Virus record (IMG/VR): IMGVR_UViG_3300027770_000025
Span: 1-64,000 of that record
Strand: one strand, 5' to 3'
Length of the DNA: 64,000 nt
Shown: piece after piece, positions 1 through 64,000 of the stretch
How positions within the stretch are numbered: the first letter of the stretch is position 1
Layout: each line of letters starts with the position of its first letter
The notes under the pieces: model-generated
The model's input: the letters and a program-made list of their open reading frames with translations, nothing else
The model's database searches: none
Told to the model about the DNA's origin: nothing
Program-made: the position numbers and the translations under genes

Positions 1-3000
1 TAGTTCCTGCTGATCCTGAAGTACCTGATGTACCACTAGTTCCTGAGGTTCCTGAAGTTCCGCTAGTTCCTGCTGATCCTGAAGTTCCACTAGTTCCTGC
101 TGATCCTGAGGTACCCGATGTACCACTGGTTCCTGATGTACCACTAGTTCCTGCTGATCCTGAAGTTCCGCTAGTTCCTGCTGATCCTGAAGTTCCGCTA
201 GTTCCTGCTGATCCTGAAGTACCCGATGTACCACTAGTTCCTGATGTACCACTAGTTCCTGCTGATCCTGAAGTACCTGATGTACCACTAGTTCCTGAGG
301 TTCCTGAAGTTCCACTAGTTCCTGAGGTTCCTGAAGTTCCGCTAGTTCCTGCTGATCCTGAAGTTCCGCTAGTTCCTGCTGATCCTGAAGTACCCGATGT
401 ACCACTAGTTCCTGAAGTTCCACTAGTTCCTGCTGATCCTGAAGTTCCACTAGTTCCTGCTGATCCTGAAGTTCCACTAGTTCCTGAAGTTCCACTAGTT
501 CCTGCTGATCCTGCTGATCCTGAAGTTCCTGCTGATCCTGAAGTACCACTAGTTCCTGAAGTACCCGATGTACCACTGGTTCCTGATGTACCACTAGTTC
601 CTGCTGATCCTGAAGTTCCACTAGTTCCTGAGGTTCCACTAGTTCCTGCTGATCCTGAAGTTCCTGAAGTTCCACTAGTTCCTGCTGATCCTGCTGATCC
701 TGAAGTACCTGATGTACCACTAGTTCCTGCTGATCCTGAAGTTCCGCTAGTTCCTGCTGATCCTGAGGTACCCGATGTACCACTAGTTCCCGAAGTTCCG
801 CTAGATCCGCTAGATCCTGTTTTTCCACTAGATCCTGCTGATCCTGCTGATCCTGAAGTTCCACTAGTTCCTGCTGATCCTGAGGTACCCGATGTACCAC
901 TAGTTCCTGAAGTTCCACTAGTTCCTGCTGATCCTGAAGTACCACTAGTTCCTGAAGTTCCACTAGATCCAGCAGCTCCATCAGACATCCAACTAACTGA
1001 ATAGGTTTCTGTTCCTCCCCACTGTCCATTCCCAACTACAAAAGTAAGAGGTATTGTCCAAAAGTTATTGAGGACGGTATAGAACAAGTTTCCAACTGTA
1101 AATATACCAAAAACACTAGTATCATTAACCTGCGTTATTTGTAAACGAGAAGGTTTACCCGCGGCTTGATTAGCATCTAAAGCATTAAACCAACCAGTAT
1201 ACGCTCCAGTTAAAGAAGAATCTGAAATATCTATTGATGTGGTATCGGCAAAATTAGCGTTGTCGCCAATGATAATACCGGAGCCCATCTCCGGTGGGTT
1301 ATTAGTCTCCCACCTTCCTGAGTTTGCACCATCAATTCCTGGATCCCCTTGAGATCCTTGAGCTCCCGATGTACCACTTGAACCGCTAGACCCCGATGTT
1401 CCTGAAGAACCGCTTGAACCTGAAGTTCCTGAAGAACCGCTAGTACCACTAGTTCCTGCTGATCCTGAAGTACCACTAGTTCCTGAAGTACCACTAGTTC
1501 CTGAAGTTCCACTAGTTCCACTAGTTCCTGCTGATCCTGATGTACCTGATGTACCACTAGTTCCTGAAGTTCCGCTAGTTCCTGCTGATCCTGAAGTACC
1601 ACTAGTTCCTGCTGATCCTGAAGTACCTGATGTACCACTAGTTCCTGAAGTTCCACTAGTTCCTGCTGATCCTGAAGTACCTGATGTACCACTAGTTCCT
1701 GAAGTTCCACTAGTTCCTGAAGTACCTGAAGTTCCACTAGTTCCTGAAGTTCCACTAGTACCTGCTGATCCCGAAGTACCTGAAGTTCCTGCTGATCCTG
1801 AAGTACCACTAGTTCCTGAAGTACCACTAGTTCCTGAAGTTCCACTAGTTCCACTAGTTCCTGCTGATCCTGATGTACCTGCTGATCCTGATGTACCTGA
1901 AGTTCCACTAGTTCCTGAAGTTCCTGCTGATCCTGAAGTACCTGCTGATCCTGAAGTACCTGCTGATCCTGAAGTACCACTAGTTCCTGAAGTACCTGAT
2001 GTACCACTAGTTCCTGCTGATCCTGAAGTTCCACTAGTTCCTGAAGTACCTGCTGATCCCGAAGTACCTGAAGTTCCTGCTGATCCTGAAGTACCACTAG
2101 TTCCTGAAGTACCACTAGTTCCTGAAGTTCCACTAGTTCCACTAGTTCCTGCTGATCCTGATGTACCTGCTGATCCTGATGTACCTGAAGTTCCACTAGT
2201 TCCTGAAGTTCCTGCTGATCCTGAAGTACCTGCTGATCCTGAAGTACCTGATGTACCACTAGTTCCTGAAGTTCCACTAGTTCCTGAAGTACCTGAAGTT
2301 CCACTAGTTCCTGCTGATCCTGAAGTACCTGCTGATCCTGAAGTACCACTAGTTCCTGAAGTACCTGAAGTACCACTAGTTCCTGCTGATCCTGAAGTAC
2401 CTGATGTACCACTAGTTCCTGAAGTTCCACTAGTTCCTGCTGATCCTGAAGTACCTGAAGTTCCTGCTGATCCTGAAGTACCACTAGTTCCTGAAGTACC
2501 ACTAGTTCCTGATGACCCATTAACCCCTGATGTTCCCGCTGATCCGGAATTTCCAGATGTACCACTAGATCCTGCAGTTCCATCTAGTCCGGCTATTCCT
2601 GAAGTACCTGCTGATCCTGAAGTACCACTAGTTCCTGAAGTTCCTGCTGATCCTGATGTACCACTAGTTCCTGATGATCCTGAAGTACCACTAGTTCCTG
2701 CTGATCCTGAAGTACCTGAGGTACCTGCTGATCCTGAAGTTCCTGATGTTCCTGCTGATCCTGAAGTTCCGCTAGTTCCTGATGTTCCTGCTGATCCTGA
2801 TGTACCGCTAGATCCGCTAGATCCTGTTTTTCCACTAGATCCTGCTGATCCTGCTGATCCTGAAGTTCCGCTAGTTCCTGCTGATCCTGAAGTACCCGAT
2901 GTACCACTAGTTCCTGAGGTTCCACTAGTTCCTGCTGATCCTGAAGTACCTGATGTACCACTAGTTCCTGAGGTTCCTGAAGTTCCGCTAGTTCCTGCTG

Positions 3001-6000
3001 ATCCTGAAGTTCCACTAGTTCCTGCTGATCCTGAGGTACCCGATGTACCACTAGTTCCTGAAGTTCCACTAGTTCCTGCTGATCCTGAAGTTCCTGATGT
3101 ACCACTAGTTCCTGAAGTTCCACTAGTTCCTGCTGATCCTGAAGTTCCGCTAGTTCCTGCTGATCCTGAAGTACCTGATGTACCACTAGTTCCTGAAGTT
3201 CCACTAGTTCCTGCTGATCCTGAAGTTCCGCTAGTTCCTGCTGATCCTGAAGTACCTGATGTACCACTAGTTCCTGAGGTTCCTGAAGTTCCGCTAGTTC
3301 CTGCTGATCCTGAAGTTCCACTAGTTCCTGCTGATCCTGAAGTACCTGATGTACCACTAGTTCCTGAGGTTCCACTAGTTCCTGCTGATCCTGAAGTTCC
3401 GCTAGTTCCTGCTGATCCTGAAGTACCTGATGTACCACTAGTTCCTGAGGTTCCACTAGTTCCTGCTGATCCTGAAGTTCCGCTAGTTCCTGCTGATCCT
3501 GAAGTACCACTAGTTCCTGCTGATCCTGAAGTACCTGATGTACCACTAGTTCCTGAAGTTCCACTAGTTCCTGAAGTTCCTGCTGATCCTGAAGTACCTG
3601 ATGTTCCACTAGTTCCTGATGATCCATTAACTCCTGAAGTTCCTGCTGATCCTGAAGTTCCTGCTGATCCTGAAGTTCCTGAAGTTCCTGAAGTTCCACT
3701 AGTTCCTGCTGATCCTGAGGTACCTGCTGATCCTGAGGTACCACTAGTTCCTGAAGTACCTGCTGATCCTGAGGTACCACTAGTTCCTGAAGTACCTGCT
3801 GATCCTGAGGTACCACTAGTTCCTGAGGTTCCACTAGTTCCTGATGATCCGTTAACTCCTGAAGTACCTGCTGATCCTGAAGTACCTGATGTACCACTAG
3901 TTCCTGAAGTTCCACTAGTTCCTGCTGATCCTGAAGTTCCTGAAGTTCCTGAAGTTCCTGCTGATCCTGAGGTACCACTAGTTCCTGCTGATCCTGAAGT
4001 TCCACTAGTTCCTGCTGATCCTGAAGTTCCACTAGTTCCTGATGATCCCGAAGTACCTGATGTACCACTAGTTCCTGAAGTTCCACTAGTTCCTGCTGAT
4101 CCTGAAGTTCCTGAAGTTCCTGAAGTTCCTGAAGTTCCTGAAGTTCCACTAGTTCCTGAAGTTCCACTAGTTCCTGATGATCCCGAAGTACCACTAGTTC
4201 CTGAAGTTCCACTAGTTCCTGAAGTACCTGCTGATCCTGAAGTTCCACTAGTTCCTGAGGTTCCACTAGTTCCTGATGATCCGTTAACTCCTGAAGTTCC
4301 TGCTGATCCTGAAGTTCCCGAAGAACCATTTGCTCCCGATGTTCCTGCTGATCCTGAAGTTCCTGAAGAACCACTTGCTCCTGATGTTCCTGCTGATCCT
4401 GAAGTTCCAGAAGAACCATCTGCTCCTGATGTTCCAGAAGAACCATCTGCTCCTGAAGTTCCAGAAGATCCACTTGCTCCTGAAGTTCCCGAAGAACCAT
4501 TTGCTCCCGATGTTCCTGCTGATCCTGAAGTTCCTGAAGAACCACTTGCTCCTGATGTTCCTGCTGATCCTGAAGTTCCAGAAGAACCATTTTCTCCTGA
4601 TGTTCCAGAAGATCCACTTACTCCTGATGTTCCAGAAGATCCACTTGCTCCTGAAGTTCCCGAAGAACCATTTGCTCCCGATGTTCCTGCTGATCCTGAA
4701 GTTCCTGAAGAACCACTTGCTCCTGATGTTCCTGCTGATCCTGAAGTTCCAGAAGAACCATTTTCTCCTGATGTTCCAGAAGATCCACTTGCTCCTGAAG
4801 TTCCCGAAGAACCATTTGCTCCCGATGTTCCTGCTGATCCTGAAGTTCCTGAAGAACCACTTACTCCTGATGTTCCTGCTGATCCTGAAGTTCCAGAAGA
4901 ACCATTTTCTCCTGATGTTCCAGAAGATCCACTTGCTCCTGATGTTCCAGAAGATCCACTTGCTCCTGAAGTTCCCGAAGAACCATTTGCTCCCGATGTT
5001 CCTGCTGATCCTGAAGTTCCTGAAGAACCACTTGCTCCTGATGTTCCTGCTGATCCTGAAGTTCCAGAAGAACCATTTTCTCCTGATGTTCCAGAAGATC
5101 CACTTGCTCCTGATGTTCCTGCTGATCCTGATGTTCCAGAAGATCCACTTGCTCCTGAAGTTCCCGAAGAACCACTTGCTCCTGATGTTCCCGAAGAACC
5201 ACTTGCTCCTGAAGTTCCTGCTGATCCTGATGTTCCCGAAGAACCATCTGCTCCTGATGTTCCCGAAGAACCGTTTTCTCCTGATGTTCCTGCTGATCCT
5301 GAAGTTCCTGAAGAACCACTTGCTCCTGATGTTCCTGCTGATCCTGAAGTTCCAGAAGAACCATCTGCTCCTGATGTTCCAGAAGAACCATCTGCTCCTG
5401 ATGTTCCCGAAGAACCATCTGCTCCTGAAGTTCCAGAAGATCCTGCTGCTCCTGATGTTCCTGCTGATCCTGATGTTCCAGAAGAACCATCTGCTCCTGA
5501 AGTTCCAGAAGAACCACTTGCTCCTGATGTTCCAGAAGATCCGTTTGCTCCTGATGTTCCAGAAGATCCATCTGCTCCTGAAGTTCCAGAAGATCCACTT
5601 GCTCCTGAAGTTCCCGAAGAACCATTTGCTCCCGATGTTCCTGCTGATCCTGAAGTTCCTGAAGAACCACTTGCTCCTGATGTTCCTGCTGATCCTGAAG
5701 TTCCAGAAGAACCATTTTCTCCTGATGTTCCAGAAGATCCACTTGCTCCTGATGTTCCTGCTGATCCTGATGTTCCAGAAGATCCACTTGCTCCTGATGT
5801 TCCCGAAGAACCACTTGCTCCTGAAGTTCCCGAAGAACCACTTGCTCCTGAAGTTCCTGCTGATCCTGATGTTCCCGAAGAACCATTTGCTCCTGAAGTT
5901 CCCGAAGAACCGTTTGCTCCTGAAGTTCCAGAAGAACCACTTGCTCCTGAAGTTCCCGAAGAACCACTTGCTCCTGAAGTTCCCGAAGAACCACTTGCTC

Positions 6001-6868
6001 CTGATGTTCCTGCTGATCCTGAAGTTCCAGAAGAACCATCTGCTCCTGATGTTCCCGAAGAACCATCTGCTCCTGAAGTTCCAGAAGATCCTGCTGCTCC
6101 TGAAGTTCCAGAAGTTCCAGAAGATCCTGCTGATCCTGATGTTCCTGCTGATCCTGATGTTCCAGAAGAACCATCTGCTCCTGATGTTCCCGAAGAACCA
6201 TCTGCTCCTGAAGTTCCAGAAGATCCTGCTGCTCCTGAAGTTCCAGAAGATCCTGCTGCTCCTGATGTTCCTGCTGATCCTGATGTTCCAGAAGAACCAC
6301 TTGCTCCTGAAGTTCCAGAAGATCCACTTGCTCCTGATGTTCCAGAAGATCCACTTGCTCCTGATGTTCCAGAAGATCCACTTGCCCCTGAAGTTCCCGA
6401 AGAACCACTTGCTCCTGATGTTCCCGAAGAACCACTTGCTCCTGAAGTTCCTGCTGATCCTGATGTTCCCGAAGAACCGTTTGCTCCTGATGTTCCCGAA
6501 GAACCGTTTGCTCCTGATGTTCCCGAAGAACCACTTGCTCCTGATGTTCCCGAGGAACCTGCTGCTCCTGATGTTCCCGAGGAACCTGCTGCTCCTGATG
6601 TTCCCGAGGAACCTGCTGCTCCTGATGTTCCCGAAGAACCACTTGCTCCTGAAGTTCCTGCTGATCCTGATGTTCCCGAAGAACCATTTGCTCCTGAAGT
6701 TCCCGAAGAACCGTTTGCTCCTGATGTTCCCGAAGAACCTGCTGCTCCTGATGTTCCCGAAGAACCTGCTGCTCCTGATGTTCCCGAGGAACCTGCTGCT
6801 CCTGATGTTCCCGAAGAACCACTTGCTCCTGAAATACCACTAGTTCCACTGCTTCCACTTCCCGTTCC
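1..6868 (-). repeat. 9-nt period coding repeat (e.g. GGAACTAGT, GGATCAGCA, GGAACTTCA) interrupted at ~980-1330
   Basis: Directly visible tandem 9-mers. Unit composition switches near 4320, from GAS/GAN/GEN/GAD+GSS to GTS/GSA. Confidence 0.95.
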
Positions 6869-7798
6869 TCCTGATATAGTTATTGTGGTATATCCGCTAG
6901 AATCAGTTACAGACGAAACGCCAGATCCAGTAAAGTTTAGACCAGTAACACCTACTCCTATCTGGGATCCACTAGAATAAGTATTTATAGCAGATCCTGA
7001 TCCCCCTGATCCACCAGGTATTGTAACCGTTACCGTATTGTATTGATCCCCAGTTTCAGTTACTGTAACACCAGCACCGGTAAATCCGACATACCAAGCT
7101 CCGTTGAAATGCTGTCCCGTTTGTCCAATGATTACTGGAACATAATCAGAAATTGCAAGTACGTCTATATTATAAGCAGCCTCTGCTATACCAGCTGGTA
7201 GATCCGGATATACATCATTCGAAACAGCATTTTGATATGTCCTATAATCAGATTGCTGAGATATTGCACTATAAGTAGCATTAGTAGGTACTCTATTAAG
7301 AGAACTGTATGCACCATCCTCATCATAAGTACAGAAGAAATTAATGTATTGATAAGATGGTTTATCGGTTATTTTGTTAATTACAAAGGTATTAAATACC
7401 CCCGAAATAGGATTAAATGATCCAGCATCTGTTGCTATGTTTGTAACTAAAAAACCCTCCAATAAATCAGCAGTTGTATAAATGCCGTTTACCTCAAGAT
7501 AAGTTCCTTCACAATAAAATACGCCGTCACCACACGATGTGGTAATGGTAACACCAGTATTAGTTGCTGTTCCATTGGCGGACATTACGAATGAAGAAGC
7601 ACCGTAATTAACAGAAATTACGGTAGTTGATGAGGGAATTCCTGTACCTGTTACAGCAAGACCTGGTATAATGAGATTAATATTAGATACGCTAGTAACT
7701 ACATTACTTCCGTTTGATACGTTTCCTGTTATCTGTGGTCCGTTGGTAAAAAATTCAGGTATAAATAATTGACCGGTTATTCTAGGTTGACTCCCCAT
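1..7798 (-). CDS. Giant Gly-X-Y (Ser/Thr-rich) repeat fibre protein, >=2599 aa, 3' end outside window
   Basis: ATG at 7798 (MGSQPRITGQLFIPEFF...). The frame was spot-checked at 7798, ~2580, ~1370 and position 4 and stays in phase. ~310-aa unique N-terminus, then GTS/GSA/GSS/GAS/GAN triplets, with a ~120-aa globular insert at ~980-1330. Absent from the ORF track because no stop lies in the window; the track's ELQ/QDQQ ORFs are its shadows. Confidence 0.9.
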   Translation of the reverse strand, partial: MGSQPRITGQLFIPEFFTNGPQITGNVSNGSNVVTSVSNINLIIPGLAVTGTGIPSSTTVISVNYGASSFVMSANGTATNTGVTITTSCGDGVFYCEGTYLEVNGIYTTADLLEGFLVTNIATDAGSFNPISGVFNTFVINKITDKPSYQYINFFCTYDEDGAYSSLNRVPTNATYSAISQQSDYRTYQNAVSNDVYPDLPAGIAEAAYNIDVLAISDYVPVIIGQTGQHFNGAWYVGFTGAGVTVTETGDQYNTVTVTIPGGSGGSGSAINTYSSGSQIGVGVTGLNFTGSGVSSVTDSSGYTTITISGGTGSGSSGTSGISGASGSSGTSGAAGSSGTSGAAGSSGTSGAAGSSGTSGANGSSGTSGANGSSGTSGSAGTSGASGSSGTSGAAGSSGTSGAAGSSGTSGAAGSSGTSGASGSSGTSGANGSSGTSGANGSSGTSGSAGTSGASGSSGTSGASGSSGTSGASGSSGTSGASGSSGTSGASGSSGTSGASGSSGTSGSAGTSGAAGSSGTSGAAGSSGTSGADGSSGTSGADGSSGTSGSAGTSGSAGSSGTSGTSGAAGSSGTSGADGSSGTSGADGSSGTSGSAGTSGASGSSGTSGASGSSGTSGASGSSGTSGANGSSGTSGANGSSGTSGSAGTSGASGSSGTSGASGSSGTSGASGSSGTSGSAGTSGASGSSGTSGENGSSGTSGSAGTSGASGSSGTSGSAGTSGANGSSGTSGASGSSGTSGADGSSGTSGANGSSGTSGASGSSGTSGADGSSGTSGSAGTSGAAGSSGTSGADGSSGTSGADGSSGTSGADGSSGTSGSAGTSGASGSSGTSGSAGTSGENGSSGTSGADGSSGTSGSAGTSGASGSSGTSGASGSSGTSGASGSSGTSGSAGTSGASGSSGTSGENGSSGTSGSAGTSGASGSSGTSGSAGTSGANGSSGTSGASGSSGTSGASGSSGTSGENGSSGTSGSAGTSGVSGSSGTSGSAGTSGANGSSGTSGASGSSGTSGENGSSGTSGSAGTSGASGSSGTSGSAGTSGANGSSGTSGASGSSGTSGVSGSSGTSGENGSSGTSGSAGTSGASGSSGTSGSAGTSGANGSSGTSGASGSSGTSGADGSSGTSGADGSSGTSGSAGTSGASGSSGTSGSAGTSGANGSSGTSGSAGTSGVNGSSGTSGTSGTSGTSGSAGTSGTSGTSGTSGTSGSSGTSGTSGTSGTSGTSGTSGTSGTSGSAGTSGTSGTSGTSGTSGSSGTSGTSGSAGTSGTSGSAGTSGTSGSAGTSGTSGTSGSAGTSGTSGTSGTSGTSGSAGTSGVNGSSGTSGTSGTSGTSGSAGTSGTSGTSGSAGTSGTSGTSGSAGTSGSAGTSGTSGTSGTSGSAGTSGSAGTSGVNGSSGTSGTSGTSGSAGTSGTSGTSGTSGTSGTSGSAGTSGTSGSAGTSGTSGSAGTSGTSGTSGTSGTSGSAGTSGTSGSAGTSGTSGTSGTSGTSGSAGTSGTSGSAGTSGTSGTSGTSGTSGTSGSAGTSGTSGSAGTSGTSGTSGTSGTSGSAGTSGTSGSAGTSGTSGTSGTSGTSGSAGTSGTSGTSGTSGTSGSAGTSGTSGSAGTSGTSGTSGTSGTSGTSGSAGTSGTSGTSGTSGTSGSAGTSGTSGSAGSAGSSGKTGSSGSSGTSGSAGTSGTSGTSGSAGTSGTSGSAGTSGTSGSAGTSGTSGSSGTSGTSGSAGTSGTSGTSGSAGTSGIAGLDGTAGSSGTSGNSGSAGTSGVNGSSGTSGTSGTSGTSGSAGTSGTSGSAGTSGTSGTSGTSGTSGSAGTSGTSGTSGTSGTSGSAGTSGSAGTSGTSGTSGTSGTSGTSGTSGTSGSAGTSGSAGTSGTSGTSGTSGSAGTSGSAGTSGTSGTSGTSGTSGTSGTSGSAGTSGTSGSAGTSGTSGTSGSAGTSGTSGTSGTSGTSGSAGTSGSAGTSGSAGTSGTSGTSGTSGSAGTSGSAGTSGTSGTSGTSGTSGTSGTSGSAGTSGTSGSAGTSGTSGTSGTSGTSGTSGTSGTSGTSGTSGSAGTSGTSGTSGTSGTSGSAGTSGTSGSAGTSGTSGTSGTSGTSGSAGTSGTSGTSGTSGTSGTSGTSGSAGTSGTSGSSGTSGSSGSSGTSGSSGSSGTSGAQGSQGDPGIDGANSGRWETNNPPEMGSGIIIGDNANFADTTSIDISDSSLTGAYTGWFNALDANQAAGKPSRLQITQVNDTSVFGIFTVGNLFYTVLNNFWTIPLTFVVGNGQWGGTETYSVSWMSDGAAGSSGTSGTSGTSGSAGTSGTSGTSGTSGTSGSAGTSGTSGSAGSAGSSGKTGSSGSSGTSGTSGTSGTSGSAGTSGTSGSAGTSGTSGTSGSAGSAGTSGTSGTSGSAGTSGTSGTSGTSGSAGTSGTSGTSGTSGTSGTSGTSGSAGTSGSAGSAGTSGTSGTSGTSGSAGTSGTSGSAGTSGTSGTSGTSGTSGSAGTSGTSGSAGTSGTSGTSGTSGTSGTSGTSGTSGTSGSAGTSGTSGTSGTSGTSGSAGTSGTSGSAGTSGTSGSAGTSGTSGTSGTSGTSGSAGTSGTSGSAGTSGTSGTSGTSGTSGTSGSAGT

Positions 7799-7810
7799 GT
7801 TTCTTTTATT

Positions 7811-10180
7811 TTAAAATTGCGCTCTTATATTTCTATCACCTGTTGAAAGAGCAGCCCAAACAAATACATTAGGCGTAGAAGTAAGTGTCATTGTTGCATT
7901 TATAGTTGCCCCTGCTGTTGTATAAACTCTCCAAACGGGAGCATATGAATTATAGATTGCATCATTCTGTCCTGCCCCGTTTGCTGATGATTGCGGTGTT
8001 GTTAGTGTGTATGTACTATTCATGGAGTCAGAAATAAGCATGCTCATGAGTTGAACATCACCACCAGAAGGGGCTACTATAGTTGAACCTGTTGCAGTAA
8101 CTGAAGAAGATGTAAATCCTAAGGAGTAAGCTGCTGAAGATCCTGAGGATGATCCGCTGTTCGCGGTAGCTACTGAGAATGAGTTTGCATCTATATAGGT
8201 AATGGTACCATTAAAGTTATCAGCATTTGCATTTCTTACTATGATCATATCTCCATTACTTCTTCCGTGAGAGGTGTGGGTAATCGTTAATGTTGTTGTT
8301 GATCTAGTCCACGAAAGTCCAGTATAAACTGTTGAACTAGATTCCATCCATATTTGCGCGTTTCCTGAAAGATATGTTCTGTACCTGGAAACCGTATTAT
8401 ATATGGTAGAGGATCCTCCAGATGCGTTTGATCCAGTAGGACCGGTAGGACCAGTTATACTAACTCCCGAAGTTCCTGATGATCCCGAGGCTCCCTGTAC
8501 TCCGAAATTTCCCGTTATTGAAAAACTCCATGACGCATAGGTATTACCCGCATTGCTGGCTGAAGTAACATTTATCGTTAAAGATGTTCCTGAGAATGCG
8601 GTGATGTCGCCTTCCATAAAGTTGTCGGCTACTGCAAAGGCTCTAACTCTCTCACCTACTTGGAATGCAGTTTGTGTATTTGATAAGTTTGTTGTCCATG
8701 TTTTACTTCCTGATCCTACTATAATATTAGAAGTAGTTGAAGTTAATCCATAATATCCTATACCTTGTGCTCCTGAAGTTCCTGCTGATCCTGAAGAACC
8801 TGAAGTTCCGCTAGTTCCTGATGTACCACTAGATCCTGAAGTTCCGCTAGTTCCTGATGAACCGTTAGAGCCTGATGTTCCACTAGATCCATTAACTCCT
8901 GATGTTCCACTAGATCCAGAAATTCCAGTGTAACCCTGAAGATTAACATTCCATACGCTGTAAGGATTTCCTGAGCCTATTTCATAACTACATAAAATAG
9001 TCATAGATCCCGTACCTGAATTATATGCTGTTACTAATCCAACAAATAATCCTACGGAGTTATTATAAACAGACACCGTTTCACCACCGGTAGAATTATA
9101 AGAAAGTCCAGTCCCAACAGTGATAGTTACACTATTTCCTACGGTTGGTATTGTCGTTGTGCTAACACTGGTTGTTTGATATAAACTTGCTCCATTAACC
9201 CCCGATGTTCCACTAGATCCGGAAGATCCTGATGAGCCAGAAGATCCTGATGTTCCTGAAGTCCCGGAAGATCCTGATGATCCTGATGATCCCGATGATC
9301 CCGAAGTTCCGCTAGTTCCAGATGATCCATTAGAACCCGATGTTCCTGATGAGCCACTAGAACCTGATGTTCCTGATGAACCGCTAGATCCAGATCTTCC
9401 TGATGATCCTGATGATCCTGATGATCCCGAGGTTCCGCTAGTTCCAGATGATCCATTAGAACCCGATGTTCCTGATGAACCGTTAGAACCGGATGTTCCT
9501 GATGACCCATCAATACCAGATGTTCCTGATGAACCGCTAGATCCAGAGCTTCCTGCTGATCCTGAAGTTCCTGCTGATCCTGAAGTTCCACTAGTTCCAG
9601 AGGAACCATCAACACCAGATGTTCCCGACGAACCGCTAGATCCAGAGGTTCCTGATGATCCTGAGGTACCACTAGTTCCTGAAGTTCCTGATGTTCCAGC
9701 TGATCCTGAAGATCCTGAAGATCCTGAAGATCCGCTAGTTCCTGAAGATCCATCAACACCGGATGTTCCTGATGAACCACTAGACCCAGAGCTTCCTGAA
9801 GTTCCACTAGTTCCTGCTGATCCTGAAGTTCCGCTAGTTCCTGCTGATCCTGAAGTTCCGCTAGTTCCTGCAGACCCTGAAGATCCACTAGATCCTGATG
9901 ACCCTGAGGTTCCACTAGTTCCTGAAGATCCTGAAGAGCCATCAAAACCACTAGTTCCTGAAGATCCATATGCCGGACCTTGAGGTCCTTGTGGACCCAC
10001 AGGTCCAGATGGACCGGTTACCCCTTCTATATAAGGTAGATCGTTCCATGGTTTTTGGCCATCCCCAATTTTTAATCTTCCTGTGTCTGATTCAACCCCA
10101 GGCTCTCCGAGCATCAAAACCGGATCATTATAAGACCAGTTTATCGAAAAGTCCCTTCTTAATAATATTCTGTATGGCAT
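7811..10180 (-). CDS. Fibre protein: Mtd_N/hyaluronidase-type N-terminal domain, G-S-S/G-T-S repeat, two tandem beta modules, C-terminal domain
   Basis: N-terminus RILLRRD..W...DPVL..GEPG.ESDTGRLKIGDG...W..LPY; ~270 aa of Gly-X-Y; two related ~85-aa modules ending YSVWNVNLQG and YASWSFSITG. Confidence 0.8.
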   Translation of the reverse strand: MPYRILLRRDFSINWSYNDPVLMLGEPGVESDTGRLKIGDGQKPWNDLPYIEGVTGPSGPVGPQGPQGPAYGSSGTSGFDGSSGSSGTSGTSGSSGSSGSSGSAGTSGTSGSAGTSGTSGSAGTSGTSGSSGSSGSSGTSGVDGSSGTSGSSGSSGSSGSAGTSGTSGTSGTSGSSGTSGSSGSSGTSGVDGSSGTSGTSGSAGTSGSAGSSGSSGSSGTSGIDGSSGTSGSNGSSGTSGSNGSSGTSGTSGSSGSSGSSGRSGSSGSSGTSGSSGSSGTSGSNGSSGTSGTSGSSGSSGSSGSSGTSGTSGSSGSSGSSGSSGTSGVNGASLYQTTSVSTTTIPTVGNSVTITVGTGLSYNSTGGETVSVYNNSVGLFVGLVTAYNSGTGSMTILCSYEIGSGNPYSVWNVNLQGYTGISGSSGTSGVNGSSGTSGSNGSSGTSGTSGSSGTSGTSGTSGSSGSAGTSGAQGIGYYGLTSTTSNIIVGSGSKTWTTNLSNTQTAFQVGERVRAFAVADNFMEGDITAFSGTSLTINVTSASNAGNTYASWSFSITGNFGVQGASGSSGTSGVSITGPTGPTGSNASGGSSTIYNTVSRYRTYLSGNAQIWMESSSTVYTGLSWTRSTTTLTITHTSHGRSNGDMIIVRNANADNFNGTITYIDANSFSVATANSGSSSGSSAAYSLGFTSSSVTATGSTIVAPSGGDVQLMSMLISDSMNSTYTLTTPQSSANGAGQNDAIYNSYAPVWRVYTTAGATINATMTLTSTPNVFVWAALSTGDRNIRAQF

Positions 10181-10210
10181 CTAGGTTAACCTATTATGTT
10201 TATTTGTTTA

Positions 10211-10220
10211 GTATATATTC
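10211..10220 (-). promoter_or_regulatory. Putative late promoter (GAATATATAC)
   Basis: The same ATATATA core precedes many structural-type genes: also 11163, 12883, 22507, 43935, 47489, 61663 on minus and 56339, 57958, 58511, 60607 on plus. Confidence 0.6.
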
Positions 10221-10264
10221 TCATTCTTAAAATCTATATACGTCTAACTAGTTTTATATATCAC

Positions 10265-10292
10265 AAAAAAAGACCCGGTGTTACGGGTCTTT
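10265..10292 (-). terminator. Rho-independent terminator
   Basis: AAAGACCCG/CGGGTCTTT stem with U-tract on minus, just downstream of the 10313 gene. Confidence 0.75.
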
Positions 10293-10312
10293 ATAAAATG
10301 TTATTTATTTCA

Positions 10313-10825
10313 TCAGGTTAATCTTATTCTAACTGCACCGCTATTGTGATATATCCCACCTAAAGGAATACCCCCCGTTGCTGCATATGTGTCATTAGGA
10401 AAATTATATAATGCATAATTAGTTAATATAAGTGTACCCGTAGTTCCTGTTATAGTTTGACTACCGTAAAAAGTATTAGCACCAGTTCCGCCCGCTCCTG
10501 TAGGACCAGCATTTCCAGTAGAACCCGTACCTCCTGCTATTGTTATGTTCACGAATCCATTGGCCCCTGTAATACCAGAGACGCTAGATCCGGTAAAATT
10601 AAATCCGGTAACACCCGTTAATATCTCTAATCCGTTTCTATAAACTGAAGCGTTAACAACATCATAGGGATTCCAATATGAAAGATTGTTCCAATATGTA
10701 GTTCCATCTCCTATTTTCATAAGAGAGGTATTTGTCTCGTAGCCGAATTCACCCACTAAAAGTATGGGATTATTTACCCCCCATATTGTTGAGGTGTCTC
10801 TTCTTATTTGTATTCTAAAAGCCAT
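10313..10825 (-). CDS. Short Mtd_N-domain fibre/virion protein
   Basis: RIQIRRD...W...NPILLVGEFGYETNT..MKIGDG...W..LSY; shares the GVTGFNFTG module with the giant protein. Confidence 0.75.
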   Translation of the reverse strand: MAFRIQIRRDTSTIWGVNNPILLVGEFGYETNTSLMKIGDGTTYWNNLSYWNPYDVVNASVYRNGLEILTGVTGFNFTGSSVSGITGANGFVNITIAGGTGSTGNAGPTGAGGTGANTFYGSQTITGTTGTLILTNYALYNFPNDTYAATGGIPLGGIYHNSGAVRIRLT

Positions 10826-10845
10826 TTGTCTTTAATTTTATTTTA

Positions 10846-11142
10846 TTAAATACCGTTCTTTTGTATTGGCTCAACACCTCCGACTATCGGAGATAGAAAC
10901 TGAGAGTTATCTCTGCTTGAATTACCACCATCTAAAATATCAGAAAAGCTACTTCCAACTGGATTTGTATTGGAATAGAAATTTCCAGTTTGCTTAGCGT
11001 TAATAGATGTTCCAGAATCTGACTTTTTAACATAGTTATTCCCAGTACCAATAAAATATAATTGATCCAATGTTTGACTATTGCTACCGTCAATGATTCT
11101 AGAATTAAGAAGATTTAGATTTATAATACCATCAGCTGCCAT
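10846..11142 (-). CDS. Hypothetical protein (late)
   Basis: 98-aa ORF preceded by the ATATATA motif; contains LDGG. Confidence 0.6.
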   Translation of the reverse strand: MAADGIINLNLLNSRIIDGSNSQTLDQLYFIGTGNNYVKKSDSGTSINAKQTGNFYSNTNPVGSSFSDILDGGNSSRDNSQFLSPIVGGVEPIQKNGI

Positions 11143-11214
11143 TTAATAAAGAAATGTTTATGCTATATATTCATACACCAAAAGATTAAATTGGCAAAAA
11201 AAGAGATATAAAGA

Positions 11215-11964
11215 TTAAAGTATTTCCCTATCTCCGTTAGGAGTAACGTTTTTGGCAAAGAGCTGTTCCATTCTAATTCCGGTTTGCATTAGATTACCCC
11301 TGAACTTTTCTGTGGTTAAATCTTTCTCAGGGAAATACGTTTCTGCAGCAACTGTGAATTTAAAATCTATGTATTGTGGATTATTCTGATAACTGAATTC
11401 TAGTTGTTTAGTCATATCATAGCTTTCAGGAAATCCGACTTGGGCAGGAATTCTAAACCCTTCGTATTCAAAACTGAATTGGTATGTTTTATAGAAAGTT
11501 GTTACTACTGATTGGAATATCTTAAAAGCATCGAGAAGGGTGTCAACTTTTATTGTGATATCAAAAGTTATATTTAGCGGTACTGAATTAGTAAAGGAAG
11601 AAAGTGTCTTCATTTCTCCTTTAAGATCCTCCTGCGCGTATGACATCCGGGTGTATTTATTAGATAATCCTTGAACATCTATCTGAAGAGACTGTAACGA
11701 AACTACTCCCCTTGGGATAACGTCATAGTTACCCTCCGCAACAACCTCGTCAGTTTTACAGTTTGTGTACTTTATAAAGAAATCTTGAAGAAATGACTCA
11801 TCGCCAGTTAGCGAATAGAAAAAAGGAATATAAGTCTCTAATACCTCCTGCTGATCATTTATCTGAATGTACTTCAGTTTATCGTTCATTGACTTAAGTA
11901 GGGAAGTTATTAGTCCTCTTAAGAAAACATCGTCCGTGTTGTATTTTTCTAAAAATCCTGACAT
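11215..11964 (-). CDS. T4 gp15-like tail completion/sheath stabiliser
   Basis: VPLNITFDITIKVDTLLDAFKIFQSVVTTFY resembles the gp15 core; size and context fit. Confidence 0.6.
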   Translation of the reverse strand: MSGFLEKYNTDDVFLRGLITSLLKSMNDKLKYIQINDQQEVLETYIPFFYSLTGDESFLQDFFIKYTNCKTDEVVAEGNYDVIPRGVVSLQSLQIDVQGLSNKYTRMSYAQEDLKGEMKTLSSFTNSVPLNITFDITIKVDTLLDAFKIFQSVVTTFYKTYQFSFEYEGFRIPAQVGFPESYDMTKQLEFSYQNNPQYIDFKFTVAAETYFPEKDLTTEKFRGNLMQTGIRMEQLFAKNVTPNGDREIL

Positions 11965-11971
11965 TTTTTAA

Positions 11972-12865
11972 TTAATATGTTACTATTACAAAACCAATTT
12001 TTGTTTTTGCTGTTGATCCTGCAGCATTTGATGCAGTTAAAGTTACTGTGTATGTTCCGGTTACTCCGTAGGTAACTATTGGGTTTTGTATAATACTTCC
12101 TGTTGGCGATGCGGTTACACCAAAGCTCCATATCCATCCTGTTGGAGCAAATTGCCAAGGTGACATTACACTAGTGTCTTTAAATGAAACTGTTCCCCCG
12201 GGTATAATTTGTACCGAAGCAGTTGCACCTGTAGCAGTTGCAAAATTAGTATAAGGCGGGGTTGGTATTGGTCCCTTCCTTGTGGTTACCCCATCTGGTG
12301 TGCTATCAAATGATGGCGATCCTACAGGTACATCGTCTAATCTTCCCGGGGTTCTTTGTATCTGGATTGGTATTTCTGCATATCTTATCTGAAGTGGCTC
12401 GTTGGAGTCATTTAGATATGTAGGATGAGCAAAACTAGAATTATCATATTGATCCTTGGTTATTCCGGTTAAGCTCTTATACGTGTTCCCTAGCATCTTT
12501 TTAACACTATTAGTTGGCATAGTGCTAAGCGTTTTTATAACAACAAATGATTTTAATATGGCCTGTAGATTGCTTGTATTCTGATTGTTATATTCGACAA
12601 AGAAGTATGTCCAGCTATTTATGCTCCTGTTACTAACGGTAGGTTTACCTAAACTATTATTAACACTAGCATAATCATAAACAGCATTATTAGAAGGTCT
12701 GAGTAAACCAGTTCCTAAAAGACCCATTCCTATTGTAGCTGGATCAAAGTAATTCACCGGAATATTATTCATCCCCGAGATAGTAGATTTATTAACCTCT
12801 ATCGCCTGATTTCTTTGTTTTTTAGTGATATTCTTTTGTGAATTACCCGTTTGTCTACTTCTCAA
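11972..12865 (-). CDS. PKD-domain virion protein
   Basis: C-terminal VSFKDTS..PTGWIWSFG...QNPIVTY...GTYTVTLTASNAAGS. Start codon uncertain (TTG). Confidence 0.75.
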   Translation of the reverse strand: MRSRQTGNSQKNITKKQRNQAIEVNKSTISGMNNIPVNYFDPATIGMGLLGTGLLRPSNNAVYDYASVNNSLGKPTVSNRSINSWTYFFVEYNNQNTSNLQAILKSFVVIKTLSTMPTNSVKKMLGNTYKSLTGITKDQYDNSSFAHPTYLNDSNEPLQIRYAEIPIQIQRTPGRLDDVPVGSPSFDSTPDGVTTRKGPIPTPPYTNFATATGATASVQIIPGGTVSFKDTSVMSPWQFAPTGWIWSFGVTASPTGSIIQNPIVTYGVTGTYTVTLTASNAAGSTAKTKIGFVIVTY

Positions 12866-12916
12866 CTTAGGAATCTTTTTATGTATATATTCCAGATGGG
12901 TTAGGAATGATACTGC

Positions 12917-14581
12917 TTAAAATTTATCTATTTTAATACTAGAGAAGTTATGCGTCTTAGTAACATCTAATTTCCAGTCAAATATCTCATGTGGCATGGG
13001 CGCGTGATTTATGACAAATATATTAAGCCCCATTGATCTTGAATTTTTCTGTAAAATTTTAAGTATCGCTTGCACGCCCTCGGGATCGACCGAACTAAAT
13101 AGCTCATCAAGAAAAAGCAGGTTGATTGTGCTAAATTTAAGCTTCATCAGCTTCATTATCGATATAAGAACCACGAAATCAACTTTCTTCATTTCCCCGG
13201 TACTTAAAGACGGTACAGGTATTTCCACACCCATATGATATAATGAAGCTTTAAACTCATCATCAAAAACTACTTGATATTCAAGATTCATTTCTCTTAG
13301 CAAATCTAATATCTCAGAATTAAGGGAGGGTAGAATTGTTTTTATCGCCATCTGTTTAACCCCCTTCTCGCTTAGCACGTCATCTAAGCCTTTAATCCAT
13401 AGGTTCTTCTCCTGTGTCTTAGCCACATCAGATCCTATTTTTATCTTATCCTCTTCTAAATTGGTTATTATTCTTTTAAGAGACTCTACCTGTTTATCAT
13501 TGTCCGAAGATTCAAGTCTTTGTATTTCAAATAATACCTCTCTAATTTTACTATCAATTTTAACACCCTTCTCCTGGAGGTCCATTTTTTTTGTCTTCAT
13601 CTGAGATTCCTTTTCTCTAACTTCAGTTAAAGATGTTTCGCACCCAGTGAATTCTGTATAGCTATCATCTTTCTCGTTTGTCAGATTACCCTTTAAATCA
13701 TTATGAAAATCGCTATCTAAAGGTCCTTCGCAGGTTGGACATTTTTCAGATTGATATAATCTAAGTCTTCTTTCAAGATCCTGGTATTTAGTTCTCGCTT
13801 CGATTAGTGATCTATTTGTATTAGTTACTAAATCGTTTATTTCCTGCTCTTGAATTTTAAATTCTGTTATTTTAGCAGAATGTATTTTTTGAATATTCTT
13901 AAATTTATCTAAACTTTCATTTAGAGTTCCTAGCTCGTCTTTCACCTCTTGCTCGATGATAGCTAAAAGAGAATCCATCTCTTCCTGTGATTTATCTATG
14001 CTATTTTCTGTCGATTGAAATTTACCGGATAGGATGTCTAGGGATTCCTTTATTCTTCTAACCTCACTCTTTAGGACTTCCCTCATTTGATTTAATATAT
14101 GAAATCCGAATATTTTATCAACAATAGCCCTTTTGTCCTGTGGACTCATTTTAATAAAAGATTTAAAGTCGTTTATAGAAAGAGATATGGTGTTGTTGAA
14201 AACATAAAAAGGAATACCTATTAAATCATCAGCTAAATAGTCCTGAACGTTTTTAGTCCCTGCCTGGTCATATTTAACACCGTCAATATAGAGAAAGAAA
14301 AATGTGGGTTCTAAACCTCTTTCGACGGTTATATTTTTACCATTCGATTCAAATTCTATGCGCGTCCATGCATTACCGTTAATTCTATTTGGTATATCCC
14401 CGAGTTTCTTGCCCTCAACTTTACCATAAAGACAAAAAGATATAACTTGTGATATACTAGTTTTACCTGCCCCGTTTTCACCAACAACCTGAAACAAACA
14501 AGAGGATTCAGGAAAATCTAAAACTTGTTTCTTATTCCCGTAAGAGGAAAAGTTTTTCCATTCTATTTTTCTGATTCTCAT
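12917..14581 (-). CDS. Recombination endonuclease ATPase subunit (gp46/SbcC/Rad50)
   Basis: Walker A GENGAGKTS, CPTC zinc hook, LSTGE signature, LFLDE, coiled coil. Confidence 0.95.
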   Translation of the reverse strand: MRIRKIEWKNFSSYGNKKQVLDFPESSCLFQVVGENGAGKTSISQVISFCLYGKVEGKKLGDIPNRINGNAWTRIEFESNGKNITVERGLEPTFFFLYIDGVKYDQAGTKNVQDYLADDLIGIPFYVFNNTISLSINDFKSFIKMSPQDKRAIVDKIFGFHILNQMREVLKSEVRRIKESLDILSGKFQSTENSIDKSQEEMDSLLAIIEQEVKDELGTLNESLDKFKNIQKIHSAKITEFKIQEQEINDLVTNTNRSLIEARTKYQDLERRLRLYQSEKCPTCEGPLDSDFHNDLKGNLTNEKDDSYTEFTGCETSLTEVREKESQMKTKKMDLQEKGVKIDSKIREVLFEIQRLESSDNDKQVESLKRIITNLEEDKIKIGSDVAKTQEKNLWIKGLDDVLSEKGVKQMAIKTILPSLNSEILDLLREMNLEYQVVFDDEFKASLYHMGVEIPVPSLSTGEMKKVDFVVLISIMKLMKLKFSTINLLFLDELFSSVDPEGVQAILKILQKNSRSMGLNIFVINHAPMPHEIFDWKLDVTKTHNFSSIKIDKF

Positions 14582-14582
14582 A

Positions 14583-15680
14583 CTATTTAGTTTCTTGCTC
14601 TTGTGTGGTTACTATTGTGTGTAATTTTACTAGACTCTGATACATCTTATCCTTTGTGTCTCTATCATGTTCTAAGTTTTCGACGTACTCCTTTATAAAA
14701 TCAAGAACATTGAATTGTCTGCCATCTATATCAATTATCTGCTGGGATAGAGAATTAGCTTGGTCTGGATCGTAAGGATGAAATTTAAGGCTTCTCTGTG
14801 ATTGTAAAATATCAGTTAAAATGTTAAGGGGTGCTTTTAAAGACATAACAGGATCAATCATTATGTCAACGAAGTTATTAGTAAATAACGGTTCTAAATC
14901 TTCATGTGTTGATTCCAGTATATCTGTGAAATAAAATCTTTTAAATTTTGGAGAAAAATCATTGGGAAAATAAGTCTCTTTTAGGTCAGAAACATTTAAA
15001 AGTGTTATGCCTTTCTGATTATCCATATCAGATCTGGTTATCTCATATGGTGATCCTAACATATTTATATTCCCTGCCTTTTGTGCATAGTGTATATGAC
15101 CAGAATAAACCTTTTTGAATTTATCGAATTCTTTGACAGAAGCACCAGTTTCTACCCGGGTGAATTTATTGAATTTTAAACCTCTTATATCTGCATGACA
15201 GCATAAAACATCATGCGGATCTGAATTTTCTAGAAATTCGCTTTCTGCTTCATGATCCTTTCTCCAAGGCATTAAAAGAAAAGATTTATCAAGTATCTTT
15301 AGTGTCTGGGGTTCTTCTACGATATTTATTCTGGGTATCCATTTGATAGATTTCAGCGAGTTTACGTCATTAGATGTTTTTCCCCACACGTCATGATTTC
15401 CTAGTATAATATAAACACCATCTTTAAAAATAACAGAAAGCTCTTCAGCTATTTCGATACCTAAGTTAAGTACTTTTAAATTTATGCTTTGTCTGGAGTC
15501 AAAAAAATCTCCAAGATGAAATAGAACATCACCAGGTTTATAATTTTCCCTAACTAGCGGAAAGAACCAATCGAAAAAATATTCTCTAATACTATCGATC
15601 CATTCATTAGAATTATTCCTTACCCCTAAATGGGTATCAGTTATAAACCAAATTCTTTTATCTGTTCCTATTGCTGTCAT
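14583..15680 (-). CDS. Recombination endonuclease nuclease subunit (gp47/SbcD/Mre11)
   Basis: DTHLG, GDFFD, GNHD and SGHIH metallophosphoesterase motifs; adjacent to gp46. Confidence 0.95.
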   Translation of the reverse strand: MTAIGTDKRIWFITDTHLGVRNNSNEWIDSIREYFFDWFFPLVRENYKPGDVLFHLGDFFDSRQSINLKVLNLGIEIAEELSVIFKDGVYIILGNHDVWGKTSNDVNSLKSIKWIPRINIVEEPQTLKILDKSFLLMPWRKDHEAESEFLENSDPHDVLCCHADIRGLKFNKFTRVETGASVKEFDKFKKVYSGHIHYAQKAGNINMLGSPYEITRSDMDNQKGITLLNVSDLKETYFPNDFSPKFKRFYFTDILESTHEDLEPLFTNNFVDIMIDPVMSLKAPLNILTDILQSQRSLKFHPYDPDQANSLSQQIIDIDGRQFNVLDFIKEYVENLEHDRDTKDKMYQSLVKLHTIVTTQEQETK

Positions 15681-15691
15681 CCAAATTTATA

Positions 15692-16180
15692 CTAAAATAA
15701 TCTCTTAATTTTCTTTTTTGAAAGAATCTTAAATTTAACTTCTAGCTCATTTATGATTAGTTCCCTGTATTTAATGGGTGCTATTTCATAAGCTTTTGTA
15801 TACGGTATCTGTACATAATCACAGATACAAACAAACTTTTCAGAAAAGCTAAATTCTGTTTCCCCGAGTTTCTCTATAACTTCCTGAAAAAGGTGTGGCA
15901 TTAAATCCTTAGGTATTTTCTTCTTATAGCTTAACGGGAACCATCTTGAGGTTTGGAATGCCTCATATACTGCTTCTTCTAATTTTTTCTTATGTAGATA
16001 CTCTTGTTCATCATAATACGTTTCTACAAATCTATGATTCTGATCTACATCAAAATTGTCATTATAGTCAACGTCTTTAGTTGGATTATTATGTGCTCCG
16101 AATATCTTATCACCGAGTTTTTTCTTATTGGGATCCGTACCCTCTGTGTCGTTAATCAGATCTTCTTTTTCTTCTTCCAT
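15692..16180 (-). CDS. Possible gp33-like late transcription co-activator with acidic N-terminal extension
   Basis: C-terminal FSFSEKFVCICDYVQIPYTKAYEIAPIKYRELIINELE resembles the gp33 helical pattern. Start moved to the ATG at 16180 to avoid overlapping the helicase. Confidence 0.45.
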   Translation of the reverse strand: MEEEKEDLINDTEGTDPNKKKLGDKIFGAHNNPTKDVDYNDNFDVDQNHRFVETYYDEQEYLHKKKLEEAVYEAFQTSRWFPLSYKKKIPKDLMPHLFQEVIEKLGETEFSFSEKFVCICDYVQIPYTKAYEIAPIKYRELIINELEVKFKILSKKKIKRLF

Positions 16181-16199
16181 TATAAGGAGGTTATTTTGC

Positions 16200-17501
16200 T
16201 TACTCAACATGCATCGGCATATTGGTATCCTCGCTTATTCGCATATAACGGTAGTCAACATTAAATATCTTGTGAGCATTTTTGTAACCATCGTCGCGAT
16301 TAGCAAGGATTTTTAATTTATACTCCTTATTAGCGTACATTATCGGATCTTGAATAATACCAAACATACCATCAACGGTTGCAACTAATCCAGAAGATTC
16401 AGCTGCTGAATTGATGCTTAAATCAGAGGCATCAAAATCCCCTTGTTTAGTTTGTGTGGCAGTTATTATAGACCAATTGTTAGTCATAGCCATACCTCTT
16501 AGATCCTCTGCAATTTGCTTGATTTTCATGTAGGTATTTTCAGAGTTGGGATTTCTCCAATTCTTCATAATGTTAATATAATCCACAATAATTACCTTAA
16601 ATTTTATACCCCTCATTTCTTCAACTTTCCTTAAATATCTCTCAATGTCATTTACAGAAGCCTGCGATGTAGGAAACTCCTTAATCAATAAATGACCCGG
16701 AACTTTTAGATTATCATAAGTTACTGACGATAGCTTTCTCTTAATAAGCTGATCATCATTTGAACTATCGCTATATTCTGAAATAGGTATACCTAATATA
16801 TTAGCACCTACTCTTTTTACGTATTTCCTATCTGTCATCTCTAAGGAAAGAATAGCCACATTATTTCCCGTTTTAACAGCTTGTGCACCTAGATTACCTA
16901 ACCATAAAGATTTACCAACCTTAGGCATTCCCATAAAAACATATAAAGCTTTTGCAGAAAATCCCCCTCCTAATACTGTATCAATAAAAGGATATCCGCT
17001 AGAGAATGTACTAGAGCTGTATTGTTTATGACTATCGGGATTAAAGAAATCTAATCCCTCATCAAAAGCAAAGTCGATATTATTTCTTTCAATTACTATG
17101 TTTTTGAAAGTGTCAATAACGTTTTTGATATTATCTGAAGTGACAGGGGTAGATTGAATGTATTTAACAGCATCGATTGCAGACTTTGTTAAATTCTTAT
17201 ATTCAATAAAAAATTCAGTGGTTTCTTTTAACCAATCTTCTTCGTATTTAGATAGATCAATATCATATACTGCTTTTATCTCGCTATCTTTAAGATCTCC
17301 ACCTTTACCCATTATCTTAAAAGCCTCAACTAATTGTTCAGATGTAGGCATATCATGGTACTTATCCCAGAATTCTTTAGCAGATTCAAATACAATTCCC
17401 AAAGCTTCATTCTTAAAGAAGTGGGATTTACATGTTTCTAAATAATCAGGTCTGCTTAGAATGTATCTAAGGATAATGTTTTCTGAGTGGGTTAAATCCA
17501 T
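16200..17501 (-). CDS. Replicative DnaB-family helicase (gp41-like)
   Basis: GMPKVGKS, SLEM, IKEFPT, IIVDYINIM, TATQ motifs. Confidence 0.95.
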   Translation of the reverse strand: MDLTHSENIILRYILSRPDYLETCKSHFFKNEALGIVFESAKEFWDKYHDMPTSEQLVEAFKIMGKGGDLKDSEIKAVYDIDLSKYEEDWLKETTEFFIEYKNLTKSAIDAVKYIQSTPVTSDNIKNVIDTFKNIVIERNNIDFAFDEGLDFFNPDSHKQYSSSTFSSGYPFIDTVLGGGFSAKALYVFMGMPKVGKSLWLGNLGAQAVKTGNNVAILSLEMTDRKYVKRVGANILGIPISEYSDSSNDDQLIKRKLSSVTYDNLKVPGHLLIKEFPTSQASVNDIERYLRKVEEMRGIKFKVIIVDYINIMKNWRNPNSENTYMKIKQIAEDLRGMAMTNNWSIITATQTKQGDFDASDLSINSAAESSGLVATVDGMFGIIQDPIMYANKEYKLKILANRDDGYKNAHKIFNVDYRYMRISEDTNMPMHVE

Positions 17502-17512
17502 TTTTTTTATTT

Positions 17513-17812
17513 TTAGCTTTTGTAGTATGGATTACTTTGTATCCTATACCATTTTTTTGTTCCTGTGCTTTTTTCAATCTCTTTGAAATCACCATCCTCT
17601 ATCATAGTTTTAATCACCTCCCCATGTTTCATCTTTTCCCAGGAAGATCCGAAAATAGAATTAAATGTCTGATTTGATATATCACCATTAGGCCTTCCGT
17701 CCTTAACGAGGTAAAGACTTACTTCGTATATGATATCTTCTTTGGTAGGGTAATTAGGCAGCGATTTCCAGAGATTAAGAATGTACTTAAATTTGATCTT
17801 ATTCCTGTCCAT
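17513..17812 (-). CDS. Hypothetical protein (possible winged helix)
   Basis: 99-aa ORF coupled between uvsX and the helicase. Confidence 0.6.
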   Translation of the reverse strand: MDRNKIKFKYILNLWKSLPNYPTKEDIIYEVSLYLVKDGRPNGDISNQTFNSIFGSSWEKMKHGEVIKTMIEDGDFKEIEKSTGTKKWYRIQSNPYYKS

Positions 17813-18998
17813 CGATCAAATCAGTTTCGTTTGAATCATCATCGATATCCATAGAGTCTAAAATATCGCTATGATCAGCAAGATCTGGGAATTTGAATTT
17901 ATCTCTAATAACCTTAGCATCAAGCTGTTCTAGTACTTCCCTAGTAAAAACTTTTTCTGTGAATAATTCTGTTGAAGCTACTGTTTTGCCAAGGTGTTTA
18001 ACACCCCATCTAGTTGATGATGCGCTTGGTTTAAATACTGATTCTTTTTTACCCTCAGCATTTTTAATCTCCTCATACTTACCTCTTTCGATTCCGCACG
18101 CTTCCCAAGAAACATAATCTTGTAATCCAACAAATGGATTCATACCATGTGCAAATGAAATATGAAATTTAACTTGCTCAGGAATAGTGAAACGGCTTTT
18201 CTTTAAAGTTGACGTAACTACGATACCAGTTTTAGTTCCAGCTCCGTCTTTTAGCTGAGCTTTAGAAAGGAAAGAAACAACAGACATAGCAAAGATAGGT
18301 CCGTCGCCACCGGAGGATTCTTTTGTTGGCATATATCCACCCCCTGCATAAACGTGGTTTGTACAAATCAAAGGAATCTTAGCCGCAGTTAAATCTAACG
18401 TGATAACTCTAAATAGTTTTCTAAGTTCTTTAGCTTTAGCACCCATATCTGCTGCATTATGGCCTTTCATTGCATCAGCTAGCTCTTTATCAGTACTTAA
18501 CATACCTAATGAATCTAGTACTAAAAGTACCTTAGGTTTTTGACCTGCTGCTTTAGCTTTCTTAACTGCATCAATAACATTAGATGCAAATGTCTGAAAT
18601 TGGGAAACTGTTTGAATAGGTTGATATCTTAGCTTATCCGCATCAATACCAAATTTCAAAGCTCCTGATTTATCAATCGCACCTTCAGTGTCACAATAGA
18701 TAACATCGTATCCAATTTTCTGAGCTTCCCTAACTACATTTAAACAGAAGAATGATTTACCCGTACCTGGATCACCCATAACTCCAAATGATCTTGAGTT
18801 TGGTACGCCACCAAATAAAGTTCCTGAGATCTGTGCATTAAGTAGGTAATTACCCGTGGGTATCCATTCATCTACTTCACTAAATGTATTTGTTGAAAGG
18901 ATAGATCCTGTTTCGAATCCTGCAATTTTAGAAAGCTCCTTATCTAGAGCTGCAAATGAAAAGGTACCAGGTGAGCTTTTTTCTGTTGTCTTAGCCAT
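17799..18998 (-). CDS. uvsX: RecA-like recombinase (UvsX)
   Basis: GDPGTGKS, YCDTE, LDSLGML, ADMG..AK, TNHVY, SGG motifs. Confidence 0.93.
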   Translation of the reverse strand: MAKTTEKSSPGTFSFAALDKELSKIAGFETGSILSTNTFSEVDEWIPTGNYLLNAQISGTLFGGVPNSRSFGVMGDPGTGKSFFCLNVVREAQKIGYDVIYCDTEGAIDKSGALKFGIDADKLRYQPIQTVSQFQTFASNVIDAVKKAKAAGQKPKVLLVLDSLGMLSTDKELADAMKGHNAADMGAKAKELRKLFRVITLDLTAAKIPLICTNHVYAGGGYMPTKESSGGDGPIFAMSVVSFLSKAQLKDGAGTKTGIVVTSTLKKSRFTIPEQVKFHISFAHGMNPFVGLQDYVSWEACGIERGKYEEIKNAEGKKESVFKPSASSTRWGVKHLGKTVASTELFTEKVFTREVLEQLDAKVIRDKFKFPDLADHSDILDSMDIDDDSNETDLIDGQE

Positions 18999-19198
18999 AA
19001 TTTATATTTAAGTATTTATAAATTATACTGCTAATTACCTATTAAGTTTCTGAGATTATAAAAACTGGGACCTATTAAAGACTAGTTTTTAAAGAAAGGG
19101 CTCTTAAGTACTCTAAGATTATATTAACCCCTGGGCCAATATGATATTGATTTTAGCAATGGTTTGCAGAAATGTTCCGATTTTTCGGAAAATATTTT

Positions 19199-21223
19199 TT
19201 ATAATCCCATTTTTTTCTTGATCTCGTCCTTGTTATCGCTATAAAATCCAAGATCTCTTTGAAAATCCTCGAATGCTTCATCGTTATCTGCATATACTTT
19301 ACCTGATAATGAACCGATATAAGTCATCGCTAATTTAGAGGCATTCTTAGTTTCCTCGTCAAATTCACCATTAAGATTACCTGTGGGTAAATGACCTAGA
19401 TCTATTAACCTTTGTTGAAATGATTTTACTACCTCCTTATTAAGATCCTTTCCGTCTTTAGAAAATACCTGAACGTCGCTTTTTCTTTTAATCTTAGATG
19501 GCTTAACTTCTTCTGTTCCCGAGCCTCCTTTAAACATATCTACTGCTTTATTAATTACCACATCAGCATCTCTATCTCTATATCTTTTTTCTATGGCTTG
19601 TTGATTGGTAACCTCAGAAGCTTTTGCAGCTGCCTTTTGCATTAATTCCCTTCCTTTTTCTAGATAAGCTATGGAAGCAATTCTTTCCCTACTCTCTCCG
19701 AGTACATCGTTTTTCCACTTCTCTAAAATTCCACCCTTTCTTCCTATTATAGCGATTTGCTTTGATATGTCATCTAATTTTGTCTTAATAGATGATAAGC
19801 TAACACTGCTTGATTCTAGCTCTTTAGGAACACTAACAACATATTTAAAGGAATCCTGTACGAATGATATCATTTCAGAAGCTTCAGATTTAGCTTCATC
19901 AGCAGTTAAATCAGACGCTTTTCTTGTTACTTTGTCGCTTTCACTATCAGTAGAAGAATCGTTACTCAATCCATGAACGTTTTTCTTAAAAGCTACTACA
20001 TTATCAATCTCACTAGCTAATCCAACTAAACTACCCTTTAATACATCTGCAGCATATAATAAAGATGCTTTATCATCTCCTGATTTTGCTGATTGATTTT
20101 TTGCTCCACCCTTAAATCCATCTACTATGCCTCTTCCTACTCCGCTTATGAAAGCTTTTTTATCATCTAAAAACCCACCAAAATCTTCTAGTATTCTATC
20201 GTTATTTTCTAACCAATGCTCTGATTCCTCTTTTTTGTCGTCTGCTTTTTTAGATAATACTATACTAGAAATAGCATCAGATAACTCCTCATAGAAATTT
20301 TCAGGTGCTTCAGCTAAGCCTGATTTAATTTGATCTATTGCACCACCTAGTATATCTTCGATTTTTACGCTTCCGAAATAAGCAGGAAAATCTTTTTTAA
20401 GTTTCTCTGCAATTCTTATCTTATCTTCTTTAGATGTTTTTCCATCTTCTAGTTGTTTCTGTAATTCTTCGACCTTAGCTAGATCCTCCCCTTTTATTCC
20501 ACCCTCTCTTTTTTCAACAAATCCTAGTTCAACATCAGCACCTTTTCCGAATTGATCTATTGCACTCCTATATAATCCTATTGCATTATTAATCTTACCT
20601 AAAGTCATAAGCTGCTTGGGATCTATCATGTCAGAATATTTCTTCTTCATCTCTGCTAGCTGCTTATCGTACTCCTCTTGTTTTAATTTAGGAGTGCCGT
20701 TTAGCTCAGCGTCTAGAGCTTTCTTCTCTTCAAAATATTTCTTGTAAACATCATTAGATTTAATATTCTTCTGTATTATCCCGGTAATTCCTGCACCAGA
20801 TGGAGGCCAAGATCCTGCTAATTGATAAATCTTATTCCATGCATTTTTAAGTCCTGCTGCACTTTTATCAACACTGGTAGCAATATCGTACCTATCGTTT
20901 TTATAGTTTTTTATAGCTGGAGCATCTGGATCTACCGCACCGCCCAAACTTGCCATGCCGTCTAATGAGTTAAGTGCCTCTATAAATAGTGTTACATAAG
21001 CAGAATAAGAAGATTTATTAGATTTATTGCTAACATTAAGATTCATATTAATCTTATACTTATCAGACACCGATGTTTTTTTATCAGTTTCTTTTTTAGA
21101 AGTTGGCCCTTTTATATCATCCGCAAGATCGTCGGTCTCATCCTCATTAACAGATAAGCCCATCCTTATTTTGCTTTCTAATAAGCTATAGCTAGAGAAG
21201 CTATGGATTTTGAATAATCCCAT
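19199..21223 (-). CDS. Large helical protein with C-terminal peptidoglycan-binding-like domain; probable internal head protein
   Basis: VKSFQQRLIDLGHL....LNGEFDEETKNA at the C-terminus; N-terminus KIHSFSSYSLLES...VNE. Confidence 0.6.
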   Translation of the reverse strand: MGLFKIHSFSSYSLLESKIRMGLSVNEDETDDLADDIKGPTSKKETDKKTSVSDKYKINMNLNVSNKSNKSSYSAYVTLFIEALNSLDGMASLGGAVDPDAPAIKNYKNDRYDIATSVDKSAAGLKNAWNKIYQLAGSWPPSGAGITGIIQKNIKSNDVYKKYFEEKKALDAELNGTPKLKQEEYDKQLAEMKKKYSDMIDPKQLMTLGKINNAIGLYRSAIDQFGKGADVELGFVEKREGGIKGEDLAKVEELQKQLEDGKTSKEDKIRIAEKLKKDFPAYFGSVKIEDILGGAIDQIKSGLAEAPENFYEELSDAISSIVLSKKADDKKEESEHWLENNDRILEDFGGFLDDKKAFISGVGRGIVDGFKGGAKNQSAKSGDDKASLLYAADVLKGSLVGLASEIDNVVAFKKNVHGLSNDSSTDSESDKVTRKASDLTADEAKSEASEMISFVQDSFKYVVSVPKELESSSVSLSSIKTKLDDISKQIAIIGRKGGILEKWKNDVLGESRERIASIAYLEKGRELMQKAAAKASEVTNQQAIEKRYRDRDADVVINKAVDMFKGGSGTEEVKPSKIKRKSDVQVFSKDGKDLNKEVVKSFQQRLIDLGHLPTGNLNGEFDEETKNASKLAMTYIGSLSGKVYADNDEAFEDFQRDLGFYSDNKDEIKKKMGL

Positions 21224-21232
21224 TTTATTTGA

Positions 21233-22483
21233 TTATTTGAAAAGATCAGCTACCTTATCTTTATTCTCTTCGTATTTTTCTATAAATTTAAGAAATTCTG
21301 GGGTCATTGATTTACCATCTAATCCTTTAAGATCCGGTACTAAAGCCTCGAATCTAGAAGCTATAGATTTTATTGCTGCTTCGGTTCCTTTACCGTAAAG
21401 CCCATCAGCTTTTATCTTTTCTTTATCTCCAAGTAATGTGTTTAATTTTTCTTGGTATGTTTTTATAGTTTCGAAATTTTTACCTTTTTTACTTAGGTTA
21501 TCCTTATCTACATTACCTGATTTTACTTCCTCGTATGATTTCTCTTCTTTATCTTCTTCTTCTTCTTCTTTATCTTCTTCTTTATCTTCTTCACCCTCGC
21601 CTGCATCTTTTGCAATAACAACCTCTTCTTGCTTGTTTAAAATTTCAATTGCCTTATTTATAAGATCCATTGCGCTTTCGACCGCTGCTTTTATCTTACC
21701 GTCGATTCCTAATTTAACTAACGCTTTACCTTGAATTTCATTCATCCTAGCAGGCACTTCGTTAACTTTACCTATGATCTCTTCTAATTTATCTTTTCTC
21801 TCTTTTCTCTTCATATTTTCCCATTCGCCCTCATTAGAAAGTAGATCATAGTATCCTTTTAATTCTCTAGCTATTTTAATACACTCGCTCTTTAAACTTT
21901 CAACTGGCGAGTTTTTAGCCAAATAAACAACTTGAGAATATATTGGCGTAATCTTCTTTACTATTTCTTCTCTCTCGTCGGTAAAAGTGTTTTTCTCAAA
22001 AATGTGTAAATGCCCTTGTTCTCCGTGCACTAATCCATTATTATCTTTATCCTCTTGTGCTTCAACTTTAGGAGCTTCTTTTGCAGTTTGACCTAATTGA
22101 GAGATGTAAGCTATTGTCTTTTTGTAAATAGTGTCTTTAATCTTATCTGCAGCTTTCTCGTCGCTTTTTAATAGCGTGTCGTATGCGTCTTTAAGTTTTT
22201 TACCCGCAACTACCATTGATGTAGCAGCTTCTTTATATTTAGGATCAACCTTACCTGCAATTTTATTTATTGCGTCTAGCATTCCTTGTCCTTTATTATC
22301 AGAATCAGCTACTGCGGTAAGATCTTTACCTGCATCTTTATAATCTCCGATTTTTGTTACTAAAGCGCCATAAGCCTGCATGAAAAGATCTATCATCTGA
22401 TCTGCCGCGCTTATTGATCCTGCTTCATCAGCTTCATTTAGTTTATGATAGCTTCTGTAGTCTAATACTCTATTTGTTGACAT
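21233..22483 (-). CDS. Helical protein with C-terminal peptidoglycan-binding-like domain; probable internal head protein
   Basis: IKTYQEKLN...IKADGLYGKGTEAAIK; N-terminus RVLDYRSYHKLNEA; late motif at 22507. Confidence 0.6.
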   Translation of the reverse strand: MSTNRVLDYRSYHKLNEADEAGSISAADQMIDLFMQAYGALVTKIGDYKDAGKDLTAVADSDNKGQGMLDAINKIAGKVDPKYKEAATSMVVAGKKLKDAYDTLLKSDEKAADKIKDTIYKKTIAYISQLGQTAKEAPKVEAQEDKDNNGLVHGEQGHLHIFEKNTFTDEREEIVKKITPIYSQVVYLAKNSPVESLKSECIKIARELKGYYDLLSNEGEWENMKRKERKDKLEEIIGKVNEVPARMNEIQGKALVKLGIDGKIKAAVESAMDLINKAIEILNKQEEVVIAKDAGEGEEDKEEDKEEEEEDKEEKSYEEVKSGNVDKDNLSKKGKNFETIKTYQEKLNTLLGDKEKIKADGLYGKGTEAAIKSIASRFEALVPDLKGLDGKSMTPEFLKFIEKYEENKDKVADLFK

Positions 22484-22517
22484 GTTGTTTAATTTTTTTT
22501 TGTATTCTATATATCAC

Positions 22518-22545
22518 AAAAAAATTCCGCCTTTTGGACGGAATT
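22518..22545 (-). terminator. Terminator ending the glycan operon
   Basis: AATTCCG..CGGAATT hairpin with U-tract on minus. Confidence 0.65.
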
Positions 22546-22567
22546 CTATTAATTTGTTTAAAGTGTC

Positions 22568-23542
22568 TTAGCAGTACTTGTCCATCCAGTATTGGATCAT
22601 CTCATCTAGCATAGTTTCAAATGTGTATTCTGGTTCCCATCCTGTTTTATGCCTTAGCTTAAACGAATCACCTTTAAGATCGTCTAGCTCCTCTGGTCTC
22701 ATAAACTTTTGGTCCTGAACGACATAATCTTTCCAATCAAGGTCAAGCTTACCGAACACGTATTCTACAAGCTCCAAAACGGAATGTGATGTTCCAGTTG
22801 AACAAACATAATCGTCAGGTTCATCCTCTTGAAGGATCATCCACATAGCTTTAACGTAATCTTTAGCGTGTCCCCAATCTCTAGTAGCGTTTAAATTGCC
22901 TAGGCTGAGCTTTTCTGCCATACCTAGCTTAATCTCTACTGCAGCCTTTACTACCTTATTAGTGACAAAGTTTGTACCTCTGCGTGGTGATTCGTGGTTG
23001 AATAGAATACCGTTACTTATAAACATTCCATATGAATTTCTATAGTTTCTGCAGATGTTGTACGAGAATACTTTAGCACACCCATAAGGTGATACCGGAT
23101 TCATTGGGGTCGTTTCTCTCTGGTACCTATCATCATCGATAGAATTGCCAAACATTTCCGAAGATGATGCCTGGTAGATCTTAATGTCCTTATTAAACAC
23201 TCTTACAGCTTCCAGTAAATTTAGTGTTCCTATGCCTGTTGCTTGTGCAGTATAAACTGGTTGGTCAAAAGATATTCTAACATGCGACTGAGCAGCTAAG
23301 TTATAAACCTCATGCGGGTTAGAGATATTTAAAGCATGCAAAAGAGACGGGACATCTAAAAGGTCTGCATAAATAAGGTTGCCTTTTATTTTTTCGTAAA
23401 CAGAATCTAGCCTGGATGTTTGATTTTCTGATACTGAATTTCTTTTGATTGTTCCGAATACATTGTAACCCTTATTGATCAGAAATTCTGCAAGGTAACT
23501 TCCATCTTGTCCATTAATACCTGTTATTAAAGCTCTTTTCAT
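22568..23542 (-). CDS. gmd: GDP-mannose 4,6-dehydratase
   Basis: ALITGINGQDGSYLAE, YNLAAQSHV, QASSSEMFG, SPYGCAK, FNHESPRRG. The ATG at 23542 overlaps the fcl stop (TAATG). Confidence 0.97.
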   Translation of the reverse strand: MKRALITGINGQDGSYLAEFLINKGYNVFGTIKRNSVSENQTSRLDSVYEKIKGNLIYADLLDVPSLLHALNISNPHEVYNLAAQSHVRISFDQPVYTAQATGIGTLNLLEAVRVFNKDIKIYQASSSEMFGNSIDDDRYQRETTPMNPVSPYGCAKVFSYNICRNYRNSYGMFISNGILFNHESPRRGTNFVTNKVVKAAVEIKLGMAEKLSLGNLNATRDWGHAKDYVKAMWMILQEDEPDDYVCSTGTSHSVLELVEYVFGKLDLDWKDYVVQDQKFMRPEELDDLKGDSFKLRHKTGWEPEYTFETMLDEMIQYWMDKYC

Positions 23543-24453
23543 TATTTTCTTATATTTGGATAATTTTCTTTGAACCATGTTACTGATTTGTGTATTCCCT
23601 CCTCAATTGGGGTGAATTCAAAATCTGGTGCTATTGATCTTATGACAGAATTATCACTTGGTTTCCTAAATTGGCCTTCAGGTTTATCTAAATCCCAAAT
23701 TATCTTACCCCTGAAATTAAATTCACTTGCTATAATTTCCACTACTTCTTTTATTGATATCTCTTTTCCTGAAGATATTATAACAGGAATTCCCTCTTTA
23801 TAGTTATCAAAAAGGATACGGGTTAGATCAGCTACGTCCTCTGAAAATACAAATTCCCTAAGGGGGCTTCCAGATCCCCATATGGTAACATCTGATCCGC
23901 TGATATCTGCTAAGTGAAATTTGTGAATTAATGAGGGAAGAACATGTCCATCTTCTAAATTATAATTATCTGCTGGACCGTATATGTTACAGGGGATCAC
24001 ACTAAAATAATTAACACCATATTGCTCTCTATATGATTGCATCTGTATCTCTGCCATTCTTTTAGCATACGCATAGCCATAATTAGAAGAATGCGGTGGG
24101 CCAAGATGAATCTTATCTGGTGTGAGTGGATATTCTACTTTATCAGGAAATACACAGGTTGAAGAAAATGCAATCAGCTTTTTAATTCCTGCTTTTCTAG
24201 CCTCCTCTATGATTCCGGTATTCATCTTGAGGTTCCCGTAGGTGAATTCTCCAGGATATTCCATATTACCCTTTACCCCTCCAACTCTAGCTGCACAGTG
24301 TATGACCCCTTCTATCTCTTTATTCTTTAGAAAATCCCCTATTGAATTTTGATTCAGAAGATTAAGATCATTAGACCCTATTTTTATGTAATCTTCACCA
24401 ATAAATCTTGATCCAACTAATCCTGTTCCCCCTGTAATTAATATCTTTCCCAT
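23542..24453 (-). CDS. fcl: GDP-L-fucose synthase
   Basis: GGTGLVG, HCAARVGG, SSTCVFP, YAYAKR, PCNIYGP.DN, WGSGSPLREF. Confidence 0.95.
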   Translation of the reverse strand: MGKILITGGTGLVGSRFIGEDYIKIGSNDLNLLNQNSIGDFLKNKEIEGVIHCAARVGGVKGNMEYPGEFTYGNLKMNTGIIEEARKAGIKKLIAFSSTCVFPDKVEYPLTPDKIHLGPPHSSNYGYAYAKRMAEIQMQSYREQYGVNYFSVIPCNIYGPADNYNLEDGHVLPSLIHKFHLADISGSDVTIWGSGSPLREFVFSEDVADLTRILFDNYKEGIPVIISSGKEISIKEVVEIIASEFNFRGKIIWDLDKPEGQFRKPSDNSVIRSIAPDFEFTPIEEGIHKSVTWFKENYPNIRK

Positions 24454-24481
24454 TATTTAAAGTTTTTAGTAAATTATTTAG

Positions 24482-25297
24482 CTACCATTTGCCAATGGTC
24501 TTATATTTTTTATTGTATTCCTGATTTTGGTAGTATTGTATAGTCTGATCCTTGTCCATTCTTTTGCATTGCTCGAAGACATCCCAATTTTCCTTTGCTT
24601 TTGGGTTAGCCTCACTACTGTCAGAACCTCTATAGTGTTCAAAGTGATAAACCTTACAGTCGCTTATCCAATTAACATTAAATCCCATTTTTTGAAATCT
24701 CTCGCCTCTTTCTTTATCTTCAGGTCCATATGAAATAAAATTCTCATTCTCTGCACCATATTTTTTATAGATCCATGTATTAAAGAAAATGCAATGTCCA
24801 TATTCAGAATCATAGTCAGACCAAGGTCCAATAACGTCTATGTGATTTAGATCAAATCCATTCTCATAAAATCTTGGATAATCAAAATTATCTAAAACTC
24901 TTCTTTGACCTCCTGGACCGAATCTATAGGGGTATACTACGTCGCTATCCCCATTGGTTATGTCATAAGTAATTTTTTTATAAAATTTGGCCGGTATAAT
25001 TACGTCTATGTCATAGTTAGCAACAACTGGTGTTTGCACATCATCAAGCATGATGTTTAGATATTTAGTTCTATGAAAAATCCCCTCATCTTCTGATTTC
25101 CAGTGTTTAATCTTTAGATTTTTTAGATCATCTAGAAAATCTAATTTACTTATCCCATCTTCACAGATCTCGTATATAAATACATTAGTCTCAAGATGCT
25201 GATTCAAAAATCCTAAAACAGTTTTAGCATTTCTGTACCGATCAGAATGCTCTACCTTGATCGGTATGATTAGTGTACAATTTTTTAAATCAATCAT
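24482..25297 (-). CDS. GT-A glycosyltransferase (GT2/GT7 C-terminal type)
   Basis: IIPIK, NYDIDV, ENENFISYGPEDKER. Confidence 0.8.
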   Translation of the reverse strand: MIDLKNCTLIIPIKVEHSDRYRNAKTVLGFLNQHLETNVFIYEICEDGISKLDFLDDLKNLKIKHWKSEDEGIFHRTKYLNIMLDDVQTPVVANYDIDVIIPAKFYKKITYDITNGDSDVVYPYRFGPGGQRRVLDNFDYPRFYENGFDLNHIDVIGPWSDYDSEYGHCIFFNTWIYKKYGAENENFISYGPEDKERGERFQKMGFNVNWISDCKVYHFEHYRGSDSSEANPKAKENWDVFEQCKRMDKDQTIQYYQNQEYNKKYKTIGKW

Positions 25298-26057
25298 TGT
25301 GTTTTTGTATTGTTCCCCTCAATTCTTTCTTACCTCCAAAATCATCCTTGTTTAATTGAAGTATTTTAGGGTCTCCGAATTTTTTTATTATTTCGTAATG
25401 ATTATCCCTTGCTGGATCCCCTACAAAACAATCTGGATACGCAAACGTAGGATCTAATATTTTTGGATTTTTTTCCATCATATACCAATTTAAAGCACTC
25501 TCATCATGCCATAGCGGTATTATATTTCTACTTAAATCCAAGTCAATCAAACGGGATAGTTCTTCTGACATCCTGAGAAATTCATTAGTTTTACCGCCAT
25601 TGAAACATCCTTGAAAATAGTTTCTTTCCTTACCTACTGGAAAATAAAATGATGACATAGGGTTTCTTTCTAGCGGATACTCATTCCTGGGTTCTAAATA
25701 AAAACCTGGATGCAATGTTACTATTAGACCACATCCGTTAGGTGTTTCTAGAATAGAACTTCCTATTGTGGATACTACTTTCATATTAGCATTCATAAAG
25801 AAAATGTAATCAAATTCCTCTAATTGCTTTTTAATAGAGTTAAACATATGAAATCTCATCATTGTATCGAATGGCCATCCGAGTTTTTGCTGCTCCACCT
25901 TTATTACGTCTTCCGAGAATTTTATATTTTCCGAATCAGTAAAGACGAAATATTTTTTCTCCGATCCTGGCAGAAAATACTTATTGCATGATTCAACCAG
26001 ACCATCAATAAATATGTCATATTTTCCTGTTGCTATTGTTGTTACTGCAATTCTCAT
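25290..26057 (-). CDS. GT6 glycosyltransferase (ABO-transferase family, bacterial NXN type)
   Basis: IATGKY, YFVFTD, GWPFDTMMRF, FFMNANM (NXN in place of DXD), YFQGCFNGG, WHDESALNWY. Confidence 0.92.
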   Translation of the reverse strand: MRIAVTTIATGKYDIFIDGLVESCNKYFLPGSEKKYFVFTDSENIKFSEDVIKVEQQKLGWPFDTMMRFHMFNSIKKQLEEFDYIFFMNANMKVVSTIGSSILETPNGCGLIVTLHPGFYLEPRNEYPLERNPMSSFYFPVGKERNYFQGCFNGGKTNEFLRMSEELSRLIDLDLSRNIIPLWHDESALNWYMMEKNPKILDPTFAYPDCFVGDPARDNHYEIIKKFGDPKILQLNKDDFGGKKELRGTIQKHND

Positions 26058-26844
26058 TTTCTCGTTTTTGATTTGAAAGTTTTTTGAATATAGGCAGATG
26101 TCCGCCGTTTAAATTTATATAAACACTAAACAATTCAGGATTTCTCTTAAAAGCAATGGCTAATGCGATCTGCTCATTATTTACCATATTTAATTCTAGC
26201 ATTTCTTTTTCCAATATATTAATGACCATATCTGAGACTTTAGATACTATCGTACCGGTACCCCCGAATAATGTACCTACAAGAATACAGTTGTTATCCC
26301 ATTTATATTCTTCCGTGTTCATAGATGAGTATATTCTTTCCGTGTTCACATTCCCCTGTATAATAAATCTATCTTTATCTAAATTTTGTAAATTTGGCCA
26401 ATCTAAAGAAAGATCGAAATCAGAAAAAAATCTGCTACATCCCGCATCAAGCCAGAAATAAAAATCCGAATGTTTTTTTATTTCATTTTGAATCCATCCA
26501 AATTTAGAATACTGTATTATATTATATAGGTCTAGGTTGCATTCTATTCTAGAATTGTCCTTTATTCTTGAAAGGTAGTCTGCATCATTCAGTATTTTAT
26601 TTATTGAATCTTTGTGTTTGTACATTGGAATTTCTTCTAGCCTCTGAATTCTTATTTCAGTGCATTCAGGATCTCTATGTTCTTCTATAAATTTTTTAAA
26701 TTTCTCCTCGGTATAAATGATCATATGAACCTTTAATCGTAGGGTTTCTTTGAACCATTCGAGATATTGGGTCATCGGCCTACCATCTCCTAGATTTTCT
26801 CTACCTATGTCAAATAAGGCAGTGATTACTTTTATTCCACCCAT
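26017..26844 (-). CDS. HtrL/YibB-family putative glycosyltransferase
   Basis: ITALFDIGR, YLEWF, QYSKF, FWLDAG, GTLFGG, NNEQ. Confidence 0.75.
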   Translation of the reverse strand: MGGIKVITALFDIGRENLGDGRPMTQYLEWFKETLRLKVHMIIYTEEKFKKFIEEHRDPECTEIRIQRLEEIPMYKHKDSINKILNDADYLSRIKDNSRIECNLDLYNIIQYSKFGWIQNEIKKHSDFYFWLDAGCSRFFSDFDLSLDWPNLQNLDKDRFIIQGNVNTERIYSSMNTEEYKWDNNCILVGTLFGGTGTIVSKVSDMVINILEKEMLELNMVNNEQIALAIAFKRNPELFSVYINLNGGHLPIFKKLSNQKRENENCSNNNSNRKI

Positions 26845-27779
26845 TTGCTAATTGTTTCTGCATATTCTTTTACAAGCTTAGTCCAATCAAAATTAGCCAA
26901 TCCATATTTTCTAATCTCTGATCTCATTCTATTAGAAATCTCTTGATTTTTTCTGATACTTTCACTTACGTAATCAAGGTCATGCAATTTATCATTAGGT
27001 ATAATTTCTATGAATGGTAGAGATCTATCAAGATTCCCACTAGCATATTCACTGACAACCAAACCGAGACCGCATATTAAAGCTTCACAACAAACTAAGG
27101 GATGTGCTTCACCGTCGCTTAAAAGAACAAGATTAGAATATTTGGATAATTCTTTATAGAGCTTATCCTTAGTCCATTCACCTAAGTAATTGCTTCTATT
27201 AAAATTAAACCTATGATCATCCTGGTTTCCTGCAAAGTGTATAAACTCAAGATCTTGATAAATGTATTGTTTCTTTCTATCTGTTATTTTAGCTAAGTAT
27301 ATGCTTTTATCTAAAAATTCTGGAGAATCGTAGTATTCAAAAAGATCGCTTCTTGCTCCGTTTGGGGTTACGTATAATCTGGATGGATCTGCTCCACCGT
27401 TAAGATAAACCTGTCTTATACCTTCAGAGAGACAGAATATTTTAAAATCACTATCTACAAATCCTTTAAATATTCTATGATATCCTCCCAGTAGATGATG
27501 GGGTACTTCTAAGTACCCGAAATGTGAAGTTGCAGCTTTATTTGGACACGAGATATGTGGCAAAACGTGATAAAGATCGTCATATTGCAAATGCACAAAA
27601 TCCGGATTAAATGAATTTACTTGGTTTACTATCTCTTGGGGGTTTTGTGTATTTACAATCTGTACTTCGTGCCCTAACTTTGTTAGCTCCTGGTAATAGT
27701 CCCAGATCAATATCTCAACTGCTCCCCATCCTACTGGAGGAATAGGCATGATTCCCGGACCTATTATGCAGATCTTCAT
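26832..27779 (-). CDS. GT4-like glycosyltransferase
   Basis: PIPPVGWGAVE at the N-terminus; EAHPLVCCEAL..G. Start at the ATG at 27779 (ATGA overlap). Confidence 0.85.
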   Translation of the reverse strand: MKICIIGPGIMPIPPVGWGAVEILIWDYYQELTKLGHEVQIVNTQNPQEIVNQVNSFNPDFVHLQYDDLYHVLPHISCPNKAATSHFGYLEVPHHLLGGYHRIFKGFVDSDFKIFCLSEGIRQVYLNGGADPSRLYVTPNGARSDLFEYYDSPEFLDKSIYLAKITDRKKQYIYQDLEFIHFAGNQDDHRFNFNRSNYLGEWTKDKLYKELSKYSNLVLLSDGEAHPLVCCEALICGLGLVVSEYASGNLDRSLPFIEIIPNDKLHDLDYVSESIRKNQEISNRMRSEIRKYGLANFDWTKLVKEYAETISKWVE

Positions 27780-28315
27780 TTTTTCTCCGGTTTCCTTACT
27801 GACCAACTAGTATCTTCAAAGAAATTTAATTCCTCTGCCGAGAAGAATTCGTCAACTGCTCCTCTTACTCCACGGTCCCGGGGATCTTCATGAATGTAAT
27901 CGTGACCGCATATTATTCCCGAATCTTTTAGCTTAGGAAGGGAGATATTAATATCTCTTAATACAAATTCTTTATCGTGGTTTGCATCTATGTAAACAAA
28001 ATCAAAATACAAATCAGGTAAACCCGGAATTATTTCTTTTATATCACCTTTTTTAAATATGATATTAGGATTCTCTTTTAATTTTTTTTCCAATTTCCCG
28101 GTGGAAATTAAATCTATAGCTATTACTTCTTTGCAATAATAAGAAAATAAAGAGGTACTAACCCCATCATTAACCCCCAATTCCAATACTATGTGGCCTT
28201 TATTCATTCCGTGGAATTTACACATATCGTCTAACCCTTTTAGATAATTTTGTCTATTTTGATAAGCTCCCCCATGACCATCCATTCTTTCTTCGTAAAG
28301 ATTTGGCTTTTCCAT
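27776..28315 (-). CDS. Class I SAM methyltransferase (Methyltransf_24-like)
   Basis: LELGV..G.ST, DFVYIDANH, GIICGHDY. Confidence 0.85.
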   Translation of the reverse strand: MEKPNLYEERMDGHGGAYQNRQNYLKGLDDMCKFHGMNKGHIVLELGVNDGVSTSLFSYYCKEVIAIDLISTGKLEKKLKENPNIIFKKGDIKEIIPGLPDLYFDFVYIDANHDKEFVLRDINISLPKLKDSGIICGHDYIHEDPRDRGVRGAVDEFFSAEELNFFEDTSWSVRKPEKK

Positions 28316-28405
28316 TTTTAATTTATTTAATTATAGATATCCTCATACCAAATTATAGCTGGGTATTTTTTTAATGTTTCATAAAATAAAACTGAGATAT
28401 ACTAT

Positions 28406-29029
28406 TTATTTCTGTATAACAAGTAAGTTATTATCAATACTGTTCTTCGAGTTTTGTATTGATATTAATTGTATATGTGACGGTGATAGATGGTCACGTA
28501 TTTCTAAGATTTTTTCTTCAAACCTATCAAAGGTAAATCTGGTTAGATCCTCTATTATAAAAATACCCCCGTCCTTTAACTTACTGTAAGAATTTTCTAA
28601 GAAATTTATATTTGATGTGTATTCATGTTTTCCGTCATCTATAATTATATCAAAATCTATATCCTTTAGTGTTTCGTTGTTCCACATTTCCCGAATAGAT
28701 TCCGGATTGTCTTGATCGCAAAAAAATGAGCTGATCCTATCCTCGTTCACAAAATAATCACGATTAACATCACCGCAATAAATGTGTGAATTTTTAAAAT
28801 ATTCTTTCCATGCTCTTACGGATGATCCGCCGTAAATTCCAACTTCAAATATTTTTAAATTATTATCTCTATCATCAGAGAACATAAAGTCATAAAACAA
28901 TGAGTAATTGTGCCAATCTGAGCATTTATCGCTACCAAACTTTGTCATTTTAATACACAGATCAGTTTGGATGTTATTATTTGCTTCATTAAAAAATGAG
29001 TTGATTAGACTACTGTTTATTTTTTTCAT
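28406..29029 (-). CDS. SAM-dependent sugar O-methyltransferase-like
   Basis: GSDK..HNY, FEVGI..GSS..AW, DIIIDDGKH, GGIFIIED. Confidence 0.8.
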   Translation of the reverse strand: MKKINSSLINSFFNEANNNIQTDLCIKMTKFGSDKCSDWHNYSLFYDFMFSDDRDNNLKIFEVGIYGGSSVRAWKEYFKNSHIYCGDVNRDYFVNEDRISSFFCDQDNPESIREMWNNETLKDIDFDIIIDDGKHEYTSNINFLENSYSKLKDGGIFIIEDLTRFTFDRFEEKILEIRDHLSPSHIQLISIQNSKNSIDNNLLVIQK

Positions 29030-29889
29030 AATTTGTTTAAATAATTTTCAATATTAATATTTCTAAAATAACTAGCTCCCGTGGGATGAGGATTCCAGCT
29101 TTGCCCCTCCCATACGAAAGGTTTATTTTCAAATCTGATTACTCTATATAGAAAAGAATATAAGGGAAAACTAGGCGATAACTTTCCCTCCATGATATAC
29201 TTGTATATTAGACAATTTAAAACGTCCTGATCTCCACAAGACCATTTAAAGTCTGGATCTGGATTAGGATCAGGAGATTTAGCAATAAGAGATTTATCTT
29301 TGCAAAGTTCTAAATATTCGTTAATGAAATTCCTGCTAAAATCTGTATTTCTTATTATTATTCTAGCTGCATTTAACAATGGGCTATTTCTTATCAGACC
29401 ATTCTCCTGTGGGTTCGTAAAGAATCTATCTATCACATAAGACTTTACGTGATTCTTAACTAGTATTTCTGGTCTTTCTATTTGCACAAATATATCAGAC
29501 CCATTCTCATTGAGAAGTCTAGTAGAAATTGAATATATGTTCTCCCAGTCAGATTCGAAGTATTGCGGATTCTTTTCAAAGTTACCGTCATGATAAATCA
29601 GTATGGAGTTTTCCGGTATTTCCGAAAGAGTTTTCTTTATTAAAAATCCCTTAAAGTCAAAATATCCTATGTGATTTGCATTTGGATTCATGTCGAGTTC
29701 CTCATCATAATAGTTGCAAATATCTTCGCTACCTGGAAGATCTTTTAAAGTTCTTTTATTGTACAGTAAAATATCCTTGAAATAGGTGGATAGTCTTTCC
29801 TTTATGGCTAAAGATTTTTTAGTTAGATCAAACCCTCCGTCTATTTTTGGTCCCTCTGTATAGAAGCTTAAAAAGTATATGTTATTCAT
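29026..29889 (-). CDS. Putative glycosyltransferase
   Basis: YHDG and DQDVLN motifs; operon context. Confidence 0.55.
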   Translation of the reverse strand: MNNIYFLSFYTEGPKIDGGFDLTKKSLAIKERLSTYFKDILLYNKRTLKDLPGSEDICNYYDEELDMNPNANHIGYFDFKGFLIKKTLSEIPENSILIYHDGNFEKNPQYFESDWENIYSISTRLLNENGSDIFVQIERPEILVKNHVKSYVIDRFFTNPQENGLIRNSPLLNAARIIIRNTDFSRNFINEYLELCKDKSLIAKSPDPNPDPDFKWSCGDQDVLNCLIYKYIMEGKLSPSFPLYSFLYRVIRFENKPFVWEGQSWNPHPTGASYFRNINIENYLNKL

Positions 29890-29893
29890 TTTT

Positions 29894-30772
29894 TTAGAAT
29901 ATAATATTTTTGAAATGCTCAAAATTTACGTCACTTACCCAATAAGGCCAAATAGAAGGGGTTCTTATCCTGCTTTTTTCCAAATTGAAATCTTCTAGAT
30001 AGGTTTCAATTTTATTATGGTAAATATCGTAATAGTTAGTTGCCTGTTTGTATATGTGGGCTCCGAAGTCTGCTATCTGTATTTCCAGATTATTCTTATT
30101 GCAAACACGTTTAACCAGCTCATTAGTATGCATAATACCCTCCGTGTATGACTCTTTTATTTCATCGTGCCATCCCTTTAGAAATCTCCCCATTGCATCT
30201 TGTCTTCCGAGAAAAAACCAGTCGCATGGTTTATTCGGGAATTCACCTGCGTATAGATGTCCGCCGTTAACCGAGCTTTGGAAAAATATCATATTATCCT
30301 TTATGTCAAGTGATTCTATAACACTGGATATTTTTTTGGTTAATATTAAATCAGGTCTGGATCTAATTATAAGGTCATAGTGATTTGAAGAGCTTAATAT
30401 GTATGATTGATATGCACTGTATGTTTGACTCAGCAATCCATATAGTACTATAGGTGTCATTATTTTATAAAATTCATCTGATTGATCGCCCCATGTATCT
30501 TTAGTAAATCTTTTAAAGAAAGTTACATCAAACGGTTTTCCGCTTTCTATTAGATGCTTTTTTATATTGAATTTTTCAATCAGATAATTAGCTATATCTG
30601 AATTACCTAGTTTTTCACTGAAGTGCATTTTATAGCATTTATCCTGATGTGATTCGTCCCACCATAGATGGGAGTAAACATCATTTATGTCATCTTTCAG
30701 ATTTGTATTGAATGTTTCTACACATTCTACATACGTCTTGGGGTTTCCTGAAAGCAGATATCCTATTTTCAT
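29894..30772 (-). CDS. Putative glycosyltransferase (SG.PR / RSRPD family)
   Basis: LSGNPK, YSHLW, YDLIIRSRPD, DWFF; paralogue of 33689-34420. Confidence 0.55.
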   Translation of the reverse strand: MKIGYLLSGNPKTYVECVETFNTNLKDDINDVYSHLWWDESHQDKCYKMHFSEKLGNSDIANYLIEKFNIKKHLIESGKPFDVTFFKRFTKDTWGDQSDEFYKIMTPIVLYGLLSQTYSAYQSYILSSSNHYDLIIRSRPDLILTKKISSVIESLDIKDNMIFFQSSVNGGHLYAGEFPNKPCDWFFLGRQDAMGRFLKGWHDEIKESYTEGIMHTNELVKRVCNKNNLEIQIADFGAHIYKQATNYYDIYHNKIETYLEDFNLEKSRIRTPSIWPYWVSDVNFEHFKNIIF

Positions 30773-31456
30773 TTATATTAAATTTTTTTTAAATATTACA
30801 CCATACATTTTTTCTAATAAATGAGCTTCAAAAGGATTAGATTTCCAAAATCCGCTAAACTCTTTTTGTTCCGGATAAGCAACTATATCCAATAATTTTT
30901 TATATTGGCTTAGAGTGTATTGATGAATGTTATTTTTCTCCACGAAGAAAAATCCGCCAATATGATAATCTTTAATAAAAGGGCATGGTTTTTCGAATGC
31001 CTCTTCATAAATATTGTTTAAAGATCTTTTATATGGATTTGGATGTCCCGCTATATTATCTTGGCTAGATCCATAATCCATAGAAAGACCGTTTTCACTC
31101 TCCCGACCGATCCATTTAAACCCATCAGTAATATTATCCTCTGCCATTTGATTTCTAATCTCACCAATATAATTTGGAAGATATGAATTTTTCTCTCCAG
31201 TAAGGGGGGAAAACGGGTCAGCTTGTGAAAAATAAATCTGGTCGGTTAGGTTGTTGTAATTTTCTACAATGTGATACATGTATGCATGGGCTTCCCTTCC
31301 GACGTTATCCAATTGGATCTTTTTTAAATTAGATTGTTGCAACTCTAACCTTTCTCCCTTGTCGTAGATAAAAATCTCCATGTCATCCTCTCTAAGCTGT
31401 GTGATCCAATCAACACTTTCGTTATATCGGCAAAGAACCAATGATTTAGTAGCCAT
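30773..31456 (-). CDS. DUF3431-like protein
   Basis: CRYNE..DW, IYDKG, NVGREAHAYMYHIVENY, FSQADPF. Confidence 0.75.
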   Translation of the reverse strand: MATKSLVLCRYNESVDWITQLREDDMEIFIYDKGERLELQQSNLKKIQLDNVGREAHAYMYHIVENYNNLTDQIYFSQADPFSPLTGEKNSYLPNYIGEIRNQMAEDNITDGFKWIGRESENGLSMDYGSSQDNIAGHPNPYKRSLNNIYEEAFEKPCPFIKDYHIGGFFFVEKNNIHQYTLSQYKKLLDIVAYPEQKEFSGFWKSNPFEAHLLEKMYGVIFKKNLI

Positions 31457-31461
31457 AAGTA

Positions 31462-32010
31462 TTATTTTTTTATTATTGTGGTTAACTCATCTTTATAATT
31501 AATCATTTCTATATTTTCGCTAGAATATGTAAGTGTGTTCGGATAATCCTCAACAAAATATAATCCGCCCGGAGAAAGATAGTTTTCAAATAATGTATGG
31601 AAAGATGTCATTATATGAGAATCTACATGACTGCCATCATCTATTATTATATCAAATTGATCCACACCCATCTGATTGCAAGATTCAATTAATGATGAGC
31701 TGTCCGATTGATCACCATAAGATATTTTGATACCCTCTCTAACGAAATAATCGGGATCCTCTACTCTTGATAGATTATTATCTACGCAGTATACTTCAGC
31801 CTGGGTAAAATATTCTTTCCATAGCTTTAGACTATCCCCTCCACCAAATCCTATCTCGAGGATTTTAATTTTTTTATCCCTTAAGGGTCTGAAATGTTTT
31901 TCATATTCTTCCGTGTAATTGTGACCTGGGGTTCCGTCAGCTTTAAAGGGTCCTTTATCTGTCAGTGGATATTTGGCAGATAATTCACTAAGATTTTTTA
32001 TATTTTCCAT
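31462..32010 (-). CDS. SAM-dependent sugar O-methyltransferase-like
   Basis: TDKG..HNY...Y, LEIG..GDSL.LW, DIIIDDGSH, GGLYFVED; paralogue of 28406. Confidence 0.8.
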   Translation of the reverse strand: MENIKNLSELSAKYPLTDKGPFKADGTPGHNYTEEYEKHFRPLRDKKIKILEIGFGGGDSLKLWKEYFTQAEVYCVDNNLSRVEDPDYFVREGIKISYGDQSDSSSLIESCNQMGVDQFDIIIDDGSHVDSHIMTSFHTLFENYLSPGGLYFVEDYPNTLTYSSENIEMINYKDELTTIIKK

Positions 32011-32728
32011 TGTAGTTTTCTGAGTAATGTTTATGATATTGATGTACTATTGAGTGATTAGTTAATTCCCAATTTGGGTTTCTGTTAGCTTCTATAAAAT
32101 CTATATTTTCCAAGTATTGATATCCAAAAATGCAAAAAAGTACGGTTAGTAAATAATCACAATTAGATATTCTCTTGTCATTATATATCAGCTCTTTTAA
32201 GAGTGTGTCATCTGTATCTTTTAGTATTCTAAGAAGTGATGATGTCCTGATTAGACTACCCCCACAAGCACCGAAATTGTAATTGGTATTAGCTGGATTA
32301 TATTTTTGTATTAGGGAAAGCACATTGTGATGTATTGTATTCGCAAAAGATCCTGACAGATCAGAATTCGAATTGGCTCTTATTTTACCCCTCAGCAATA
32401 TATCTGGCTCATAGTAAAGAATATAATCTGTTTTACAATAATCTACTGCATGTTTTAGCCTTTCTAGAAACTCCCTACAGCAAAGAATAAGCTTATCCAA
32501 TTCTTTTGACTCTGGATTATTTACATAGCCCAGAATATCAGCATACAGGGTAAAGTTAGAATTATCGTCACAAAGATCAGAAAAATCATACCCTCCATCA
32601 GATGCTAAATATATGGGTGCTTGCGGATAGTGATCTCTTATATTATCTATACAGAATCTTACTGCTTCATTTTCTTTGTAGCATGAAAAGAAAATTCCCA
32701 GATTATCTTCTATTAATATTTTATCCAT
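31988..32728 (-). CDS. GT-A fold glycosyltransferase-like
   Basis: SDGG, YYEPD, ACGG; operon context. Confidence 0.6.
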   Translation of the reverse strand: MDKILIEDNLGIFFSCYKENEAVRFCIDNIRDHYPQAPIYLASDGGYDFSDLCDDNSNFTLYADILGYVNNPESKELDKLILCCREFLERLKHAVDYCKTDYILYYEPDILLRGKIRANSNSDLSGSFANTIHHNVLSLIQKYNPANTNYNFGACGGSLIRTSSLLRILKDTDDTLLKELIYNDKRISNCDYLLTVLFCIFGYQYLENIDFIEANRNPNWELTNHSIVHQYHKHYSENYNGKYKKS

Positions 32729-33689
32729 TATTATAAACTTTTATAAGATCCAATGCTCTATTAATATACGTGTGATTTTCTTTTACTAATATCATTTGAT
32801 CTTTTATAAATTCGGTGTCGTTCATTTTTTTAATCCCGTCATAGAATAATTGACTAGAATCATCATTATAAATTACCATACCATCAAAGAAATCATAAAC
32901 CGCTTTAGAGTTTGTCATTCCGAGTTGACCGTAACTTATATTCTTCATAACTCTGCATGGAATATAACCCCAGTCTAGCATTGCTTTATGTCTAAAATCT
33001 GGAGCAAGATATGATTTCTGTATAAGCTCCATTGTAGTCTGGGATTCAAGGGGATTTGTCCATGGACAATTGCTTCTAAATTCTATTCCGTTCTCTTTAC
33101 AAGCTTCATAGAATGGCATTATATAAGGAACAGTATCATAATAATCTGGTGCTTTTAAGCAATCGAATAAACCGCCTCTTCCTCCTCCAATTGTACCTAT
33201 GTAATCTACTACATTTTCTCTTTTTATAAATCTATCATCAAGATTTATCTCATCGGGTAATAGATCAGTTGCCCAAGTAGTGTATATTATATCATATCCA
33301 TCCTTGCCCTTTTCGAAATATGTTCCCTTACCTATCTTCTCAGTCTGGCTTCTATCAAGATGATATTCATAATTTTTATCAATCCATGAGTTAGCATTAT
33401 ATCTTACGTCTATCAATCTTCCTACTCTTCCTAGATATTGCTCGTGTCTATTATCTTTATTTCCTAGATAATGGATAAAGTATGTTGCAGTATTAGAGAT
33501 TGGCATATTCCTTGTTGCAAATTGCTCGGTTATTACTAGAGCGTCATTGAAATCCACATTGTGGCTACTCTCTGAATCCAACCAATGCACATCATAGCCA
33601 AGTGACTTGAATGCCTTATAGTACCCATAGTGTATATAGCTATGTGTGTGGCTGTAAAGGGGATATCCCCATATAATTACTTTTTTCAC
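32721..33689 (-). CDS. GT-B-like glycosyltransferase
   Basis: HTHSYIH..Y.AF..LGYDV.W, WATD, YIPCR, HTYINR. Confidence 0.6.
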   Translation of the reverse strand: MKKVIIWGYPLYSHTHSYIHYGYYKAFKSLGYDVHWLDSESSHNVDFNDALVITEQFATRNMPISNTATYFIHYLGNKDNRHEQYLGRVGRLIDVRYNANSWIDKNYEYHLDRSQTEKIGKGTYFEKGKDGYDIIYTTWATDLLPDEINLDDRFIKRENVVDYIGTIGGGRGGLFDCLKAPDYYDTVPYIMPFYEACKENGIEFRSNCPWTNPLESQTTMELIQKSYLAPDFRHKAMLDWGYIPCRVMKNISYGQLGMTNSKAVYDFFDGMVIYNDDSSQLFYDGIKKMNDTEFIKDQMILVKENHTYINRALDLIKVYNNG

Positions 33690-34420
33690 TAGAATGATAT
33701 TTCAAAATTTCTATATTCTACCTCTATACCGAACAATTTAGCATGATCCCTTAGATACGCTTCGTTTGTCCATATCCCGCCATCATCCACTATCTTATTT
33801 CTATGAAAATCTATAGCATAAAATATACTTGATATTATATTGGAGTTTGTGTTGTTCGTTATCATAAACCAGTCATTCACTTCACCCCTCGGTAGCTCTT
33901 TGTAACCACTTGTAAGTTTGGATAGATCTATAGAATTAAAATTTATTTTAGTTTTAGGTGAAACATCAAATCTTGAAACTATAACGCAATCGTATTCGAA
34001 CTGATTTTCTTGAGAATATAACTCTTTTAAAAGAAGTGATTGATTTATACTATACCACATGCTGTATGCAGATTTTACTCTATTCATTATAAAATCATCG
34101 CGATCGTATGCTCTTGAATATGACCAGCATTCGTCTATATTTTCCTCAGTAGCTGGAACTAATTTACCGTTAAATACCTTTTGTTTTTCTAGTATGAATT
34201 TTTTTGATTCTGTTACTGAGGGAATTTTATAATCAAGGGATTCCTCCAAATTGAAATTTTCAAATCCTGGGGTCATCTTATGTATATTTCTATCGCTAGG
34301 ATCGTACCATGAATGGAAAAATACATCCACGTTATTTCCGTCTATTATATTTCTTCTAAAATAATCCCAGTTGGATGAAAAGTTTCTAGGTTGCCCGTAG
34401 AAGCAAAGTGCTATTCTCAT
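33689..34420 (-). CDS. Putative glycosyltransferase (G.PR / SRFD family)
   Basis: IALCFYGQPR, DVFFHSW, SMWYSI, YDCVIVSRFD, NDWF. Confidence 0.6.
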   Translation of the reverse strand: MRIALCFYGQPRNFSSNWDYFRRNIIDGNNVDVFFHSWYDPSDRNIHKMTPGFENFNLEESLDYKIPSVTESKKFILEKQKVFNGKLVPATEENIDECWSYSRAYDRDDFIMNRVKSAYSMWYSINQSLLLKELYSQENQFEYDCVIVSRFDVSPKTKINFNSIDLSKLTSGYKELPRGEVNDWFMITNNTNSNIISSIFYAIDFHRNKIVDDGGIWTNEAYLRDHAKLFGIEVEYRNFEISF

Positions 34421-35085
34421 ATTTTTTTAAATATTAGATTGCAGTAGGTGACTTTAAATTGTGAGATACCATGATAGTCAACGTTTATATTAAAGTCCTC
34501 GTTTAATGTGTCATAATTAAAATCCCCTATCAGCTTAAATCCAGAGGACTCGTATATTCTGATCATGTCATCTACCTTTATGAATTCATTCTGGTTATAA
34601 TACGATTCATCTGTATGCGATATAACATCGCTTGCTATTACAACATATCCTCCATTTTTTATTTTTCTATATAGAGAATCTGCTGCTTTTAATAGACCGG
34701 TATTACCATTTTCGTCATACTCAAAATGGGTTAAAGAGCACCCATCAAGAGCATAATTTATGGTATTATCTTCGTGTGATTCTATGTATGTAAAAAAATC
34801 TCCTATATTATGATATAGATTTTCTCTTTGAAAGGTATTACTAACTGATATGTCTATCATATGGCCTTCTTTAAAATGCTCGCATAATAGCCAAGCAAGT
34901 GGTGATGGACCAGCTCCACAATCAACAAATTTATTTTTCTCACCATTTGAATTCATTACAAAATCGTATATGATGAAATTTTTATACGTTGAATCATCAT
35001 TTTTTAACGGAAGACTTTCTATTTCATTCTTGTATTTGGATCTAAGGATCTCTAGATCTTTACCTTCGCAATATTTTAAATACAT
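34417..35085 (-). CDS. SAM methyltransferase-like protein
   Basis: VDCGAG, CSLTHF, IKNGGYVVI. Confidence 0.6.
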   Translation of the reverse strand: MYLKYCEGKDLEILRSKYKNEIESLPLKNDDSTYKNFIIYDFVMNSNGEKNKFVDCGAGPSPLAWLLCEHFKEGHMIDISVSNTFQRENLYHNIGDFFTYIESHEDNTINYALDGCSLTHFEYDENGNTGLLKAADSLYRKIKNGGYVVIASDVISHTDESYYNQNEFIKVDDMIRIYESSGFKLIGDFNYDTLNEDFNINVDYHGISQFKVTYCNLIFKKI

Positions 35086-35201
35086 ATTAATTATTTTGTG
35101 TTATTTTTATATTAATCCCATAGTGATGAATTTTAAATCATACAGATTGTTAGATATTCTTTATAATTATAGGAATTTTTAGAACTATTGTTTCTTGATA
35201 T

Positions 35202-36212
35202 CTATATTTTTATTAGTGAACATATGGATTTAATTAAATCCAATATATTCGGATTAGAATCCCAATTGAGAATTTTTTTAGAGAGATTGTTATTACCCAT
35301 GGATTTTTTAATTGTTTCTTTCTCCACTATAGTTTTTCTGAGTGGAAATTTACCGTCAAAAAGGTCATCATAGCTATCCCATAATTTATCAGATTCTCTG
35401 TACGTGGCATCTATATTTTTTTCTAATGCTATACCTTCTTTGACACTCTCTAAAATATCTTTGACCGAGGTTAATGTACCGCTTGAAACATTAAATGTAT
35501 TATACCCTTTATTATCCATATTTAGACATTTCTCTATGAGGTCAACCACATCATTAACATAAACATAATCCCTTGACTGCTCACCGTCCGAATGTAATAT
35601 CGGGGATCTACCATTCTTAAGCTCCCTTACTATATAGTTTATTAGCGGTGGGGATTTTCTGTGTATATCCTGTCTGGGACCAAATACATTAAAAAATCTT
35701 AGTGTTGTTATATTCATACCATAATTTTCAGAGAAGGATGTGCATATCTCCTCTGCCATTTTTTTAGATAATGAATAAAAGAGCCTTGGATTTATCTCGT
35801 CTGATTCGGAGAATCCTTTATTACTGAGCGGTGTGTTTTCATAAACTGCGCTGGTGCTTGCAAATATTATCTTTTCTATACCATATTTTCTTGCAGCTCC
35901 TAGAACCGAAGCAGTTCCTTCAACATTACATCTTATACATTCTCTGTAATTTACTTCGCAATCAGGAAGAGATGTTATAGCTGCAAGATGCACTATAGCA
36001 TCAGGTATTTCCTCAGATATTAAGTTATGAAAATCGTCAGAATTTACATCAATCTTATAAAATTGGCCAAAAGTCTTACCATCAACAATTAGATTTTCTA
36101 TGTACCCGTTACGCAAATTATCAACCAGAATAAGATCGTGTCCGTTCTGATTTAGAAAATGCCCGAGTGTGGATCCTATACCACCAGCAGCCCCTGTTAT
36201 AAGTATTTTCAT
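35202..36212 (-). CDS. NAD-dependent nucleotide-sugar epimerase/dehydratase
   Basis: GAAGGIG, HLAA, ASTSAVY, YSLSK, RFFNVFGP, RDYVYV. Confidence 0.92.
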   Translation of the reverse strand: MKILITGAAGGIGSTLGHFLNQNGHDLILVDNLRNGYIENLIVDGKTFGQFYKIDVNSDDFHNLISEEIPDAIVHLAAITSLPDCEVNYRECIRCNVEGTASVLGAARKYGIEKIIFASTSAVYENTPLSNKGFSESDEINPRLFYSLSKKMAEEICTSFSENYGMNITTLRFFNVFGPRQDIHRKSPPLINYIVRELKNGRSPILHSDGEQSRDYVYVNDVVDLIEKCLNMDNKGYNTFNVSSGTLTSVKDILESVKEGIALEKNIDATYRESDKLWDSYDDLFDGKFPLRKTIVEKETIKKSMGNNNLSKKILNWDSNPNILDLIKSICSLIKI

Positions 36213-36214
36213 TA

Positions 36215-37285
36215 TTATATTTTCAAATATTGATTAATGCTATCGCTATCTCTTGGTATATTTATTGAAGAGCAAGAAGGATATGGATTAGATTTAGCGA
36301 AATCGTTTATCAGAAGTCTTTGCGAATGAGGTAGTCCCATAATTAGAATATCATGGGGTATATTATGCTTATTCATTTCCACGATAGTTAATTCCCTATA
36401 CTCTTCAGGTCTGCTCGTGGTTATAATAATAAACCCACCATTTTCTTTTATTTTTCTAATCATACTTATATTATCAATAAGTGGCTTACCCTCACCTATA
36501 AACGGCGGTATTAAATGGGATGTATTAGTTATAAGCGTTCCGTCTAGATCTGTAAAAACAGTATATAATTTTTCCTTATAATCATTCCAAGATTTTATTG
36601 TTCCCCAATCTAGAAACGCTAAAGACTCGTTACCCCTGAATATTTTATTATCTAGTATCATTTCAAATATAACATTGCTTATGTAGCATTCACCCGTAAG
36701 ATTACCTATCCTGTTATAATAATCACAGAATTCATTAGCTGAATTAAATCCGTAACCCCCCACGCAAAAATTAGAGCTTATAACTCTTTTTTCGACCATA
36801 TTTATAATGGTGTTATTGGAATCAAGTTCTATATAGCTTTTAGATTTTGCATTTATTTCATCTATATTATTTATATCAAAATATGTTACTTGATTATCGT
36901 CTGATTCTATATCACATTCGAAATACCCATCGGAATCTTTAATATAGATGAATCCATTAATTCCTGTCTTCTGGATAGCCATGTAAACAGTTTCTGCCTG
37001 TGAATTTGTAGACATATCTAGAACTATTGTATTTATACGATCAAGCACTGTATCCATAGAAATGGTATTTTTTATGGATTTCTTTATCGCTCCGGAAGCA
37101 TTATAAAGGTCCTCATGTTCTTTCAGAAAGACAAAATATATTTGATCGAAAAAATCTAGGTTTATTCCACGTATAGATTCTACGCACATAAGGTTTCCTG
37201 TTAAAGGGTGTGTTAGCATCCATTTGGGTCTCATTCCAGGGAATCTAGAGGATTTACCTCCCATAGGTATTATTAAATTCTTCAT
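36215..37285 (-). CDS. Nucleotidyltransferase fused to C-terminal HAD domain
   Basis: IPMGGKSSRF....PK, DSD, DWGT; then FTDLDGTL, TTSR, INDF. Confidence 0.8.
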   Translation of the reverse strand: MKNLIIPMGGKSSRFPGMRPKWMLTHPLTGNLMCVESIRGINLDFFDQIYFVFLKEHEDLYNASGAIKKSIKNTISMDTVLDRINTIVLDMSTNSQAETVYMAIQKTGINGFIYIKDSDGYFECDIESDDNQVTYFDINNIDEINAKSKSYIELDSNNTIINMVEKRVISSNFCVGGYGFNSANEFCDYYNRIGNLTGECYISNVIFEMILDNKIFRGNESLAFLDWGTIKSWNDYKEKLYTVFTDLDGTLITNTSHLIPPFIGEGKPLIDNISMIRKIKENGGFIIITTSRPEEYRELTIVEMNKHNIPHDILIMGLPHSQRLLINDFAKSNPYPSCSSINIPRDSDSINQYLKI

Positions 37286-38126
37286 AGATAGGTAATTTTT
37301 TTATAATTTTTTCAATTGTTAATCTGTCATGCTCTTGCTTAGCGTATGGATATATTCTTAAAAAATTTAAAGCTTCTAATACTTTAAATTCTTCAGATGC
37401 AACTATTTTAGGGTATTTCATCTCTATCGACCTCCATATTTTAAGCGACGTTTGAACACATCTGAGGTTTAGCTCATTATTGTCTTTTAAAAAACTCCAG
37501 AAATAAAAAAGATCCTGCTTTAATTTAACCAGATCTATTACCCAGCTTTCAATATACGAATCTAGAAAGTCTAGTATAAAGATATGGCTTTTACTAAATA
37601 ATATATTAGATAGTGTTAGATCGCCGTGACAAAAGCTCCTTGGTATTTCTACGTTTTCTAGCTTTAATATTTTCTTTTCTATAAAATCGGAAAATTCACC
37701 ATCAGGGATGTTTTTTTTAATAGACCCCAATTTTTCTCTGCAGATTTCAGAAAATTGTATATCGGTATATTTGTCTTCTGTTGATCCGATGGAATCAATA
37801 TAGTTAAATATAGATTTTGTAAATAAGTCAATATCCTCTGGTGATGAGTAATTTAGAAAATATCTATAATCTTTACCTGTAGCATATTCCATGATAAAAT
37901 ATTCCAGATCGTATTCATCCCTACCAGTTTCTGTTATAAGCGGGCATTGTATACCTGAAATATCCATCATTCTAAATTCGTATTGTTTTTTTATCTGATT
38001 GATCAGCCTGTGATTATACCCTTTGTCGGATGATACTTTTCTAACTGATTTACCATCGGATGAGATAGTTAATTTACATCCAGATAATCCACCCGTAAGG
38101 GATTTTACCAATCTGTGCTGGCTCAT
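37254..38126 (-). CDS. APH/choline-kinase-like phosphotransferase
   Basis: GLSG, CHGDLTLSNI, LDF, DLVKLKQD. The ATG at 38126 overlaps the upstream stop. Confidence 0.8.
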   Translation of the reverse strand: MSQHRLVKSLTGGLSGCKLTISSDGKSVRKVSSDKGYNHRLINQIKKQYEFRMMDISGIQCPLITETGRDEYDLEYFIMEYATGKDYRYFLNYSSPEDIDLFTKSIFNYIDSIGSTEDKYTDIQFSEICREKLGSIKKNIPDGEFSDFIEKKILKLENVEIPRSFCHGDLTLSNILFSKSHIFILDFLDSYIESWVIDLVKLKQDLFYFWSFLKDNNELNLRCVQTSLKIWRSIEMKYPKIVASEEFKVLEALNFLRIYPYAKQEHDRLTIEKIIKKLPIYEEFNNTYGR

Positions 38127-38977
38127 TATAGTATTTTCCAATTTTTACAGTAGATATCTGATGTATCATTCTGTATTAAATCTCCGAACCATCTAGAGGG
38201 TGCAATTACAATTTTATCCGGGTTTACATTTAACCAAGCACCCCACCAGCTAAATGAGCTGTTTGCAATTATATTATGATCGCATAAAGACATCGCACAC
38301 ATTTCAGTATATGGATTTTCTAGATTGCTAATTATATAATTCGGATCATTAAACTCTGTTTTACACCATTCAACGTCATCTGAGAATATCACATATATGA
38401 TATTCTCGTTTAGTATTCTAAGCTCTTCGATTGCATTGTTATAATAATTAAAAGAACATGGCGGGTGATGATCTGGGAACATGACATAATCTCCTCTTCT
38501 AACGTGTATAGAAGCTATTACAGCATCTTTATTCTCTTTCCTTATTGTTTGTATATAAGACTCGGCAGAGTCCTTATATGGGCTTTTAAATGTGAACTGT
38601 GAGAGTATAGAATCCCTGAATTCATCAAAGTATTTTTCAGTCTGGAAGTACCCGTTTAATGAGCAATCATCATAAAGGCTTTCCACTCCTGTATTATATC
38701 CAAATTCATTCTCGCTGTAATAATACCCTTGATTTATGTGTCTTTGCGGAATGAAGTATTCTGGACTGATATCAAAGCAATCAGTAAGATCACATTTAAC
38801 CGGCATGCATCGTCCGATCTTAGGATCGAAAGGACCAGACTCTTGATAATTAAGGCAATTCTCTATAGGAAATCTTGCAATAGTATTTAATCTATTGGCA
38901 ATTCCTAGGGTTGAGGCAAATTGAAACATCTGGTTTCCTAGCCTCCCCATATAACCTATTTGTTGAAATGATATCAT
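38126..38977 (-). CDS. GT11 alpha-1,2-fucosyltransferase
   Basis: GRLGNQMFQ, GYFQ, HVRRGDY, FSDD, IANSSFSWWGAWL. Confidence 0.93.
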   Translation of the reverse strand: MISFQQIGYMGRLGNQMFQFASTLGIANRLNTIARFPIENCLNYQESGPFDPKIGRCMPVKCDLTDCFDISPEYFIPQRHINQGYYYSENEFGYNTGVESLYDDCSLNGYFQTEKYFDEFRDSILSQFTFKSPYKDSAESYIQTIRKENKDAVIASIHVRRGDYVMFPDHHPPCSFNYYNNAIEELRILNENIIYVIFSDDVEWCKTEFNDPNYIISNLENPYTEMCAMSLCDHNIIANSSFSWWGAWLNVNPDKIVIAPSRWFGDLIQNDTSDIYCKNWKIL

Positions 38978-39081
38978 TATTACTCTATTATTCTTATTTC
39001 ATTTTATCCAAAATACACCTTTAAGTTTCAGGACGGAACCAAATACTATAATATCGATAAAATAAGAAAAGAATTTAATTA

Positions 39082-39741
39082 ATGGAAAAACTAGCAGTAA
39101 TAGTACCCTACAGAAATAGAGCTGAACATCTAAAGGTGTTCATTCCTTATATGGAAAAATCTTTAGCCAAGGAGAAAATTCCATTTAATATATTTATAAT
39201 AGAACAGCATGACGATAAACCATTCAATCGTGCTAAGTTACTAAATATAGGATTTAAAGAAGCTATGAGCTATGACTACTTTGCTTTCCATGATGTTGAT
39301 ATGCTTCCTGTTGATTCGGATTATTCTTTTCCTGATGGACCAACACACCTTTCATCTGAGGTTGAACAATTTAATTGGGGATTACCATATGATGGTTATT
39401 TTGGTGGGGTTACCCTATTCGACAAAGAAAGCTTTGTTAACATTAATGGGTACTCTAATGAGTATTGGGGATGGGGAGCTGAAGACGATGACGTGATTCA
39501 CCGGTGCATGATAAGGGATGTTGACACGTATAGAAAACCATGTAGATACAGGTCTTTGAATCATGAGAGAAACATAGAGAGATTCGAATACAACCAGAAT
39601 CTAACACGACTCTATGAATTTCAGAATTCAGATTCGCCAGAAACTATGATATCAAATGATGGCATATCTAGCTTGATCTACGAAAAGGTATCAACGGACG
39701 ATCTTTCAAGAAAAACAAAATTGATCAGGGTTAAATTATAG
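39082..39741 (+). CDS. GT7 beta-1,4-galactosyltransferase-like
   Basis: IVPYRNR..HL, FNRAKLLNIG, FHDVD, YFGGV, NEYWGWGAEDDD. Confidence 0.92.
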   Translation: MEKLAVIVPYRNRAEHLKVFIPYMEKSLAKEKIPFNIFIIEQHDDKPFNRAKLLNIGFKEAMSYDYFAFHDVDMLPVDSDYSFPDGPTHLSSEVEQFNWGLPYDGYFGGVTLFDKESFVNINGYSNEYWGWGAEDDDVIHRCMIRDVDTYRKPCRYRSLNHERNIERFEYNQNLTRLYEFQNSDSPETMISNDGISSLIYEKVSTDDLSRKTKLIRVKL

Positions 39742-39744
39742 GTA

Positions 39745-40296
39745 GTGTTTAAGCTAAAGGACATAAAGAAGAATCGGCTGGTCATATTTGACCTCGACGA
39801 CACCTTGGTAAAAACTGATGCAAAAATCAAGATAATAAGCGGCAGAACAAAAAAAGTAATAGCAGAGCTAACACCTAACGACTTTAATTCGTTTAAGAAA
39901 AAATCGGGGCATATCTTTAATTTCGATGATTTCGAGGATCCAGAAATTCTTAGACAGGGAAAGCTTATTCATTCTATATTTTCTAAATTAAGATATTATT
40001 ACAGGAAAGGAATTCCAGTTTCTATAGTTACCGCAAGAAGTTCTTCGAATATAGTTAGAGGGTTCTTTCTTGAAAATGGTATAGATATTCATCCTGATTT
40101 GGTTATAGCCATAAATGATCCCGGATCAAATTTACAAGGAAATATAGCTGAGAGAAAGCAGAAAGCTATCAAGAGCCTAATTGATGATGGCTATATCAAT
40201 TTGATATTCTTTGATGATAATGAGGATAACCTAGCTTTAGCTAAAAATCTGGAAGGATATAAAAATTCTAGGATAAAGCTAATCCGTGTTATTTAA
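39745..40296 (+). CDS. HAD-superfamily phosphatase
   Basis: FDLDDTL, VTARS, K, FFDDN. Confidence 0.8.
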   Translation: MFKLKDIKKNRLVIFDLDDTLVKTDAKIKIISGRTKKVIAELTPNDFNSFKKKSGHIFNFDDFEDPEILRQGKLIHSIFSKLRYYYRKGIPVSIVTARSSSNIVRGFFLENGIDIHPDLVIAINDPGSNLQGNIAERKQKAIKSLIDDGYINLIFFDDNEDNLALAKNLEGYKNSRIKLIRVI

Positions 40297-40532
40297 TCAT
40301 CAGATTTTCTAAGATCGTTAAGAACCCTATTTACAGTATTCTTTAAATGTTCTCTATTTTGATCCATCGATAGAGGATCATCATTTTTTAGAAGATAACT
40401 TATACCTTCTAGTGCTCCTAAGGAAAATGCTATCTTAGCCTTTAAATAATTATTTTCATTCATTACTTCGAAGATTTTCCTGTCTTGTACCTGAGCTTTA
40501 AATTCTTTTTTAGACTCCATTTTTAATTTCAT
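40293..40532 (-). CDS. Hypothetical protein
   Basis: 79-aa ORF converging on the HAD gene. Confidence 0.5.
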   Translation of the reverse strand: MKLKMESKKEFKAQVQDRKIFEVMNENNYLKAKIAFSLGALEGISYLLKNDDPLSMDQNREHLKNTVNRVLNDLRKSDD

Positions 40533-40662
40533 TTGAAATGTATAATGTATATAATCAAACCAATTAAAAACCCAAAAAACTTGAAATTACGTAGATTCCT
40601 TATTTTGCTGTATAACAGGAATATCTAAAGAACTAGGGTATTTGAAATAAATAAAAAAGGAC

Positions 40663-40860
40663 CTATTGGTCCCTCTTTTGATCTTTTTTAGATTGTACGT
40701 ATTTAGCTTTTTTAATCTCGTCCCTTCTGGATACACTTTTCTTTTTAAAATTTTTTCTCTCTTTAAGCTCCTGTATTATTTGTAATTTGGTGTATTTGTA
40801 TTTATATTTTTTGAGAGCAGCATCAATACTTATTTTACCGTTAATGTTTATCTGGATCAT
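40663..40860 (-). CDS. rpsU: Ribosomal protein bS21 (Bacteroidetes-type)
   Basis: IDAALKKYK.K......QELKERK.F.KKSV.RR.EI.KA.Y pattern; 65 aa, basic. Confidence 0.88.
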   Translation of the reverse strand: MIQININGKISIDAALKKYKYKYTKLQIIQELKERKNFKKKSVSRRDEIKKAKYVQSKKDQKRDQ

Positions 40861-42916
40861 TCTGGTTTGGTTTCTTTTTTGCAGTTATCTTAACCTTTAC
40901 TGGAATCTGCATATCTGCTTCTTTTACTGAATCATAAGAAAGCGTAACTGTACTCCCCTCCTCAATCTTACCTTGTACCATAAGATCAGCTAAAGTGTCT
41001 TCTACGTATTTTTGGAGCATTCTCTTAATAGGTCTTGCCCCAAACTTGGGATCAAATCCATTTTCTGCTATCTTTTCTTTTAGATCCTGAGCAACCTTTA
41101 CCTTGTATCCAAGACTTTCTAATCTAGGCATAATCTTGCTTATCTCAACATCGAGGATGTTAATAACGTCTTCCTTTTCTAATGCTTTAAAGTAAACTAT
41201 GTCATCTAATCTGTTTATAAACTCAGGGGAGAATGTTTTTTGTAATTCTTTCTTTAACAGAATCTCATTTTCAGTCTCTGCTTTATCCTGTTTAGATTTA
41301 GTGGTGAATCCCATGCCTCCGCTGTAGTCCTGAAGATTTCTTTGACCCACATTGGATGTTAAAATTATTAGCGTGTTTTTAAAATTAATCTTTCTACCCA
41401 TTCCATCTGTAATAGATCCCTCATCTAATATCTGTAACATGGTGTTAAATATGTCTGGATGTGCTTTTTCAATTTCATCAAATAGTACTATAGAATAAGG
41501 TTTCCTTCTAACCTTTTCTGTTAGTTGCCCACCATCTTCGTGTCCAATATATCCTGGGGGAGCACCAATTAATTTAGTTGCTTCAAATTTCTCCATATAT
41601 TCGCTCATATCAACTCTAATAAGAGCGTCGGGATCACCGAACATAATGCTGGCAAGTTCTTTAGCTAGTTGTGTTTTACCGACACCAGTTGGTCCAATAA
41701 AGATAAATGAGCCAATTGGTTTATTTGGATCTTTTAGCCCCATTCTATTCCTTCTGATAGCTTTAGCAATTTTTTCTATTGCGTGATCCTGCCCAATTAC
41801 TTTAGCCTTAAGATCTGGCTCAAGACTAATAAGTTTTTCGTTTTCTAATTGGGTTACTTTTTTAAGAGGAATACCTGACATCATCGAAACAACCTCTGCT
41901 ACCCTTTCGCCATCTACGACTTTCTTTCTCTCCTTCATTTTTTTCTCCCAGTCTTTAACCTCAATATCTAATGATATTTTGATTTTTCTCTCCTGGTCCC
42001 TATATTTAGCAGCAGCCTCGTAATCTTGTTTAGCCACTGATTTTTTCTTATCCGCTTGAACAGTCTCCAGATTTTTCTCTAATGTCTTAATAACCTCTGG
42101 AACCTTAACATCGGTTAATTGGGTTCTACTTCCTGCCTCGTCCATAGCATCTAATGCTTTATCTGGGAAGTTACGATCAGTGATATATCTTTCTGTTAAT
42201 TTAGCGCAATTAACAATTGCATCATCAGTGTAAGTTACGTTATGATGCTCTTCGTACTTTTGTTTAACGTTATTTAGAATTAATAGCGTTGTTTCTAAAT
42301 CTGGTGCATCTACCTGAACTTTTTGAAATCTTCTTTCTAATGCTCCGTCCTTCTCGATGTTTTGCCGATATTCATTTATCGTTGTTGCTCCGATACATTG
42401 TATCTCACCTCTTGATAAAGCAGGCTTAAACATATTAGCAGCATCTAATGATCCTGATGCTCCCCCAGCTCCAACCATAGTGTGAATCTCATCAATAAAT
42501 ACGATTACGTTTTTATTACCTCTAAGCTCTTCTAAAATTGCTCTTATCCTTTCTTCAAATTGTCCACGATATTTAGTACCTGCAACAACAGATCCTAGAT
42601 CTAAGCTAAGTACCCTTTTGTTAAGTAATCCTCTGGAAACTTTTCTCTGCACAATTCTAAGCGCAAGTCCTTCTGCAATAGCAGATTTACCTACACCGGG
42701 ATCACCAATTAAAACCGGATTATTCTTTTTCCTTCTTGAAAGAACTTGCGAAACCCTTTCTATCTCTTCATCTCTACCTATAATAGGATCGAGTTCTCCC
42801 TTTATAGCCATCTCTGTTAAGTCTCTTGAATATTGATCAAGAGCCGGAGTTTTGCTACTTCCCTTTTTATAGGTAGGATCGTTTAAATTATCATCGTACT
42901 CGTCTTCGAAAGCCAT
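40841..42916 (-). CDS. clpC: ClpC-like AAA+ ATPase lacking the N-terminal domain
   Basis: LDPIIGR, GDPGVGKS, FIDEIH, UVR-like middle helix (QDYEAAAKYRD), GPTGVGKT, DEIEKAH, MGF loop. Confidence 0.92.
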   Translation of the reverse strand: MAFEDEYDDNLNDPTYKKGSSKTPALDQYSRDLTEMAIKGELDPIIGRDEEIERVSQVLSRRKKNNPVLIGDPGVGKSAIAEGLALRIVQRKVSRGLLNKRVLSLDLGSVVAGTKYRGQFEERIRAILEELRGNKNVIVFIDEIHTMVGAGGASGSLDAANMFKPALSRGEIQCIGATTINEYRQNIEKDGALERRFQKVQVDAPDLETTLLILNNVKQKYEEHHNVTYTDDAIVNCAKLTERYITDRNFPDKALDAMDEAGSRTQLTDVKVPEVIKTLEKNLETVQADKKKSVAKQDYEAAAKYRDQERKIKISLDIEVKDWEKKMKERKKVVDGERVAEVVSMMSGIPLKKVTQLENEKLISLEPDLKAKVIGQDHAIEKIAKAIRRNRMGLKDPNKPIGSFIFIGPTGVGKTQLAKELASIMFGDPDALIRVDMSEYMEKFEATKLIGAPPGYIGHEDGGQLTEKVRRKPYSIVLFDEIEKAHPDIFNTMLQILDEGSITDGMGRKINFKNTLIILTSNVGQRNLQDYSGGMGFTTKSKQDKAETENEILLKKELQKTFSPEFINRLDDIVYFKALEKEDVINILDVEISKIMPRLESLGYKVKVAQDLKEKIAENGFDPKFGARPIKRMLQKYVEDTLADLMVQGKIEEGSTVTLSYDSVKEADMQIPVKVKITAKKKPNQNDPDKH

Positions 42917-42941
42917 ATATTATTTGTTATTATATTTTATC

Positions 42942-42972
42942 CAAAAATACGATTAAATTTCGGGTTAAAAAA
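42942..42972 (-). promoter_or_regulatory. Bacteroidetes-type host-RNAP promoter for clpC-rpsU
   Basis: Minus strand TTTTTTTAACCCG-N11-TATTTTTG (TAnnTTTG -7 box). Confidence 0.65.
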
Positions 42973-43032
42973 ATAAAAATCAATTAAGATAAAAATCTTT
43001 AACCTATTTTAGAGAATATGAGCATGTACAGA

Positions 43033-43058
43033 ATAACCGGATATTCTCCGGTTTTTAT
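43033..43058. terminator. Probable terminator hairpin
   Basis: AACCGGA/TCCGGTT inverted repeat downstream of the 43077 gene. Confidence 0.5.
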
Positions 43059-43076
43059 TATTTTTATTTGGCTATT

Positions 43077-43913
<837 letters not shown>

Positions 43914-43952
43914 TTAATGTAATTTTATTTAATACTATATATTCTGAATGAT

Positions 43953-44699
43953 TTATCTTTTATATGTAAGGGTAAAAGAAACCCTCTGGTCTGTTGCTTT
44001 TAATGCATCTTTAAATTTTGTAGGCAGCGTAGAAGTCCATGATTCATAGGAAATACCGAGAGATATTGTCTTTGATATTTTTTTAGTTATGTCCAAATTA
44101 TTTGATAAGTTCGTATTATTACTACCAGTAAATCCAGATTTTGACCAAAATGCTGGTTGATATAAAACTACATTGGATATTAAAACACCTAATACTTCTT
44201 TGGAAATGGACTGCCTTACACTAGCTCTAAAGCTATTTTTCCAGTCCCCACCTATAAGCATATCATCATAAACCGGAGCTATTGATGTATTGGTTCTGAA
44301 TCCTTTACCGTCAATTTCTTTCTTTATCCCTATACCTCCAGCAACTCTTAAATCTATTCTTTTAGAGTAAGAATGTTCTAAATTTCCAAATATGATTAAA
44401 CTAAATCCTTTTTTGATATCCCTCCAGAAAAAAAGATCAGCCCTAAGATCCTCTGCTTTCTTAATCATCTCGCCATCAGACGTTTGGGCATATTGAATAA
44501 AATAATCAGGTGAAAATATAACACCGTGCTTAGATTTAGCACCGTCATAATTTATTATTGATTTTGTTGTTAGCTGAAAGCTGTTTGAGTTACCAGAGTT
44601 ATAAACACCACCTAAAGTAAATTTAGTTATTCTTAGCGTATCCTGTGCTTTAGCTTTGATAGCAATTAAAATAAGTAAGAATAGAAATATGTTTTTCAT
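43953..44699 (-). CDS. Outer-membrane beta-barrel protein (DUF481-like)
   Basis: Signal peptide ending AKA-Q, GNSN, LRVAGGIG, YQPA, alternating beta strands. Confidence 0.65.
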   Translation of the reverse strand: MKNIFLFLLILIAIKAKAQDTLRITKFTLGGVYNSGNSNSFQLTTKSIINYDGAKSKHGVIFSPDYFIQYAQTSDGEMIKKAEDLRADLFFWRDIKKGFSLIIFGNLEHSYSKRIDLRVAGGIGIKKEIDGKGFRTNTSIAPVYDDMLIGGDWKNSFRASVRQSISKEVLGVLISNVVLYQPAFWSKSGFTGSNNTNLSNNLDITKKISKTISLGISYESWTSTLPTKFKDALKATDQRVSFTLTYKR

Positions 44700-44729
44700 G
44701 CTTATTGTTTCACGAGATAAAAAAATATT

Positions 44730-45722
44730 TTAAGCTAGAACACCAACTTTTTCTAAACTTATCTGAATCTGTTCAATGATCTGATAGGGGTTTGCGTTAG
44801 AAGCCGGTCTTCTATCTTCAAGATACCCTTTCTTATTATCGATGGTTGCTTGGGGTATTCTAATAGAAGCACCTCTGTCAGCTACACCATAAGAAAACTT
44901 ATCTATGTGTTGCGTCTCATGAAGACCAGTTAGTCTCTGATCATTATCAGATCCGTAAGCTTTCATGTGATCATTTCTTCTCTCATCAAACACTTCAAAT
45001 ATTCTCTCAAATACACTCCAATCTCCAGAATTTCTCATTTCGTCTGTTGAGAAGTTAGTATGTAAACCTGAACCGTTCCAATCACCTTTTAAAGGCTTAG
45101 GGTGGTATTCTACAGTAACCCCAAACTCTTCTGTTATTCTCTCTAGAAGATATCTAGCAATCAATAATTGATCTGCTGCATCAACACCAGTACCAAAAAT
45201 TTGAAATTCCCATTGCCCTATAAGAACCTCTGCGTTAATTCCTGTTATATCCAAACCAGCTTCCAGACAAACATCTAAATGTTTTTCTACTATTTGTCTT
45301 GCGGATACGTTTTCTGTTCCAACTGCACAATAGTATTTTCCTTGTGGCTCTTGTCCTGCTCTAAATCCTAACGGAACTCCACATTGGGACAAAATATACT
45401 CCTGTTCAAACCCCCACCAATTATCTTTGTTATCTTCTAAAAGATGCCTATGATTAGACTCATGCGGGGTTAAATCAGGATTCATCACCTCACATAAAAC
45501 AAGATAAGCATTCTTTCTCTCTGGATCTTTGATAACTTTAACTGGCTTTAACGCACAATCAGATTTTTTCCCCTCTGCTTGTCTTGTAGATGATCCATCA
45601 AAACTCCAAATTGGCAATGCATCAGGAACATAAATATTGTCAAGGATCTTTGTTTTAGACCTTAGATTTGGCTCCGGCTCATAACCATCCAACCAGATGT
45701 ATTCGTACTTGTACTTATTCAT
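44730..45722 (-). CDS. glnII: Glutamine synthetase type II
   Basis: EYIWLDG, LRSKTK, WSFDGSST.QA, GFEQEY, NAEV..GQWEFQ, GDWNGSG.H.NFS, RLTG.HET, YLEDRRPASN. Confidence 0.95.
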   Translation of the reverse strand: MNKYKYEYIWLDGYEPEPNLRSKTKILDNIYVPDALPIWSFDGSSTRQAEGKKSDCALKPVKVIKDPERKNAYLVLCEVMNPDLTPHESNHRHLLEDNKDNWWGFEQEYILSQCGVPLGFRAGQEPQGKYYCAVGTENVSARQIVEKHLDVCLEAGLDITGINAEVLIGQWEFQIFGTGVDAADQLLIARYLLERITEEFGVTVEYHPKPLKGDWNGSGLHTNFSTDEMRNSGDWSVFERIFEVFDERRNDHMKAYGSDNDQRLTGLHETQHIDKFSYGVADRGASIRIPQATIDNKKGYLEDRRPASNANPYQIIEQIQISLEKVGVLA

Positions 45723-45775
45723 AATAGTTCTTTATTTTTTATAGACCAAAAACGGAAAAAGTATTCATTTTTTTG

Positions 45776-45849
45776 CGGAGAACGGAGGGATCGAACTCAC
45801 TACCTTCTGGATCACAACCAGACGCTCTAACCTAATGAGCTACACACCG
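45776..45849 (-). pseudogene. Chimeric pseudo-tRNA: His(GTG) D and anticodon arms with a foreign (Ser-like) 3' end
   Basis: GCTC/GAGC D stem and TCTGG-TTGTGAT-CCAGA anticodon arm are intact. The T stem (GTGAG vs CCTCC) and acceptor (CGGTGTG vs GTTCTCC) do not pair. Confidence 0.7.
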
Positions 45850-45853
45850 TGTA

Positions 45854-46285
45854 TTATTTTGTGTTTAGGTATTCTTCTATCTCAGCTTCGTTTGCTAATC
45901 TAATAGGAACGAATAACGCAAATCCATTATCATCTTCGAAATGATTACACGTATCTAAACGAAATCCAAATTTATACCTCCAATGTTCAAAAACATTTTC
46001 TTCTGCATTCCATTTACCTACTTTTGCTCTTCTATACTCGCCATAGTAGAATTGGTTGTCAACTAGATCTGCCTTTGGTATAGCACCAGCAGCTATTAAT
46101 TTTGGTACATAGAATTCTCTATACTCCTTTTCATCAACACGTGGAATAACAGGAACGTCCTCTAGTTTTTCTATCTTTGGTAACGTCAGCCAATACTCCT
46201 TCATCCTTGCTTCTCTTTCCGCTTTTAACTTGAGTCTTTCAGCTTCAAATTTGAGCAGGTACTCTTCTTTTATTCTATCTTCCAT
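45854..46285 (-). CDS. Hypothetical phage protein
   Basis: Start moved to MEDRIK (46285) because the longer ORF overlaps tRNA-Cys; C-terminal HFEDDNGFALFVPI. Confidence 0.7.
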   Translation of the reverse strand: MEDRIKEEYLLKFEAERLKLKAEREARMKEYWLTLPKIEKLEDVPVIPRVDEKEYREFYVPKLIAAGAIPKADLVDNQFYYGEYRRAKVGKWNAEENVFEHWRYKFGFRLDTCNHFEDDNGFALFVPIRLANEAEIEEYLNTK

Positions 46286-46311
46286 GACTTTTATTTTTAT
46301 TTGTTTATTTG

Positions 46312-46385
46312 AGGCACCGGTAGGATTCGAACCCACGTCTTCCGCTTTGCAGGCGGTCATCTAGAAGCCACTCGGCCACGGTGCC
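46312..46385 (-). tRNA. tRNA-Cys(GCA)
   Basis: GGCACCG/CGGTGCC acceptor, U73, CCGC-CTGCAAA-GCGG, GTGGG-TTCGAAT-CCTAC; D arm irregular. Confidence 0.8.
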
Positions 46386-46419
46386 ATTGTTATATGTTTT
46401 CTTTATCCCAAGTTATGAG

Positions 46420-46492
46420 ATCCTATAGAGGGATTCGAACCCCCGACATTCTCATTAAAATGAGATGCTCTAACCAGCTGAGCTAATGTAGA
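46420..46492 (-). pseudogene. Degenerate tRNA-Lys(TTT)-like
   Basis: Good D and T arms, but the anticodon loop is only 6 nt (TTTTAA) and the acceptor stem is mispaired. Confidence 0.65.
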
Positions 46493-46518
46493 AAAAAGTT
46501 TCGGGATAAAAAAATATT

Positions 46519-46668
46519 TTATAAAATATCTTCCTGAATTGTGTAATTTATTATGTCATGAATTTCTATCATCCATGACATAGCTTCTTCATATGTTATT
46601 CCGGTTAACCCTTCTACAGGAACAGGGGGATATGATGAGATATTAATTACGCTGTAAGTTGTTTCCAT
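46519..46668 (-). CDS. Small hypothetical protein, 49 aa (METTYSVINISSYPPV...)
   Basis: ATG just after the stop of 46670; fills the gap. Not in the ORF track. Confidence 0.55.
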   Translation of the reverse strand: METTYSVINISSYPPVPVEGLTGITYEEAMSWMIEIHDIINYTIQEDIL

Positions 46669-46669
46669 A

Positions 46670-47467
46670 TTAGCTGAATGTTAGTGTTAATGTTTGTGTC
46701 TGTGCCCCTATCGTACCCCCAATTCCACCCCAGTTTGCATTATTAACGAATGGTCTCAATGCAGCTGTGCTAGCTGCATCACAGCTGAGAGTGTTTGAAA
46801 ATTCAACCACATTTGCTGGAACTGGAGGAGTACCATAACGACATCCAGTTCCAACAAGCCAGGTATTAGCTCCGATAGTAACGCTGACTGTGGTACCGTT
46901 TCTTAGATTGGTTGCTAGTGTTTGAACCTTTATTGGGTCAGATACATTATATACGGGCGAGCCCGAAAGGGAGCTTGTAAACGTAAAGTTTGTGTAGCTG
47001 CCTGTTAGTGATGCCCTAAATGCTGTCCATGCATTTTCTATTGCTGTACCTGGACTTGTGCTATATGTAAAAAGTTGGGAAAACGTTACCTGTACTTGTC
47101 CAGAGAAAAGTCCGTAATTATTTGTATCCAACCATCCAGTTGCTCCTGCTGTTGTTGTTAAATTCCCCGGGCTCCCTGGCAATCTATTAACTACCGCTAA
47201 AAGTTGGGCTTCTGATGTTCCTGCTGTTTTCCAAAAAGTGGGAACATCAGCAAGGGCAAACCCAGTTCCGCCACCAGTTGTTCTCCCTGCTAACCCTCTT
47301 GTTGTGGTATCTGATGTGATTAAATAAACACCAGTGTCATCGACACCTCCGTACCATCCCCCTGTACTAACATCCACATTGCCGGCAGAATATTGCAAAG
47401 TTTTCATCTGGGTAGCACCAGACTCTGCAGTTCCCCCTGGGTTATATTTGAATATGTAAGTTGCCAT
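46670..47467 (-). CDS. Thr/Gly-rich probable virion protein
   Basis: Beta-rich, charge-poor composition; late motif at 47489. Confidence 0.65.
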   Translation of the reverse strand: MATYIFKYNPGGTAESGATQMKTLQYSAGNVDVSTGGWYGGVDDTGVYLITSDTTTRGLAGRTTGGGTGFALADVPTFWKTAGTSEAQLLAVVNRLPGSPGNLTTTAGATGWLDTNNYGLFSGQVQVTFSQLFTYSTSPGTAIENAWTAFRASLTGSYTNFTFTSSLSGSPVYNVSDPIKVQTLATNLRNGTTVSVTIGANTWLVGTGCRYGTPPVPANVVEFSNTLSCDAASTAALRPFVNNANWGGIGGTIGAQTQTLTLTFS

Positions 47468-47524
47468 TTAATATTGTTAACTATTTTTCTATATATTTTT
47501 TTTATTAGGAATATACGGGTATCG

Positions 47525-47597
47525 TGGCTTCAGAAGGATTCGAACCCTCACCAACTCGTTCGAAGCGAGGTATGCTAATCCATTACACTATGAAGCC
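47525..47597 (-). tRNA. tRNA-Arg(TCG)
   Basis: GGCTTCA/TGAAGCC acceptor, CTCG-CTTCGAA-CGAG, GAGGG-TTCGAAT-CCTTC. Confidence 0.85.
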
Positions 47598-47600
47598 ATG

Positions 47601-47631
47601 AAAAAGGACTCTGTATTTATCAGAGTCCTTT
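47601..47631 (-). terminator. Terminator closing the protein+ncRNA unit
   Basis: Perfect 11-bp AAAGGACTCTG/CAGAGTCCTTT stem ending in a U-tract on minus. Confidence 0.8.
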
Positions 47632-47972
47632 CCATTTAATATTTCGGTATCTGAGATGATAAAGAGCATAGACTAAAACCAAATCTAAGTCAATATCAAA
47701 GACCCTTTCCTACTACAAAGTCAAAGTCAAAAACTAAGTCTCATTTTCGTTAGCCAATTTTTCGCATGCGATAACCTGTCTAACTGGTGAGTTCTATCTC
47801 AGTTTTTAGAATTTGTAGGAAAGGCGGGATATGATTATACCCACCCGGAGGCGGATAAGATTTGTAGTTTATAAATATAGGGGCATTCAGCCAGCATATA
47901 AAAAATCCCTACCATCCCAGATCAAATGAATGTGGAATCATCTTGTGACTATCCACACCCAACCCAATTCCT
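47632..47972 (-). ncRNA. Candidate ~340-nt structured RNA with pseudoknot and hexamer-periodic tracks
   Basis: No long ORF in a gene-dense genome. Crossing helices 47704-13/47815-24 (10 bp) and 47651-57/47796-802 (7 bp), nested GTTAG/CTAAC and CTCA/TGAG, two 5' hairpins. Confidence 0.65.
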
Positions 47973-48890
47973 TTATTCAGCTACGTCCTTTAAGAACATA
48001 TCGATCACCTCCTGAAATCTAGGATCGATACCTATTCTCAAAGCTGCTGTTTTTTTAATTTCATTCTGACGCTCTTCTTCAAACAAATGCGAAGCTTGAC
48101 GGTAGTTAGCCTGCCATTCCTCTTTTGCCTTGCTGTAATCGCTAATGACTTTTTGATTCACCTCATTAACAGAAGCTTCCTTAACCGCATTATCTTTAGC
48201 AATTCTAGCGTTCTCGGTGGTTACTAAATTCTTAACCTTCGCCTTGAAGTAGTTAACACGTTGCTCGTGAGCTCTATGAACTCCAGCAAGTTGTTCATGT
48301 AAATCACCTAACTCTTCAGACGTGTGATGTACACTAACCTTAAGTGGAGTTTTCTTTCCAGACTCTACTTCGATCCACTCTAGAGTTTTAAGTGTAGGTA
48401 ACTCTGATCTTAAGTTATCTAATTTACCCCCTTTGTGAATGAATTGTCCTACGTGAGATGCAAAAGCTTCCGCTTCTAAATACTCGTTGTATTCGGCTAA
48501 AGAAAGTTGGCTCCAAGCCCAATCTTCGTTAACTGAATCATCTATTTCTGCACTTTGAAGTTCACCGCATTTAGGAATCTCGATATCAAATTCCATGCGG
48601 GTGTTTCTAAGTCCATTAAGCATCTCTTCTTTGGCCTTAATGTTTTCCATTAAAAAAGCCTGGGTAGCGTGAAGCTTTGATTTATCTGCTAGCAGATCAA
48701 CCACGTTTTCTGGCATCTTTTTGCCCGGAGTTTCGATATAGGTCTCCTCTCCTATTTTAAGGACCTTTTCAACGTTGTTGATGTCTCTTAATTTAAAAGA
48801 GATGTCTCTTGATCTTTGGTTGCAAAGATTAGAGATTGACTGTGCTTGAGACATTGATAGTCCCTTCGAAGCTAAAGAATTTTTTCTCAT
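47973..48890 (-). CDS. Uncharacterised helical/coiled-coil protein upstream of the candidate ncRNA
   Basis: 305 aa, E/K/A-rich, N-terminus GLSMSQAQSISNLC; no recognisable catalytic motif. Confidence 0.85.
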   Translation of the reverse strand: MRKNSLASKGLSMSQAQSISNLCNQRSRDISFKLRDINNVEKVLKIGEETYIETPGKKMPENVVDLLADKSKLHATQAFLMENIKAKEEMLNGLRNTRMEFDIEIPKCGELQSAEIDDSVNEDWAWSQLSLAEYNEYLEAEAFASHVGQFIHKGGKLDNLRSELPTLKTLEWIEVESGKKTPLKVSVHHTSEELGDLHEQLAGVHRAHEQRVNYFKAKVKNLVTTENARIAKDNAVKEASVNEVNQKVISDYSKAKEEWQANYRQASHLFEEERQNEIKKTAALRIGIDPRFQEVIDMFLKDVAE

Positions 48891-48928
48891 ATGGTATAAA
48901 AAATTAAAGTATTTTCTTATTTATAGCG

Positions 48929-48962
48929 CAAACTTATGGTATTGTTACGGGATAAAAAAATA
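48929..48962 (-). promoter_or_regulatory. Bacteroidetes-type promoter for the 47973 gene
   Basis: Minus strand TTTTTTTATCCCG-N11-TAAGTTTG. Confidence 0.7.
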
Positions 48963-48976
48963 TTAAGTGATTTTTT

Positions 48977-49369
48977 TTAAATTACTTCGTTTTCAGATCC
49001 TCCGAAGAAATATAGGATTGATCTAATGTTTCGTTGTTCGTTGCTTAAGGCTTCAGCCTTAATTTTTTCGATAGCCATATAACCTTGTACAGATAAAAGG
49101 GTGTTTCTCTTGTCCATCAATTCAGTGTTTGTTCTAGATACATCAATAAAAGCAGCCTCTCTTGATTCTGCATTGCTGTAAATCTTCTTCCCGTTGTCAT
49201 CAACCTGTGAATTAATTTCAGTTTTAATTACAGATTCGATCTGAGAGATCTCATTAGAGATGTTTTGGGTCTGTTCGTTGTAATCTAAAATCATTCCTTG
49301 TTTTTCAAAAATCGCGTTAGGGATTTCCGATAGTCTTTCTGCAAGACTTGCTAATCTTTCTTTGTTCAT
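48977..49369 (-). CDS. Hypothetical coiled-coil protein
   Basis: Helical hairpin with GKKIYSNAESR. Confidence 0.7.
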   Translation of the reverse strand: MNKERLASLAERLSEIPNAIFEKQGMILDYNEQTQNISNEISQIESVIKTEINSQVDDNGKKIYSNAESREAAFIDVSRTNTELMDKRNTLLSVQGYMAIEKIKAEALSNEQRNIRSILYFFGGSENEVI

Positions 49370-49371
49370 GT

Positions 49372-49821
49372 TTATAAAATTTGTTTATTAATTGTTCCAT
49401 TTATCTCATAATCCCATCTAACCCTTATGCATGTTTCTGGTCTTTTACAGAGCTTAAGATAGAGATTTATATAACCCATGATATGGCAACACCCTATGGG
49501 ATTTGCAGAGTGTGTATAACATTGTGGCAGATCTTGTCCGGTAGATTTAGAATACTCTATTAACCATTTAGCAGCATCTAGACCGGTCTTTTCTTTTATC
49601 TTTGAATAGTCAATTACGTAAGTTTCCCTAACCTCTTCAACATAATGGCGGGTAGCAGAAAAATCTAGATCGTGATCTAGTGTTATAATTTCAATGTTAT
49701 CCAATCCGGTTTTTTCTACCAGATCGATAAACTCTTTGAAGTTCTTAACCACAACCCATTCGGTATCAGCTGATGGTGATTCTAATGGTGTTCTCTGGTC
49801 GTCTAGATAGATTGAAATCAT
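49372..49821 (-). CDS. Cyclic-phosphate-processing receiver-domain protein
   Basis: IYLDD.R.P, W.VVKN..EF, ITLDHDL, KTG.D.AKWL, HSANP.G. Confidence 0.75.
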   Translation of the reverse strand: MISIYLDDQRTPLESPSADTEWVVVKNFKEFIDLVEKTGLDNIEIITLDHDLDFSATRHYVEEVRETYVIDYSKIKEKTGLDAAKWLIEYSKSTGQDLPQCYTHSANPIGCCHIMGYINLYLKLCKRPETCIRVRWDYEINGTINKQIL

Positions 49822-50825
49822 TTTTTACTTTTTATATTCTCTATGGATTTTCCTATTTCAGCATCGTCGATCATTCCATGGTAGAACTGAACCCTTTCAG
49901 AATCTTCACACTTCTGTAGCAAATTATCGAATATGTGTGCATTCATTATATTGCTGTTCGATTCCACATAATCTACAACATCAGCATATAGGGTGTTAAC
50001 GAAAATTCTTCCGTAATTTTGTGTTGCATTTCTTCTCCATAGCGTAACATTTATTGCAGTCTCTTCAGCTATAGGATAAAACTCTCGGTCAAAGCTATTT
50101 AGATACTCGTTCTCAGTTATAGATTTCCACTCTAATAAGAAGTCCCCGCATTTTTCATTGAAGCTTAATGCACAGCTGTAGACATAAGTCATTGTTGGGT
50201 TCTTAACTCCATAATATCTCATTAGCCTGCTGTAGTCCTTTATGTCAAGATTCTCTAACTCATGCTCATATACTTTTATCGGGAAATCCTTACCATCAAA
50301 TATGATCTCATATGATTGATCTTCGTGGTTGATTCTTTTAATGTTACCGAATGCTGATGTTGCTCCGGATGTGAAATAGTTAACCCTTGTACCTCTAAAT
50401 TCGTCCCTTATTATAACTCTACCCTCTAGATTAAATTTAGGAAAAGCATTATTAGGATCTATCATGTTATAATAATAAGGCAAATCCCAATTTCCAACAG
50501 AAAGAAGTGGATAATTAAAATCATGTACAAAGAAGTTAGGATCAAATCTTCTGCTGATCACTATATCTGAATCAAGAAATAATATGTCACCACCGAAGGT
50601 TCTTAAAGCATCCAAACAAATTCCGGGTTTATAAAACGGAAATCTTTTCATCTTAGGATCTAATGGCCAGTGTTTTTTTGTCAGATTTGGGTATTGAAGA
50701 TCTGACTCAAATCCCACTGTATAATATAGGAATTCAATATTATCATGACCATGTAAGTGGAGTGACTGTAACAAGTAGTCTACTTGATATTCGTAATTCT
50801 TGTCTGTGAATGCTAATATTTTCAT
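49818..50825 (-). CDS. Putative glycosyltransferase
   Basis: YKP, LFLDSD, EETAINV.LW, FYHG. Confidence 0.6.
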   Translation of the reverse strand: MKILAFTDKNYEYQVDYLLQSLHLHGHDNIEFLYYTVGFESDLQYPNLTKKHWPLDPKMKRFPFYKPGICLDALRTFGGDILFLDSDIVISRRFDPNFFVHDFNYPLLSVGNWDLPYYYNMIDPNNAFPKFNLEGRVIIRDEFRGTRVNYFTSGATSAFGNIKRINHEDQSYEIIFDGKDFPIKVYEHELENLDIKDYSRLMRYYGVKNPTMTYVYSCALSFNEKCGDFLLEWKSITENEYLNSFDREFYPIAEETAINVTLWRRNATQNYGRIFVNTLYADVVDYVESNSNIMNAHIFDNLLQKCEDSERVQFYHGMIDDAEIGKSIENIKSKK

Positions 50826-50828
50826 TGT

Positions 50829-52007
50829 TTATCTTGCTTTTGGGTTTAATATAAAGGTGATCTTAGTGAAATCTATAAAATACCACCAAGAAAACCCAGC
50901 ATTATGAATAGCAGATTCCATATCGCTTCTAATATCTAATGCCTCAATTTCTAGTGTTACTATAATTTGTTCTAGTGAAGGATCAATTGTTGATAACCTA
51001 TTGGTAAATGTTTCTATATCCTGAATATTCTTAATAGAAAAAATTAGGTGCGAAGGGTGCTCTATTTTTTTATTAAACCAAAAATCGTGATCGAAATAGA
51101 GTTCCCCTATTCTATTTCTGTCCCTCGCATTTAGATTGCTGTTATAGTACTCCACTCTTGCTCTGTATGTTATACTACCAAGATTTGAATAGTACATCTG
51201 ATATAAAGAATCAAAAGAACCGTCATAGTGATAATGTATAGATTCTAGGGTTTTCCTGCTTTTTCTGCTTTCTGCCTTAGTCATCATACCTTTATCCTCT
51301 GCTTCTATATCGGATAAAGAAACTCCCCTGCTCTGCCACATAGGTCCTGATACAGATCCCACTCTGTAGGTATAATCATGTAGTGTTCTAGGTAGGCATA
51401 GCATTTTACCACACTCCTCGTAATTTAGAATTTTTAGAATATCAGCGCTCATGCTATGTGTGTACTCGCCTTCTCTTGCTATCTCCCCCCTATGTAATAT
51501 AGCAGATTTTCTGAAACATCTGGCGTCTCCCATTACGGAATGAACATTGTTTTTTAGACCCTCTATAAAATTAGACGATCCGTTGTATTTTATATACTTA
51601 GCACCTATTGAATGCCCGGTTACATTTCCATCTTTCATTACTGATGTTGCTCCTATAATAGATAATTCGGGGAACCTTTCAAGATGAACTAAGTAACATT
51701 CAAGTAGCTTAGGATACATAATATCATCAGAATCTATAGTCAGTATGAATTCTCCACTGGATTCTATTAATGGCAAATTCCAGTAATAGTGATTTTTCCA
51801 TTTAGGATAGATCACTCTTACTCTGCTATCATTTTTTTCGAGATTCTTCAAAGTCTCCAGAACTAAAGGATCCTCGCTGAAGTCGTCGCACACAAGCCAT
51901 TCCCAATTGGTGTGGGTTTGGTTTTTTATTGATTCGTAGACCTTTTCTAAATCATCTATATAATTATAGAATCCTGTGAGTATGCTAAATTTGGTTTTTT
52001 TCTCCAT
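50829..52007 (-). CDS. GT2 glycosyltransferase
   Basis: SIKNQTHTNWEWLVCDDFS, GEFILTIDSDD. Confidence 0.85.
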   Translation of the reverse strand: MEKKTKFSILTGFYNYIDDLEKVYESIKNQTHTNWEWLVCDDFSEDPLVLETLKNLEKNDSRVRVIYPKWKNHYYWNLPLIESSGEFILTIDSDDIMYPKLLECYLVHLERFPELSIIGATSVMKDGNVTGHSIGAKYIKYNGSSNFIEGLKNNVHSVMGDARCFRKSAILHRGEIAREGEYTHSMSADILKILNYEECGKMLCLPRTLHDYTYRVGSVSGPMWQSRGVSLSDIEAEDKGMMTKAESRKSRKTLESIHYHYDGSFDSLYQMYYSNLGSITYRARVEYYNSNLNARDRNRIGELYFDHDFWFNKKIEHPSHLIFSIKNIQDIETFTNRLSTIDPSLEQIIVTLEIEALDIRSDMESAIHNAGFSWWYFIDFTKITFILNPKAR

Positions 52008-53117
52008 TTAATATTCGTAATTTGTTAGCTGCTTAAATTTATGTAACGCACTTCCTATAACCTGGTGCATGTCGTAGTATTTATACTCTGCCAATCTACC
52101 GCCAAAGATATATTTGGGCGATATCTCGTTTGAAAGCTTTTGGTAATCTATATACCTTAGATTGTTCTCCGAGTTATTCACCGGATAATATCTTTCCTTA
52201 CCAGGTTCCCATGAATCCGGATATTCCCTAGTTATTATTGTGGAATCACTTTTTGTAAATTCGAAGTGCTTGTGTTCGCAGATTCTGGTGTATGGTATTT
52301 CCTCCTCTGTGTAGTTAATTAAAGCATTACCCTGATAATCGGGAATATTTAGTTCTTCTGTTTCGAATCTTAGACTTCTATATTCTAGTGGACCAAATTG
52401 ATACCCAAAGAATTCATCAATAGCTCCGGTGAAGATTATCGTTTTAGCCTCGCTCTCGAATTGCTCTTTATTCTCAAAGAAATCAACGCCAAGTCTAACC
52501 TCAACACCTTCCTGCATTTTCTCGATCATCTTGGTATATCCGCCAATAGGTATACCCTGATAGGTGTCATTAAAATAATTATCATCAAAGGTTAATCTAA
52601 TAGGAAGTCTTCTGATAATCGAAGAAGGCAATTCTTTAGGATCTCTACCCCATTGCTTCTTAGTGTACCCGTATATGAATTTTTTATAGATCTCTTCCCC
52701 AACCTGAGATAGTATCCATTCCTCTAGATTTTTAGGTGAATCTGAATGTATCTTTACTGATTCTAGGATTTTGTTAGCCTCTTCAGGAGTCTTAACACCA
52801 AATAACTGATATAGAGTAAATAAGTTTATAGGGAAAGAATATAAGTCCCCTTTATAACTCACTTTAGGCCTGTTTACGAAGTTATTAAAGCTTGCGAATC
52901 GGTTTACATAGTTCCAGATCCGATCGTCCGATGTGTGGAATATATGTGGTCCGTATTTGTGTACATTAATACCGTTAACATTCTCGCTATAAGCATTTCC
53001 TGCATTGTGAGACCTTTTATCTATTATTAAACATTTGTACCCTTTTTCGTTTGCTTGCTGTGCAAAGGTGGATCCGAATAAACCGGATCCTACTATAACG
53101 AAATCGTATTTATACAT
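52008..53117 (-). CDS. glf: UDP-galactopyranose mutase
   Basis: IVGSGLFG, HKYGPHIFHT, YTKKQWG, YQGIP..GY, LEYRSL, GRLAEYKYYDM. Confidence 0.96.
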   Translation of the reverse strand: MYKYDFVIVGSGLFGSTFAQQANEKGYKCLIIDKRSHNAGNAYSENVNGINVHKYGPHIFHTSDDRIWNYVNRFASFNNFVNRPKVSYKGDLYSFPINLFTLYQLFGVKTPEEANKILESVKIHSDSPKNLEEWILSQVGEEIYKKFIYGYTKKQWGRDPKELPSSIIRRLPIRLTFDDNYFNDTYQGIPIGGYTKMIEKMQEGVEVRLGVDFFENKEQFESEAKTIIFTGAIDEFFGYQFGPLEYRSLRFETEELNIPDYQGNALINYTEEEIPYTRICEHKHFEFTKSDSTIITREYPDSWEPGKERYYPVNNSENNLRYIDYQKLSNEISPKYIFGGRLAEYKYYDMHQVIGSALHKFKQLTNYEY

Positions 53118-53128
53118 TTCTTTATTTT

Positions 53129-53992
53129 TTAAAACCATTTATTTTCTGATTCAAAGTAATATTTATAGTCATTAAGATAGAAATATTTCCTCGGGTTTAG
53201 GTATTGACTAACTCCTTCTGCATTACCTCTATATAAACACACCCACATAGAAACATTACAGCTGTTTAATATCAACTTAGAGCATCTACTTAAGATTAGA
53301 GAGATTGCCATAAATTCAACACCAAAATTAGTCCTCCCCCCATTTTCTATAGTCCATACCACTTGCCATTCGTAGCTCTTGTTTATTACTGGGAGTTCCG
53401 GTATAAATATAGAATCGGGATATATGGACATCGCATGATCTAAAAATTCTTTCTCGTCAGTTTGAATCAAGATTTTATATTTTGGGTTCTCTTTAAGTAA
53501 GATTCCTATCTTATTGATGTATTCTTCATAACTAGGTGGATTAGCCTCCATTAACTTATCATTTCCCCTATAATATACACCTATAGTTTCCTCTGTATTG
53601 ATTTCATATTTTGCTAGAAAAGAGTTCATTTTTTCTAGCACTCTTTCTGATGGATCAAAATATGAATTTATTATCGGTAATATCTCTTTGTAGTTTATTC
53701 TTTTATATGGGCTGAATTGACCAAGGTATGTAAAATCACCATCTTCATATTTCATAAAATCTGTAAATAGTATAGTTTTACCGACCCCTGTTATTTCTGA
53801 TCCACGAGATTTAAAAAATTCACACCATATATCTGAATTGATTGATTCGTCTTCCTTATACCATTCCATTAAAGATGCCGTGGATATAAAGGGGAATTCA
53901 CATTCCTCGTTATATTTCGCTATTATCTGGTTTAATGTAACTGTGCATGTGCTAAAAAAACCGGCAGTAAAAACTGGTGATAAATTAGACAT
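53129..53992 (-). CDS. Fucosyltransferase-like (NodZ/GT23-type)
   Basis: GFFS, IGVYYRGNDK, QTD, LSRC..LI...NVS. Confidence 0.6.
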   Translation of the reverse strand: MSNLSPVFTAGFFSTCTVTLNQIIAKYNEECEFPFISTASLMEWYKEDESINSDIWCEFFKSRGSEITGVGKTILFTDFMKYEDGDFTYLGQFSPYKRINYKEILPIINSYFDPSERVLEKMNSFLAKYEINTEETIGVYYRGNDKLMEANPPSYEEYINKIGILLKENPKYKILIQTDEKEFLDHAMSIYPDSIFIPELPVINKSYEWQVVWTIENGGRTNFGVEFMAISLILSRCSKLILNSCNVSMWVCLYRGNAEGVSQYLNPRKYFYLNDYKYYFESENKWF

Positions 53993-54761
53993 TCTTTATT
54001 AGATTTGGATATCGTAATTTATGATCTGCTCTTTTCTTTCTTTCAGTTGCATATTCTTCGCTCTCCTCCATCCAAGGAAGTTTTAAATATTCAGTTGAAC
54101 TCCATTCATCCTCTATCACATTAGTTCTTATGTAGTAATAAGAAGCTATAGAAATTCTTGGACTTTCCCCTTGGTAAGGATAAGGATGTCCGTGGAAATT
54201 GTTTCTAGTATCAAACAAAACCCAACGATTAAATTTAGGCTCGATCACTTCTACAGCTCCTTCGGAGTTCCAGAACTCCAATTCTCCACCGTCTCCAGGT
54301 TTCCAGCTGCTGTTCAGGTATCCGATAAGATTGATGCATCTTAGCATCTGTTTATCGTCATTGTAAGTGGTGGGAAGAATATTGAAGTCTTTATGGATTG
54401 ATAAATATCCTCCTTCCTTAGTTTTATGTAATCCCCCGCCCCATCTTTTTTCGTCAACCAAAAGATCTTCGATTCCTGTTATTTCTGATACTGCGTCAAT
54501 AAATTTATCCGAATGAACATACCGGAATAACGATACCAGATTCTCCGGCATTTTAGACTGGTCATTCATTGCATATTTCTCGTACTCGAAATATGGGTTT
54601 GCATAACGCACAAATTCGGAATCGTCAATCACTAAAAATTCATTCTGGCATTTCAGAATGAATTCCTCGTCAAATAAGTTGTCTATTATAACAAACTTAG
54701 GTGATTCTTTTGTGTATTTATTTTTTGCTTCCTGTGATAATACTGAGCTGTGACTTATCAT
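53985..54761 (-). CDS. 2OG-Fe(II) oxygenase
   Basis: GGGLH...GGYLSIHKDFN, GGELE.W, PKFNR..LF, FHG, R.SIA.YY. Confidence 0.9.
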   Translation of the reverse strand: MISHSSVLSQEAKNKYTKESPKFVIIDNLFDEEFILKCQNEFLVIDDSEFVRYANPYFEYEKYAMNDQSKMPENLVSLFRYVHSDKFIDAVSEITGIEDLLVDEKRWGGGLHKTKEGGYLSIHKDFNILPTTYNDDKQMLRCINLIGYLNSSWKPGDGGELEFWNSEGAVEVIEPKFNRWVLFDTRNNFHGHPYPYQGESPRISIASYYYIRTNVIEDEWSSTEYLKLPWMEESEEYATERKKRADHKLRYPNLIKNV

Positions 54762-55522
54762 AACATATTTTTGTTGATATGATCTTCTACAGCATTATAG
54801 CGGAAAGAATTCGGGGTATCATGAACCATCATTGAGCTTTCCCATTGACGGGTATACCACATATGAATAGCTATATCATCAGACCCCTTATCAACTCTTG
54901 GATTAGTTGACTTAAAGCGTTCATCAAAGTGAGGATATAGATAATTGAATTTTCTTCCCTTCTCCTTTAACATCCATAGGATCATATAATAAGGCTCTTG
55001 CTCATAAGAACAGTTTTCATCATTGCCCATTATTTCGTGCGGGTACAAGAAGTCTGAGCGGTGTCTATCGGCATTATAGATAATACCTTTATTGTTTCTC
55101 CACCCGTCTACATCATGCTTAAACGTAACCTCTTCAGTATCAAAATTAAGGGTATTAAAGTGATCCACATTACCAACCATAAAGAAAGAATTTACGGCAA
55201 CTGGGTTAGCGCCTCTGTAATGGTGATATCCATCGGATACTGCAGAAAGAGTAAGGTCTTCATCCGCCATCTTTTGAATAAGCTTTAATAGCTCTTCCCT
55301 GCTGTTAAGAAAACAATCCTCATCCAAATGCACAAACCATTTGGCGCTTGTGTTCTTAAGTGGGTTCAACCAATGGAACCAAGCATATGGCCAATTATTT
55401 CTTCCGTCAACCACAATATGCTCGCTTTCAGGGAAATGTTTTTTGACAAGTTGTTTTTGGTAATTTAACCACTTTGTATATAAAGTGGTGGTGACAAATA
55501 GAATGTCTTGATCTTTAATCAT
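54758..55522 (-). CDS. Putative glycosyltransferase
   Basis: HLDED, EPYY, HMWY.R. Start moved to MIKDQD (55522) to avoid the tRNA. Confidence 0.6.
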   Translation of the reverse strand: MIKDQDILFVTTTLYTKWLNYQKQLVKKHFPESEHIVVDGRNNWPYAWFHWLNPLKNTSAKWFVHLDEDCFLNSREELLKLIQKMADEDLTLSAVSDGYHHYRGANPVAVNSFFMVGNVDHFNTLNFDTEEVTFKHDVDGWRNNKGIIYNADRHRSDFLYPHEIMGNDENCSYEQEPYYMILWMLKEKGRKFNYLYPHFDERFKSTNPRVDKGSDDIAIHMWYTRQWESSMMVHDTPNSFRYNAVEDHINKNML

Positions 55523-55534
55523 TTTGTTTTGTAT

Positions 55535-55609
55535 TGGTACCCCCGGCGGGGATCGAACCCACATCACGGGATTAGAAATCCCGTGTTCTATCCATTGAAC
55601 TACGGAGGC
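55535..55609 (-). tRNA. tRNA-Arg(TCT) with encoded CCA
   Basis: GCCTCCG/CGGGGGT acceptor, CGGGA-TTTCTAA-TCCCG, T arm, ACCA end; TACATTTG promoter at 55682-55689. Confidence 0.9.
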
Positions 55610-55782
55610 ATTATTTTTAATAATTTATTTCAAAGAGCACATCAATTTTGTATATTTAAGCATTCTATTATTTATAGATCCCAAATGTATTATTATTTCC
55701 CGTTACAAAAAAATATTTCTAGTAAATACCAATAAGATTTTAGTATTACAAAGGGGGAAGACCTTTAATGAGTTCAATGTAA

Positions 55783-56235
55783 TTATTTACAAAGGGTGTC
55801 TGCTATCGAGATAGCCCAGGGTGATAATGTCTTATATCTAGCCTCCATTCCCATAGATTCGATTAATCCAACAGCAGCTCTCAGTAAAGTGTTAGATTGG
55901 TATCTAGGATCAGGATTAAGATCGACGTCAATATAAGCAGGCTTTTGTATACCGTGATCTATCATGCTCTGAGCAGTCTCCACGCTTAGCTCCACCTCTT
56001 TCCAAAGCCTTTCGTATCTAGAAGACATTCGGGGTAATATCAATTTACTGTAAATCACATGTCCGCCTTTTCGTGGATTGTGCATAACTACAGCCACCGC
56101 AAAAGTTGTTTTATTCCCAGAGTTATGAGAGTCGCAGCCTACATATATCTTGTGATCCCCATTATCCTTCAGCCAATCTCGAAGGTATTCGTTTAGAGAG
56201 ATCTTCTCTCCGGTTCCAAGTTTACGCCAGTTCAT
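55783..56235 (-). CDS. RNase H-like YkuK (DUF458) family protein
   Basis: IYVGCDS, GGHVIY, RLWKEVE.S, DVDLN, AD. Confidence 0.8.
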   Translation of the reverse strand: MNWRKLGTGEKISLNEYLRDWLKDNGDHKIYVGCDSHNSGNKTTFAVAVVMHNPRKGGHVIYSKLILPRMSSRYERLWKEVELSVETAQSMIDHGIQKPAYIDVDLNPDPRYQSNTLLRAAVGLIESMGMEARYKTLSPWAISIADTLCK

Positions 56236-56366
56236 ATGTTAATAGTATCTTTACTTCAACCTATATATTTAATAAAAGTTCCGGCTAAAATAAAATAAAG
56301 GCATATGTCTATTAGATTGCGGAAAAAACAACCAATGAGAATATATAGACAAATATATTTCTAATA

Positions 56367-56873
56367 ATGGACAAAATTTTAAATCTAAGCACATTTGGTG
56401 ATGTTATACATCGTGATGGCCAAGATCAAATGGATCGTGAAGAAAAAGGCATTCACTCTGAACATCCAAAGATGGACGGAACGGAGGGTAAATATGCTTA
56501 TGTATTTAAGATGATTTTACAGAACGTAGCCCAGACTAAGCTATTACATTGGCAATCACATTTCTACGGACAGCACAAAGCTCTAGACGATTTATTTGAT
56601 GGACTTATAGATAAAGGTGACGAGCTAGCAGAAAGTGTAATGGGTAAATATGGTAGACCAGTTTTAAACGAGGAACAACTTTGTTTGGCCCTCATGAACT
56701 ACAGCAATCCAGAAAAAGGCGATTTAAGCGACTTTACGGATCACTTATATAAATGCTATGCAATTGATTGCAAATCACTTTTTGAGCAAGGTAAGGATTC
56801 AGAGATTCTCAATATAATCGAGGAAATAATAGCTTTGGTTGATAGAATCAAATATTTAATATCATTAAGATAA
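56367..56873 (+). CDS. Ferritin/Dps-like protein
   Basis: KLLHWQ...YGQHKALD..FD.L....DELAE..MGKYGR; KYL. Confidence 0.8.
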   Translation: MDKILNLSTFGDVIHRDGQDQMDREEKGIHSEHPKMDGTEGKYAYVFKMILQNVAQTKLLHWQSHFYGQHKALDDLFDGLIDKGDELAESVMGKYGRPVLNEEQLCLALMNYSNPEKGDLSDFTDHLYKCYAIDCKSLFEQGKDSEILNIIEEIIALVDRIKYLISLR

Positions 56874-56888
56874 ACTAATAAATATAAT

Positions 56889-57179
56889 ATGACACAAGGA
56901 AATAATTGCTATAGATTAATAGCTAGCCAAAACTACAGACCAGGAGCTACCGGTGCTACCGCGGGACCTCAAATAAAAGACCTGACAATATCTAGCATTT
57001 ATATTGCACCTGGTGCAGCAACACTAGATTTTTACGATGCAGCAAATAATAGAAGCATCATTACAATAGGATCAGGTAATACTGGGGTATGGATGCCAAT
57101 CACAGTTACTGCTACTGGTTCATCACTATCAGGAAATATCTATGGATTCTCTCCGGGAAACATCTACGGAAACCAATAA
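56889..57179 (+). CDS. Small beta-rich hypothetical protein
   Basis: 96 aa, co-transcribed with the ferritin-like gene. Confidence 0.6.
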   Translation: MTQGNNCYRLIASQNYRPGATGATAGPQIKDLTISSIYIAPGAATLDFYDAANNRSIITIGSGNTGVWMPITVTATGSSLSGNIYGFSPGNIYGNQ

Positions 57180-57216
57180 CAAAAAACCCATCGGAGATTG
57201 TTCGATGGGTTTTTTG
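57180..57216. terminator. Bidirectional terminator
   Basis: AAAAAACCCATCG/CGATGGGTTTTTT between convergent genes. Confidence 0.85.
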
Positions 57217-57222
57217 TGCTTA

Positions 57223-57912
57223 TTAGTTTATAGACTCTGTGAAGATTATAAGATTTCTGATCATAACCTCATATTCCCATTTACCATTGGGTAATTTCTT
57301 TTCAGCTAGGATAACCATCGTAGAAGATCCATAATCTCCGTCTCCTCTTTCTTTTATAATGTCGTTATGTGATTTTGAGTTCTTATATTCAGAGATAACT
57401 TTTTGGCTTAATTTACCTACCCTATAGGCTTTTTTTATGTCATCAACTGCCCTTTGCACTAATTGATCTTGTGATGTTTGTTTGCCATCCAAAACGGTAG
57501 ACCAAATAACCTGATACATTATCTCGCCTTTCACTTTAAGATTCAGGTTATCCAAGCTGGGAAATAATTCGGGATATTTCACTTCAGCTGGTGAGAAATA
57601 TGAGGGTTTACCAAAACACTCAGTATGCCCTATTTTTCCGTCGGGAATTGAATCTATTATATCTGAGAATTTACCCCCTGTATTAGAAGTTTGCTGAACT
57701 ACACTTATAAAATATGAATTTCTAAGCTTTGCTCTTTCGTCCAATAGTAGATTTCGATTAAGATCATGCGAGAGGGTAGAAACGTATAGTTCAATTTTTT
57801 TGGAGATGCTATCGTTAATAGAATTAAGATCTTCTATATAGTAGACCTTATTCTGCTGTCCGAATAAGGTAACGGAGAATGTGACGGCTAACCCTAATAG
57901 TATCTTTTTCAT
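57223..57912 (-). CDS. Secreted protein, possible CAP-like domain
   Basis: Signal peptide MKKILLGLAV...LFG-Q; YKNSKSHNDII resembles CAP W.NS..H..N. The ATG lies just after TACATTTG (57917-57924). Confidence 0.6.
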   Translation of the reverse strand: MKKILLGLAVTFSVTLFGQQNKVYYIEDLNSINDSISKKIELYVSTLSHDLNRNLLLDERAKLRNSYFISVVQQTSNTGGKFSDIIDSIPDGKIGHTECFGKPSYFSPAEVKYPELFPSLDNLNLKVKGEIMYQVIWSTVLDGKQTSQDQLVQRAVDDIKKAYRVGKLSQKVISEYKNSKSHNDIIKERGDGDYGSSTMVILAEKKLPNGKWEYEVMIRNLIIFTESIN

Positions 57913-57973
57913 ATTACAAATGTAATTCACTATTGCGGGATAAAAAAATATTTACTTAAATATATAGATAATC

Positions 57974-58492
57974 ATGGGAACACCCGATAATATATTATTT
58001 ATTGATTTTAGAAACAGCATAATGGAATCATCAGGATTCTCTGATGCTTTGGTCAGGTTTATGGAAAGGGAGGGTATCTATGGATATGAACAGGAGGTTG
58101 AAAGCATACTGAGGGGTAATTCAATAAATTCTGTGATAACTGATATACAGAAATATTTTAGAGATAAGGAGGGTATAGAGGTTAGCAGAGCAGATATAAT
58201 GGATATGGACAGGGAATCTATGCTGGATAGGTATCTCGAGATTAGGGGTATTAAGGGGTATACTGGATCTATTATTGATCTATGGGGTCAATACAGAAAA
58301 GCTGGAATGACCAAGACTATTAAGGCAAAAGACAAAGATCTTTATCACTTAAAGCCAAGTAAGGACACCCTACGTATATGGTGCTGGGACAATAAGAGGT
58401 TAGAGGGTATACCGACGCTAATTACAGTAGAGGACATATATGGTAGAGAAAACTTCGGACAGGTAAATCCTAGCGACTATGTGTATGTATAA
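57974..58492 (+). CDS. Hypothetical late protein
   Basis: Late motif at 57958; N-terminus ILFIDFRNSIMES; internal repeat (EREGIYGY / EIRGIKGY). Confidence 0.65.
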   Translation: MGTPDNILFIDFRNSIMESSGFSDALVRFMEREGIYGYEQEVESILRGNSINSVITDIQKYFRDKEGIEVSRADIMDMDRESMLDRYLEIRGIKGYTGSIIDLWGQYRKAGMTKTIKAKDKDLYHLKPSKDTLRIWCWDNKRLEGIPTLITVEDIYGRENFGQVNPSDYVYV

Positions 58493-58550
58493 AAAAAACA
58501 TATAGTGTTTTGATATATAAGATAAATAAATTAAAAAAAGATACAAAAAA

Positions 58551-59903
58551 ATGGAAAACAGACTATTATCATTCAATGAATTCGAGACTCTTTACGAATC
58601 TTTCGGATTCATAGCAGAAGCAGAAGTACCTGACTTTACCCCACTAAAAACTACAATTAGTGCTGAAGATCTAACGTCACTATTTGGCGGTAAAATGGTA
58701 GATGAGGCATTCGATGCTAAAGCATTCTCTCCTATGCGCAAAGGTGAAAATTCTGAGAGAGTTAAACAACTTCAGAAAGATCTTGGATTACCTGATTTCG
58801 GAAAATATAATGGAATGTTCGGGGCCACTACAGAGAAGGCGGTTAAAGATTTCCAAACCAAGTATAAATTAACTGTTGATGGTAAAGTTGGAGTTCAGAC
58901 ATTAAGAAAAATGTTAGCTCTAAAAGGCGATAAAACTCCAGATAAAACTATCGAAGCTAAATACCTTAAGATAACCACTCCAGGTCAAGCAAACGCAGCA
59001 GGTATTGATCCTGAGCTATTAAAGCTATATGACATAACAATCGTAAACAACGGAGAAAAACAATATGTTATATTAATACCTAAAAAAGATGCTTCTGCTA
59101 AAGCTAAAGCTCTTCAGTCTAAAGGAACATTCAAAGGATTCGAATGGTTAGCAGAAGGGGTAAAATACATCGGTAAAGCTTTAATTTATACTGTTGCCGG
59201 GGTAACATTAATTACTTTAGATATAGCTAAAGCCATAATTTCAGGAATAGCTTCCGCTGCAAAATTCGTAGCAGGCGGAGTAGCTTACGTTATGGGTGCA
59301 GCCATTCAAGGAATAGTTAATATCGGAAAATGGATAGGTAAAAAGGGTAAAGAAGCATATGCAAAAGTTTCTGCCGCAGCAAACGAACTTTATACCGGAT
59401 TCTGTAAGGGATTTGCTAAAGTTGCTAAATCATCAGTAGAAGCTTTTACAGCTTTCATGACAGGGGTTAAAGCAGTAGCATACACAGCTACTGGAATTGC
59501 ATTAGCAGCTTTTAAAGCTGTTGCGACATTATTATCTCCTGCAGTTAAGGCAATAGTACAGGGTGCTAAAGACGCTGGTGCATTTATTTCAAACGGAGCG
59601 GCATGGATAGCTAAAAATGTTAAGAATGGAGCAATAGCTTTTAAGAATTCAGTTGTAGCTGGTTGGGAGGCCACTAAAAAAGCTACACAAAATGCATGGA
59701 ACGGTGCTAAGACAGCAGCTAAATCAGCTGGTGATGCAATGTACAAAGCAGCTGGTGATGCTTATAACGCAACTACCAGTTTCTTTTCAAGTATGTATGA
59801 TGCAGGTAAATCTTTCTGGGAATCTCTATTAGAATTAACGGGAAATCCTATCTTTGAATCAGACGAATTAGCATTTGATCATATTGACTTTACAATCGTA
59901 TAA
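58551..59903 (+). CDS. Peptidoglycan-binding-domain protein with amphipathic/hydrophobic helical repeats; probable internal head/ejection protein
   Basis: MRKGENSERVKQLQ..LG.....GMFG..TE.AVKDFQ....LTVDGKVG.QT; Ala/Lys/Trp-periodic C-terminal half. Confidence 0.75.
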   Translation: MENRLLSFNEFETLYESFGFIAEAEVPDFTPLKTTISAEDLTSLFGGKMVDEAFDAKAFSPMRKGENSERVKQLQKDLGLPDFGKYNGMFGATTEKAVKDFQTKYKLTVDGKVGVQTLRKMLALKGDKTPDKTIEAKYLKITTPGQANAAGIDPELLKLYDITIVNNGEKQYVILIPKKDASAKAKALQSKGTFKGFEWLAEGVKYIGKALIYTVAGVTLITLDIAKAIISGIASAAKFVAGGVAYVMGAAIQGIVNIGKWIGKKGKEAYAKVSAAANELYTGFCKGFAKVAKSSVEAFTAFMTGVKAVAYTATGIALAAFKAVATLLSPAVKAIVQGAKDAGAFISNGAAWIAKNVKNGAIAFKNSVVAGWEATKKATQNAWNGAKTAAKSAGDAMYKAAGDAYNATTSFFSSMYDAGKSFWESLLELTGNPIFESDELAFDHIDFTIV

Positions 59904-59913
59904 CAAAAAAACA

Positions 59914-59953
59914 CACAAAAAAACCAGATCCTAAAAGATCTGGTTTTTTTGTG
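59914..59953. terminator. Bidirectional terminator
   Basis: AAAAAAACCAGATC/GATCTGGTTTTTTT between convergent genes. Confidence 0.85.
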
Positions 59954-59960
59954 GTGTTTA

Positions 59961-60521
59961 TTAGCCAATGTATTCTGTTACCCTATTAGGCAAGATGCTA
60001 TATCTTTCTAATTTAAGCGAGATGAACCCGAGTGCCGCACCTATGACGTGTACCATATGTGCTGTGCCGTCTGAAAAATTAGAAAATCCTATTACTTCAG
60101 GAACGATCATAATAGCAAAGAAGATGTAAAGAAATATGTTTTTCTTATTAAGACACGCTCGACTTAACATAAAGTATAGGGTTCCCGATATTCCAACTGC
60201 AGGAATACCTACTGCTAAAGATACAGGAAAATATATAAGTGATATAATAAGTGTAATAAAGAATAGATTTCTAAAGCTATATTTCTGATTTATATCAGGT
60301 ATTAGAAAAGCAAACATTAATAATAGATTCATACCTAGATGGGTAAGATCCCCGTGTATAAATCCATTAACAAATGGATTGTAGTTCATGATGTTATCCG
60401 AAGCATCACCTAAAATGACCTTAGCAATTACGCATAGGGCAAAAGAAGAAATCCACGCTAAGAATATAAATAGAACGTTTAATGCGGGATTCTTTAATTT
60501 TTTAAAAAATGTAGTTTTCAT
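59961..60521 (-). CDS. Rhomboid intramembrane serine protease
   Basis: FIHG...HL.MN, VGISG, AHMVHVIGA.LG; promoter TAAATTTG at 60547-60554. Confidence 0.88.
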   Translation of the reverse strand: MKTTFFKKLKNPALNVLFIFLAWISSFALCVIAKVILGDASDNIMNYNPFVNGFIHGDLTHLGMNLLLMFAFLIPDINQKYSFRNLFFITLIISLIYFPVSLAVGIPAVGISGTLYFMLSRACLNKKNIFLYIFFAIMIVPEVIGFSNFSDGTAHMVHVIGAALGFISLKLERYSILPNRVTEYIG

Positions 60522-60622
60522 AATTTCCTTTTTTAAGATTATGATACAAATTTATGACAGATTTACGGGTAAAAAAAATTTAATTCATATTTTTTTATCG
60601 TTAGGTAAATATATAAACAATC

Positions 60623-60808
60623 GTGAAATACCTGGTCCTACCTAATAGAACTGCATTAAAGAAGAAGCCCTCTATAAATAAGAAGAGAGTATGCACTAAA
60701 CCTAGTGAAGCGGGAACATTAGAGATTAAGATCGATAAAGATCATGATAGAGTACCTAAGAGATACCAATGTGACTATGATAATTGGTTCCCGTGGGAGT
60801 GGTATTAA
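60623..60808 (+). CDS. Small hypothetical protein
   Basis: GTG start just after the late motif at 60607. Confidence 0.4.
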   Translation: MKYLVLPNRTALKKKPSINKKRVCTKPSEAGTLEIKIDKDHDRVPKRYQCDYDNWFPWEWY

Positions 60809-60832
60809 TTAATAAACAAAAAGTATAAGAAT

Positions 60833-61006
60833 ATGTCAAATTCTAAAATTAGTGAGGAAATACTTTATGAAGCACACGTTCTCGGAATTTTTCACGAGGT
60901 TATTGATCTAGCAGTCAAACTTCAATCTACTGGCGTCGATGTATATTTATCCTATGATATGGCATTTAGAAAAGTCTCGTCTGAGACTGAATCAGCTAGG
61001 GATTAA
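60833..61006 (+). CDS. Small hypothetical protein, 57 aa (MSNSKISEEILYEAH...)
   Basis: Clean ATG-TAA ORF with A-rich leader. Not in the ORF track. Confidence 0.6.
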   Translation: MSNSKISEEILYEAHVLGIFHEVIDLAVKLQSTGVDVYLSYDMAFRKVSSETESARD

Positions 61007-61045
61007 TATTTTACAACTATAGATTCTATCGATTTCTGGTATATC

Positions 61046-61312
61046 CTAGATCATATCAACTCTTTTATCCGCTACACCTCTAGTCAGAGCGTCTAAAGAT
61101 CTTCTATAGGTTTCAATGGTCTTTTTAAAATCTTTTGTTTTATAGAAAGCGCATCTGCACTCTCCGACATCTTTTAATGTGCAAATTGACCAGTTTTCTA
61201 TAATTCTTTTGCATGTATCTAGATGATCTGTAGTTTTTGAAGATTCTATTACTCTTTTTATCCAGGTATAATCGGTTAATATTTTCCTTCTTATGACTTC
61301 TGTATTTTTCAT
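61046..61312 (-). CDS. Hypothetical protein
   Basis: WIKRVIESSKT..HL..C core. Start trimmed to the ATG at 61312 (61336 is an alternative). Confidence 0.55.
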   Translation of the reverse strand: MKNTEVIRRKILTDYTWIKRVIESSKTTDHLDTCKRIIENWSICTLKDVGECRCAFYKTKDFKKTIETYRRSLDALTRGVADKRVDMI

Positions 61313-61502
61313 GGGTCCTCCTATTTTTTGTGGCATTTTTAAAAATCCTTTAATCTTTCCCCGGTAAACAAAATAAAATGGCCAGGCAGGACTCGGTATA
61401 ATTACCAGAAATAAAAAATCAATGCCATCTGATTTTTTAATTGTTTTTAGTAGATAAGACGCACCATTATTTATAGCGGCATTTACCTTATTCCCCGATA
61501 TA

Positions 61503-61649
61503 TTATTTTTTACCCTGAGCTTTATAAGGTTTCTTGTAGTTTTTGCTATTAGGGTTGCTTGATGTCTTACTTTTAGCAGCAGTTCCCTTTCTTGTTTTTT
61601 TCTTGATGTGTGTTGAAGCTGTTGATCCACCTTTAGTTGCTTTTGCCAT
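61503..61649 (-). CDS. Small very basic protein, 48 aa (MAKATKGG...KNYKKPYKAQGKK)
   Basis: ATG 14 nt after the late motif at 61663; no acidic residues. Not in the ORF track. Confidence 0.7.
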   Translation of the reverse strand: MAKATKGGSTASTHIKKKTRKGTAAKSKTSSNPNSKNYKKPYKAQGKK

Positions 61650-61705
61650 TTTTATTTTATCTTTATATATTTAATAATATTCAAAAATAAAGTAATAATT
61701 GGACC

Positions 61706-63445
61706 TTAATTTATCTGAATGTAGCTATTCGTATTTTCCTGCGTAGTTAGAGAGTAAATCATAAGATCACCCTCATAAACATCGATATGAGCAGGTTCTC
61801 CTTCTATATCATTAAGCCACCAGGAATCCCTCCCCACTAATTTATGATATATCACTGCATCCTCTGAATCAGGAGTGTGTACCACTATTTTTCGAGTAAC
61901 CTCATTGTCAAGATAGTTTTGTGAATATAGACAATACCCGGTGTGATTGCCTGCATTATCTAGTTTTCTGTATATGTCGCTAATACACCCTTTGTATTTG
62001 GTAGGCAGGTTGCTGACAGATACCACTGTGTTCCATGTGGTATCAGGAAAATCTGATTTCATCTCGATGTTACCTTCTCTAATTAAAACTGAGCCTTTGT
62101 CCAGGTTATCATAGATATAAGCTTCTACTATTTTAAAATCCCTAGATCCTTGTATATTCATCAAATAATCCTCGTAATCTTCCTCTTTAGATATCCGAGG
62201 CATGATCTTCATGAAATGATCTATCTCGCAAAAGAAATAATGGAAAGAAGCATCTTTAGGATAATTTGATTCATTTAGATAGAATAAACCTTTCTTATCG
62301 TTCTTTATTACCGTTTCGGGTATCTGAGAAATCCAGAGCATAGAATTTTCTCCGTATAAGTCATCGGTCTCAAATCTTTGAAAATGCGTGTATCCAATGT
62401 TCTTAGCTATATCTAGGACATTGAACAGGTTTACTAAAACTGATAGACCGTGTTTTTGAAGACCCGATTTTAAATTATGAACCGTGAAGTTACCTTTATC
62501 CGACCAAAAGTCGACATCTTTCACATCCGGATAATCTTTCTTGAATAGCTGGTTACGGCTATCATAGAAATGATAATCCACCATATCTATGATTTCTTTC
62601 TTTATCGAAGTATTTGATACAAGAAAAACGTCCTGCCCATTTGATTTCAATCTATTGATGCATTCTATAAGATTAGATTCTACTTTAGCATCATGAACAA
62701 AGCAATCTATTATAGAGATTGTTTTTGTATTTCTTAGGGTCTCTCTCTTTTCTATAATACCAATAGCCTTTACATTATTGTCATTCTTTTCCTCCTCAGA
62801 TCTAAGAGAAAACATTCCATGCTCACTGTGTCTATATACGCCGCAATTCCAATTATCACATCTTATTTTACCGCGAAGTGAAATCTCATAGTTAAATGCC
62901 CAATCAAGATAAGGAAAATCCCTTATCCATTCTTTTAAAATATTCGGAAAGTTTCTAAAAGTTCTACCGAAGCTGACTATATTAGAATCGAGCAGATCCT
63001 GTGTATTAACCTCATCTTTTTTTGGAAATTTATTATGTCCGGGTTCTGTTGGATCAAATGTCCCGTCGGGCATAAGGCTCACGTATCCAGTAGAGTGCAT
63101 AACATAATCAGGATTACTCTCGAGAAAATCTATTTGCATTTGGAGCTTGTCTGAATTATTTAGATAATCGTCACCGTCTAATATAGTTGCATACTTACCT
63201 TTAGAATTTTCGAGAAGATATTTAATGTTCCCGAACGCTCCTAGATTTTCTGAGCTTTCAAATATAATAACCCTTGGGTCATTTGAGAATTCTTCCCTGA
63301 GTAATCTATTTGTACCATCCCCTGAATGATCATCTCTTATAAGGATCTCGAAGTCGAAATTAGTATTCTGTGACGTGACAGATTTTACACATTCGACTAT
63401 ATAGTTTTCAAAATTATATGATGGTATTATTACGCTTAATATCAT
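61706..63445 (-). CDS. GT2 glycosyltransferase fused to a second putative GT domain
   Basis: SVIIPSYN, RDDHS.DGT, LDGDDY...KLQ.Q; second half LVSN, FETD. Confidence 0.85.
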   Translation of the reverse strand: MILSVIIPSYNFENYIVECVKSVTSQNTNFDFEILIRDDHSGDGTNRLLREEFSNDPRVIIFESSENLGAFGNIKYLLENSKGKYATILDGDDYLNNSDKLQMQIDFLESNPDYVMHSTGYVSLMPDGTFDPTEPGHNKFPKKDEVNTQDLLDSNIVSFGRTFRNFPNILKEWIRDFPYLDWAFNYEISLRGKIRCDNWNCGVYRHSEHGMFSLRSEEEKNDNNVKAIGIIEKRETLRNTKTISIIDCFVHDAKVESNLIECINRLKSNGQDVFLVSNTSIKKEIIDMVDYHFYDSRNQLFKKDYPDVKDVDFWSDKGNFTVHNLKSGLQKHGLSVLVNLFNVLDIAKNIGYTHFQRFETDDLYGENSMLWISQIPETVIKNDKKGLFYLNESNYPKDASFHYFFCEIDHFMKIMPRISKEEDYEDYLMNIQGSRDFKIVEAYIYDNLDKGSVLIREGNIEMKSDFPDTTWNTVVSVSNLPTKYKGCISDIYRKLDNAGNHTGYCLYSQNYLDNEVTRKIVVHTPDSEDAVIYHKLVGRDSWWLNDIEGEPAHIDVYEGDLMIYSLTTQENTNSYIQIN

Positions 63446-63453
63446 TATAGTGA

Positions 63454-64000
63454 TTAATTCTTATATGAGATGGGATCAAAATAATGTTCATACCATTGGG
63501 TAACTGGAGTATTGTAATAGCTAATCCATCTATGTGCTCCCATACCTAGCCACATTTCAGCAACTGTTCTGTTATCTGGATTTTCTATATTCAATTTTAC
63601 TAATGATGGTAAACTGTTTATATGTTTTGTATTTGACCACCAGAAATTTCCTGAAAAATAATTTTTGAAGTGATAATCAAGAAACATAAAAGACTCTACG
63701 TATAGACATCCGCATACATCACCTTTACTATTAATCAGATCTATTACTGGGGATTTCCATCTTTCTATATTAAAATAGTTCATGCAATCTCTCCAAGAAT
63801 CTATGTATACATTTTCTCCTCTTGACGATCCCTTTGTGTGAAAGTATAAAACAGATCCATTAGGATTTAATCTGCAATAATTTTGAAGATTTATCAGTGT
63901 ATTGAATTCTGCATTATTAACTGAATATCTAACTATTTCTATTTTTATATCAGGGTCATATTTTTTTAAAAGGGACTTAAATGTTTCATAATCTAAGTCT
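63454..64000 (-). CDS. Partial putative glycan-biosynthesis protein (5' end outside window)
   Basis: The frame extends past the track's ATG: ...VLYFHTKG...W...M.YF...FSGNFWW...AE.W. Confidence 0.65.
   Translation of the reverse strand, partial: DLDYETFKSLLKKYDPDIKIEIVRYSVNNAEFNTLINLQNYCRLNPNGSVLYFHTKGSSRGENVYIDSWRDCMNYFNIERWKSPVIDLINSKGDVCGCLYVESFMFLDYHFKNYFSGNFWWSNTKHINSLPSLVKLNIENPDNRTVAEMWLGMGAHRWISYYNTPVTQWYEHYFDPISYKN

What the first reader, a model, noticed from the sequence alone, without database searches (positions are those of the whole stretch)
1..7798. Hidden giant ORF: about 600 apparently uninterrupted, nearly proline-free Gly-X-Y triplets of Ser/Thr
Seen: the true frame encodes >=2599 aa. 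From ~6868 to ~1330 glycine appears to fall at every third residue (~1850 aa), with X/Y almost only Thr, Ser, Ala, Asn or Asp. The repeat resumes after a globular insert. Established: a collagen helix rises ~0.29 nm per residue, so this block alone would be roughly 0.5 micrometre, longer than typical tail fibres. Gly-X-X without Pro can alternatively form polyglycine-II bundles. Inference: an extremely long virion whisker or fibril, or a hydrated brush.
Basis: partly seen in the sequence, partly recalled or inferred. Interest (0 to 1): 0.65.

Follow-up and report, generated by a model that had tools for sequence, protein, structure and literature searches.

The report
Giant proline-free collagen-like phage fibre
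A 349-kb jumbo bacteriophage encodes a fibre protein of at least 2,988 amino acids whose shaft is about 800 Gly-X-Y triplets built almost only from Ser, Thr and Ala and which ends in a self-cleaving trimerisation chaperone; it is an extreme member of a widespread but uncharacterised class of phage collagen-like fibres.

Summary
Window 2..7798 (minus strand) is one open frame of 2,599 aa. It has 615 uninterrupted Gly-X-Y triplets (X = Thr/Ser/Ala, Y = Ser/Ala/Asn/Asp; 1 Pro, 1 Lys, 0 Arg in 1,845 aa), then a 114-aa globular insert, then more triplets.

The window starts at base 1 of a 348,582-bp jumbo-phage contig. The contig's other end continues the same frame in phase for 388 aa and ends in a Peptidase_S74 chaperone domain. 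So the gene is at least 2,988 aa (798 triplets). The contig breaks inside it, as do the assemblies of all fetched relatives.

The N-terminal 314 aa are a conserved module. A 737-aa protein in a syntenic contig has the same ends with a short collagen tract.

The gene lies in the neck/tail module of a T4-like myovirus, next to a second GTS-collagen fibre and upstream of DUF6445 plus four glycosyltransferases. The collagen/oxygenase/GT4/GT9 linkage recurs in a distant relative whose 3,733-aa gene assembled almost identically three times.

Verdict: a real, giant, trimeric collagen-type virion fibre, possibly O-glycosylated. It is a new variant of a known kind. The exact length, triple-helix formation, glycosylation and virion position are untested.

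The parts
6857..7798 (-). N-terminal non-repeat region (aa 1-314), the presumed virion-attachment module. Residues ~10-180 are predicted as an all-beta fold, with a small beta-barrel at 19-90.
   Evidence: 146 relatives among 1.84 billion representatives. The best is P0002 (E 1.6e-62, 46% id over aa 6-288), a 737-aa protein with the same N-terminus, a short collagen tract and S74. AF2 model pLDDT >90 for 109 residues. Best structural match Z 8.9 to 8eci_2, then tail-tube and tailspike accessory domains. No Pfam or PHROG hit.
1322..6856 (-). Collagen-like block 1: 615 uninterrupted Gly-X-Y triplets (aa 315-2159), GTS/GSS/GSA type, 1 Pro, 1 Lys, 0 Arg.
   Evidence: Pfam Collagen E 2e-139 and 8e-121. 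The DNA repeat is degenerate (60-80% matches; periods 27/45/99/126/162/171/252 nt). Longest exact internal repeat 215 bp; 3.6% of 151-mers are non-unique.
980..1321 (-). 114-aa globular insert (aa 2160-2273): a beta-barrel with one helix, embedded in the collagen shaft.
   Evidence: AF2 with a 22-sequence alignment: mean pLDDT 91.1, pTM 0.84. 36 instances of the same module in about 25 collagen-like ORFs of other viral contigs. No Pfam family in any of 22 members. Best PDB match only Z 6.5.
1..979 (-). Collagen-like block 2, first part (aa 2274-2599; 109 triplets, GTS/GSA type). It runs off base 1 of the contig. It continues at genome 347,414-348,582 (GAQ-rich triplets, a ~65-aa tip, then Peptidase_S74 and the stop).
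   Evidence: Pfam Collagen E 1.7e-48. The far-end piece scores Collagen E 4.1e-28 and Peptidase_S74 E 7.5e-15 (55.4 bits against a cut-off of 22).
7811..10180 (-). Upstream paralogous fibre gene, 789 aa: Mtd_N N-terminal domain, 87 + 20 GTS/GSS-type triplets, and globular inserts. It ends 12 nt before the giant gene's ATG, so the two are probably co-transcribed.
   Evidence: Pfam Mtd_N E 6.2e-10 and Collagen E 1.8e-46. PHROG tail-fibre families. Sequence.
10313..10825 (-). 170-aa Mtd_N protein that shares a ~45-aa segment with the end of the giant protein's N-terminal region.
   Evidence: Pfam Mtd_N E 2.4e-10. 54% identity to aa 272-317 of the giant protein.
10269..10292 (-). Terminator-like hairpin (9-bp stem followed by a T run) between the 170-aa gene and the 789-aa gene. 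It is a possible upstream boundary of the fibre transcription unit.
   Evidence: a consensus scan only.
11215..11964 (-). T4 gp15-like tail sheath stabiliser, which marks the neck/tail structural module that holds the fibre genes.
   Evidence: Pfam T4-gp15_tss E 4.3e-06, 26.5 bits against a cut-off of 25.

Best explanation
The ORF is the structural gene of a very long homotrimeric virion fibre of a T4-like jumbo myovirus.

Shown: the domain order is N-terminal conserved module (314 aa), 615 Gly-X-Y triplets, a 114-aa beta-barrel knob, at least 183 more triplets, a ~65-aa tip, and a Peptidase_S74 intramolecular chaperone with an intact S-D-R-D-L-K motif. The gene straddles the two ends of the contig and is at least 2,988 aa long.

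Inferred from what is established for S74 domains and for collagens: the C-terminal S74 domains trimerise and set the chain register. The triple helix then zips from the C- to the N-terminus, with the knob acting as a re-nucleation point or ligand-binding node. S74 then cleaves itself off at the Ser. The N-terminal module anchors the trimer to the particle, and the shaft (up to ~0.7 um if fully helical) extends the reach of the virion for first, reversible contact with the host or with particles.

Inferred from conserved gene neighbourhood: the Ser/Thr-only shaft lacks proline and charge pairs, so it is probably O-glycosylated by the glycosyltransferases encoded just downstream. The sugars would supply the stability or hydration that Pro/Hyp or salt bridges give in other collagens.

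The position on the virion (neck or collar whisker versus baseplate fibre) is not resolved. Gene position between the gp15-like and neck-protein genes slightly favours the neck.
For: Open frame and composition. Pfam Collagen far above threshold. S74 at the C-terminus above threshold, with the motif aligned to the solved fibres 8jov and 6f45. All top PHROG hits are tail-fibre or baseplate-fibre families.

The two contig-end halves belong to one architecture. The phases are compatible. P0002 has the same N-terminal module (46% id) and S74 in one 737-aa protein, in a syntenic contig (Mtd_N fibre, P0002, GT1, 396-aa ORF, cut gene). In relatives the S74-ended collagen gene sits directly upstream of the same DUF6445/GT cluster.

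Structural-module context: gp15-like, neck protein, TerL and sheath.

Glycosylation lead: DUF6445, GT2, GT2, GT1/4 and GT9 lie immediately downstream on the same strand. The same cluster is present in G005 and L131-L137. A distant relative (TerL 47% id) has giant collagen + collagen + 2OG-Fe(II) oxygenase + GT4-methyltransferase + methyltransferase + methyltransferase-GT9. Precedent: Thr glycosylation stabilises otherwise unfolded (Gly-Pro-Thr)10, and BclA is glycosylated (PMC11923368).

Sizes of this order are real: a 3,733/3,730/3,730-aa gene was recovered from three independent assemblies.

The gene is native: GC3 is 0.085 and codons are A/T-ending; the GC bump is a codon-position-2 effect.
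Against: There is no direct evidence of expression, virion incorporation, trimerisation, triple-helix formation or glycosylation.

The shaft lacks every stabiliser documented for prokaryotic collagens: Pro at X 19-31% (PMC8968730) and KGE/KGD salt bridges (PMC11923368). Here Thr sits at X, not Y.

The GT linkage is not general. Among 147 neighbours of GTS-collagen genes in 62 viral loci, only about 8 hits were glycosyltransferases and 14 were tail-fibre assembly chaperones. The 737-aa short-collagen protein still has GT1 nearby, so those enzymes may serve another substrate.

DUF6445 is a highly conserved, abundant gene of aquatic phage-like contigs, so its adjacency may be plain synteny.

At the direct contig-end join the Gly register slips by one residue. 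It is restored only if a 3-nt overlap is merged, so sequence is probably missing and the length is a lower bound.

The cultured relative with visible head fibres (PTm1) has no Gly-X-Y gene at the equivalent place.
Confidence: 0.7

Rival explanations
1. The protein is a virion appendage, but the Ser/Thr/Gly tract is not a collagen triple helix. It could be an intrinsically disordered, mucin-like (possibly glycosylated) tether or brush, or it could adopt another Gly-rich fold such as polyproline-II/polyglycine-II bundles. Only the S74-proximal part and the knob would be ordered trimers.
For: 1 Pro, 1 Lys and 0 Arg in 1,845 aa. The documented stabilisers of prokaryotic triple helices are absent. 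Unglycosylated (Gly-Pro-Thr)10 is a random coil (PMC11923368). The trimer prediction gave no support, though it also gave no evidence against.
Against: A perfect Gly period over 615 triplets with zero insertions or deletions points to strong selection on register. A disordered linker would not need this, and antiparallel PGII bundles would need regular turns, which are absent. The same strict periodicity is kept in unrelated phages, with runs of 424-810 triplets. A C-terminal trimerising chaperone is exactly what a C-to-N zipping triple helix needs.
Confidence: 0.2
2. The gene is real, but its length in this record is an assembly artefact: repeat units were duplicated, collapsed or mis-ordered by a short-read assembler. 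The 615-triplet run and the 2,988-aa total would then not be the true values.
For: The contig begins and ends inside this gene. The contigs of G005 and of five further relatives from other samples also end inside it. Exact internal repeats reach 215 bp, and 36% of 51-mers are non-unique. The Gly register slips at the direct join. G005, with 98% identical TerL, has a clearly different C-terminal collagen part.
Against: 96% of 151-mers are unique, and the tract is made of distinct, ordered sub-blocks with different higher-order periods. 7.8 kb plus 1.2 kb are free of stops and frameshifts, though unit lengths are multiples of 9 nt, so this is weak evidence. A larger gene of the same type came out as 3,733/3,730/3,730 aa in three independent assemblies. 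If anything the break implies missing sequence, so the true gene is more likely longer than shorter.
Confidence: 0.3
3. The downstream glycosyltransferases have nothing to do with the fibre. They would modify another substrate (host envelope polysaccharide, another virion protein or DNA), and the fibre would be unmodified.
For: GT neighbours are a minority among GTS-collagen genes in general. GT1 and a 396-aa ORF (in the position of this phage's GT9-like gene) remain next to the short 737-aa protein. Jumbo phages are reported to carry GT clusters attributed to polysaccharide modification (PMC7824862).
Against: The cluster lies inside the late structural module, on the same strand, between the fibre and neck genes. 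A differently composed GT/methyltransferase/oxygenase cluster lies next to the giant collagen genes in a relative with only 47% TerL identity. About 54% of shaft residues are Ser or Thr.
Confidence: 0.4

Closest known systems
Phage collagen-like tail-fibre proteins ('Bacteriophage collagen', Smith et al. 1998; cyanophage P-SSM2 orf28, PMC1079782)
   Same: Gly-X-Y tracts, often rich in Ser/Thr, inside phage fibre candidates, and a presumed trimeric shaft. Pfam Collagen and PHROG tail-fibre hits.
   Different: The scale: 798 triplets or more, 615 of them uninterrupted, against a median of 163 total in 119 viral loci with the same motif. Pro and charged pairs are essentially absent. There is an embedded beta-barrel knob and an adjacent glycosyltransferase cluster.
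Fibres and tailspikes with a C-terminal intramolecular chaperone (Peptidase_S74: K1F endosialidase; S16 gp37, PDB 6f45; GP4 fibre, PDB 8jov)
   Same: The C-terminal S74 domain scores above the Pfam threshold and the Ser-x4-Lys motif aligns to solved members. The function expected from the family is trimerisation followed by self-cleavage.
   Different: In the characterised members the chaperone folds triple beta-helix or beta-prism stalks. Here it would nucleate a collagen-type shaft some 2,400 residues long. Cleavage was not tested.
BclA-type glycosylated collagen-like filaments of Bacillus/Clostridioides exosporium
   Same: Surface filaments with Thr-rich Gly-X-Y repeats. O-glycosylation is carried out by dedicated glycosyltransferases encoded nearby, and tract length is highly variable between strains (PMC11923368, PMC7157674).
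   Different: BclA repeats are mostly GPT (Pro at X, Thr at Y) and are far shorter. I know from the literature, not from a test here, that BclA ends in a C1q-like domain; no such domain was found in this protein. This protein ends in S74, and Thr sits at X.
T4 fibritin (wac) neck whiskers
   Same: A trimeric fibre whose gene lies beside the neck genes, with folding nucleated from the C-terminus (T4 gene order is from my own knowledge). Here the fibre genes lie between the gp15-like and neck-protein genes.
   Different: Fibritin is a ~50-nm coiled coil with a foldon. It shares no sequence or domain similarity with this protein, and no neck location has been shown for this one.
Giant GTS-type collagen genes of other huge phages (G001-G003, 3,730-3,733 aa; LR756501, 735 kb, 2,816 aa)
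   Same: The same Pro-free Ser/Thr Gly-X-Y composition, the same embedded beta-barrel module, tandem fibre paralogues, and in G001 a neighbouring oxygenase/GT cluster.
   Different: The N- and C-terminal domains differ (no anchor-module match in G001-G005; no S74 at the G001 C-terminus). These genes are unannotated sequences, and I found no description of them in the literature.

Membership tests
Collagen triple-helix repeat proteins (Pfam PF01391) | Gly at every third residue over long uninterrupted stretches, with an HMM score above the gathering threshold | tested here: met
   615 + 109 + 29 + 28 + 17 triplets. Pfam scores 453.9, 394.3 and 162.7 bits against a cut-off of 27.2.
Collagen triple-helix repeat proteins (Pfam PF01391) | Sequence features known to stabilise the helix: Pro/Hyp at X/Y, or Lys-Gly-Asp/Glu salt-bridge triplets | tested here: not met
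   1 Pro, 1 Lys, 0 Arg, 15 Asp and 6 Glu in 1,845 aa. Bacterial norms are 19-31% Pro at X (PMC8968730).
Collagen triple-helix repeat proteins (Pfam PF01391) | Actual formation of a right-handed homotrimeric triple helix | not testable with these tools
   The trimer prediction of aa 2105-2330 x3 gave no verdict. This needs CD, EM or a crystal structure.
Peptidase_S74 (intramolecular chaperone) fibre/tailspike proteins | A C-terminal S74 domain above the Pfam threshold | tested here: met
   PF13884 E 7.5e-15, 55.4 bits against 22, at residues 294-353 of the 388-aa far-end piece. phrog_8215 and phrog_5668 C-terminal matches.
Peptidase_S74 (intramolecular chaperone) fibre/tailspike proteins | The catalytic Ser and Lys (Ser-x4-Lys) at the start of the domain | tested here: met
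   S-D-R-D-L-K aligns to S-D-E-R-L-K of 8jov_1 and S-D-R-R-I-K of 6f45_A.
Peptidase_S74 (intramolecular chaperone) fibre/tailspike proteins | The domain is part of the same polypeptide as the fibre shaft | tested here: inconclusive
   The phases of the two contig ends are compatible, P0002 has both ends in one protein, and relatives show the same layout. However, the join itself is unverified and the Gly register slips there.
Peptidase_S74 (intramolecular chaperone) fibre/tailspike proteins | Autoproteolytic release after trimer folding | not testable with these tools
   Needs expression and a Ser-to-Ala mutant.
BclA-like glycosylated collagen filaments | Dedicated glycosyltransferase genes adjacent to the collagen-like gene | tested here: met
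   GT2, GT2, GT1/4 and GT9 directly downstream. The arrangement is conserved in G005 and L131-L137, and in another form in G001.
BclA-like glycosylated collagen filaments | GPT-type repeats (Pro at X, Thr at Y) and a C-terminal C1q/TNF-like trimerisation domain | tested here: not met
   Thr is at X, Ser at Y, and there is no Pro. The C-terminus is S74.
BclA-like glycosylated collagen filaments | O-glycans on the repeat | not testable with these tools
   Needs glycoproteomics.
T4 fibritin-type neck whiskers | Coiled-coil shaft with a C-terminal foldon, attached to the neck | tested here: not met
   No coiled coil and no fibritin family hit in Pfam or PHROGs. Only the gene position near the neck genes is similar.

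The most novel reading that the evidence does not exclude
A virus-encoded 'glyco-collagen': a triple helix about 0.7 um long, free of proline and charge pairs, whose stability comes only from dense O-glycosylation of Ser/Thr. The sugars would be installed by the phage's own glycosyltransferase (and oxygenase/methyltransferase) cluster, and folding would be nucleated by a self-cleaving S74 chaperone. This would be a distinct solution to triple-helix stability, and the longest appendage known on a phage particle, used as a capture line in dilute water.
Probability: 0.2. Interest if true: 0.75.

Novelty: new variant of a known kind. Interest (0 to 1): 0.45.

Why it matters
Collagen-like shafts in phage fibres are known, and very long prokaryotic collagen-like chains are on record, so the kind is not new.

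Three things stand out. The first is the combination in one protein: hundreds of perfectly periodic triplets with no proline and no charge pairs, a self-cleaving trimerisation chaperone, and a conserved neighbouring glycosylation cluster. The second is that such genes recur, undescribed, across huge phages, including the 735-kb record. If the shaft really is a triple helix, it tests current ideas of what holds triple helices together, and it offers a simple, repetitive, possibly glycan-dependent scaffold for biomaterials work. If it is on the virion, it would be several capsid diameters long and would bear on how jumbo phages find hosts.

The third point is practical. This gene is where short-read assemblies of this phage lineage break, so 'linear' genomes of this group may simply be circular assemblies cut at the fibre gene.

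Tried and rejected
I did not try another route and did not use read laying, so there is no depth, long-read or expression test.
- Trimer prediction (aa 2105-2330 x3): no verdict. It counts neither for nor against.
- The contig-end join. The unique 30-mer at the far end matched nothing else in viral contigs and only the source contig in metagenome contigs. G005 (TerL 98% id) cannot resolve it because its C-terminal collagen part is different. The ends overlap by only 3 nt.
- The N-terminal region: no Pfam or PHROG hit, no tblastn hit in cultured phages, no relative in IMG/VR by word patterns, and none in G001-G005. Foldseek against PDB found nothing below E 1e-3, BFVD gave only weak fibre/virion hits, and VIA placed only the 19-90 beta-barrel. 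The attachment site stays open.
- The insert: the Atlas look-alikes were unnamed viral clusters (one search was a size slip). There is no Pfam hit, and Foldseek and VIA gave no convincing fold match.
- DUF6445 versus the G001 2OG-Fe(II) oxygenase: no BLAST similarity and no PDB sequence relative. The oxygenase reading rests only on an H-x-D...H...R pattern seen.
- PTm1 (head-fibre phage): no Gly-X-Y gene between its neck and terminase genes, so homology to those appendages is rejected.
- T4 late-promoter motif TATAAATA: none directly upstream of the fibre genes. Sigma-70-like hits were at or below chance.
- Phage tRNAs matching the gene's dominant codons: none.
- Foreign origin as the cause of the GC bump: rejected (GC3 0.085).
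Full report
**1. What is in the sequence**

The window is the first 64 kb of a 348,582-bp virus record. It is classed linear, with a CheckV completeness estimate of 100%. On the minus strand, 2..7798 is a single open frame of 2,599 aa that starts at an ATG and has no stop before the window edge.

Residues 315-2159 (window 1322-6856) are 615 consecutive Gly-X-Y triplets without a single interruption:
- X is Thr 342, Ser 184, Ala 70.
- Y is Ser 472, Ala 101, Asn 24, Asp 14.
- The commonest triplets are GTS (341), GSS (94) and GSA (89).
- The block holds 1 Pro, 1 Lys, 0 Arg, 15 Asp and 6 Glu.

A 114-aa non-repeat insert follows (aa 2160-2273, window 980-1321), then 109 more triplets up to base 2. 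Both GTS blocks match Pfam Collagen far above threshold (E 2e-139 and 8e-121). The other long ORFs over this stretch on either strand are shadows of a stop-free repeat.

**2. The gene continues at the other end of the contig**

Base 1 of the window is base 1 of the contig. Read on the minus strand, the last 1,169 bases of the contig are also a Gly-X-Y frame. Its phase fits: one base is left over at the window start and two at the contig end. Abutting the ends gives an ORF of 2,988 aa with its stop at genome 347,414. The far-end piece holds GAQ-rich triplets (29 + 28 + 17), a tip of about 65 aa and a Peptidase_S74 domain (E 7.5e-15, 55.4 bits against a cut-off of 22).

At the direct join the Gly register slips by one residue (…GSAGT-T-SGKTG…). 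The ends share only the 3 nt CTA, and merging that overlap would restore a perfect register. I read this as a circular or circularly permuted genome whose assembly broke inside the repeat, with an unknown amount missing. On that reading 2,988 aa and 798 triplets are lower bounds.

Three results support the two halves being one gene:
- P0002 (737 aa) carries the same N-terminal region (46% identity) and an S74 end in one protein.
- P0002 lies in a syntenic contig.
- In relatives, the S74-ended collagen gene sits directly upstream of the same downstream cluster.

I could not verify the join itself. The unique 30-mer at the far end occurs in no other viral contig and, among metagenome contigs, only in the source contig.

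**3. Is the length an artefact?**

The DNA repeat is degenerate (60-80% matches) and is organised in distinct sub-blocks with periods of 27 to 252 nt. The longest exact internal repeat is 215 bp. Only 3.6% of 151-mers are non-unique, against 36% of 51-mers. Most of the tract can therefore be resolved with paired 150-nt reads, but a few nodes are ambiguous.

Against confidence in the exact length:
- This contig, the near-identical phage G005 (TerL 98% identical) and five further relatives from other samples all have contigs that end inside this gene.
- G005's C-terminal collagen part differs clearly from this one (GTS-type where this phage has GAQ), so the tract is hypervariable or unstable in assembly.

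In favour of such sizes being real: a still larger gene of the same type came out as 3,733, 3,730 and 3,730 aa in three independent metagenome assemblies of a ~270-kb relative. The versions differ by one triplet and a few dozen substitutions.

The gene is native. GC3 is 0.085, against 0.285 in neighbouring genes. The local GC rise to ~47% is a codon-position-2 effect of Gly, Ser, Thr and Ala codons.

**4. What kind of phage and what neighbourhood**

On the minus strand the gene order runs:
- gp15-like sheath stabiliser (11215-11964)
- a 170-aa Mtd_N protein
- a terminator-like hairpin
- a 789-aa Mtd_N + collagen fibre of the same GTS type (87 + 20 triplets)
- after a 12-nt gap, the giant gene
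- across the contig ends: DUF6445, GT2, GT2, GT1/4, a GT9-like protein, an 829-aa protein with a borderline T4 neck-protein match (24.9 bits, just under the Pfam cut-off of 25), a 259-aa ORF, the T4-type large terminase and the tail sheath.

Upstream in the window lie Rad50/Mre11-like and DnaB-like genes.

The terminase is most similar to those of huge metagenomic phages (39%), Sphingomonas phage PAU and Tenacibaculum phages PTm1/PTm5 (34%), and the Lak phages (32%). PAU and PTm1 are noted for a mop of flexible fibres and for head fibres (PMC7824862, PMC13282480). However, PTm1 has no Gly-X-Y gene between its neck and terminase genes, so that link is only an analogy.

**5. The non-repeat parts**

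*N-terminal region.* It has no Pfam or PHROG match. It does have 146 relatives among 1.84 billion representative proteins, and it is modular. With a 14-sequence alignment, residues ~10-180 fold confidently as an all-beta structure. Residues 19-90 are a small beta-barrel like the accessory domains of phage tail tubes, tail tips and tailspikes (best Z 8.9). Foldseek found nothing convincing in PDB, and only weak fibre or virion hits among predicted viral structures. This fits an attachment or adaptor module but does not say where on the particle it binds.

*The insert.* It is a recurring module. A local iterative search found 36 instances in about 25 collagen-like ORFs of unrelated viral contigs, including the G001 giant gene and the 735-kb phage LR756501. 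It folds with mean pLDDT 91 as a beta-barrel with one helix. It matches no Pfam family and has no convincing solved relative (best Z 6.5).

*The S74 domain.* It keeps the Ser-x4-Lys motif (S-D-R-D-L-K), which aligns to the solved fibres 8jov and 6f45.

**6. How common is this kind of gene**

In those loci the best Gly-X-Y frame has a median of 163 triplets. Several are giant and essentially proline-free: 1,015 triplets (longest run 639) in G001, 810 uninterrupted in L095, and others of 550-720. The 735-kb record LR756501 has three tandem collagen-like genes of 1,664, 2,372 and 2,816 aa, the last with 778 triplets. With 798 triplets and a run of 615, this gene ranks about third in that sample.

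In ordinary-sized contigs the usual neighbours are tail-fibre assembly chaperones (Phage_tail_APC, 14 of 147 neighbours). Glycosyltransferases and oxygenases are a minority, and they come mostly from the jumbo relatives.

In the papers I could search, phage Gly-X-Y fibres are long known (PMC1079782, citing Smith et al. 1998). Prokaryotic collagen-like chains of up to ~2,000 triplets are recorded, and Thr-rich triplets are noted as over-represented in bacteria and viruses (PMC11923368). I found no description of this Pro-free, charge-free GTS class or of its giant members in huge phages.

**7. How it most likely works**

*Shown:* the architecture, the family memberships of the collagen and S74 parts, the structural-module context and the conserved neighbourhood.

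*Inferred from established knowledge of S74 chaperones and of collagen folding (C-terminal nucleation, zipper-like propagation; PMC11923368):*
- Three chains are brought into register by the C-terminal S74 domains.
- The helix propagates toward the N-terminus through block 2, the knob and block 1.
- S74 then removes itself.
- The N-terminal module fixes the trimer to the particle.

If fully helical, block 1 is 528 nm and block 2 about 157 nm, which is several capsid diameters.

*Inferred from neighbourhood:* the shaft lacks both known stabilisers of prokaryotic triple helices, namely Pro at X and Lys-Gly-Asp/Glu clamps. Thr glycosylation is a documented alternative: (Gly-Pro-Thr)10 folds only when galactosylated, and BclA is glycosylated. 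Four glycosyltransferases follow the gene. A differently built GT4/GT9/methyltransferase/2OG-oxygenase cluster follows the giant collagen genes of a relative with only 47% TerL identity. I therefore favour an O-glycosylated shaft, at roughly even odds.

DUF6445 has an H-x-D…H…R pattern like 2OG-Fe(II) oxygenases. It is also a very conserved and abundant gene of aquatic phage-like contigs, so its role here is open. As for function, I commit to first, reversible, long-range contact with the host or with particles. Location on the virion is unresolved, though gene position slightly favours the neck.

**8. Rivals**

- (a) The tract is not a triple helix but a disordered, mucin-like tether or another Gly-rich fold. 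The composition allows this. The perfect register over 615 triplets, kept in unrelated phages, argues against it.
- (b) The assembled length is wrong. This is a real risk for the exact number, and the error is more likely in the direction of missing sequence.
- (c) The glycosyltransferases act on something else. This is supported by their presence next to the short 737-aa protein and by their rarity next to GTS-collagen genes in general.

**9. Verdict**

The interpretation as a very long virion fibril is partly supported. The kind of protein, a phage collagen-like fibre with an S74 chaperone, is known. The combination of extreme length, a proline- and charge-free Ser/Thr shaft, an embedded unnamed beta-barrel module and a conserved glycosylation cluster makes this a new variant of that kind. 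It is one of a recurrent but undescribed set in jumbo and huge phages. Interest is moderate (0.45). Its value lies mainly in the biophysical question it poses and in the practical point that this gene is where assemblies of this lineage break.

Noticed in passing
window 46419-46493 (-): ARAGORN calls a tRNA-like gene with an undetermined, 2-nt 'anticodon' (tt). It lies between tRNA-Cys and tRNA-Arg in a small tRNA cluster. The whole genome has only 7 tRNA genes, and none is for Gly, Ser, Thr or Ala.
   Followed up: no
window 1-7798, both strands (e.g. 4330-6843 +, 837 aa; 2593-4617 -, 674 aa; 4861-6858 -, 665 aa): Long ORFs in other frames and on the opposite strand overlap the repeat. They are shadow frames of a stop-free, codon-biased repeat and could be mis-called as genes.
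   Followed up: partly
window 980-1321 (-), plus L058, L131-L134, L116, L128, L130 and other loci: The 114-aa insert belongs to an unnamed beta-barrel domain family that recurs (36 instances) inside collagen-like fibre ORFs of many unrelated viral contigs. Some ORFs carry three copies. It has no Pfam family and no convincing solved relative.
   Followed up: yes
L003:13677-14255 (-) = genome 346,677-347,255; G001 L127:18434-19024 (+): DUF6445, just downstream of the fibre gene, shows an H-x-D...H...R pattern like 2OG-Fe(II) oxygenases. In G001 a bona fide 2OG-FeII_Oxy_3 ORF sits beside collagen genes that contain no proline, so any substrate is unclear. DUF6445 homologues are very abundant and 65-90% identical in aquatic metagenomes.
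   Followed up: partly
L129 (G005:C1:157001-172849), L131-L135: Every fetched assembly of this phage lineage (own record, G005 and five contigs from other samples) ends inside this fibre gene. G005 (TerL 98% identical) has a GTS-type C-terminal collagen part where this phage has GAQ-type, plus an extra 397-aa ORF before DUF6445. Other relatives have 411-aa or Laminin_G_3 genes there.
   Followed up: yes
L130 (LR756501.1 84599-127559): The unannotated 735-kb huge-phage record carries three tandem collagen-like fibre genes of 1,664, 2,372 and 2,816 aa. The last has 778 triplets, with a longest run of 424.
   Followed up: partly
genome 246,009-249,412 (-), outside the window: Three short Gly-X-Y tracts of 11 triplets each, spaced about 1.6 kb apart. 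They may mark a further set of small collagen-containing structural genes.
   Followed up: no
window 12917-15680 (-): An adjacent Rad50/SbcC-like ATPase (554 aa) and Mre11-type phosphoesterase (365 aa), the T4 gp46/gp47 pair, followed by a DnaB-like helicase at 16200-17501.
   Followed up: no
window 1-10000 versus the rest: GC is 44-48% over the fibre genes against ~33% elsewhere. This comes entirely from codon position 2 (GC2 0.89). GC3 is only 0.085, and synonymous choice is extremely skewed to GGA, TCA, ACT and GCA.
   Followed up: yes

Follow-up and report, generated by a model that had tools for sequence, protein, structure and literature searches.

A TibC-like glycosyltransferase gene linked to giant serine- and threonine-rich collagen-like fibre genes in jumbo phages

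The finding of a TibC-like glycosyltransferase gene behind the gene for a giant collagen-like fibre, and the recurrence of this pairing in many viral contigs, suggests that some jumbo phages glycosylate their own fibres. The DNA analysed here (the window, 64 kb) is the beginning of the 348,582-bp genome G000, that of a T4-like jumbo phage of ~349 kb. It appears to hold most of the gene of a giant trimeric collagen-like fibre, a smaller fibre gene and two variable islands of glycan genes. Cytoplasmic O-glycosylation of the Ser/Thr-rich fibres had been proposed from the window alone, with its islands as the source of the enzymes. The first part of this proposal is strengthened by TibC-like and GT1 genes lying outside the region then considered, while the assignment of the islands is weakened. 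We think it fairly probable that the fibres are O-glycosylated through the TibC-like/GT1 cassette, a reading of substrate, sugar and glycosylation itself that is drawn from gene content, homology, conserved catalytic residues and genomic linkage.

The fibre genes and the cassette behind them

The fibre genes, their neighbor and the TibC-like gene are as follows, the last in G000 coordinates.

2..7798, (-): p1, giant collagen-like fibre gene (5′ part), an uninterrupted frame of at least 2,599 aa running off the contig start
7814..10180, (-): p2, 789-aa fibre protein, Mtd_N followed by GSS/GTS collagen-like blocks alternating with globular domains
10316..10825, (-): p3, small 170-aa Mtd_N protein with no long collagen run
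11218..11964, (-): T4 gp15-like tail sheath stabiliser (PF16724, 26.5 bits)
43080..43913, (-): p4, 278-aa fibre protein, Mtd_N with a short GPT/GAT collagen run in which Y is Thr, not Ser
G000 341790-342968, same strand as p1: TibC-like (BAHT-family) glycosyltransferase (phmmer against TibC)

Two fibre genes with more than a thousand Ser and Thr in repeats had been predicted, and they are present: the window part of p1 contains 1,289 (S 812, T 477), together with G 779 and P 17, in 2,599 residues, and p2, 15 bp upstream, has 317. The p1 protein matches Pfam Collagen with E 3.7e-285. A 314-aa N-terminal domain is followed by 1,845 aa of unbroken Gly-X-Y, a globular insert of ~115 aa and further GTS repeats; the long uninterrupted periodicity of a collagen is thus present. 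The triplets include GTS (341), GSS (94) and GSA (89). Of the 723 triplets in the window part, Y is Ser in 554 (77%), while X is Thr in 420 and Ser in 212. Proline falls outside the six residues most often found at either X or Y in these repeats, which lack the Pro/Hyp enrichment typical of collagen. The other end of the contig (G000 347417-348580) encodes GAQ repeats and then a Peptidase_S74 chaperone domain (E 7.5e-15) that ends the ORF. From strand, reading-frame content and synteny with the related genome G026 we infer that p1 spans both contig ends as a single gene. The whole product would then begin with the N-terminal domain, continue with Gly-(Thr/Ser)-Ser triplets over more than 2,100 aa, pass into GAQ triplets and end in the S74 intramolecular chaperone. 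The chaperone would drive trimerisation, and a triple-helical conformation of the repeats would give the fibre a length of at least 0.5 micrometre.

The giant fibre gene has the gp15-like gene on one side and, on the other, a borderline neck-protein-like gene (just below the Pfam cut-off), and we assign the fibre genes to the neck/tail-terminator module because the gp15-like gene adjoins them. Upstream of p2 are the motifs GATATATA at -81 and AATATATA at -38. From there a single strand carries p2, p1, a DUF6445 gene, two GT2 genes, a small ORF, a GT1 gene and finally the TibC-like gene, the C-terminal part of p1 and the modification enzymes lying outside the window at G000 341,790-348,580. No terminator was detected between the fibre gene and the cassette genes; a terminator-like hairpin follows the TibC-like gene, in a scan of weak power (8 sites found against 4.7 expected). 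The GATATATA motif recurs before the next gene, the neck-protein-like one.

The last gene of this string encodes a close homolog of TibC (PDB 4rb4/4rap; phmmer E 2.3e-53 over residues 62-381). An AF2 model (pLDDT 71.6) has TibC as its top PDB match in Foldseek (TM 0.77-0.79, E 1.5e-27, 31% identity), whereas the LPS heptosyltransferases WaaC and WaaF reach a TM of only 0.43-0.55 at 13% identity. Thus the protein has the catalytic GT-B domain of the BAHT family, distinct from that of the LPS GT9 enzymes. In TibC the catalytic base is Asp110, the sugar is bound by Thr226, Lys230, Arg286 and Trp305, and an iron finger is formed by Cys339, 342, 358 and 370 (PMC4358343). Asp110 corresponds to D120 in an LGD motif, and Thr226, Lys230 and Trp305 to T236, K240 and W306, all invariant across eight phage homologs. 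By alignment the iron finger is probably retained as C341, C344, C360 and C372, likewise invariant in the eight. The equivalent of Arg286, which contacts the heptose in TibC (PMC4358343), is kept in the G000 enzyme and its closest aligned relative (L045, 93% identical) and is Ala or Thr in most of the other phage homologs. A search of the phage genome for the ADP-heptose pathway gave no SIS isomerase and no PfkB kinase. Since the Arg286 position varies and these genes are absent, the sugar may differ from heptose. The beta-hairpin thumb (TibC Phe265/Val266), which TibC needs to form its dodecamer (PMC4358343), is deleted, with alignment gaps over TibC residues 258-262 and 265-267; a dodecameric ring is therefore unexpected. 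Where TibC has an N-terminal beta-barrel, the model has strands at 50-55, 61-67, 84-88 and 94-99, with residues 1-47 below pLDDT 50.

Enzymes of the TibC family modify serine (PMC4358343), and the Ser at 77% of the Y positions of p1 is counted in favor of the fibre serines as the target. The close relationship of the neighboring gene to a bacterial Ser-glycosylating enzyme makes it probable that the fibres are coated with sugar. The TibC-like enzyme would act in the host cytoplasm late in infection, adding the first sugar to serine hydroxyls of the repeat chains, and the paired GT1 and lineage-specific enzymes would then extend and decorate this sugar. The latter could be the GT2s in this phage, methyltransferases (FkbM and others) in relatives, and in G026 a sulfotransferase with APS kinase. 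The result would be a densely O-glycosylated, mucin-like fibre, with no need of a lipid carrier or exporter.

Pairing of TibC-like and fibre genes in other viruses

How widespread is this arrangement? Relatives of the TibC-like enzyme are encoded on at least 569 viral contigs in IMG/VR. Among the best 80 loci of these (37-100% identity), a Ser/Thr-rich collagen-like ORF lies within 10 kb of the TibC-like gene in 56, and 6 further loci carry another Gly-X-Y ORF; none of 80 control loci around capsid genes, matched in clade and mean length, is positive (Fisher p 5e-24). After dereplication of the best 80, 34 of 54 clusters at 90% identity, 22 of 33 at 70% and 5 of 6 at 50% are positive. The arrangement is variable: the genes can be same-strand neighbors separated by 14-80 bp, can converge at 0.4-2 kb, or can have the partner placed upstream at 4.7-6.8 kb. 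Against a universal linkage, the TibC-like gene is found 27-45 kb from the known collagen ORF in five of ten fragment records. The pairing also occurs in the complete relatives G001 and G026, in the cultured Microcystis phage Mel-JY01 and in a 735-kb huge phage. Among 17 large genomes the presence of GT1 follows that of the TibC-like gene, both being absent only from G029 and G033; the two collagen-like ORFs of G029 that were examined are both short, with GAT/GST/GPT rather than GTS triplets. Homology, catalytic residues, gene position, linkage and the co-distribution of GT1 together lead us to regard the TibC-like enzyme as the probable modifier of the fibre.

Could the enzyme instead act on something else? 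The fibres might be unglycosylated and the cassette might modify a host protein or a different protein of the virion, such as that of the capsid, sheath or another fibre, its place near the fibre genes being due only to the hypervariable host-recognition region to which both belong. TibC and AAH are known to modify the beta-helical passenger domains of autotransporters, which are not collagen-like (PMC4358343), and the tail-fibre regions of T4-like phages collect unrelated genes (PMC7029224). Moreover, a second GT1/TibC-like pair in G000 (186975-191261) has no collagen gene adjoining, and 24 of the best 80 loci have no Ser/Thr-rich collagen-like ORF in their flanks. Yet the linkage persists through rearrangements, gene fusions and a divergence spanning 37-100% identity, it is specific to Ser-rich Gly-X-Y ORFs, and several loci have both genes on the same strand with 14-80 bp between them. 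We consider a different target improbable.

Two features of the database records may be mentioned in passing. The fibre gene of Mel-JY01 is annotated on the wrong strand in its GenBank record. Repeat genes of this kind break assemblies, and many contig ends in this phage clade fall inside them.

The glycan islands of the window

The original prediction treated positions 1-55522 as one glycocalyx system. This span is broken by T4-type homologs (gp15, gp46/47, gp41 and UvsX) at 11-21 kb and by ClpB-like, GlnA-like, tRNA and other genes at 40.8-49.8 kb, leaving two islands at 22.5-40.3 and 49.8-55.6 kb. Their genes are listed here, with a GT2 gene that lies beyond the span.

22571-23578, (-): gmd (Pfam/NCBIfam), 83% identical to its G026 counterpart
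23545-24453, (-): fcl-like (Pfam/NCBIfam), 63% identical to its G026 counterpart
24485-25297, (-): phrog_15655 ORF, language-model lead to a GT-A fold (GT7C/GT2-like), conserved in G026
25293..26057, (-): GT6-family glycosyltransferase (Pfam E 4.7e-30), absent from G026
26020..26844, (-): HtrL/YibB-family protein (Pfam/NCBIfam)
26835..27806, (-): GT4-like ORF, sub-threshold in Pfam
27779-28315 and 28409-29029, (-): two Methyltransf_24 genes (Pfam), with homologs in some TibC-like loci
29029-29922, (-): ORF without Pfam/NCBIfam family
29897-30772, (-): ORF matching phrog_13607, a PHROGs family without assigned function
30776-31456, (-): DUF3431 protein (Pfam)
31465-32010, (-): third methyltransferase (Pfam)
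31991..35085, (-): four ORFs without Pfam match
32724-33689, (-): GT-B-like ORF, language-model lead
33692-34420, (-): phrog_13607 paralog of 29897-30772 (PHROGs)
35205..36212, (-): NAD-dependent sugar epimerase/dehydratase (SDR; Pfam/NCBIfam)
36218-37285, (-): HAD-like ORF, weak match
37257-38141, (-): APH-type kinase-like ORF, weak match
38129..38977, (-): GT11-family (fucosyltransferase-type) glycosyltransferase (Pfam), conserved in G026
39082-39738, (+): GT7 (beta-1,4-galactosyltransferase-type; Pfam), conserved in G026
39745-40293, (+): HAD hydrolase (Pfam), conserved in G026
49821..55567, (-): island 2, six ORFs, of which G026 keeps only glf and ORF 54761
49821-50825, (-): island 2 ORF without assigned family
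50832-52007, (-): island 2 GT2 (Pfam)
52011-53138, (-): island 2 glf (Pfam/NCBIfam), conserved in G026
53132-53992, (-): island 2 ORF without assigned family
53988-54761, (-): island 2 2OG-Fe(II) oxygenase (2OG-FeII_Oxy_3; Pfam/NCBIfam)
54761-55567, (-): island 2 weak GT2-like ORF, language-model lead, conserved in G026
61709..63445, (-): 579-aa GT2 protein beyond the 1-55522 span, with homologs in 13 of 80 TibC-like loci elsewhere

The predicted nucleotide-sugar genes (gmd, fcl, glf and the epimerase) are all confirmed by Pfam/NCBIfam, as is the 2OG oxygenase. The enzyme numbers were not borne out in full. Of a dozen or more GT-like genes Pfam backs six (GT6, HtrL/YibB, GT11, GT7, one GT2 and the sub-threshold GT4-like ORF), language-model leads adding three at 24485-25297 (GT-A), 32724-33689 (GT-B) and 54761-55567 (weak GT2), and of four methyltransferases three were found in 1-55522. 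Seven further island ORFs matched no family in Pfam or NCBIfam, two of them matching phrog_13607. The HAD-like and APH-type kinase-like ORFs may activate a sugar or alcohol.

The noted lack of a Wzx/Wzy/ABC exporter or priming transferase, and of membrane anchors on the glycosyltransferases, extends to the whole genome. PF02397 (Bac_transf, WbaP type) and PF00953 (WecA/MraY) have no match in the 348,582 bp, the control genomes being positive. By a hydropathy scan of the genome, a crude method, real ORFs have at most five predicted TM segments, with four or five in a few short ORFs, and there is no 6-14-TM protein of transporter size (flippase, polymerase or ABC-2 permease). A single ORF with more than five predicted segments was dismissed as a repeat-artefact frame. 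No N-terminal hydrophobic anchor was found on any glycan enzyme. These absences were counted in favor of cytoplasmic glycosylation of the fibres; they do not discriminate between fibre and LPS as target, because soluble glycosyltransferases could use host lipid carriers and host export.

Do the islands serve the fibres? They may have no connection with the fibres and instead remodel the surface polysaccharide (O-antigen or capsule) of the infected cell with the help of the host's lipid carrier, flippase and ligase, for instance as a means of excluding superinfecting phages or of keeping progeny from re-adsorbing. Such clusters are usually read in this way in T4-like pelagimyophages and cyanomyophages (PMC7029224) and in jumbo phages (PMC7824862), whose glycosyltransferases are assigned to changes in host O-antigen. 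In common with an O-antigen or capsule cluster, NDP-sugar genes and several soluble glycosyltransferases lie in one variable locus, and comparison with G026 divides island 1 into a conserved core, the gmd and fcl-like genes of the GDP-fucose pathway, and a variable part. Loci with GT7 homologs have a Ser/Thr fibre nearby in only 2 of 80 cases, and no TibC-like gene. G029 and G033 have gmd/fcl-like pairs and GT2s without the TibC-like/GT1 pair. Conversely, long fibres occur beside few or no island-type glycan genes in G001, G036, G037 and G039; in the complete relative G001 the fibres are longer than in G000, and nearly all of the island genes are missing. Glycosyltransferase number and repeat length, for which a correlation had been proposed, correlate weakly and without significance (Spearman 0.25-0.46, p 0.06-0.34, n=17). 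Thus comparison gives no support to the view that some 25 glycan genes of the window serve the fibres. An argument against a role at the host surface is that the phage encodes no initiating transferase, flippase, polymerase or ligase, which would leave all membrane steps to host proteins. Some families of the islands, namely Methyltransf_24, ORF 49821 and the GT2 types of 50832 and 61709, also recur beside TibC-like/fibre loci, in 24 of 80 compared with 0 of 80 controls, and the N-terminus of the island GT4-like ORF is 41% identical over 79 aa to that of a 783-aa GT-plus-TibC-like fusion protein encoded by G000. We regard host-surface remodelling by the islands as possible, and it is compatible with a separate TibC-like cassette that glycosylates the fibres. 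Equally tentative is the suggestion that the islands, by making GDP-fucose and UDP-galactofuranose and encoding further soluble glycosyltransferases and methyltransferases, feed the same fibre glycans.

The glycan genes might alternatively serve to glycosylate hypermodified bases of the phage DNA, or to produce a small secreted metabolite. DNA glucosylation is known in T4-type phages, one language-model neighbor cluster of ORF 32724-33689 contains the T4 glucosyltransferase family (at rank 71), and secondary-metabolite clusters have been raised for cyanophages (PMC7824862). But synthesis of GDP-fucose and UDP-galactofuranose together with GT6, GT7 and GT11 is a hallmark of oligosaccharide assembly rather than base modification, and the TibC family acts on protein; we judge such a role highly unlikely.

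Significance and comparison with known systems

Glycosylation of the fibres by the TibC-like/GT1 cassette remains the reading we prefer. To our knowledge, glycosylation of a phage virion protein has been shown so far only for a few mycobacteriophages, where the tail tube is reportedly a target too, and we know the TibC family only as the partner of autotransporter adhesins in Gram-negative pathogens. A tight and widespread link between TibC-like enzymes and giant Ser/Thr collagen-like fibres would extend both fields, offering a concrete enzyme-substrate pair for phage fibre glycosylation and a possible answer to how extremely long proline-free collagen-like helices are stabilised or kept soluble. 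It reopens the standard view that glycosyltransferases in phage host-recognition regions only alter host LPS. More speculatively, and we hold this with some doubt, widespread jumbo phages (including Mel-JY01 and the 735-kb relatives) may carry Ser-hyperglycosylated Gly-Thr-Ser fibres of up to 0.5 micrometre, diversified by GT1, GT2, methyl- and sulfotransferases, with the G000 islands adding fucose and galactofuranose, and the glycans carrying host or environment specificity. If so, this would be a virus-made mucin-like 'glycocalyx' with its specificity in the glycans rather than in the protein. Mel-JY01 is a cultured carrier, so that a test is feasible.

Several known systems share parts of this arrangement. 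Mimivirus-type fibrils and chlorovirus capsids are glycosylated by virus-encoded NDP-sugar pathways, soluble glycosyltransferases and methyltransferases; chloroviruses encode gmd and fucose synthase, and the glycan clusters of these giant viruses are clade-specific. All this resembles the phage, but these are viruses of eukaryotic hosts with unrelated fibril proteins, and we know of no TibC-type enzyme in them. Proline-poor Gly-X-Thr repeats with O-glycans occur in BclA of the Bacillus exosporium, with methylated sugars, and in Riftia cuticle collagen, where Thr is galactosylated and glycosylation stabilises the triple helix. There the acceptor is Thr at Y, where the phage has Ser; the proteins belong to cells, and such enzymes as are known for them are unrelated.

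The clusters of marine T4-like and jumbo phages (PMC7029224, PMC7824862) are similarly hypervariable, combining tail-fibre genes (collagen repeats, Mtd) with glycosyltransferases and sugar-nucleotide genes and without exporters; a link between TibC-like and collagen genes is absent from their descriptions. In the mycobacteriophages Che8 and Rita, according to Freeman et al. 2023 as cited in PMC11256854, phage glycosyltransferases modify the phage's own virion (capsid) proteins in the cell. From that account the principle is the one presumed here, although our putative target would be a giant repeat fibre, modified by an enzyme of another family.

The closest parallel is with the BAHT systems of pathogenic E. 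coli, TibC/TibA and AAH/AIDA-I, in which many serines are hyperglycosylated (PMC4358343). The phage enzyme is homologous and shares the catalytic Asp, three of the four sugar-binding residues and the four cysteines; in both cases it is a soluble cytoplasmic protein whose gene lies beside that of a long, repetitive, Ser-rich surface fibre. The phage system differs in its presumed substrate, a collagen-like Gly-X-Ser fibre rather than a beta-helical autotransporter, and in its enzyme, which lacks the thumb, varies at the Arg286 position, is unaccompanied by ADP-heptose genes and may thus transfer a different sugar. Furthermore, a GT1 is its constant partner, as a separate gene or in a fusion, and FkbM methyltransferase domains often join it.

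Collagen-like fibre genes of the phage

The Ser/Thr-rich repeat fibres of the original prediction are real; its two genes, here called p1 and p2, are collagen-like. The fibre genes of the window, with the T4-type genes recognized by Pfam, are:

2–7798, minus strand: p1, a single frame of at least 2,599 amino acids; Pfam Collagen, E = 3.7e-285
7814–10180: p2, 789 amino acids; Mtd_N domain and GSS/GTS blocks
10316–10825: third fibre protein; Mtd_N only
11–19 kb: gp15-like tail sheath stabilizer, SbcC/SbcD-like gp46/47, DnaB-like gp41 and UvsX
43080–43913: p4, a further fibre protein; Mtd_N and a short collagen run with Thr at Y

The p1 protein comprises an N-terminal domain of 314 amino acids, for which no relatives were found in IMG/VR, an unbroken Gly-X-Y tract of 1,845 amino acids, a globular insert of about 115 and further repeats, the last of which in the window run off the contig start. 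The part within the window contains 812 Ser, 477 Thr, 779 Gly and 17 Pro. Ser occupies Y in 554 of the 723 triplets; X is Thr in 420 and Ser in 212. As a triple helix rising 0.286 nm per residue, this part would be about 0.6 µm long.

The record (348,582 bp, graded complete by CheckV, of which the window is bases 1–64,000) carries at its far end the end of a collagen-like ORF, at 347417–348580 on the same strand as p1. Along with GAQ and GSS/GTS triplets it includes a Peptidase_S74 domain (E = 7.5e-15) of the intramolecular chaperone type. In the collinear relative G026 a single giant fibre gene also spans the contig ends, and the first 100 bases are repeated about 290 bp before the contig end. 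Since that gene bridges the ends in the same way, we infer that the two pieces here are one fibre gene, split by assembly within its repeats. Where a genome is labelled as having a ‘direct terminal repeat’, as G026 is, the label may reflect overlapping repeats within the fibre gene. Elsewhere in the record, 244461–249517 (minus strand) holds three paralogous ORFs of 520–580 amino acids, each with a 33-amino acid Gly-X-Y stretch near its N-terminus; they probably encode additional tail-fibre proteins of a type that is not Ser-rich.

Nearly all genes of the window lie on the minus strand. The closest GenBank phage sequences to UvsX are those of uncultured huge phages and Lak phages (35–39% identity), and a near-identity DNA search of 10–30 kb of the window against GenBank phages gave no match. 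With Lak phages among the distant relatives an alternative genetic code was considered, and was dropped because every gene is open under table 11. Non-glycan cargo lies at 40844–45722, 49375–49821 and 59964–60521: a ClpB-like two-AAA ATPase (76% identical in G026), a glutamine-synthetase-like protein of 330 amino acids, a cREC receiver domain, a rhomboid-like membrane protein and a DUF481 outer-membrane-type protein bearing a signal peptide. There is also a small tRNA cluster (His, Cys, Arg), within which ARAGORN makes a tRNA-like call at 46419–46493 with a two-base anticodon (‘tt’). The annotated start of ORF 45857–46360 is probably wrong, as its 5′ end overlaps tRNA-Cys.

A TibC-like cassette behind the giant fibre gene

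Directly after the S74 domain, and on the same strand as the fibre, follows a cassette of six genes:

346680–347255: DUF6445
345418–346677: GT2
344235–345437: GT2
between the second GT2 and GT1: small ORF
342979–343932: GT1
341790–342968: GT9-like, the TibC-like enzyme

The next gene is T4 neck-protein-like. TibC is an E. coli autotransporter heptosyltransferase that hyperglycosylates the serines of TibA in the cytoplasm (PMC4358343). By sequence the GT9-like protein is a clear homolog (phmmer E = 2.3e-53). The phage–TibC alignment was read against the residue numbers of PMC4358343, with the following correspondence.

TibC residues and their counterparts in the phage enzyme
Asp110 (catalytic base): D120, invariant in eight phage homologs
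Thr226, Lys230 and Trp305 (sugar binding): T236, K240 and W306, invariant
Cys339, 342, 358 and 370 (iron finger): C341, 344, 360 and 372, invariant
Arg286 (sugar binding): Arg in this enzyme, variable across the phage family
Phe265/Val266 region (β-hairpin thumb): deleted

The AF2 model of the enzyme (pLDDT 71.6) has TibC as its top match, with TM 0.77–0.79; LPS heptosyltransferases are far behind at 0.43–0.55. The enzyme is 93% identical in the close relative G025, a fragment whose sequence stops short of the region of the window's islands. A second such pair is present at 186975–191261, where a GT4-like/TibC-like fusion adjoins a GT1-FkbM protein. Of the ADP-heptose pathway, SIS_2 and PfkB are both absent from the whole genome, and there are two cytidylyltransferase-like matches elsewhere, at 178 and 232 kb.

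The motif GATATATA stands upstream of 55 genes where 2.3 are expected, including those of the capsid, the sheath, a neck-like protein and p2; p4 is preceded by the variant AATATATA. There is no enrichment of the T4 late promoter TATAAATA in the genome, and GATATATA looks like a phage late promoter of a different form. Motif and hairpin scans of the interval from p1 to the cassette revealed neither a GATATATA-type motif nor a terminator-like hairpin, and such a hairpin follows the TibC-like gene. These scans, which are weak evidence, would thus fit a single late transcript running from p2 through the TibC-like gene. A second over-represented motif, TTTTTTTATCCCG and then TAnnTTTG, lies ahead of about 25 small genes. 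Both upstream motifs occur at 77,000–120,000 of the record and elsewhere, in the window upstream of 47976–48890 and 57226–57930. TAnnTTTG resembles the –7 box of Bacteroidota sigma-A promoters, and its presence suggests a Bacteroidota host.

Linkage of TibC-like enzymes to fibres in other viruses

How general is this pairing? Giant Ser/Thr collagen-like ORFs are common in IMG/VR, on at least 120 contigs. Among the matches listed, contigs with more than 1,000 amino acids of repeats are mostly fragments rated 12–47% complete, so that the parent genomes would be roughly 250–350 kb. A search with an alignment of TibC-like domains found at least 569 viral relatives. In the best 80 of these a Ser/Thr-rich Gly-X-Y ORF lies within 10 kb in 56 loci and another Gly-X-Y ORF in six more, against none of 80 major capsid gene loci of the same clade and mean locus length (Fisher p = 5e-24). 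When the enzymes are clustered, 34/54 clusters are positive at 90% identity, 22/33 at 70% and 5/6 at 50%. The two genes occur in at least five distinct arrangements, and the TibC-like domain is often part of fusions of 700–1,458 amino acids with GT1 and methyltransferase domains.

The same pairing is seen in the complete relative G001 (38% median identity), whose two fibre genes are followed by a 2OG oxygenase, GT1-FkbM, a methyltransferase and MT-TibC-like, and in a 735-kb huge phage. In G026, a genus-level relative (60% median identity), the cassette sits between the fibre and neck genes (L299, 5587–13470), and comprises a sulfotransferase, APS kinase, a cytidylyltransferase-like ORF, GT9 (312 amino acids) and GT1-TibC-like-FkbM (966 amino acids). 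Cassette content varies in every relative examined, which hints at glycans that might be sulfated or methylated.

The pairing is present also in a cultured phage, Microcystis phage Mel-JY01 (L403, PP395634.1). An open GTS/GSS collagen-like ORF of at least 1,016 amino acids runs at 2–3049 on the plus strand; GenBank annotates this region on the wrong strand, as minus-strand ‘hypothetical proteins’ (1–651 and 739–2298) with Pro at each third residue. About 1.7 kb downstream of the fibre ORF is a ‘methyltransferase FkbM’ of 1,226 amino acids, the C-terminus of which is a TibC-like domain.

Across 17 large related genomes the GT1 and TibC-like genes are either both present or both absent, the latter in G029 and G033 alone. 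In G029 two collagen-like ORFs were examined, and they are short and of GAT/GST/GPT type. In the loci nearest our phage (L139–L144 and others, within L138–L217 of IMG/VR) the contig ends 4–8 kb upstream of the TibC-like gene, and several of them have a collagen-like ORF that is still open there; assemblies apparently break at such repeat genes.

The glycan islands and the overall reading

The glycan genes of the window, assigned by Pfam or NCBIfam, form two clusters and a further gene:

22.5–40.3 kb, island 1, sugar genes: gmd, fcl-like, SDR epimerase
22.5–40.3 kb, island 1, transferases: GT6, HtrL/YibB, a sub-threshold GT4-like ORF, GT11, GT7
island 1, others: three methyltransferases, DUF3431, a HAD-containing ORF, an APH-type kinase-like ORF, a HAD hydrolase
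49.8–55.6 kb, island 2: GT2, glf, 2OG-Fe(II) oxygenase
61709–63445: a further GT2, outside the 1–55522 span originally considered

Most of the enzymes originally listed are thus confirmed. The dozen GT-like genes are plausible but only about half supported, since ten ORFs fall in no Pfam family. NCBIfam yielded no useful match for these ten, and PHROGs only families of unknown function; language-model neighbours offer leads (24485–25297, GT-A; 32724–33689, GT-B; 54761–55567, weakly, GT2). As predicted, the listed glycan proteins all lack a hydrophobic anchor, and an exporter or priming transferase is missing: the Bac_transf and WecA families are absent genome-wide and real ORFs have at most five predicted TM segments. 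No promoter-like motif was recognized ahead of the islands.

GT6 (25293–26057), GT11 (38129–38977) and GDP-fucose synthesis (22571–24453) occur together, a combination that in some bacteria produces blood-group-like epitopes of the H and A/B types. A weak HAD-like ORF, an APH/choline-kinase-type ORF and a separate HAD hydrolase are clustered at 36218–38141 and 39745–40293; all are weak matches, and together the genes may serve to activate a phospho-sugar or phospho-alcohol substituent.

The islands do not share the linkage of the cassette. Loci of island GT7 homologs contain a Ser/Thr collagen ORF in 2/80 and a TibC-like gene in 0/80. The fibres of G001 are longer (3,733 and 870 amino acids), yet almost all island genes are absent there. 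The gmd/fcl-like pairs and GT2s are found in G029 and G033, where the TibC-like/GT1 pair is absent; G036, G037 and G039 carry that pair and lack an epimerase-family gene. Of the island genes, a core is retained in G026 (gmd, fcl, ORF 24485, glf, GT11, ORF 54761, GT7, HAD), where GT6, HtrL, the methyltransferases and the epimerase are among those missing, which is the pattern of a variable glycan locus. The proposed correlation of GT count with repeat length is a weak trend that does not reach significance (Spearman 0.25–0.46, p = 0.06–0.34, n = 17), taken between Pfam Collagen matches, which are lower bounds because contigs break in repeats, and GT2, GT1, GT9 and Epimerase matches in 17 large related, non-independent genomes. 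Clusters of this kind are taken in the literature to modify the host surface (PMC7029224, PMC7824862), and the islands might do so too, a role we regard as rather unlikely here. Homologs of the island Methyltransf_24, two GT2 types and ORF 49821 are found in 24/80 TibC-like loci and in none of the 80 controls, and the island GT4-like ORF has an N-terminus in common with the GT-TibC-like fusion protein. That the islands extend the same fibre glycans is a tentative suggestion, and a doubtful one.

For the fibres themselves, the enzyme family, the conserved catalytic residues and the strong comparative linkage make it reasonably probable that they are O-glycosylated in the cytoplasm. This part of the original prediction is therefore backed, through the cassette rather than the islands: the enzymes responsible are most likely those of the TibC-like/GT1 cassette, outside the span to which they had been ascribed. 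Our literature search found no paper tying TibC-type enzymes or heptosyltransferases to phage fibres or collagen-like proteins. Among known systems the closest are TibC/TibA itself, the glycosylation of mycobacteriophage virions (cited in PMC11256854), that of giant-virus fibrils, and the collagen-like glycoproteins of the BclA type.

What the first reader, a model, noticed from the sequence alone, without database searches (positions are those of the whole stretch)
47601..48962. Self-contained unit: uncharacterised helical protein followed by a ~340-nt pseudoknotted non-coding RNA
Seen: a dedicated promoter (TTTTTTTATCCCG..TAAGTTTG, 48929-48962), a 305-aa helical protein, ~340 nt with no sizeable ORF, then a perfect 11-bp terminator. 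This is the longest non-coding gap in a window where most genes abut or overlap. On the transcribed strand CCUUUCCUAC (47824-15) pairs with GUAGGAAAGG (47713-04) and CUGAGAU (47802-796) pairs with AUCUCAG (47657-51). These helices cross, forming a long-range pseudoknot. There is a nested arm (CUCA/UGAG, GUUAG/CUAAC, UCGCAUGCGA) and two 5' hairpins (47931-57, 47823-46). It is not a tRNA, and I do not recognise it as tmRNA, RNase P or an intron. Inference: a protein-RNA (RNP) system sitting among tRNAs, possibly acting on translation or counter-defence. The protein has no RT or nuclease motif that I can see.
Basis: partly seen in the sequence, partly recalled or inferred. Interest (0 to 1): 0.85.

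Follow-up and report, generated by a model that had tools for sequence, protein, structure and literature searches.

The report
New phage protein–structured RNA gene pair
A giant uncultured lake phage carries a gene for an unknown protein that is almost always followed by a roughly 325-base, intricately folded RNA of a family not described before; lake RNA samples hold it at far higher depth than the neighbouring genes, and its function is unknown, though it looks built to hold a protein that binds single-stranded RNA.

Summary
The unit is real, but it is not pseudoknotted as described. On the minus strand lie a Bacteroidota-type promoter box, an orphan 305-aa protein (47973-48890), and about 6 nt after its stop a ~324-nt non-coding RNA (47967-47644). 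The window is from a 348.6-kb IMG/VR phage contig. The RNA is conserved in more than 100 related phage loci and matches no Rfam 15 family. Covariation supports nested helices P1-P4 and P6: 94.3% of cells paired against 75.9% in shuffles, 0/500 shuffles as high. The second helix does not: AUCUCAG belongs to a 15-bp end-closing helix, so no pseudoknot is needed. Gene and RNA co-occur in both search directions, down to very distant relatives, while flanking genes and tRNAs vary. Contigs from four lake metatranscriptomes cover 47644-47957 with little or nothing on the flanks. The best-conserved unpaired parts are two U-rich tracts of GNNUUU hexamers. One tract is invariably 39 nt and starts with GGUCUUUGA, which resembles both a published CspB optimum and the B. 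subtilis boxA core. My inference is a stable RNP or protein-binding platform used in host takeover. The mechanism is unproven. No related protein or RNA family was found.

The parts
48929..48936 (-). Promoter-like -7 box TAAGTTTG (Bacteroidota sigma-A type, TAnnTTTG), 38 nt upstream of the ATG
   Evidence: Read from the sequence. The TAnnTTTG motif occurs 22-58 nt upstream of the ATG in 16 of 50 related loci against 2.2 expected from shuffles. That this motif is the Bacteroidota -7 element is my own knowledge, not tested here.
47973..48890 (-). Gene for an orphan 305-aa protein (stop TAA at 47973-47975), the partner of the RNA
   Evidence: ORF. No Pfam, PHROG, NCBIfam or PADLOC family. 2541 homologues at E<=0.001, and 804 clusters at 50% identity, nearly all about 300 aa or fragments of that. 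AlphaFold2 pLDDT 88.7, with no PDB fold match (best E 0.1, TM about 0.2). In BFVD only an uncharacterised homologue matches. 39 invariant residues, including H146, H152, H189, H198, H205, R206 and E209.
47644..47967 (-). About 324-nt structured non-coding RNA (proposed mature form, P1 to P1)
   Evidence: A profile HMM finds it in 61 of 62 unique related loci. A covariance model finds 85 hits, with a single copy in the window. Covariation is shown. Metatranscriptome contigs cover 47644-47957 in 4 RNA runs. No Rfam family matches. The longest ORF has a median of 36 aa across 82 homologues.
47964..47967 (-). P1 5' strand (UUGG), pairs with 47644-47647 (CCGA)
   Evidence: 92% of cells paired, 3 of 4 pairs with compensatory changes.
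47927..47961 (-).
   Evidence: 10 of 10 pairs with compensatory changes, 86% paired. The unconstrained MFE fold reproduces it.
47907..47922 (-). P3 5' strand, pairs with 47649-47664; a 15-bp helix that ties the 5' and 3' ends together
   Evidence: 90% paired, 15 of 15 pairs compensated, 0 of 300 shuffles as high. It holds the top-ranked pairs in an unbiased G-test/APC scan.
47825..47906 (-). Variable junction with lineage-specific hairpins; in the window CCGCC-UCCG-GGUGG at about 47838-47854
   Evidence: Alignment A2: length and sequence vary, and relatives carry UUCG, GAAA or UCCG-capped hairpins at this position.
47815..47824 (-).
   Evidence: 93-98% paired and every pair compensated. It is retained even in reduced variants that lack the P6 arm (L210, L096).
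47798..47807 (-). P-alpha 5' strand (AAAAACUGAG), pairs with 47729-47738 (CUUAGUUUUU); probable
   Evidence: MFE folds. The CUGAG/CUUAG core is 89-100% pairable. Compensation across subfamilies: UUAAAGUU/AACUUUAA and CCAA/UUGG. Support is moderate, because a local GAG/CUC hairpin is an alternative.
47749..47791 (-).
   Evidence: P6 is 97% paired with 7 of 8 pairs compensated. The tip is variable and carries a roughly 45-nt insertion in some lineages. The arm is absent in L210 and L096.
47714..47728 (-). S1b: U-rich unpaired tract (GACUUUGACUUUGUA; family consensus GUCUUUGCCUUUG)
   Evidence: 55% U. No complementarity to the facing strand beyond shuffles. Tandem Repeats Finder reports a period-6 repeat at 47716-47731. 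Nearly invariant columns.
47665..47703 (-). S2: 39-nt tract of GNNUUU hexamers that starts with GGUCUUUGA and ends with CUAUR
   Evidence: Length is 39.0 nt in all 50 sequences, and a motif spacing of 6 dominates (95 of 172 spacings). There is no conserved pairing partner (median z -0.15). GGUCUUUG is the most conserved stretch of the RNA. It is kept in the most distant relatives.
47602..47634 (-). Terminator-like hairpin (11-bp stem, then U-rich tail); local to this phage and not part of the conserved element
   Evidence: Only 5 of 82 relatives have such a hairpin within 90 nt. RNA contigs stop at 47644-47660, before it.

Best explanation
What it is (high confidence, about 0.9). This is a previously undescribed two-gene module found only in phage-like contigs. 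It consists of an orphan 305-aa protein gene and, normally starting about 6 nt after its stop codon, a roughly 324-nt stable, highly structured non-coding RNA on the same strand. The window comes from a 348.6-kb IMG/VR contig. Related loci lie on contigs from about 10 kb to 373 kb, and the hosts are probably Bacteroidota.

The fold. The RNA folds without any required pseudoknot. P1 and the 15-bp P3 clamp the two ends together. P2 is a conserved hairpin. A variable junction leads to P4, which encloses an arm made of P-alpha, P-beta and P6.

How it most likely works (inferred, about 0.35). The unit is transcribed from a host-type promoter, and the RNA outlasts its mRNA. The helices serve as a rigid frame that displays two conserved U-rich tracts for which no conserved pairing partner was found. 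These tracts are built of GNNUUU hexamers: S1b of about 15 nt, and S2 of exactly 39 nt. They flank the 3' strand of P4. Such a fixed-length, 6-nt-periodic array is what a protein with a footprint of about 6 nt per unit would read. The ligand is either the module's own protein, giving an RNP (the two internal repeats of the protein and the two tracts of the RNA fit this), or a host single-strand RNA binder that the RNA titrates or recruits. The best-conserved unit, (G)GUCUUUGA, resembles two published binding sites: the optimum for B. subtilis cold-shock protein CspB, and the core of the B. subtilis boxA read by NusB-S10. The expected outcome is reprogramming of host transcription or translation, or of RNA surveillance, during infection.

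Shown: existence, conservation, fold, coupling, and presence in RNA libraries at higher depth than the flanks. Inferred: that the tracts are single-stranded in vivo, the ligand, and the effect.
For: Conservation and coupling. The RNA is found in 61 of 62 unique loci recovered through the protein, and the 62nd has it 540 nt downstream. In an RNA-first pattern scan, 43 of 44 RNA-positive loci carry the protein gene upstream on the same strand, adjacent or nearly so except in L096 (about 4.9 kb away). The one exception is cut off by a contig end. The RNA persists next to very distant protein relatives: L207 and L210 (their proteins 100% and 37% identical to P0262) and L209 (26% identical). Flanking genes are not conserved.

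Structure. RNAalifold gives 43 pairs, 36 with compensatory changes. An unbiased covariation scan ranks the same helices on top. On 85 sequences, 94.3% of cells pair against 75.9% in shuffles, with 0 of 500 shuffles as high, and slid controls give 39-60%. G-U pairs are common (for example 37 at one P6 pair), which fits the minus strand. Variable hairpins are capped by UUCG, GAAA or UCCG loops.

Not coding. The median longest ORF is 36 aa, and lengths of 325-422 nt vary out of frame.

Expression. Six RNA runs hold only 12-22% of the sampled words of a 2-kb stretch. Their contigs cover 47644-47957 in all four runs laid. The flanking ORF bins read zero in X16 and X17, 0.4-2.8 in X20, and up to 3.9 in X15. 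Contigs of relatives, which overlap the window for only about 33 nt, reach depth 41-109, including a 330-nt contig.

U-rich tracts. S2 has constant length and a 6-nt period, Tandem Repeats Finder reports period 6, and there is no pairing partner beyond shuffles. The tracts and P4 survive in variants that have lost the whole P6 arm.

Ligand leads. The CspB optimum is GTCTTTG/T (PMC1904285). The B. subtilis boxA-like consensus is AUGAUCUUUGAAA (PMC13753749).

Host-type promoter. TAnnTTTG occurs upstream in 16 of 50 loci against 2.2 expected.
Against: No binding was tested, and the ligand proposals rest on a 7-nt resemblance that could be chance in a U-rich RNA. The CspB and boxA data come from Bacillus, not from Bacteroidota. 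Single-sequence thermodynamics leave S2 only 42% unpaired on average, so it may form weak A-U or G-U contacts. One lineage (L096) has the RNA about 4.9 kb downstream of the protein gene, behind eight other ORFs, so adjacency is not obligatory. The protein has no recognisable RNA-binding domain, and its many invariant His, Glu and Arg residues could equally mean an enzyme. Contig depth is a poor measure of expression, and RNA libraries can contain DNA.
Confidence: 0.4

Rival explanations
1. A cis-acting processive antitermination element, comparable to lambda nut, the rrn leader or HK022 put. The nascent RNA, through its boxA-like UCUUUGA units, loads NusB-S10 (perhaps together with the 305-aa protein acting like N) onto RNA polymerase. 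The polymerase then reads through the following terminator and through untranslated tRNA genes.
For: The heptamer UCUUUGA is identical to the core of the B. subtilis boxA-like consensus. The layout in the window is promoter, gene, RNA, terminator hairpin, then tRNA and a long run of genes on the same strand, which recalls pR-cro-nutR-tR1 (my own knowledge). tRNA arrays are frequent neighbours: 16 of 50 loci have one within 1 kb, and L008 and L036 carry several tRNA genes just upstream. The module lies towards contig ends, as early operons often do.
Against: The element is far larger and more ornate than known nut or put sites. RNA-library contigs cover a discrete, end-clamped region. Only 5 of 82 relatives have a terminator just downstream. 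In 27 of 50 a U-run follows P1 directly, as if transcription ended there. Nine or ten repeats are more than one Nus complex needs. No boxB-like partner has been defined. The Bacteroidota boxA sequence was not examined.
Confidence: 0.15
2. A stand-alone decoy or sponge RNA for counter-defence or host shut-off. The U-rich repeats would titrate a host RNA-binding protein or RNase, for example a cold-shock, S1 or RRM protein, an RNase E/Y-type enzyme, or an anticodon nuclease (CUUUGA resembles an anticodon loop with anticodon UUG). The neighbouring protein would only help to make or stabilise the RNA.
For: The RNA tracts stay recognisable next to proteins that have diverged to 26% identity. The RNA core is 70-86% identical where the proteins are 48-75% identical, as expected if the RNA contacts a conserved host component. 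The repeat array resembles the design of sponge RNAs. GUCUUUG equals the CspB optimum. The module sits in variable, tRNA-rich accessory regions.
Against: It does not explain why the protein gene co-occurs in essentially every locus in both search directions. No target is identified. The resemblance to an anticodon loop covers only 6-7 nt in a single-stranded context.
Confidence: 0.15
3. A toxin-antitoxin-like or addiction pair, in which the abundant RNA neutralises a harmful 305-aa protein, in the manner of a type III system.
For: The pair co-occurs strictly as a mobile two-part unit in otherwise variable neighbourhoods. The RNA is far deeper than the mRNA in RNA libraries.
Against: There is no match to ToxN, AbiQ or any PADLOC or Pfam toxin family. 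The RNA is not an array of tandem repeats upstream of the gene: the only tandem repeat reported is a 16-nt period-6 stretch. The carriers are large, uncultured phage-like contigs and the family is absent from the cultured-phage records searched; their lifestyle is not known. In L096 the two parts are about 4.9 kb apart.
Confidence: 0.07
4. A purely cis-acting 3' UTR (mRNA stabiliser or terminator), or a DNA-level element such as a replication origin with iterons or a packaging site, or a decayed coding sequence.
For: It directly follows the stop codon. A relative's contig runs from the ORF into the RNA (X20, 47650-48101). The short period-6 repeats could look like iterons.
Against: Compensatory changes include G-U pairs, and the variable hairpins carry UNCG or GNRA caps, both of which point to RNA. 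RNA-library contigs cover the element without the ORF in X16 and X17. In L096 it follows an unrelated gene. There is no conserved ORF. Six or more conserved helices over about 325 nt are far more than a terminator or stabiliser needs.
Confidence: 0.05

Closest known systems
GOLLD and ROOL RNAs (large ornate phage/prophage RNAs, Rfam)
   Same: They are large, elaborately folded non-coding RNAs carried by phages. They often sit next to tRNA genes, have no known function, and were discovered by comparative genomics (my own knowledge, plus 10.1101/2024.12.08.627333 listed).
   Different: There is no sequence or structure match at Rfam E<=10. This RNA is smaller, about 325 nt. It is strictly coupled to one protein gene, and it is dominated by two unpaired hexamer-repeat tracts. 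Self-assembly into cages was not tested.
boxA/nut antitermination sites (lambda nut, rrn leaders) read by NusB-S10
   Same: The conserved unpaired unit GGUCUUUGA shares UCUUUGA with the B. subtilis boxA-like consensus AUGAUCUUUGAAA (PMC13753749). In the window it lies between a promoter-proximal gene and a terminator.
   Different: It carries 9-10 repeats instead of one box, embedded in a 325-nt end-clamped RNA that appears as a discrete region in RNA libraries. No boxB or N-type peptide is present. Downstream terminators are not conserved. Binding was not tested.
Protein-sponge sRNAs (CsrB/RsmZ type)
   Same: Repeated short single-stranded motifs are displayed on a structured scaffold, and the RNA is abundant.
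   Different: The motif is GNNUUU in two long linear tracts with fixed spacing, not GGA in hairpin loops. The carrier is a phage, and a dedicated protein gene is attached.
phi29 prohead RNA (pRNA)
   Same: A phage-encoded structured RNA that works as part of a protein machine.
   Different: There is no Rfam match. The RNA is twice the size. There is no evidence for a packaging role or for intermolecular loop-loop pairs.
Type III toxin-antitoxin systems (ToxIN)
   Same: A strictly coupled protein gene plus structured RNA that travels as a unit.
   Different: The gene order is reversed, there are no 30-40-nt tandem repeats, and the protein has no ToxN-like domain.

Membership tests
Any Rfam 15 family (tmRNA, RNase P, 6S, SRP, group I/II introns, GOLLD, ROOL, HEARO, pRNA and others) | A covariance-model match at or near the family's gathering score | tested here: not met
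   cmscan of the window at gathering thresholds returns only 5 tRNAs. In the region at E<=10, only chance-level hits far below gathering appear. Six relatives at E<=0.1 show nothing in the element.
tmRNA | A tRNA-like domain (acceptor stem plus T-arm) and a tag reading frame that begins with a resume codon | tested here: not met
   ARAGORN finds no tmRNA in the window or in 78 downstream regions. The tag-like string GCUAACGAAAAU... overlaps the covarying 3' strand of P6, so the resemblance is coincidental.
boxA/nut-type antitermination RNA | A single-stranded boxA consensus | tested here: inconclusive
   UCUUUGA is identical to the core of the B. subtilis consensus and is predicted to lack a conserved pairing partner. 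The Bacteroidota boxA was not available for comparison.
boxA/nut-type antitermination RNA | Binding of NusB-S10 and terminator read-through in cis | not testable with these tools
   This needs an EMSA and a reporter assay. Downstream terminators are present in only 5 of 82 relatives.
Type III toxin-antitoxin (ToxIN/CptIN/TenpIN) | A tandem array of about 30-40-nt RNA repeats upstream of the toxin gene | tested here: not met
   Tandem Repeats Finder reports only a 16-nt period-6 stretch, and the RNA lies downstream of the gene.
Type III toxin-antitoxin (ToxIN/CptIN/TenpIN) | A ToxN/AbiQ-fold endoribonuclease | tested here: not met
   No Pfam or PADLOC hit. No PDB fold match.
Retron / RT-associated ncRNA, or TnpB/IscB omega-RNA | An adjacent reverse transcriptase or RuvC nuclease gene | tested here: not met
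   The partner protein has no RT or nuclease domain in Pfam, NCBIfam or PADLOC. The AlphaFold2 model matches no such fold.
Sponge RNA for cold-shock-domain or S1-type proteins (a functional class, not a sequence family) | Multiple accessible copies of the protein's preferred motif | tested here: inconclusive
   GUCUUU[GU] occurs 1-3 times per RNA in 45 of 50 sequences, and almost only in the S1-S2 part. GTCTTTG/T is the CspB optimum. Binding and the host protein were not tested.
Structured RNA in general | Statistically supported covariation on the transcribed strand | tested here: met
   All five measures exceed 500 of 500 shuffles, and the slid controls are far lower.
Protein-coding gene or decayed CDS | A conserved reading frame | tested here: not met
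   Stops occur in all six frames. The median longest ORF is 36 aa in 82 homologues, and length variation is not in multiples of three. TAG and TAA are both used as ordinary stops by the partner gene in relatives, so stop-codon recoding does not rescue a frame.

The most novel reading that the evidence does not exclude
A widespread, previously unrecognised class of phage ribonucleoprotein. An orphan protein and a 325-nt end-clamped RNA would together present an array of boxA-like or Csp-optimal GNNUUU hexamers that captures a core host factor (NusB-S10 or cold-shock/S1-type proteins). This would switch host transcription or translation over to the phage early in infection. It would be an RNA-based host-takeover device with no known relative.
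Probability: 0.2. Interest if true: 0.9.

Novelty: categorically new. Interest (0 to 1): 0.78.

Why it matters
Large structured RNAs with strong covariation are rare, and most that have been found turned out to be ribozymes, riboswitches or cores of RNPs.

This one comes with three advantages:
- It has a fixed protein partner.
- Its distribution is broad: the protein family spans 804 clusters at 50% identity, mostly in lake and other environmental viromes.
- Lake metatranscriptomes hold it at higher depth than its flanking genes.

It therefore offers a tractable new RNA-protein system from the poorly understood large phages of Bacteroidota. Its hexamer-repeat platform suggests a concrete and testable way for a phage to capture a host single-strand RNA binder.

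Even if the mechanism proposed here is wrong, the RNA family, its fold and its partner protein family appear to be undescribed and can be added to RNA and protein family databases.

Tried and rejected
- Known RNA families: Rfam at gathering and at permissive thresholds, on the window and on six relatives, gave nothing.
- tmRNA: the ANENET* tag-like frame is an accident of the P6 strand, and ARAGORN is negative.
- Stop-codon recoding that would turn the gap into a gene: rejected, because relatives end the partner gene with TAG as well as TAA, and the window uses all three stops.
- Small conserved ORF: rejected.
- My own first drawing, a local CUGAG/CUCA hairpin with a fully unpaired S1: revised after subfamily comparison to P-alpha plus P-beta. 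The local GAG/CUC alternative cannot be excluded.
- Pairing of S2 or S1b with the facing junction strands: no better than shuffles.
- Antisense targets of the RNA elsewhere in the 64-kb window: about 29 11-mer matches once self-matches are removed, against 18 in shuffles, with nothing extended.
- Protein function by sequence or fold: Pfam, PHROGs, NCBIfam, PADLOC, PDB sequences, Foldseek against PDB and BFVD, ESM Atlas, a 1.8-billion-protein profile search, and a second-hop search from a distant member all returned only uncharacterised proteins.
- Cultured phages: no DNA or protein match in 50,697 GenBank phage records.
- RbpB (the Bacteroides RRM protein) as ligand: its published motifs do not resemble GNNUUU.
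- Prior description: sequence-string searches of the literature found nothing. A catalogue of about 10,000 candidate viral structured RNAs (PMC10690425) might list it, but I could not check.
- The count of structure pairs with my own typed structure: not run, to avoid pasting long strings. I computed the equivalent counts in Python and used the stored structure.
Full report
Setting. The window is part of IMG/VR contig UViG_3300027770_000025 (348,582 bp). It has 36% G+C and nearly all genes on the minus strand. The neighbourhood of the finding is an accessory region. It holds tRNA genes (His, Cys, an odd tRNA-like gene, and Arg) and auxiliary genes: glycosyltransferase, UDP-galactopyranose mutase, 2OG-Fe(II) oxygenase, a glutamine-synthetase-like protein, a ClpB-like ATPase, and a cREC_REC receiver domain.

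The observation. On the minus strand a 305-aa ORF (47973-48890) is followed by 375 nt without a sizeable ORF, up to tRNA-Arg at 47524-47597. The gap folds much better than shuffled sequence, with z = -6.2. An 11-bp hairpin with a U-rich tail lies at 47602-47634. A TAAGTTTG box lies 38 nt upstream of the ATG. This is not the longest ORF-poor stretch in the window, since 6859-7810 is longer.

Conservation. A protein-based scan of viral contigs found 108 loci, of which 80 were kept, with 47-100% amino-acid identity. BLASTN and then an iterated nucleotide profile found the downstream element in 61 of 62 unique loci. It starts 2-16 nt after the stop codon and spans about 330 profile positions. In the remaining locus, and in four other lineages, extra sequence of about 130-600 nt lies between gene and RNA: L009, L023, L042, L061/63 and L090. 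The tRNA neighbour and the flanking genes are not conserved.

A scan in the opposite direction used a short RNA pattern on viral contigs. It returned 44 loci that hold the RNA, and 43 of them carry the protein gene upstream on the same strand. The exception is truncated by a contig end. In L096 the gene and the RNA are about 4.9 kb apart, and the RNA follows an unrelated ORF. Very distant protein relatives still carry the RNA: L209, whose protein is 26% identical to another member, and also L207 and L210. The U-rich tracts are almost unchanged in them. No cultured phage has the protein or the DNA. GTDB representative genomes hold it only on six MAG contigs.

Structure. RNAalifold on 50 sequences predicted 43 pairs, 36 with double compensatory changes. 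An unbiased G-test/APC scan of all column pairs ranked the same helices at the top. My counts, with shuffle and slide controls, were as follows:
- P1: 4 bp, 92% paired.
- P2: 10 bp, 86% paired.
- P3: 15 bp, 90% paired, all pairs compensated, 0 of 300 shuffles as high.
- P4: 10 bp, 93% paired, all pairs compensated, 0 of 300 shuffles as high.
- P6: 8 bp, 93% paired.

A covariance model of the 3' domain (R1) found one hit per locus. The 85-sequence alignment gave 94.3% paired cells against 75.9% in shuffles, 0 of 500 shuffles as high on all five measures, and 39-60% when partners were slid. The unconstrained MFE fold of the window sequence reproduces P2, P3, P4, P-alpha, P-beta and P6.

The second long-range helix (CUGAGAU with AUCUCAG) is only 55% pairable and no better than controls. 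AUCUCAG is part of the 3' strand of P3, whose partner is 47922-47907. So the structure is nested and no pseudoknot is required. CUGAG most likely pairs with CUUAG in S1 (helix P-alpha). The evidence is compensation between subfamilies: UUAAAGUU with AACUUUAA, and CCAA with UUGG. A local GAG/CUC hairpin remains a possible alternative. G-U pairs and UUCG, GAAA or UCCG-capped variable hairpins point to RNA on the minus strand.

Not coding. All frames carry stops. Across 82 homologues the median longest ORF is 36 aa, and lengths run from 325 to 422 nt. Relatives terminate the partner gene with TAG or TAA, so there is no sign of recoding.

Expression. Six metatranscriptome runs from lakes hold only 12-22% of the sampled words of a 2-kb stretch around the unit. 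I laid four of them on 5.5 kb. Contigs identical to the window cover 47644-47812, 47783-47918, 47889-47957 and 47654-47908. The protein gene and other flanks are at zero in X16 and X17, at 0.4-2.8 in X20, and at up to about 4 in X15. Contigs of related RNAs, which match the window for only about 33 nt, reach word depths of 41-109, and one of them is 330 nt long. One relative's contig runs from the ORF's 3' end into the RNA. The contig ends at 47644-47660 coincide with the end of P1/P3, and the terminator hairpin is not covered. These are assembler contigs, so they show presence and rough relative depth, not exact ends.

The conserved unpaired parts. The most conserved nucleotides outside the helices are two U-rich tracts. 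One is S1, AGACUUAGUUUUUGUCUUUGCCUUUG, whose 5' half is probably P-alpha. The other is S2, GGUCUUUGA followed by further hexamers and CUAUAU. S2 is 39 nt in all 50 sequences, and a 6-nt spacing of its U-runs dominates. Tandem Repeats Finder reports period 6. Neither S2 nor the 3' half of S1 has complementarity to the facing strands beyond shuffles, although thermodynamic folding leaves S2 only 42% unpaired. Variants that lack the whole P6 arm keep P3, P4 and both tracts (L210, L096). The tracts plus P4 therefore look like the functional core.

The heptamer GUCUUUG equals the optimum found for B. subtilis CspB (PMC1904285). UCUUUGA equals the core of the B. subtilis rrn boxA-like sequence bound by NusB (PMC13753749). 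These are leads, not tests.

The protein. It has no family in Pfam, PHROGs, NCBIfam or PADLOC and no sequence relative in the PDB. The AlphaFold2 model is confident (pLDDT 88.7, pTM 0.81). It shows two helix / beta-hairpin / long-helix repeats plus C-terminal helices. It matches no solved fold, and in BFVD it matches only an uncharacterised homologue. The family has 804 clusters at 50% identity, nearly all about 300 aa or shorter fragments, and none has a Pfam domain even two search steps out. Invariant residues include five histidines, R206, E209 and a basic NYFKAKVK helix. This is compatible with RNA binding or with catalysis.

Context clues. A TAnnTTTG box occurs upstream of the gene in 16 of 50 loci against 2.2 expected, which suggests host-polymerase transcription in Bacteroidota. 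A tRNA lies within 1 kb in 16 of 50 loci. The unit lies closer to contig ends than chance would give: the median relative distance is 0.096 against 0.25, with KS p about 1e-5. This is uncorrected for relatedness among contigs or for assembly breaks. A canonical terminator follows in only 5 of 82 relatives, but a U-run follows P1 directly in 27 of 50.

Interpretation. What is shown is a new, strictly coupled protein-RNA module found only in phage-like contigs, with a well-supported nested fold, and with RNA-library contigs that cover the RNA far more deeply than its flanks. What is inferred is that the RNA acts by presenting a fixed hexamer array to a protein, either its own partner or a host OB-fold-type binder such as NusB-S10 or a cold-shock/S1 protein. 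The rivals are a nut-like cis antiterminator, a stand-alone decoy, a TA-like pair, or a mere 3' UTR. They are listed with their tests. None is excluded except the coding, DNA-only and known-family readings.

Noticed in passing
window 46419-46493 (-): A tRNA-like gene that ARAGORN cannot name (it reports 'anticodon tt'). The anticodon arm reads CUCA-UUUUAA-UGAG, which is a 6-nt loop. Rfam still scores it as a tRNA at 42.4 bits. It may be a pseudo-tRNA or an unusual decoder.
   Followed up: partly
window 2593-6858: Three minus-strand ORFs lie in one frame, separated only by TAA stops at 4861-4863 and 4618-4620. They sit in a repetitive stretch of 49% G+C (window mean 36%) that is also open on the plus strand (837-aa ORF 4330-6843). 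It looks like a long repeat-protein gene, perhaps collagen-like in another frame, rather than a case of read-through.
   Followed up: partly
window 6859-7810: A 952-nt stretch with no ORF above 62 aa, longer than the gap of the finding. Rfam gathering thresholds give nothing there. It was not examined for conservation or structure.
   Followed up: no
L052, L064, L065, L066, L077 (about 50-70 nt upstream of the protein gene) and L040 (downstream of the RNA): A conserved motif, ACUGAGUGCAGAGGGG, recurs in intergenic DNA of one group of related phages. It may be a phage-specific promoter or regulatory site.
   Followed up: no
L003, L008, L010, L014, L024, L058: tip of helix P6 (for example L008:4110-4160): A conserved insertion of about 45 nt (…UCAUAGAGAAAGAGGAAUCUUUACCACUAGA…) replaces the short tip hairpin of P6 in several lineages. 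It looks like an accessory RNA domain.
   Followed up: no
L210:2640-2746 and L096:700-1050 (-): Reduced RNA variants that lack the whole P-beta/P6 arm but keep P4 and both U-rich tracts (P3 was also seen in L096). In L096 the RNA sits about 4.9 kb downstream of the partner gene, behind eight other ORFs.
   Followed up: partly
L009, L023, L042, L061/L063, L090: Extra sequence of about 130-600 nt lies between the protein gene and the RNA: small ORFs in some of these loci, and in L042 a strong hairpin.
   Followed up: partly
Contig positions of L001-L080 (table): The module lies unusually close to contig ends: the median relative distance is 0.096 against 0.25 expected. The cause could be proximity to a genome terminus or assembly breaks in a hypervariable region.
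   Followed up: partly
window 49372-49821 (-): A protein with a cREC_REC (cyclic-phosphate-processing receiver) domain lies two genes upstream of the unit. Such domains are linked to RNA repair. Homologues near the unit were seen in only 3 of 80 loci, counting the window's own locus.
   Followed up: partly
window 45854-46360 (-) and 46311-46385 (-): The mechanical ORF 45854-46360 overlaps tRNA-Cys by 50 nt at its start, so its true start is probably further downstream.
   Followed up: no
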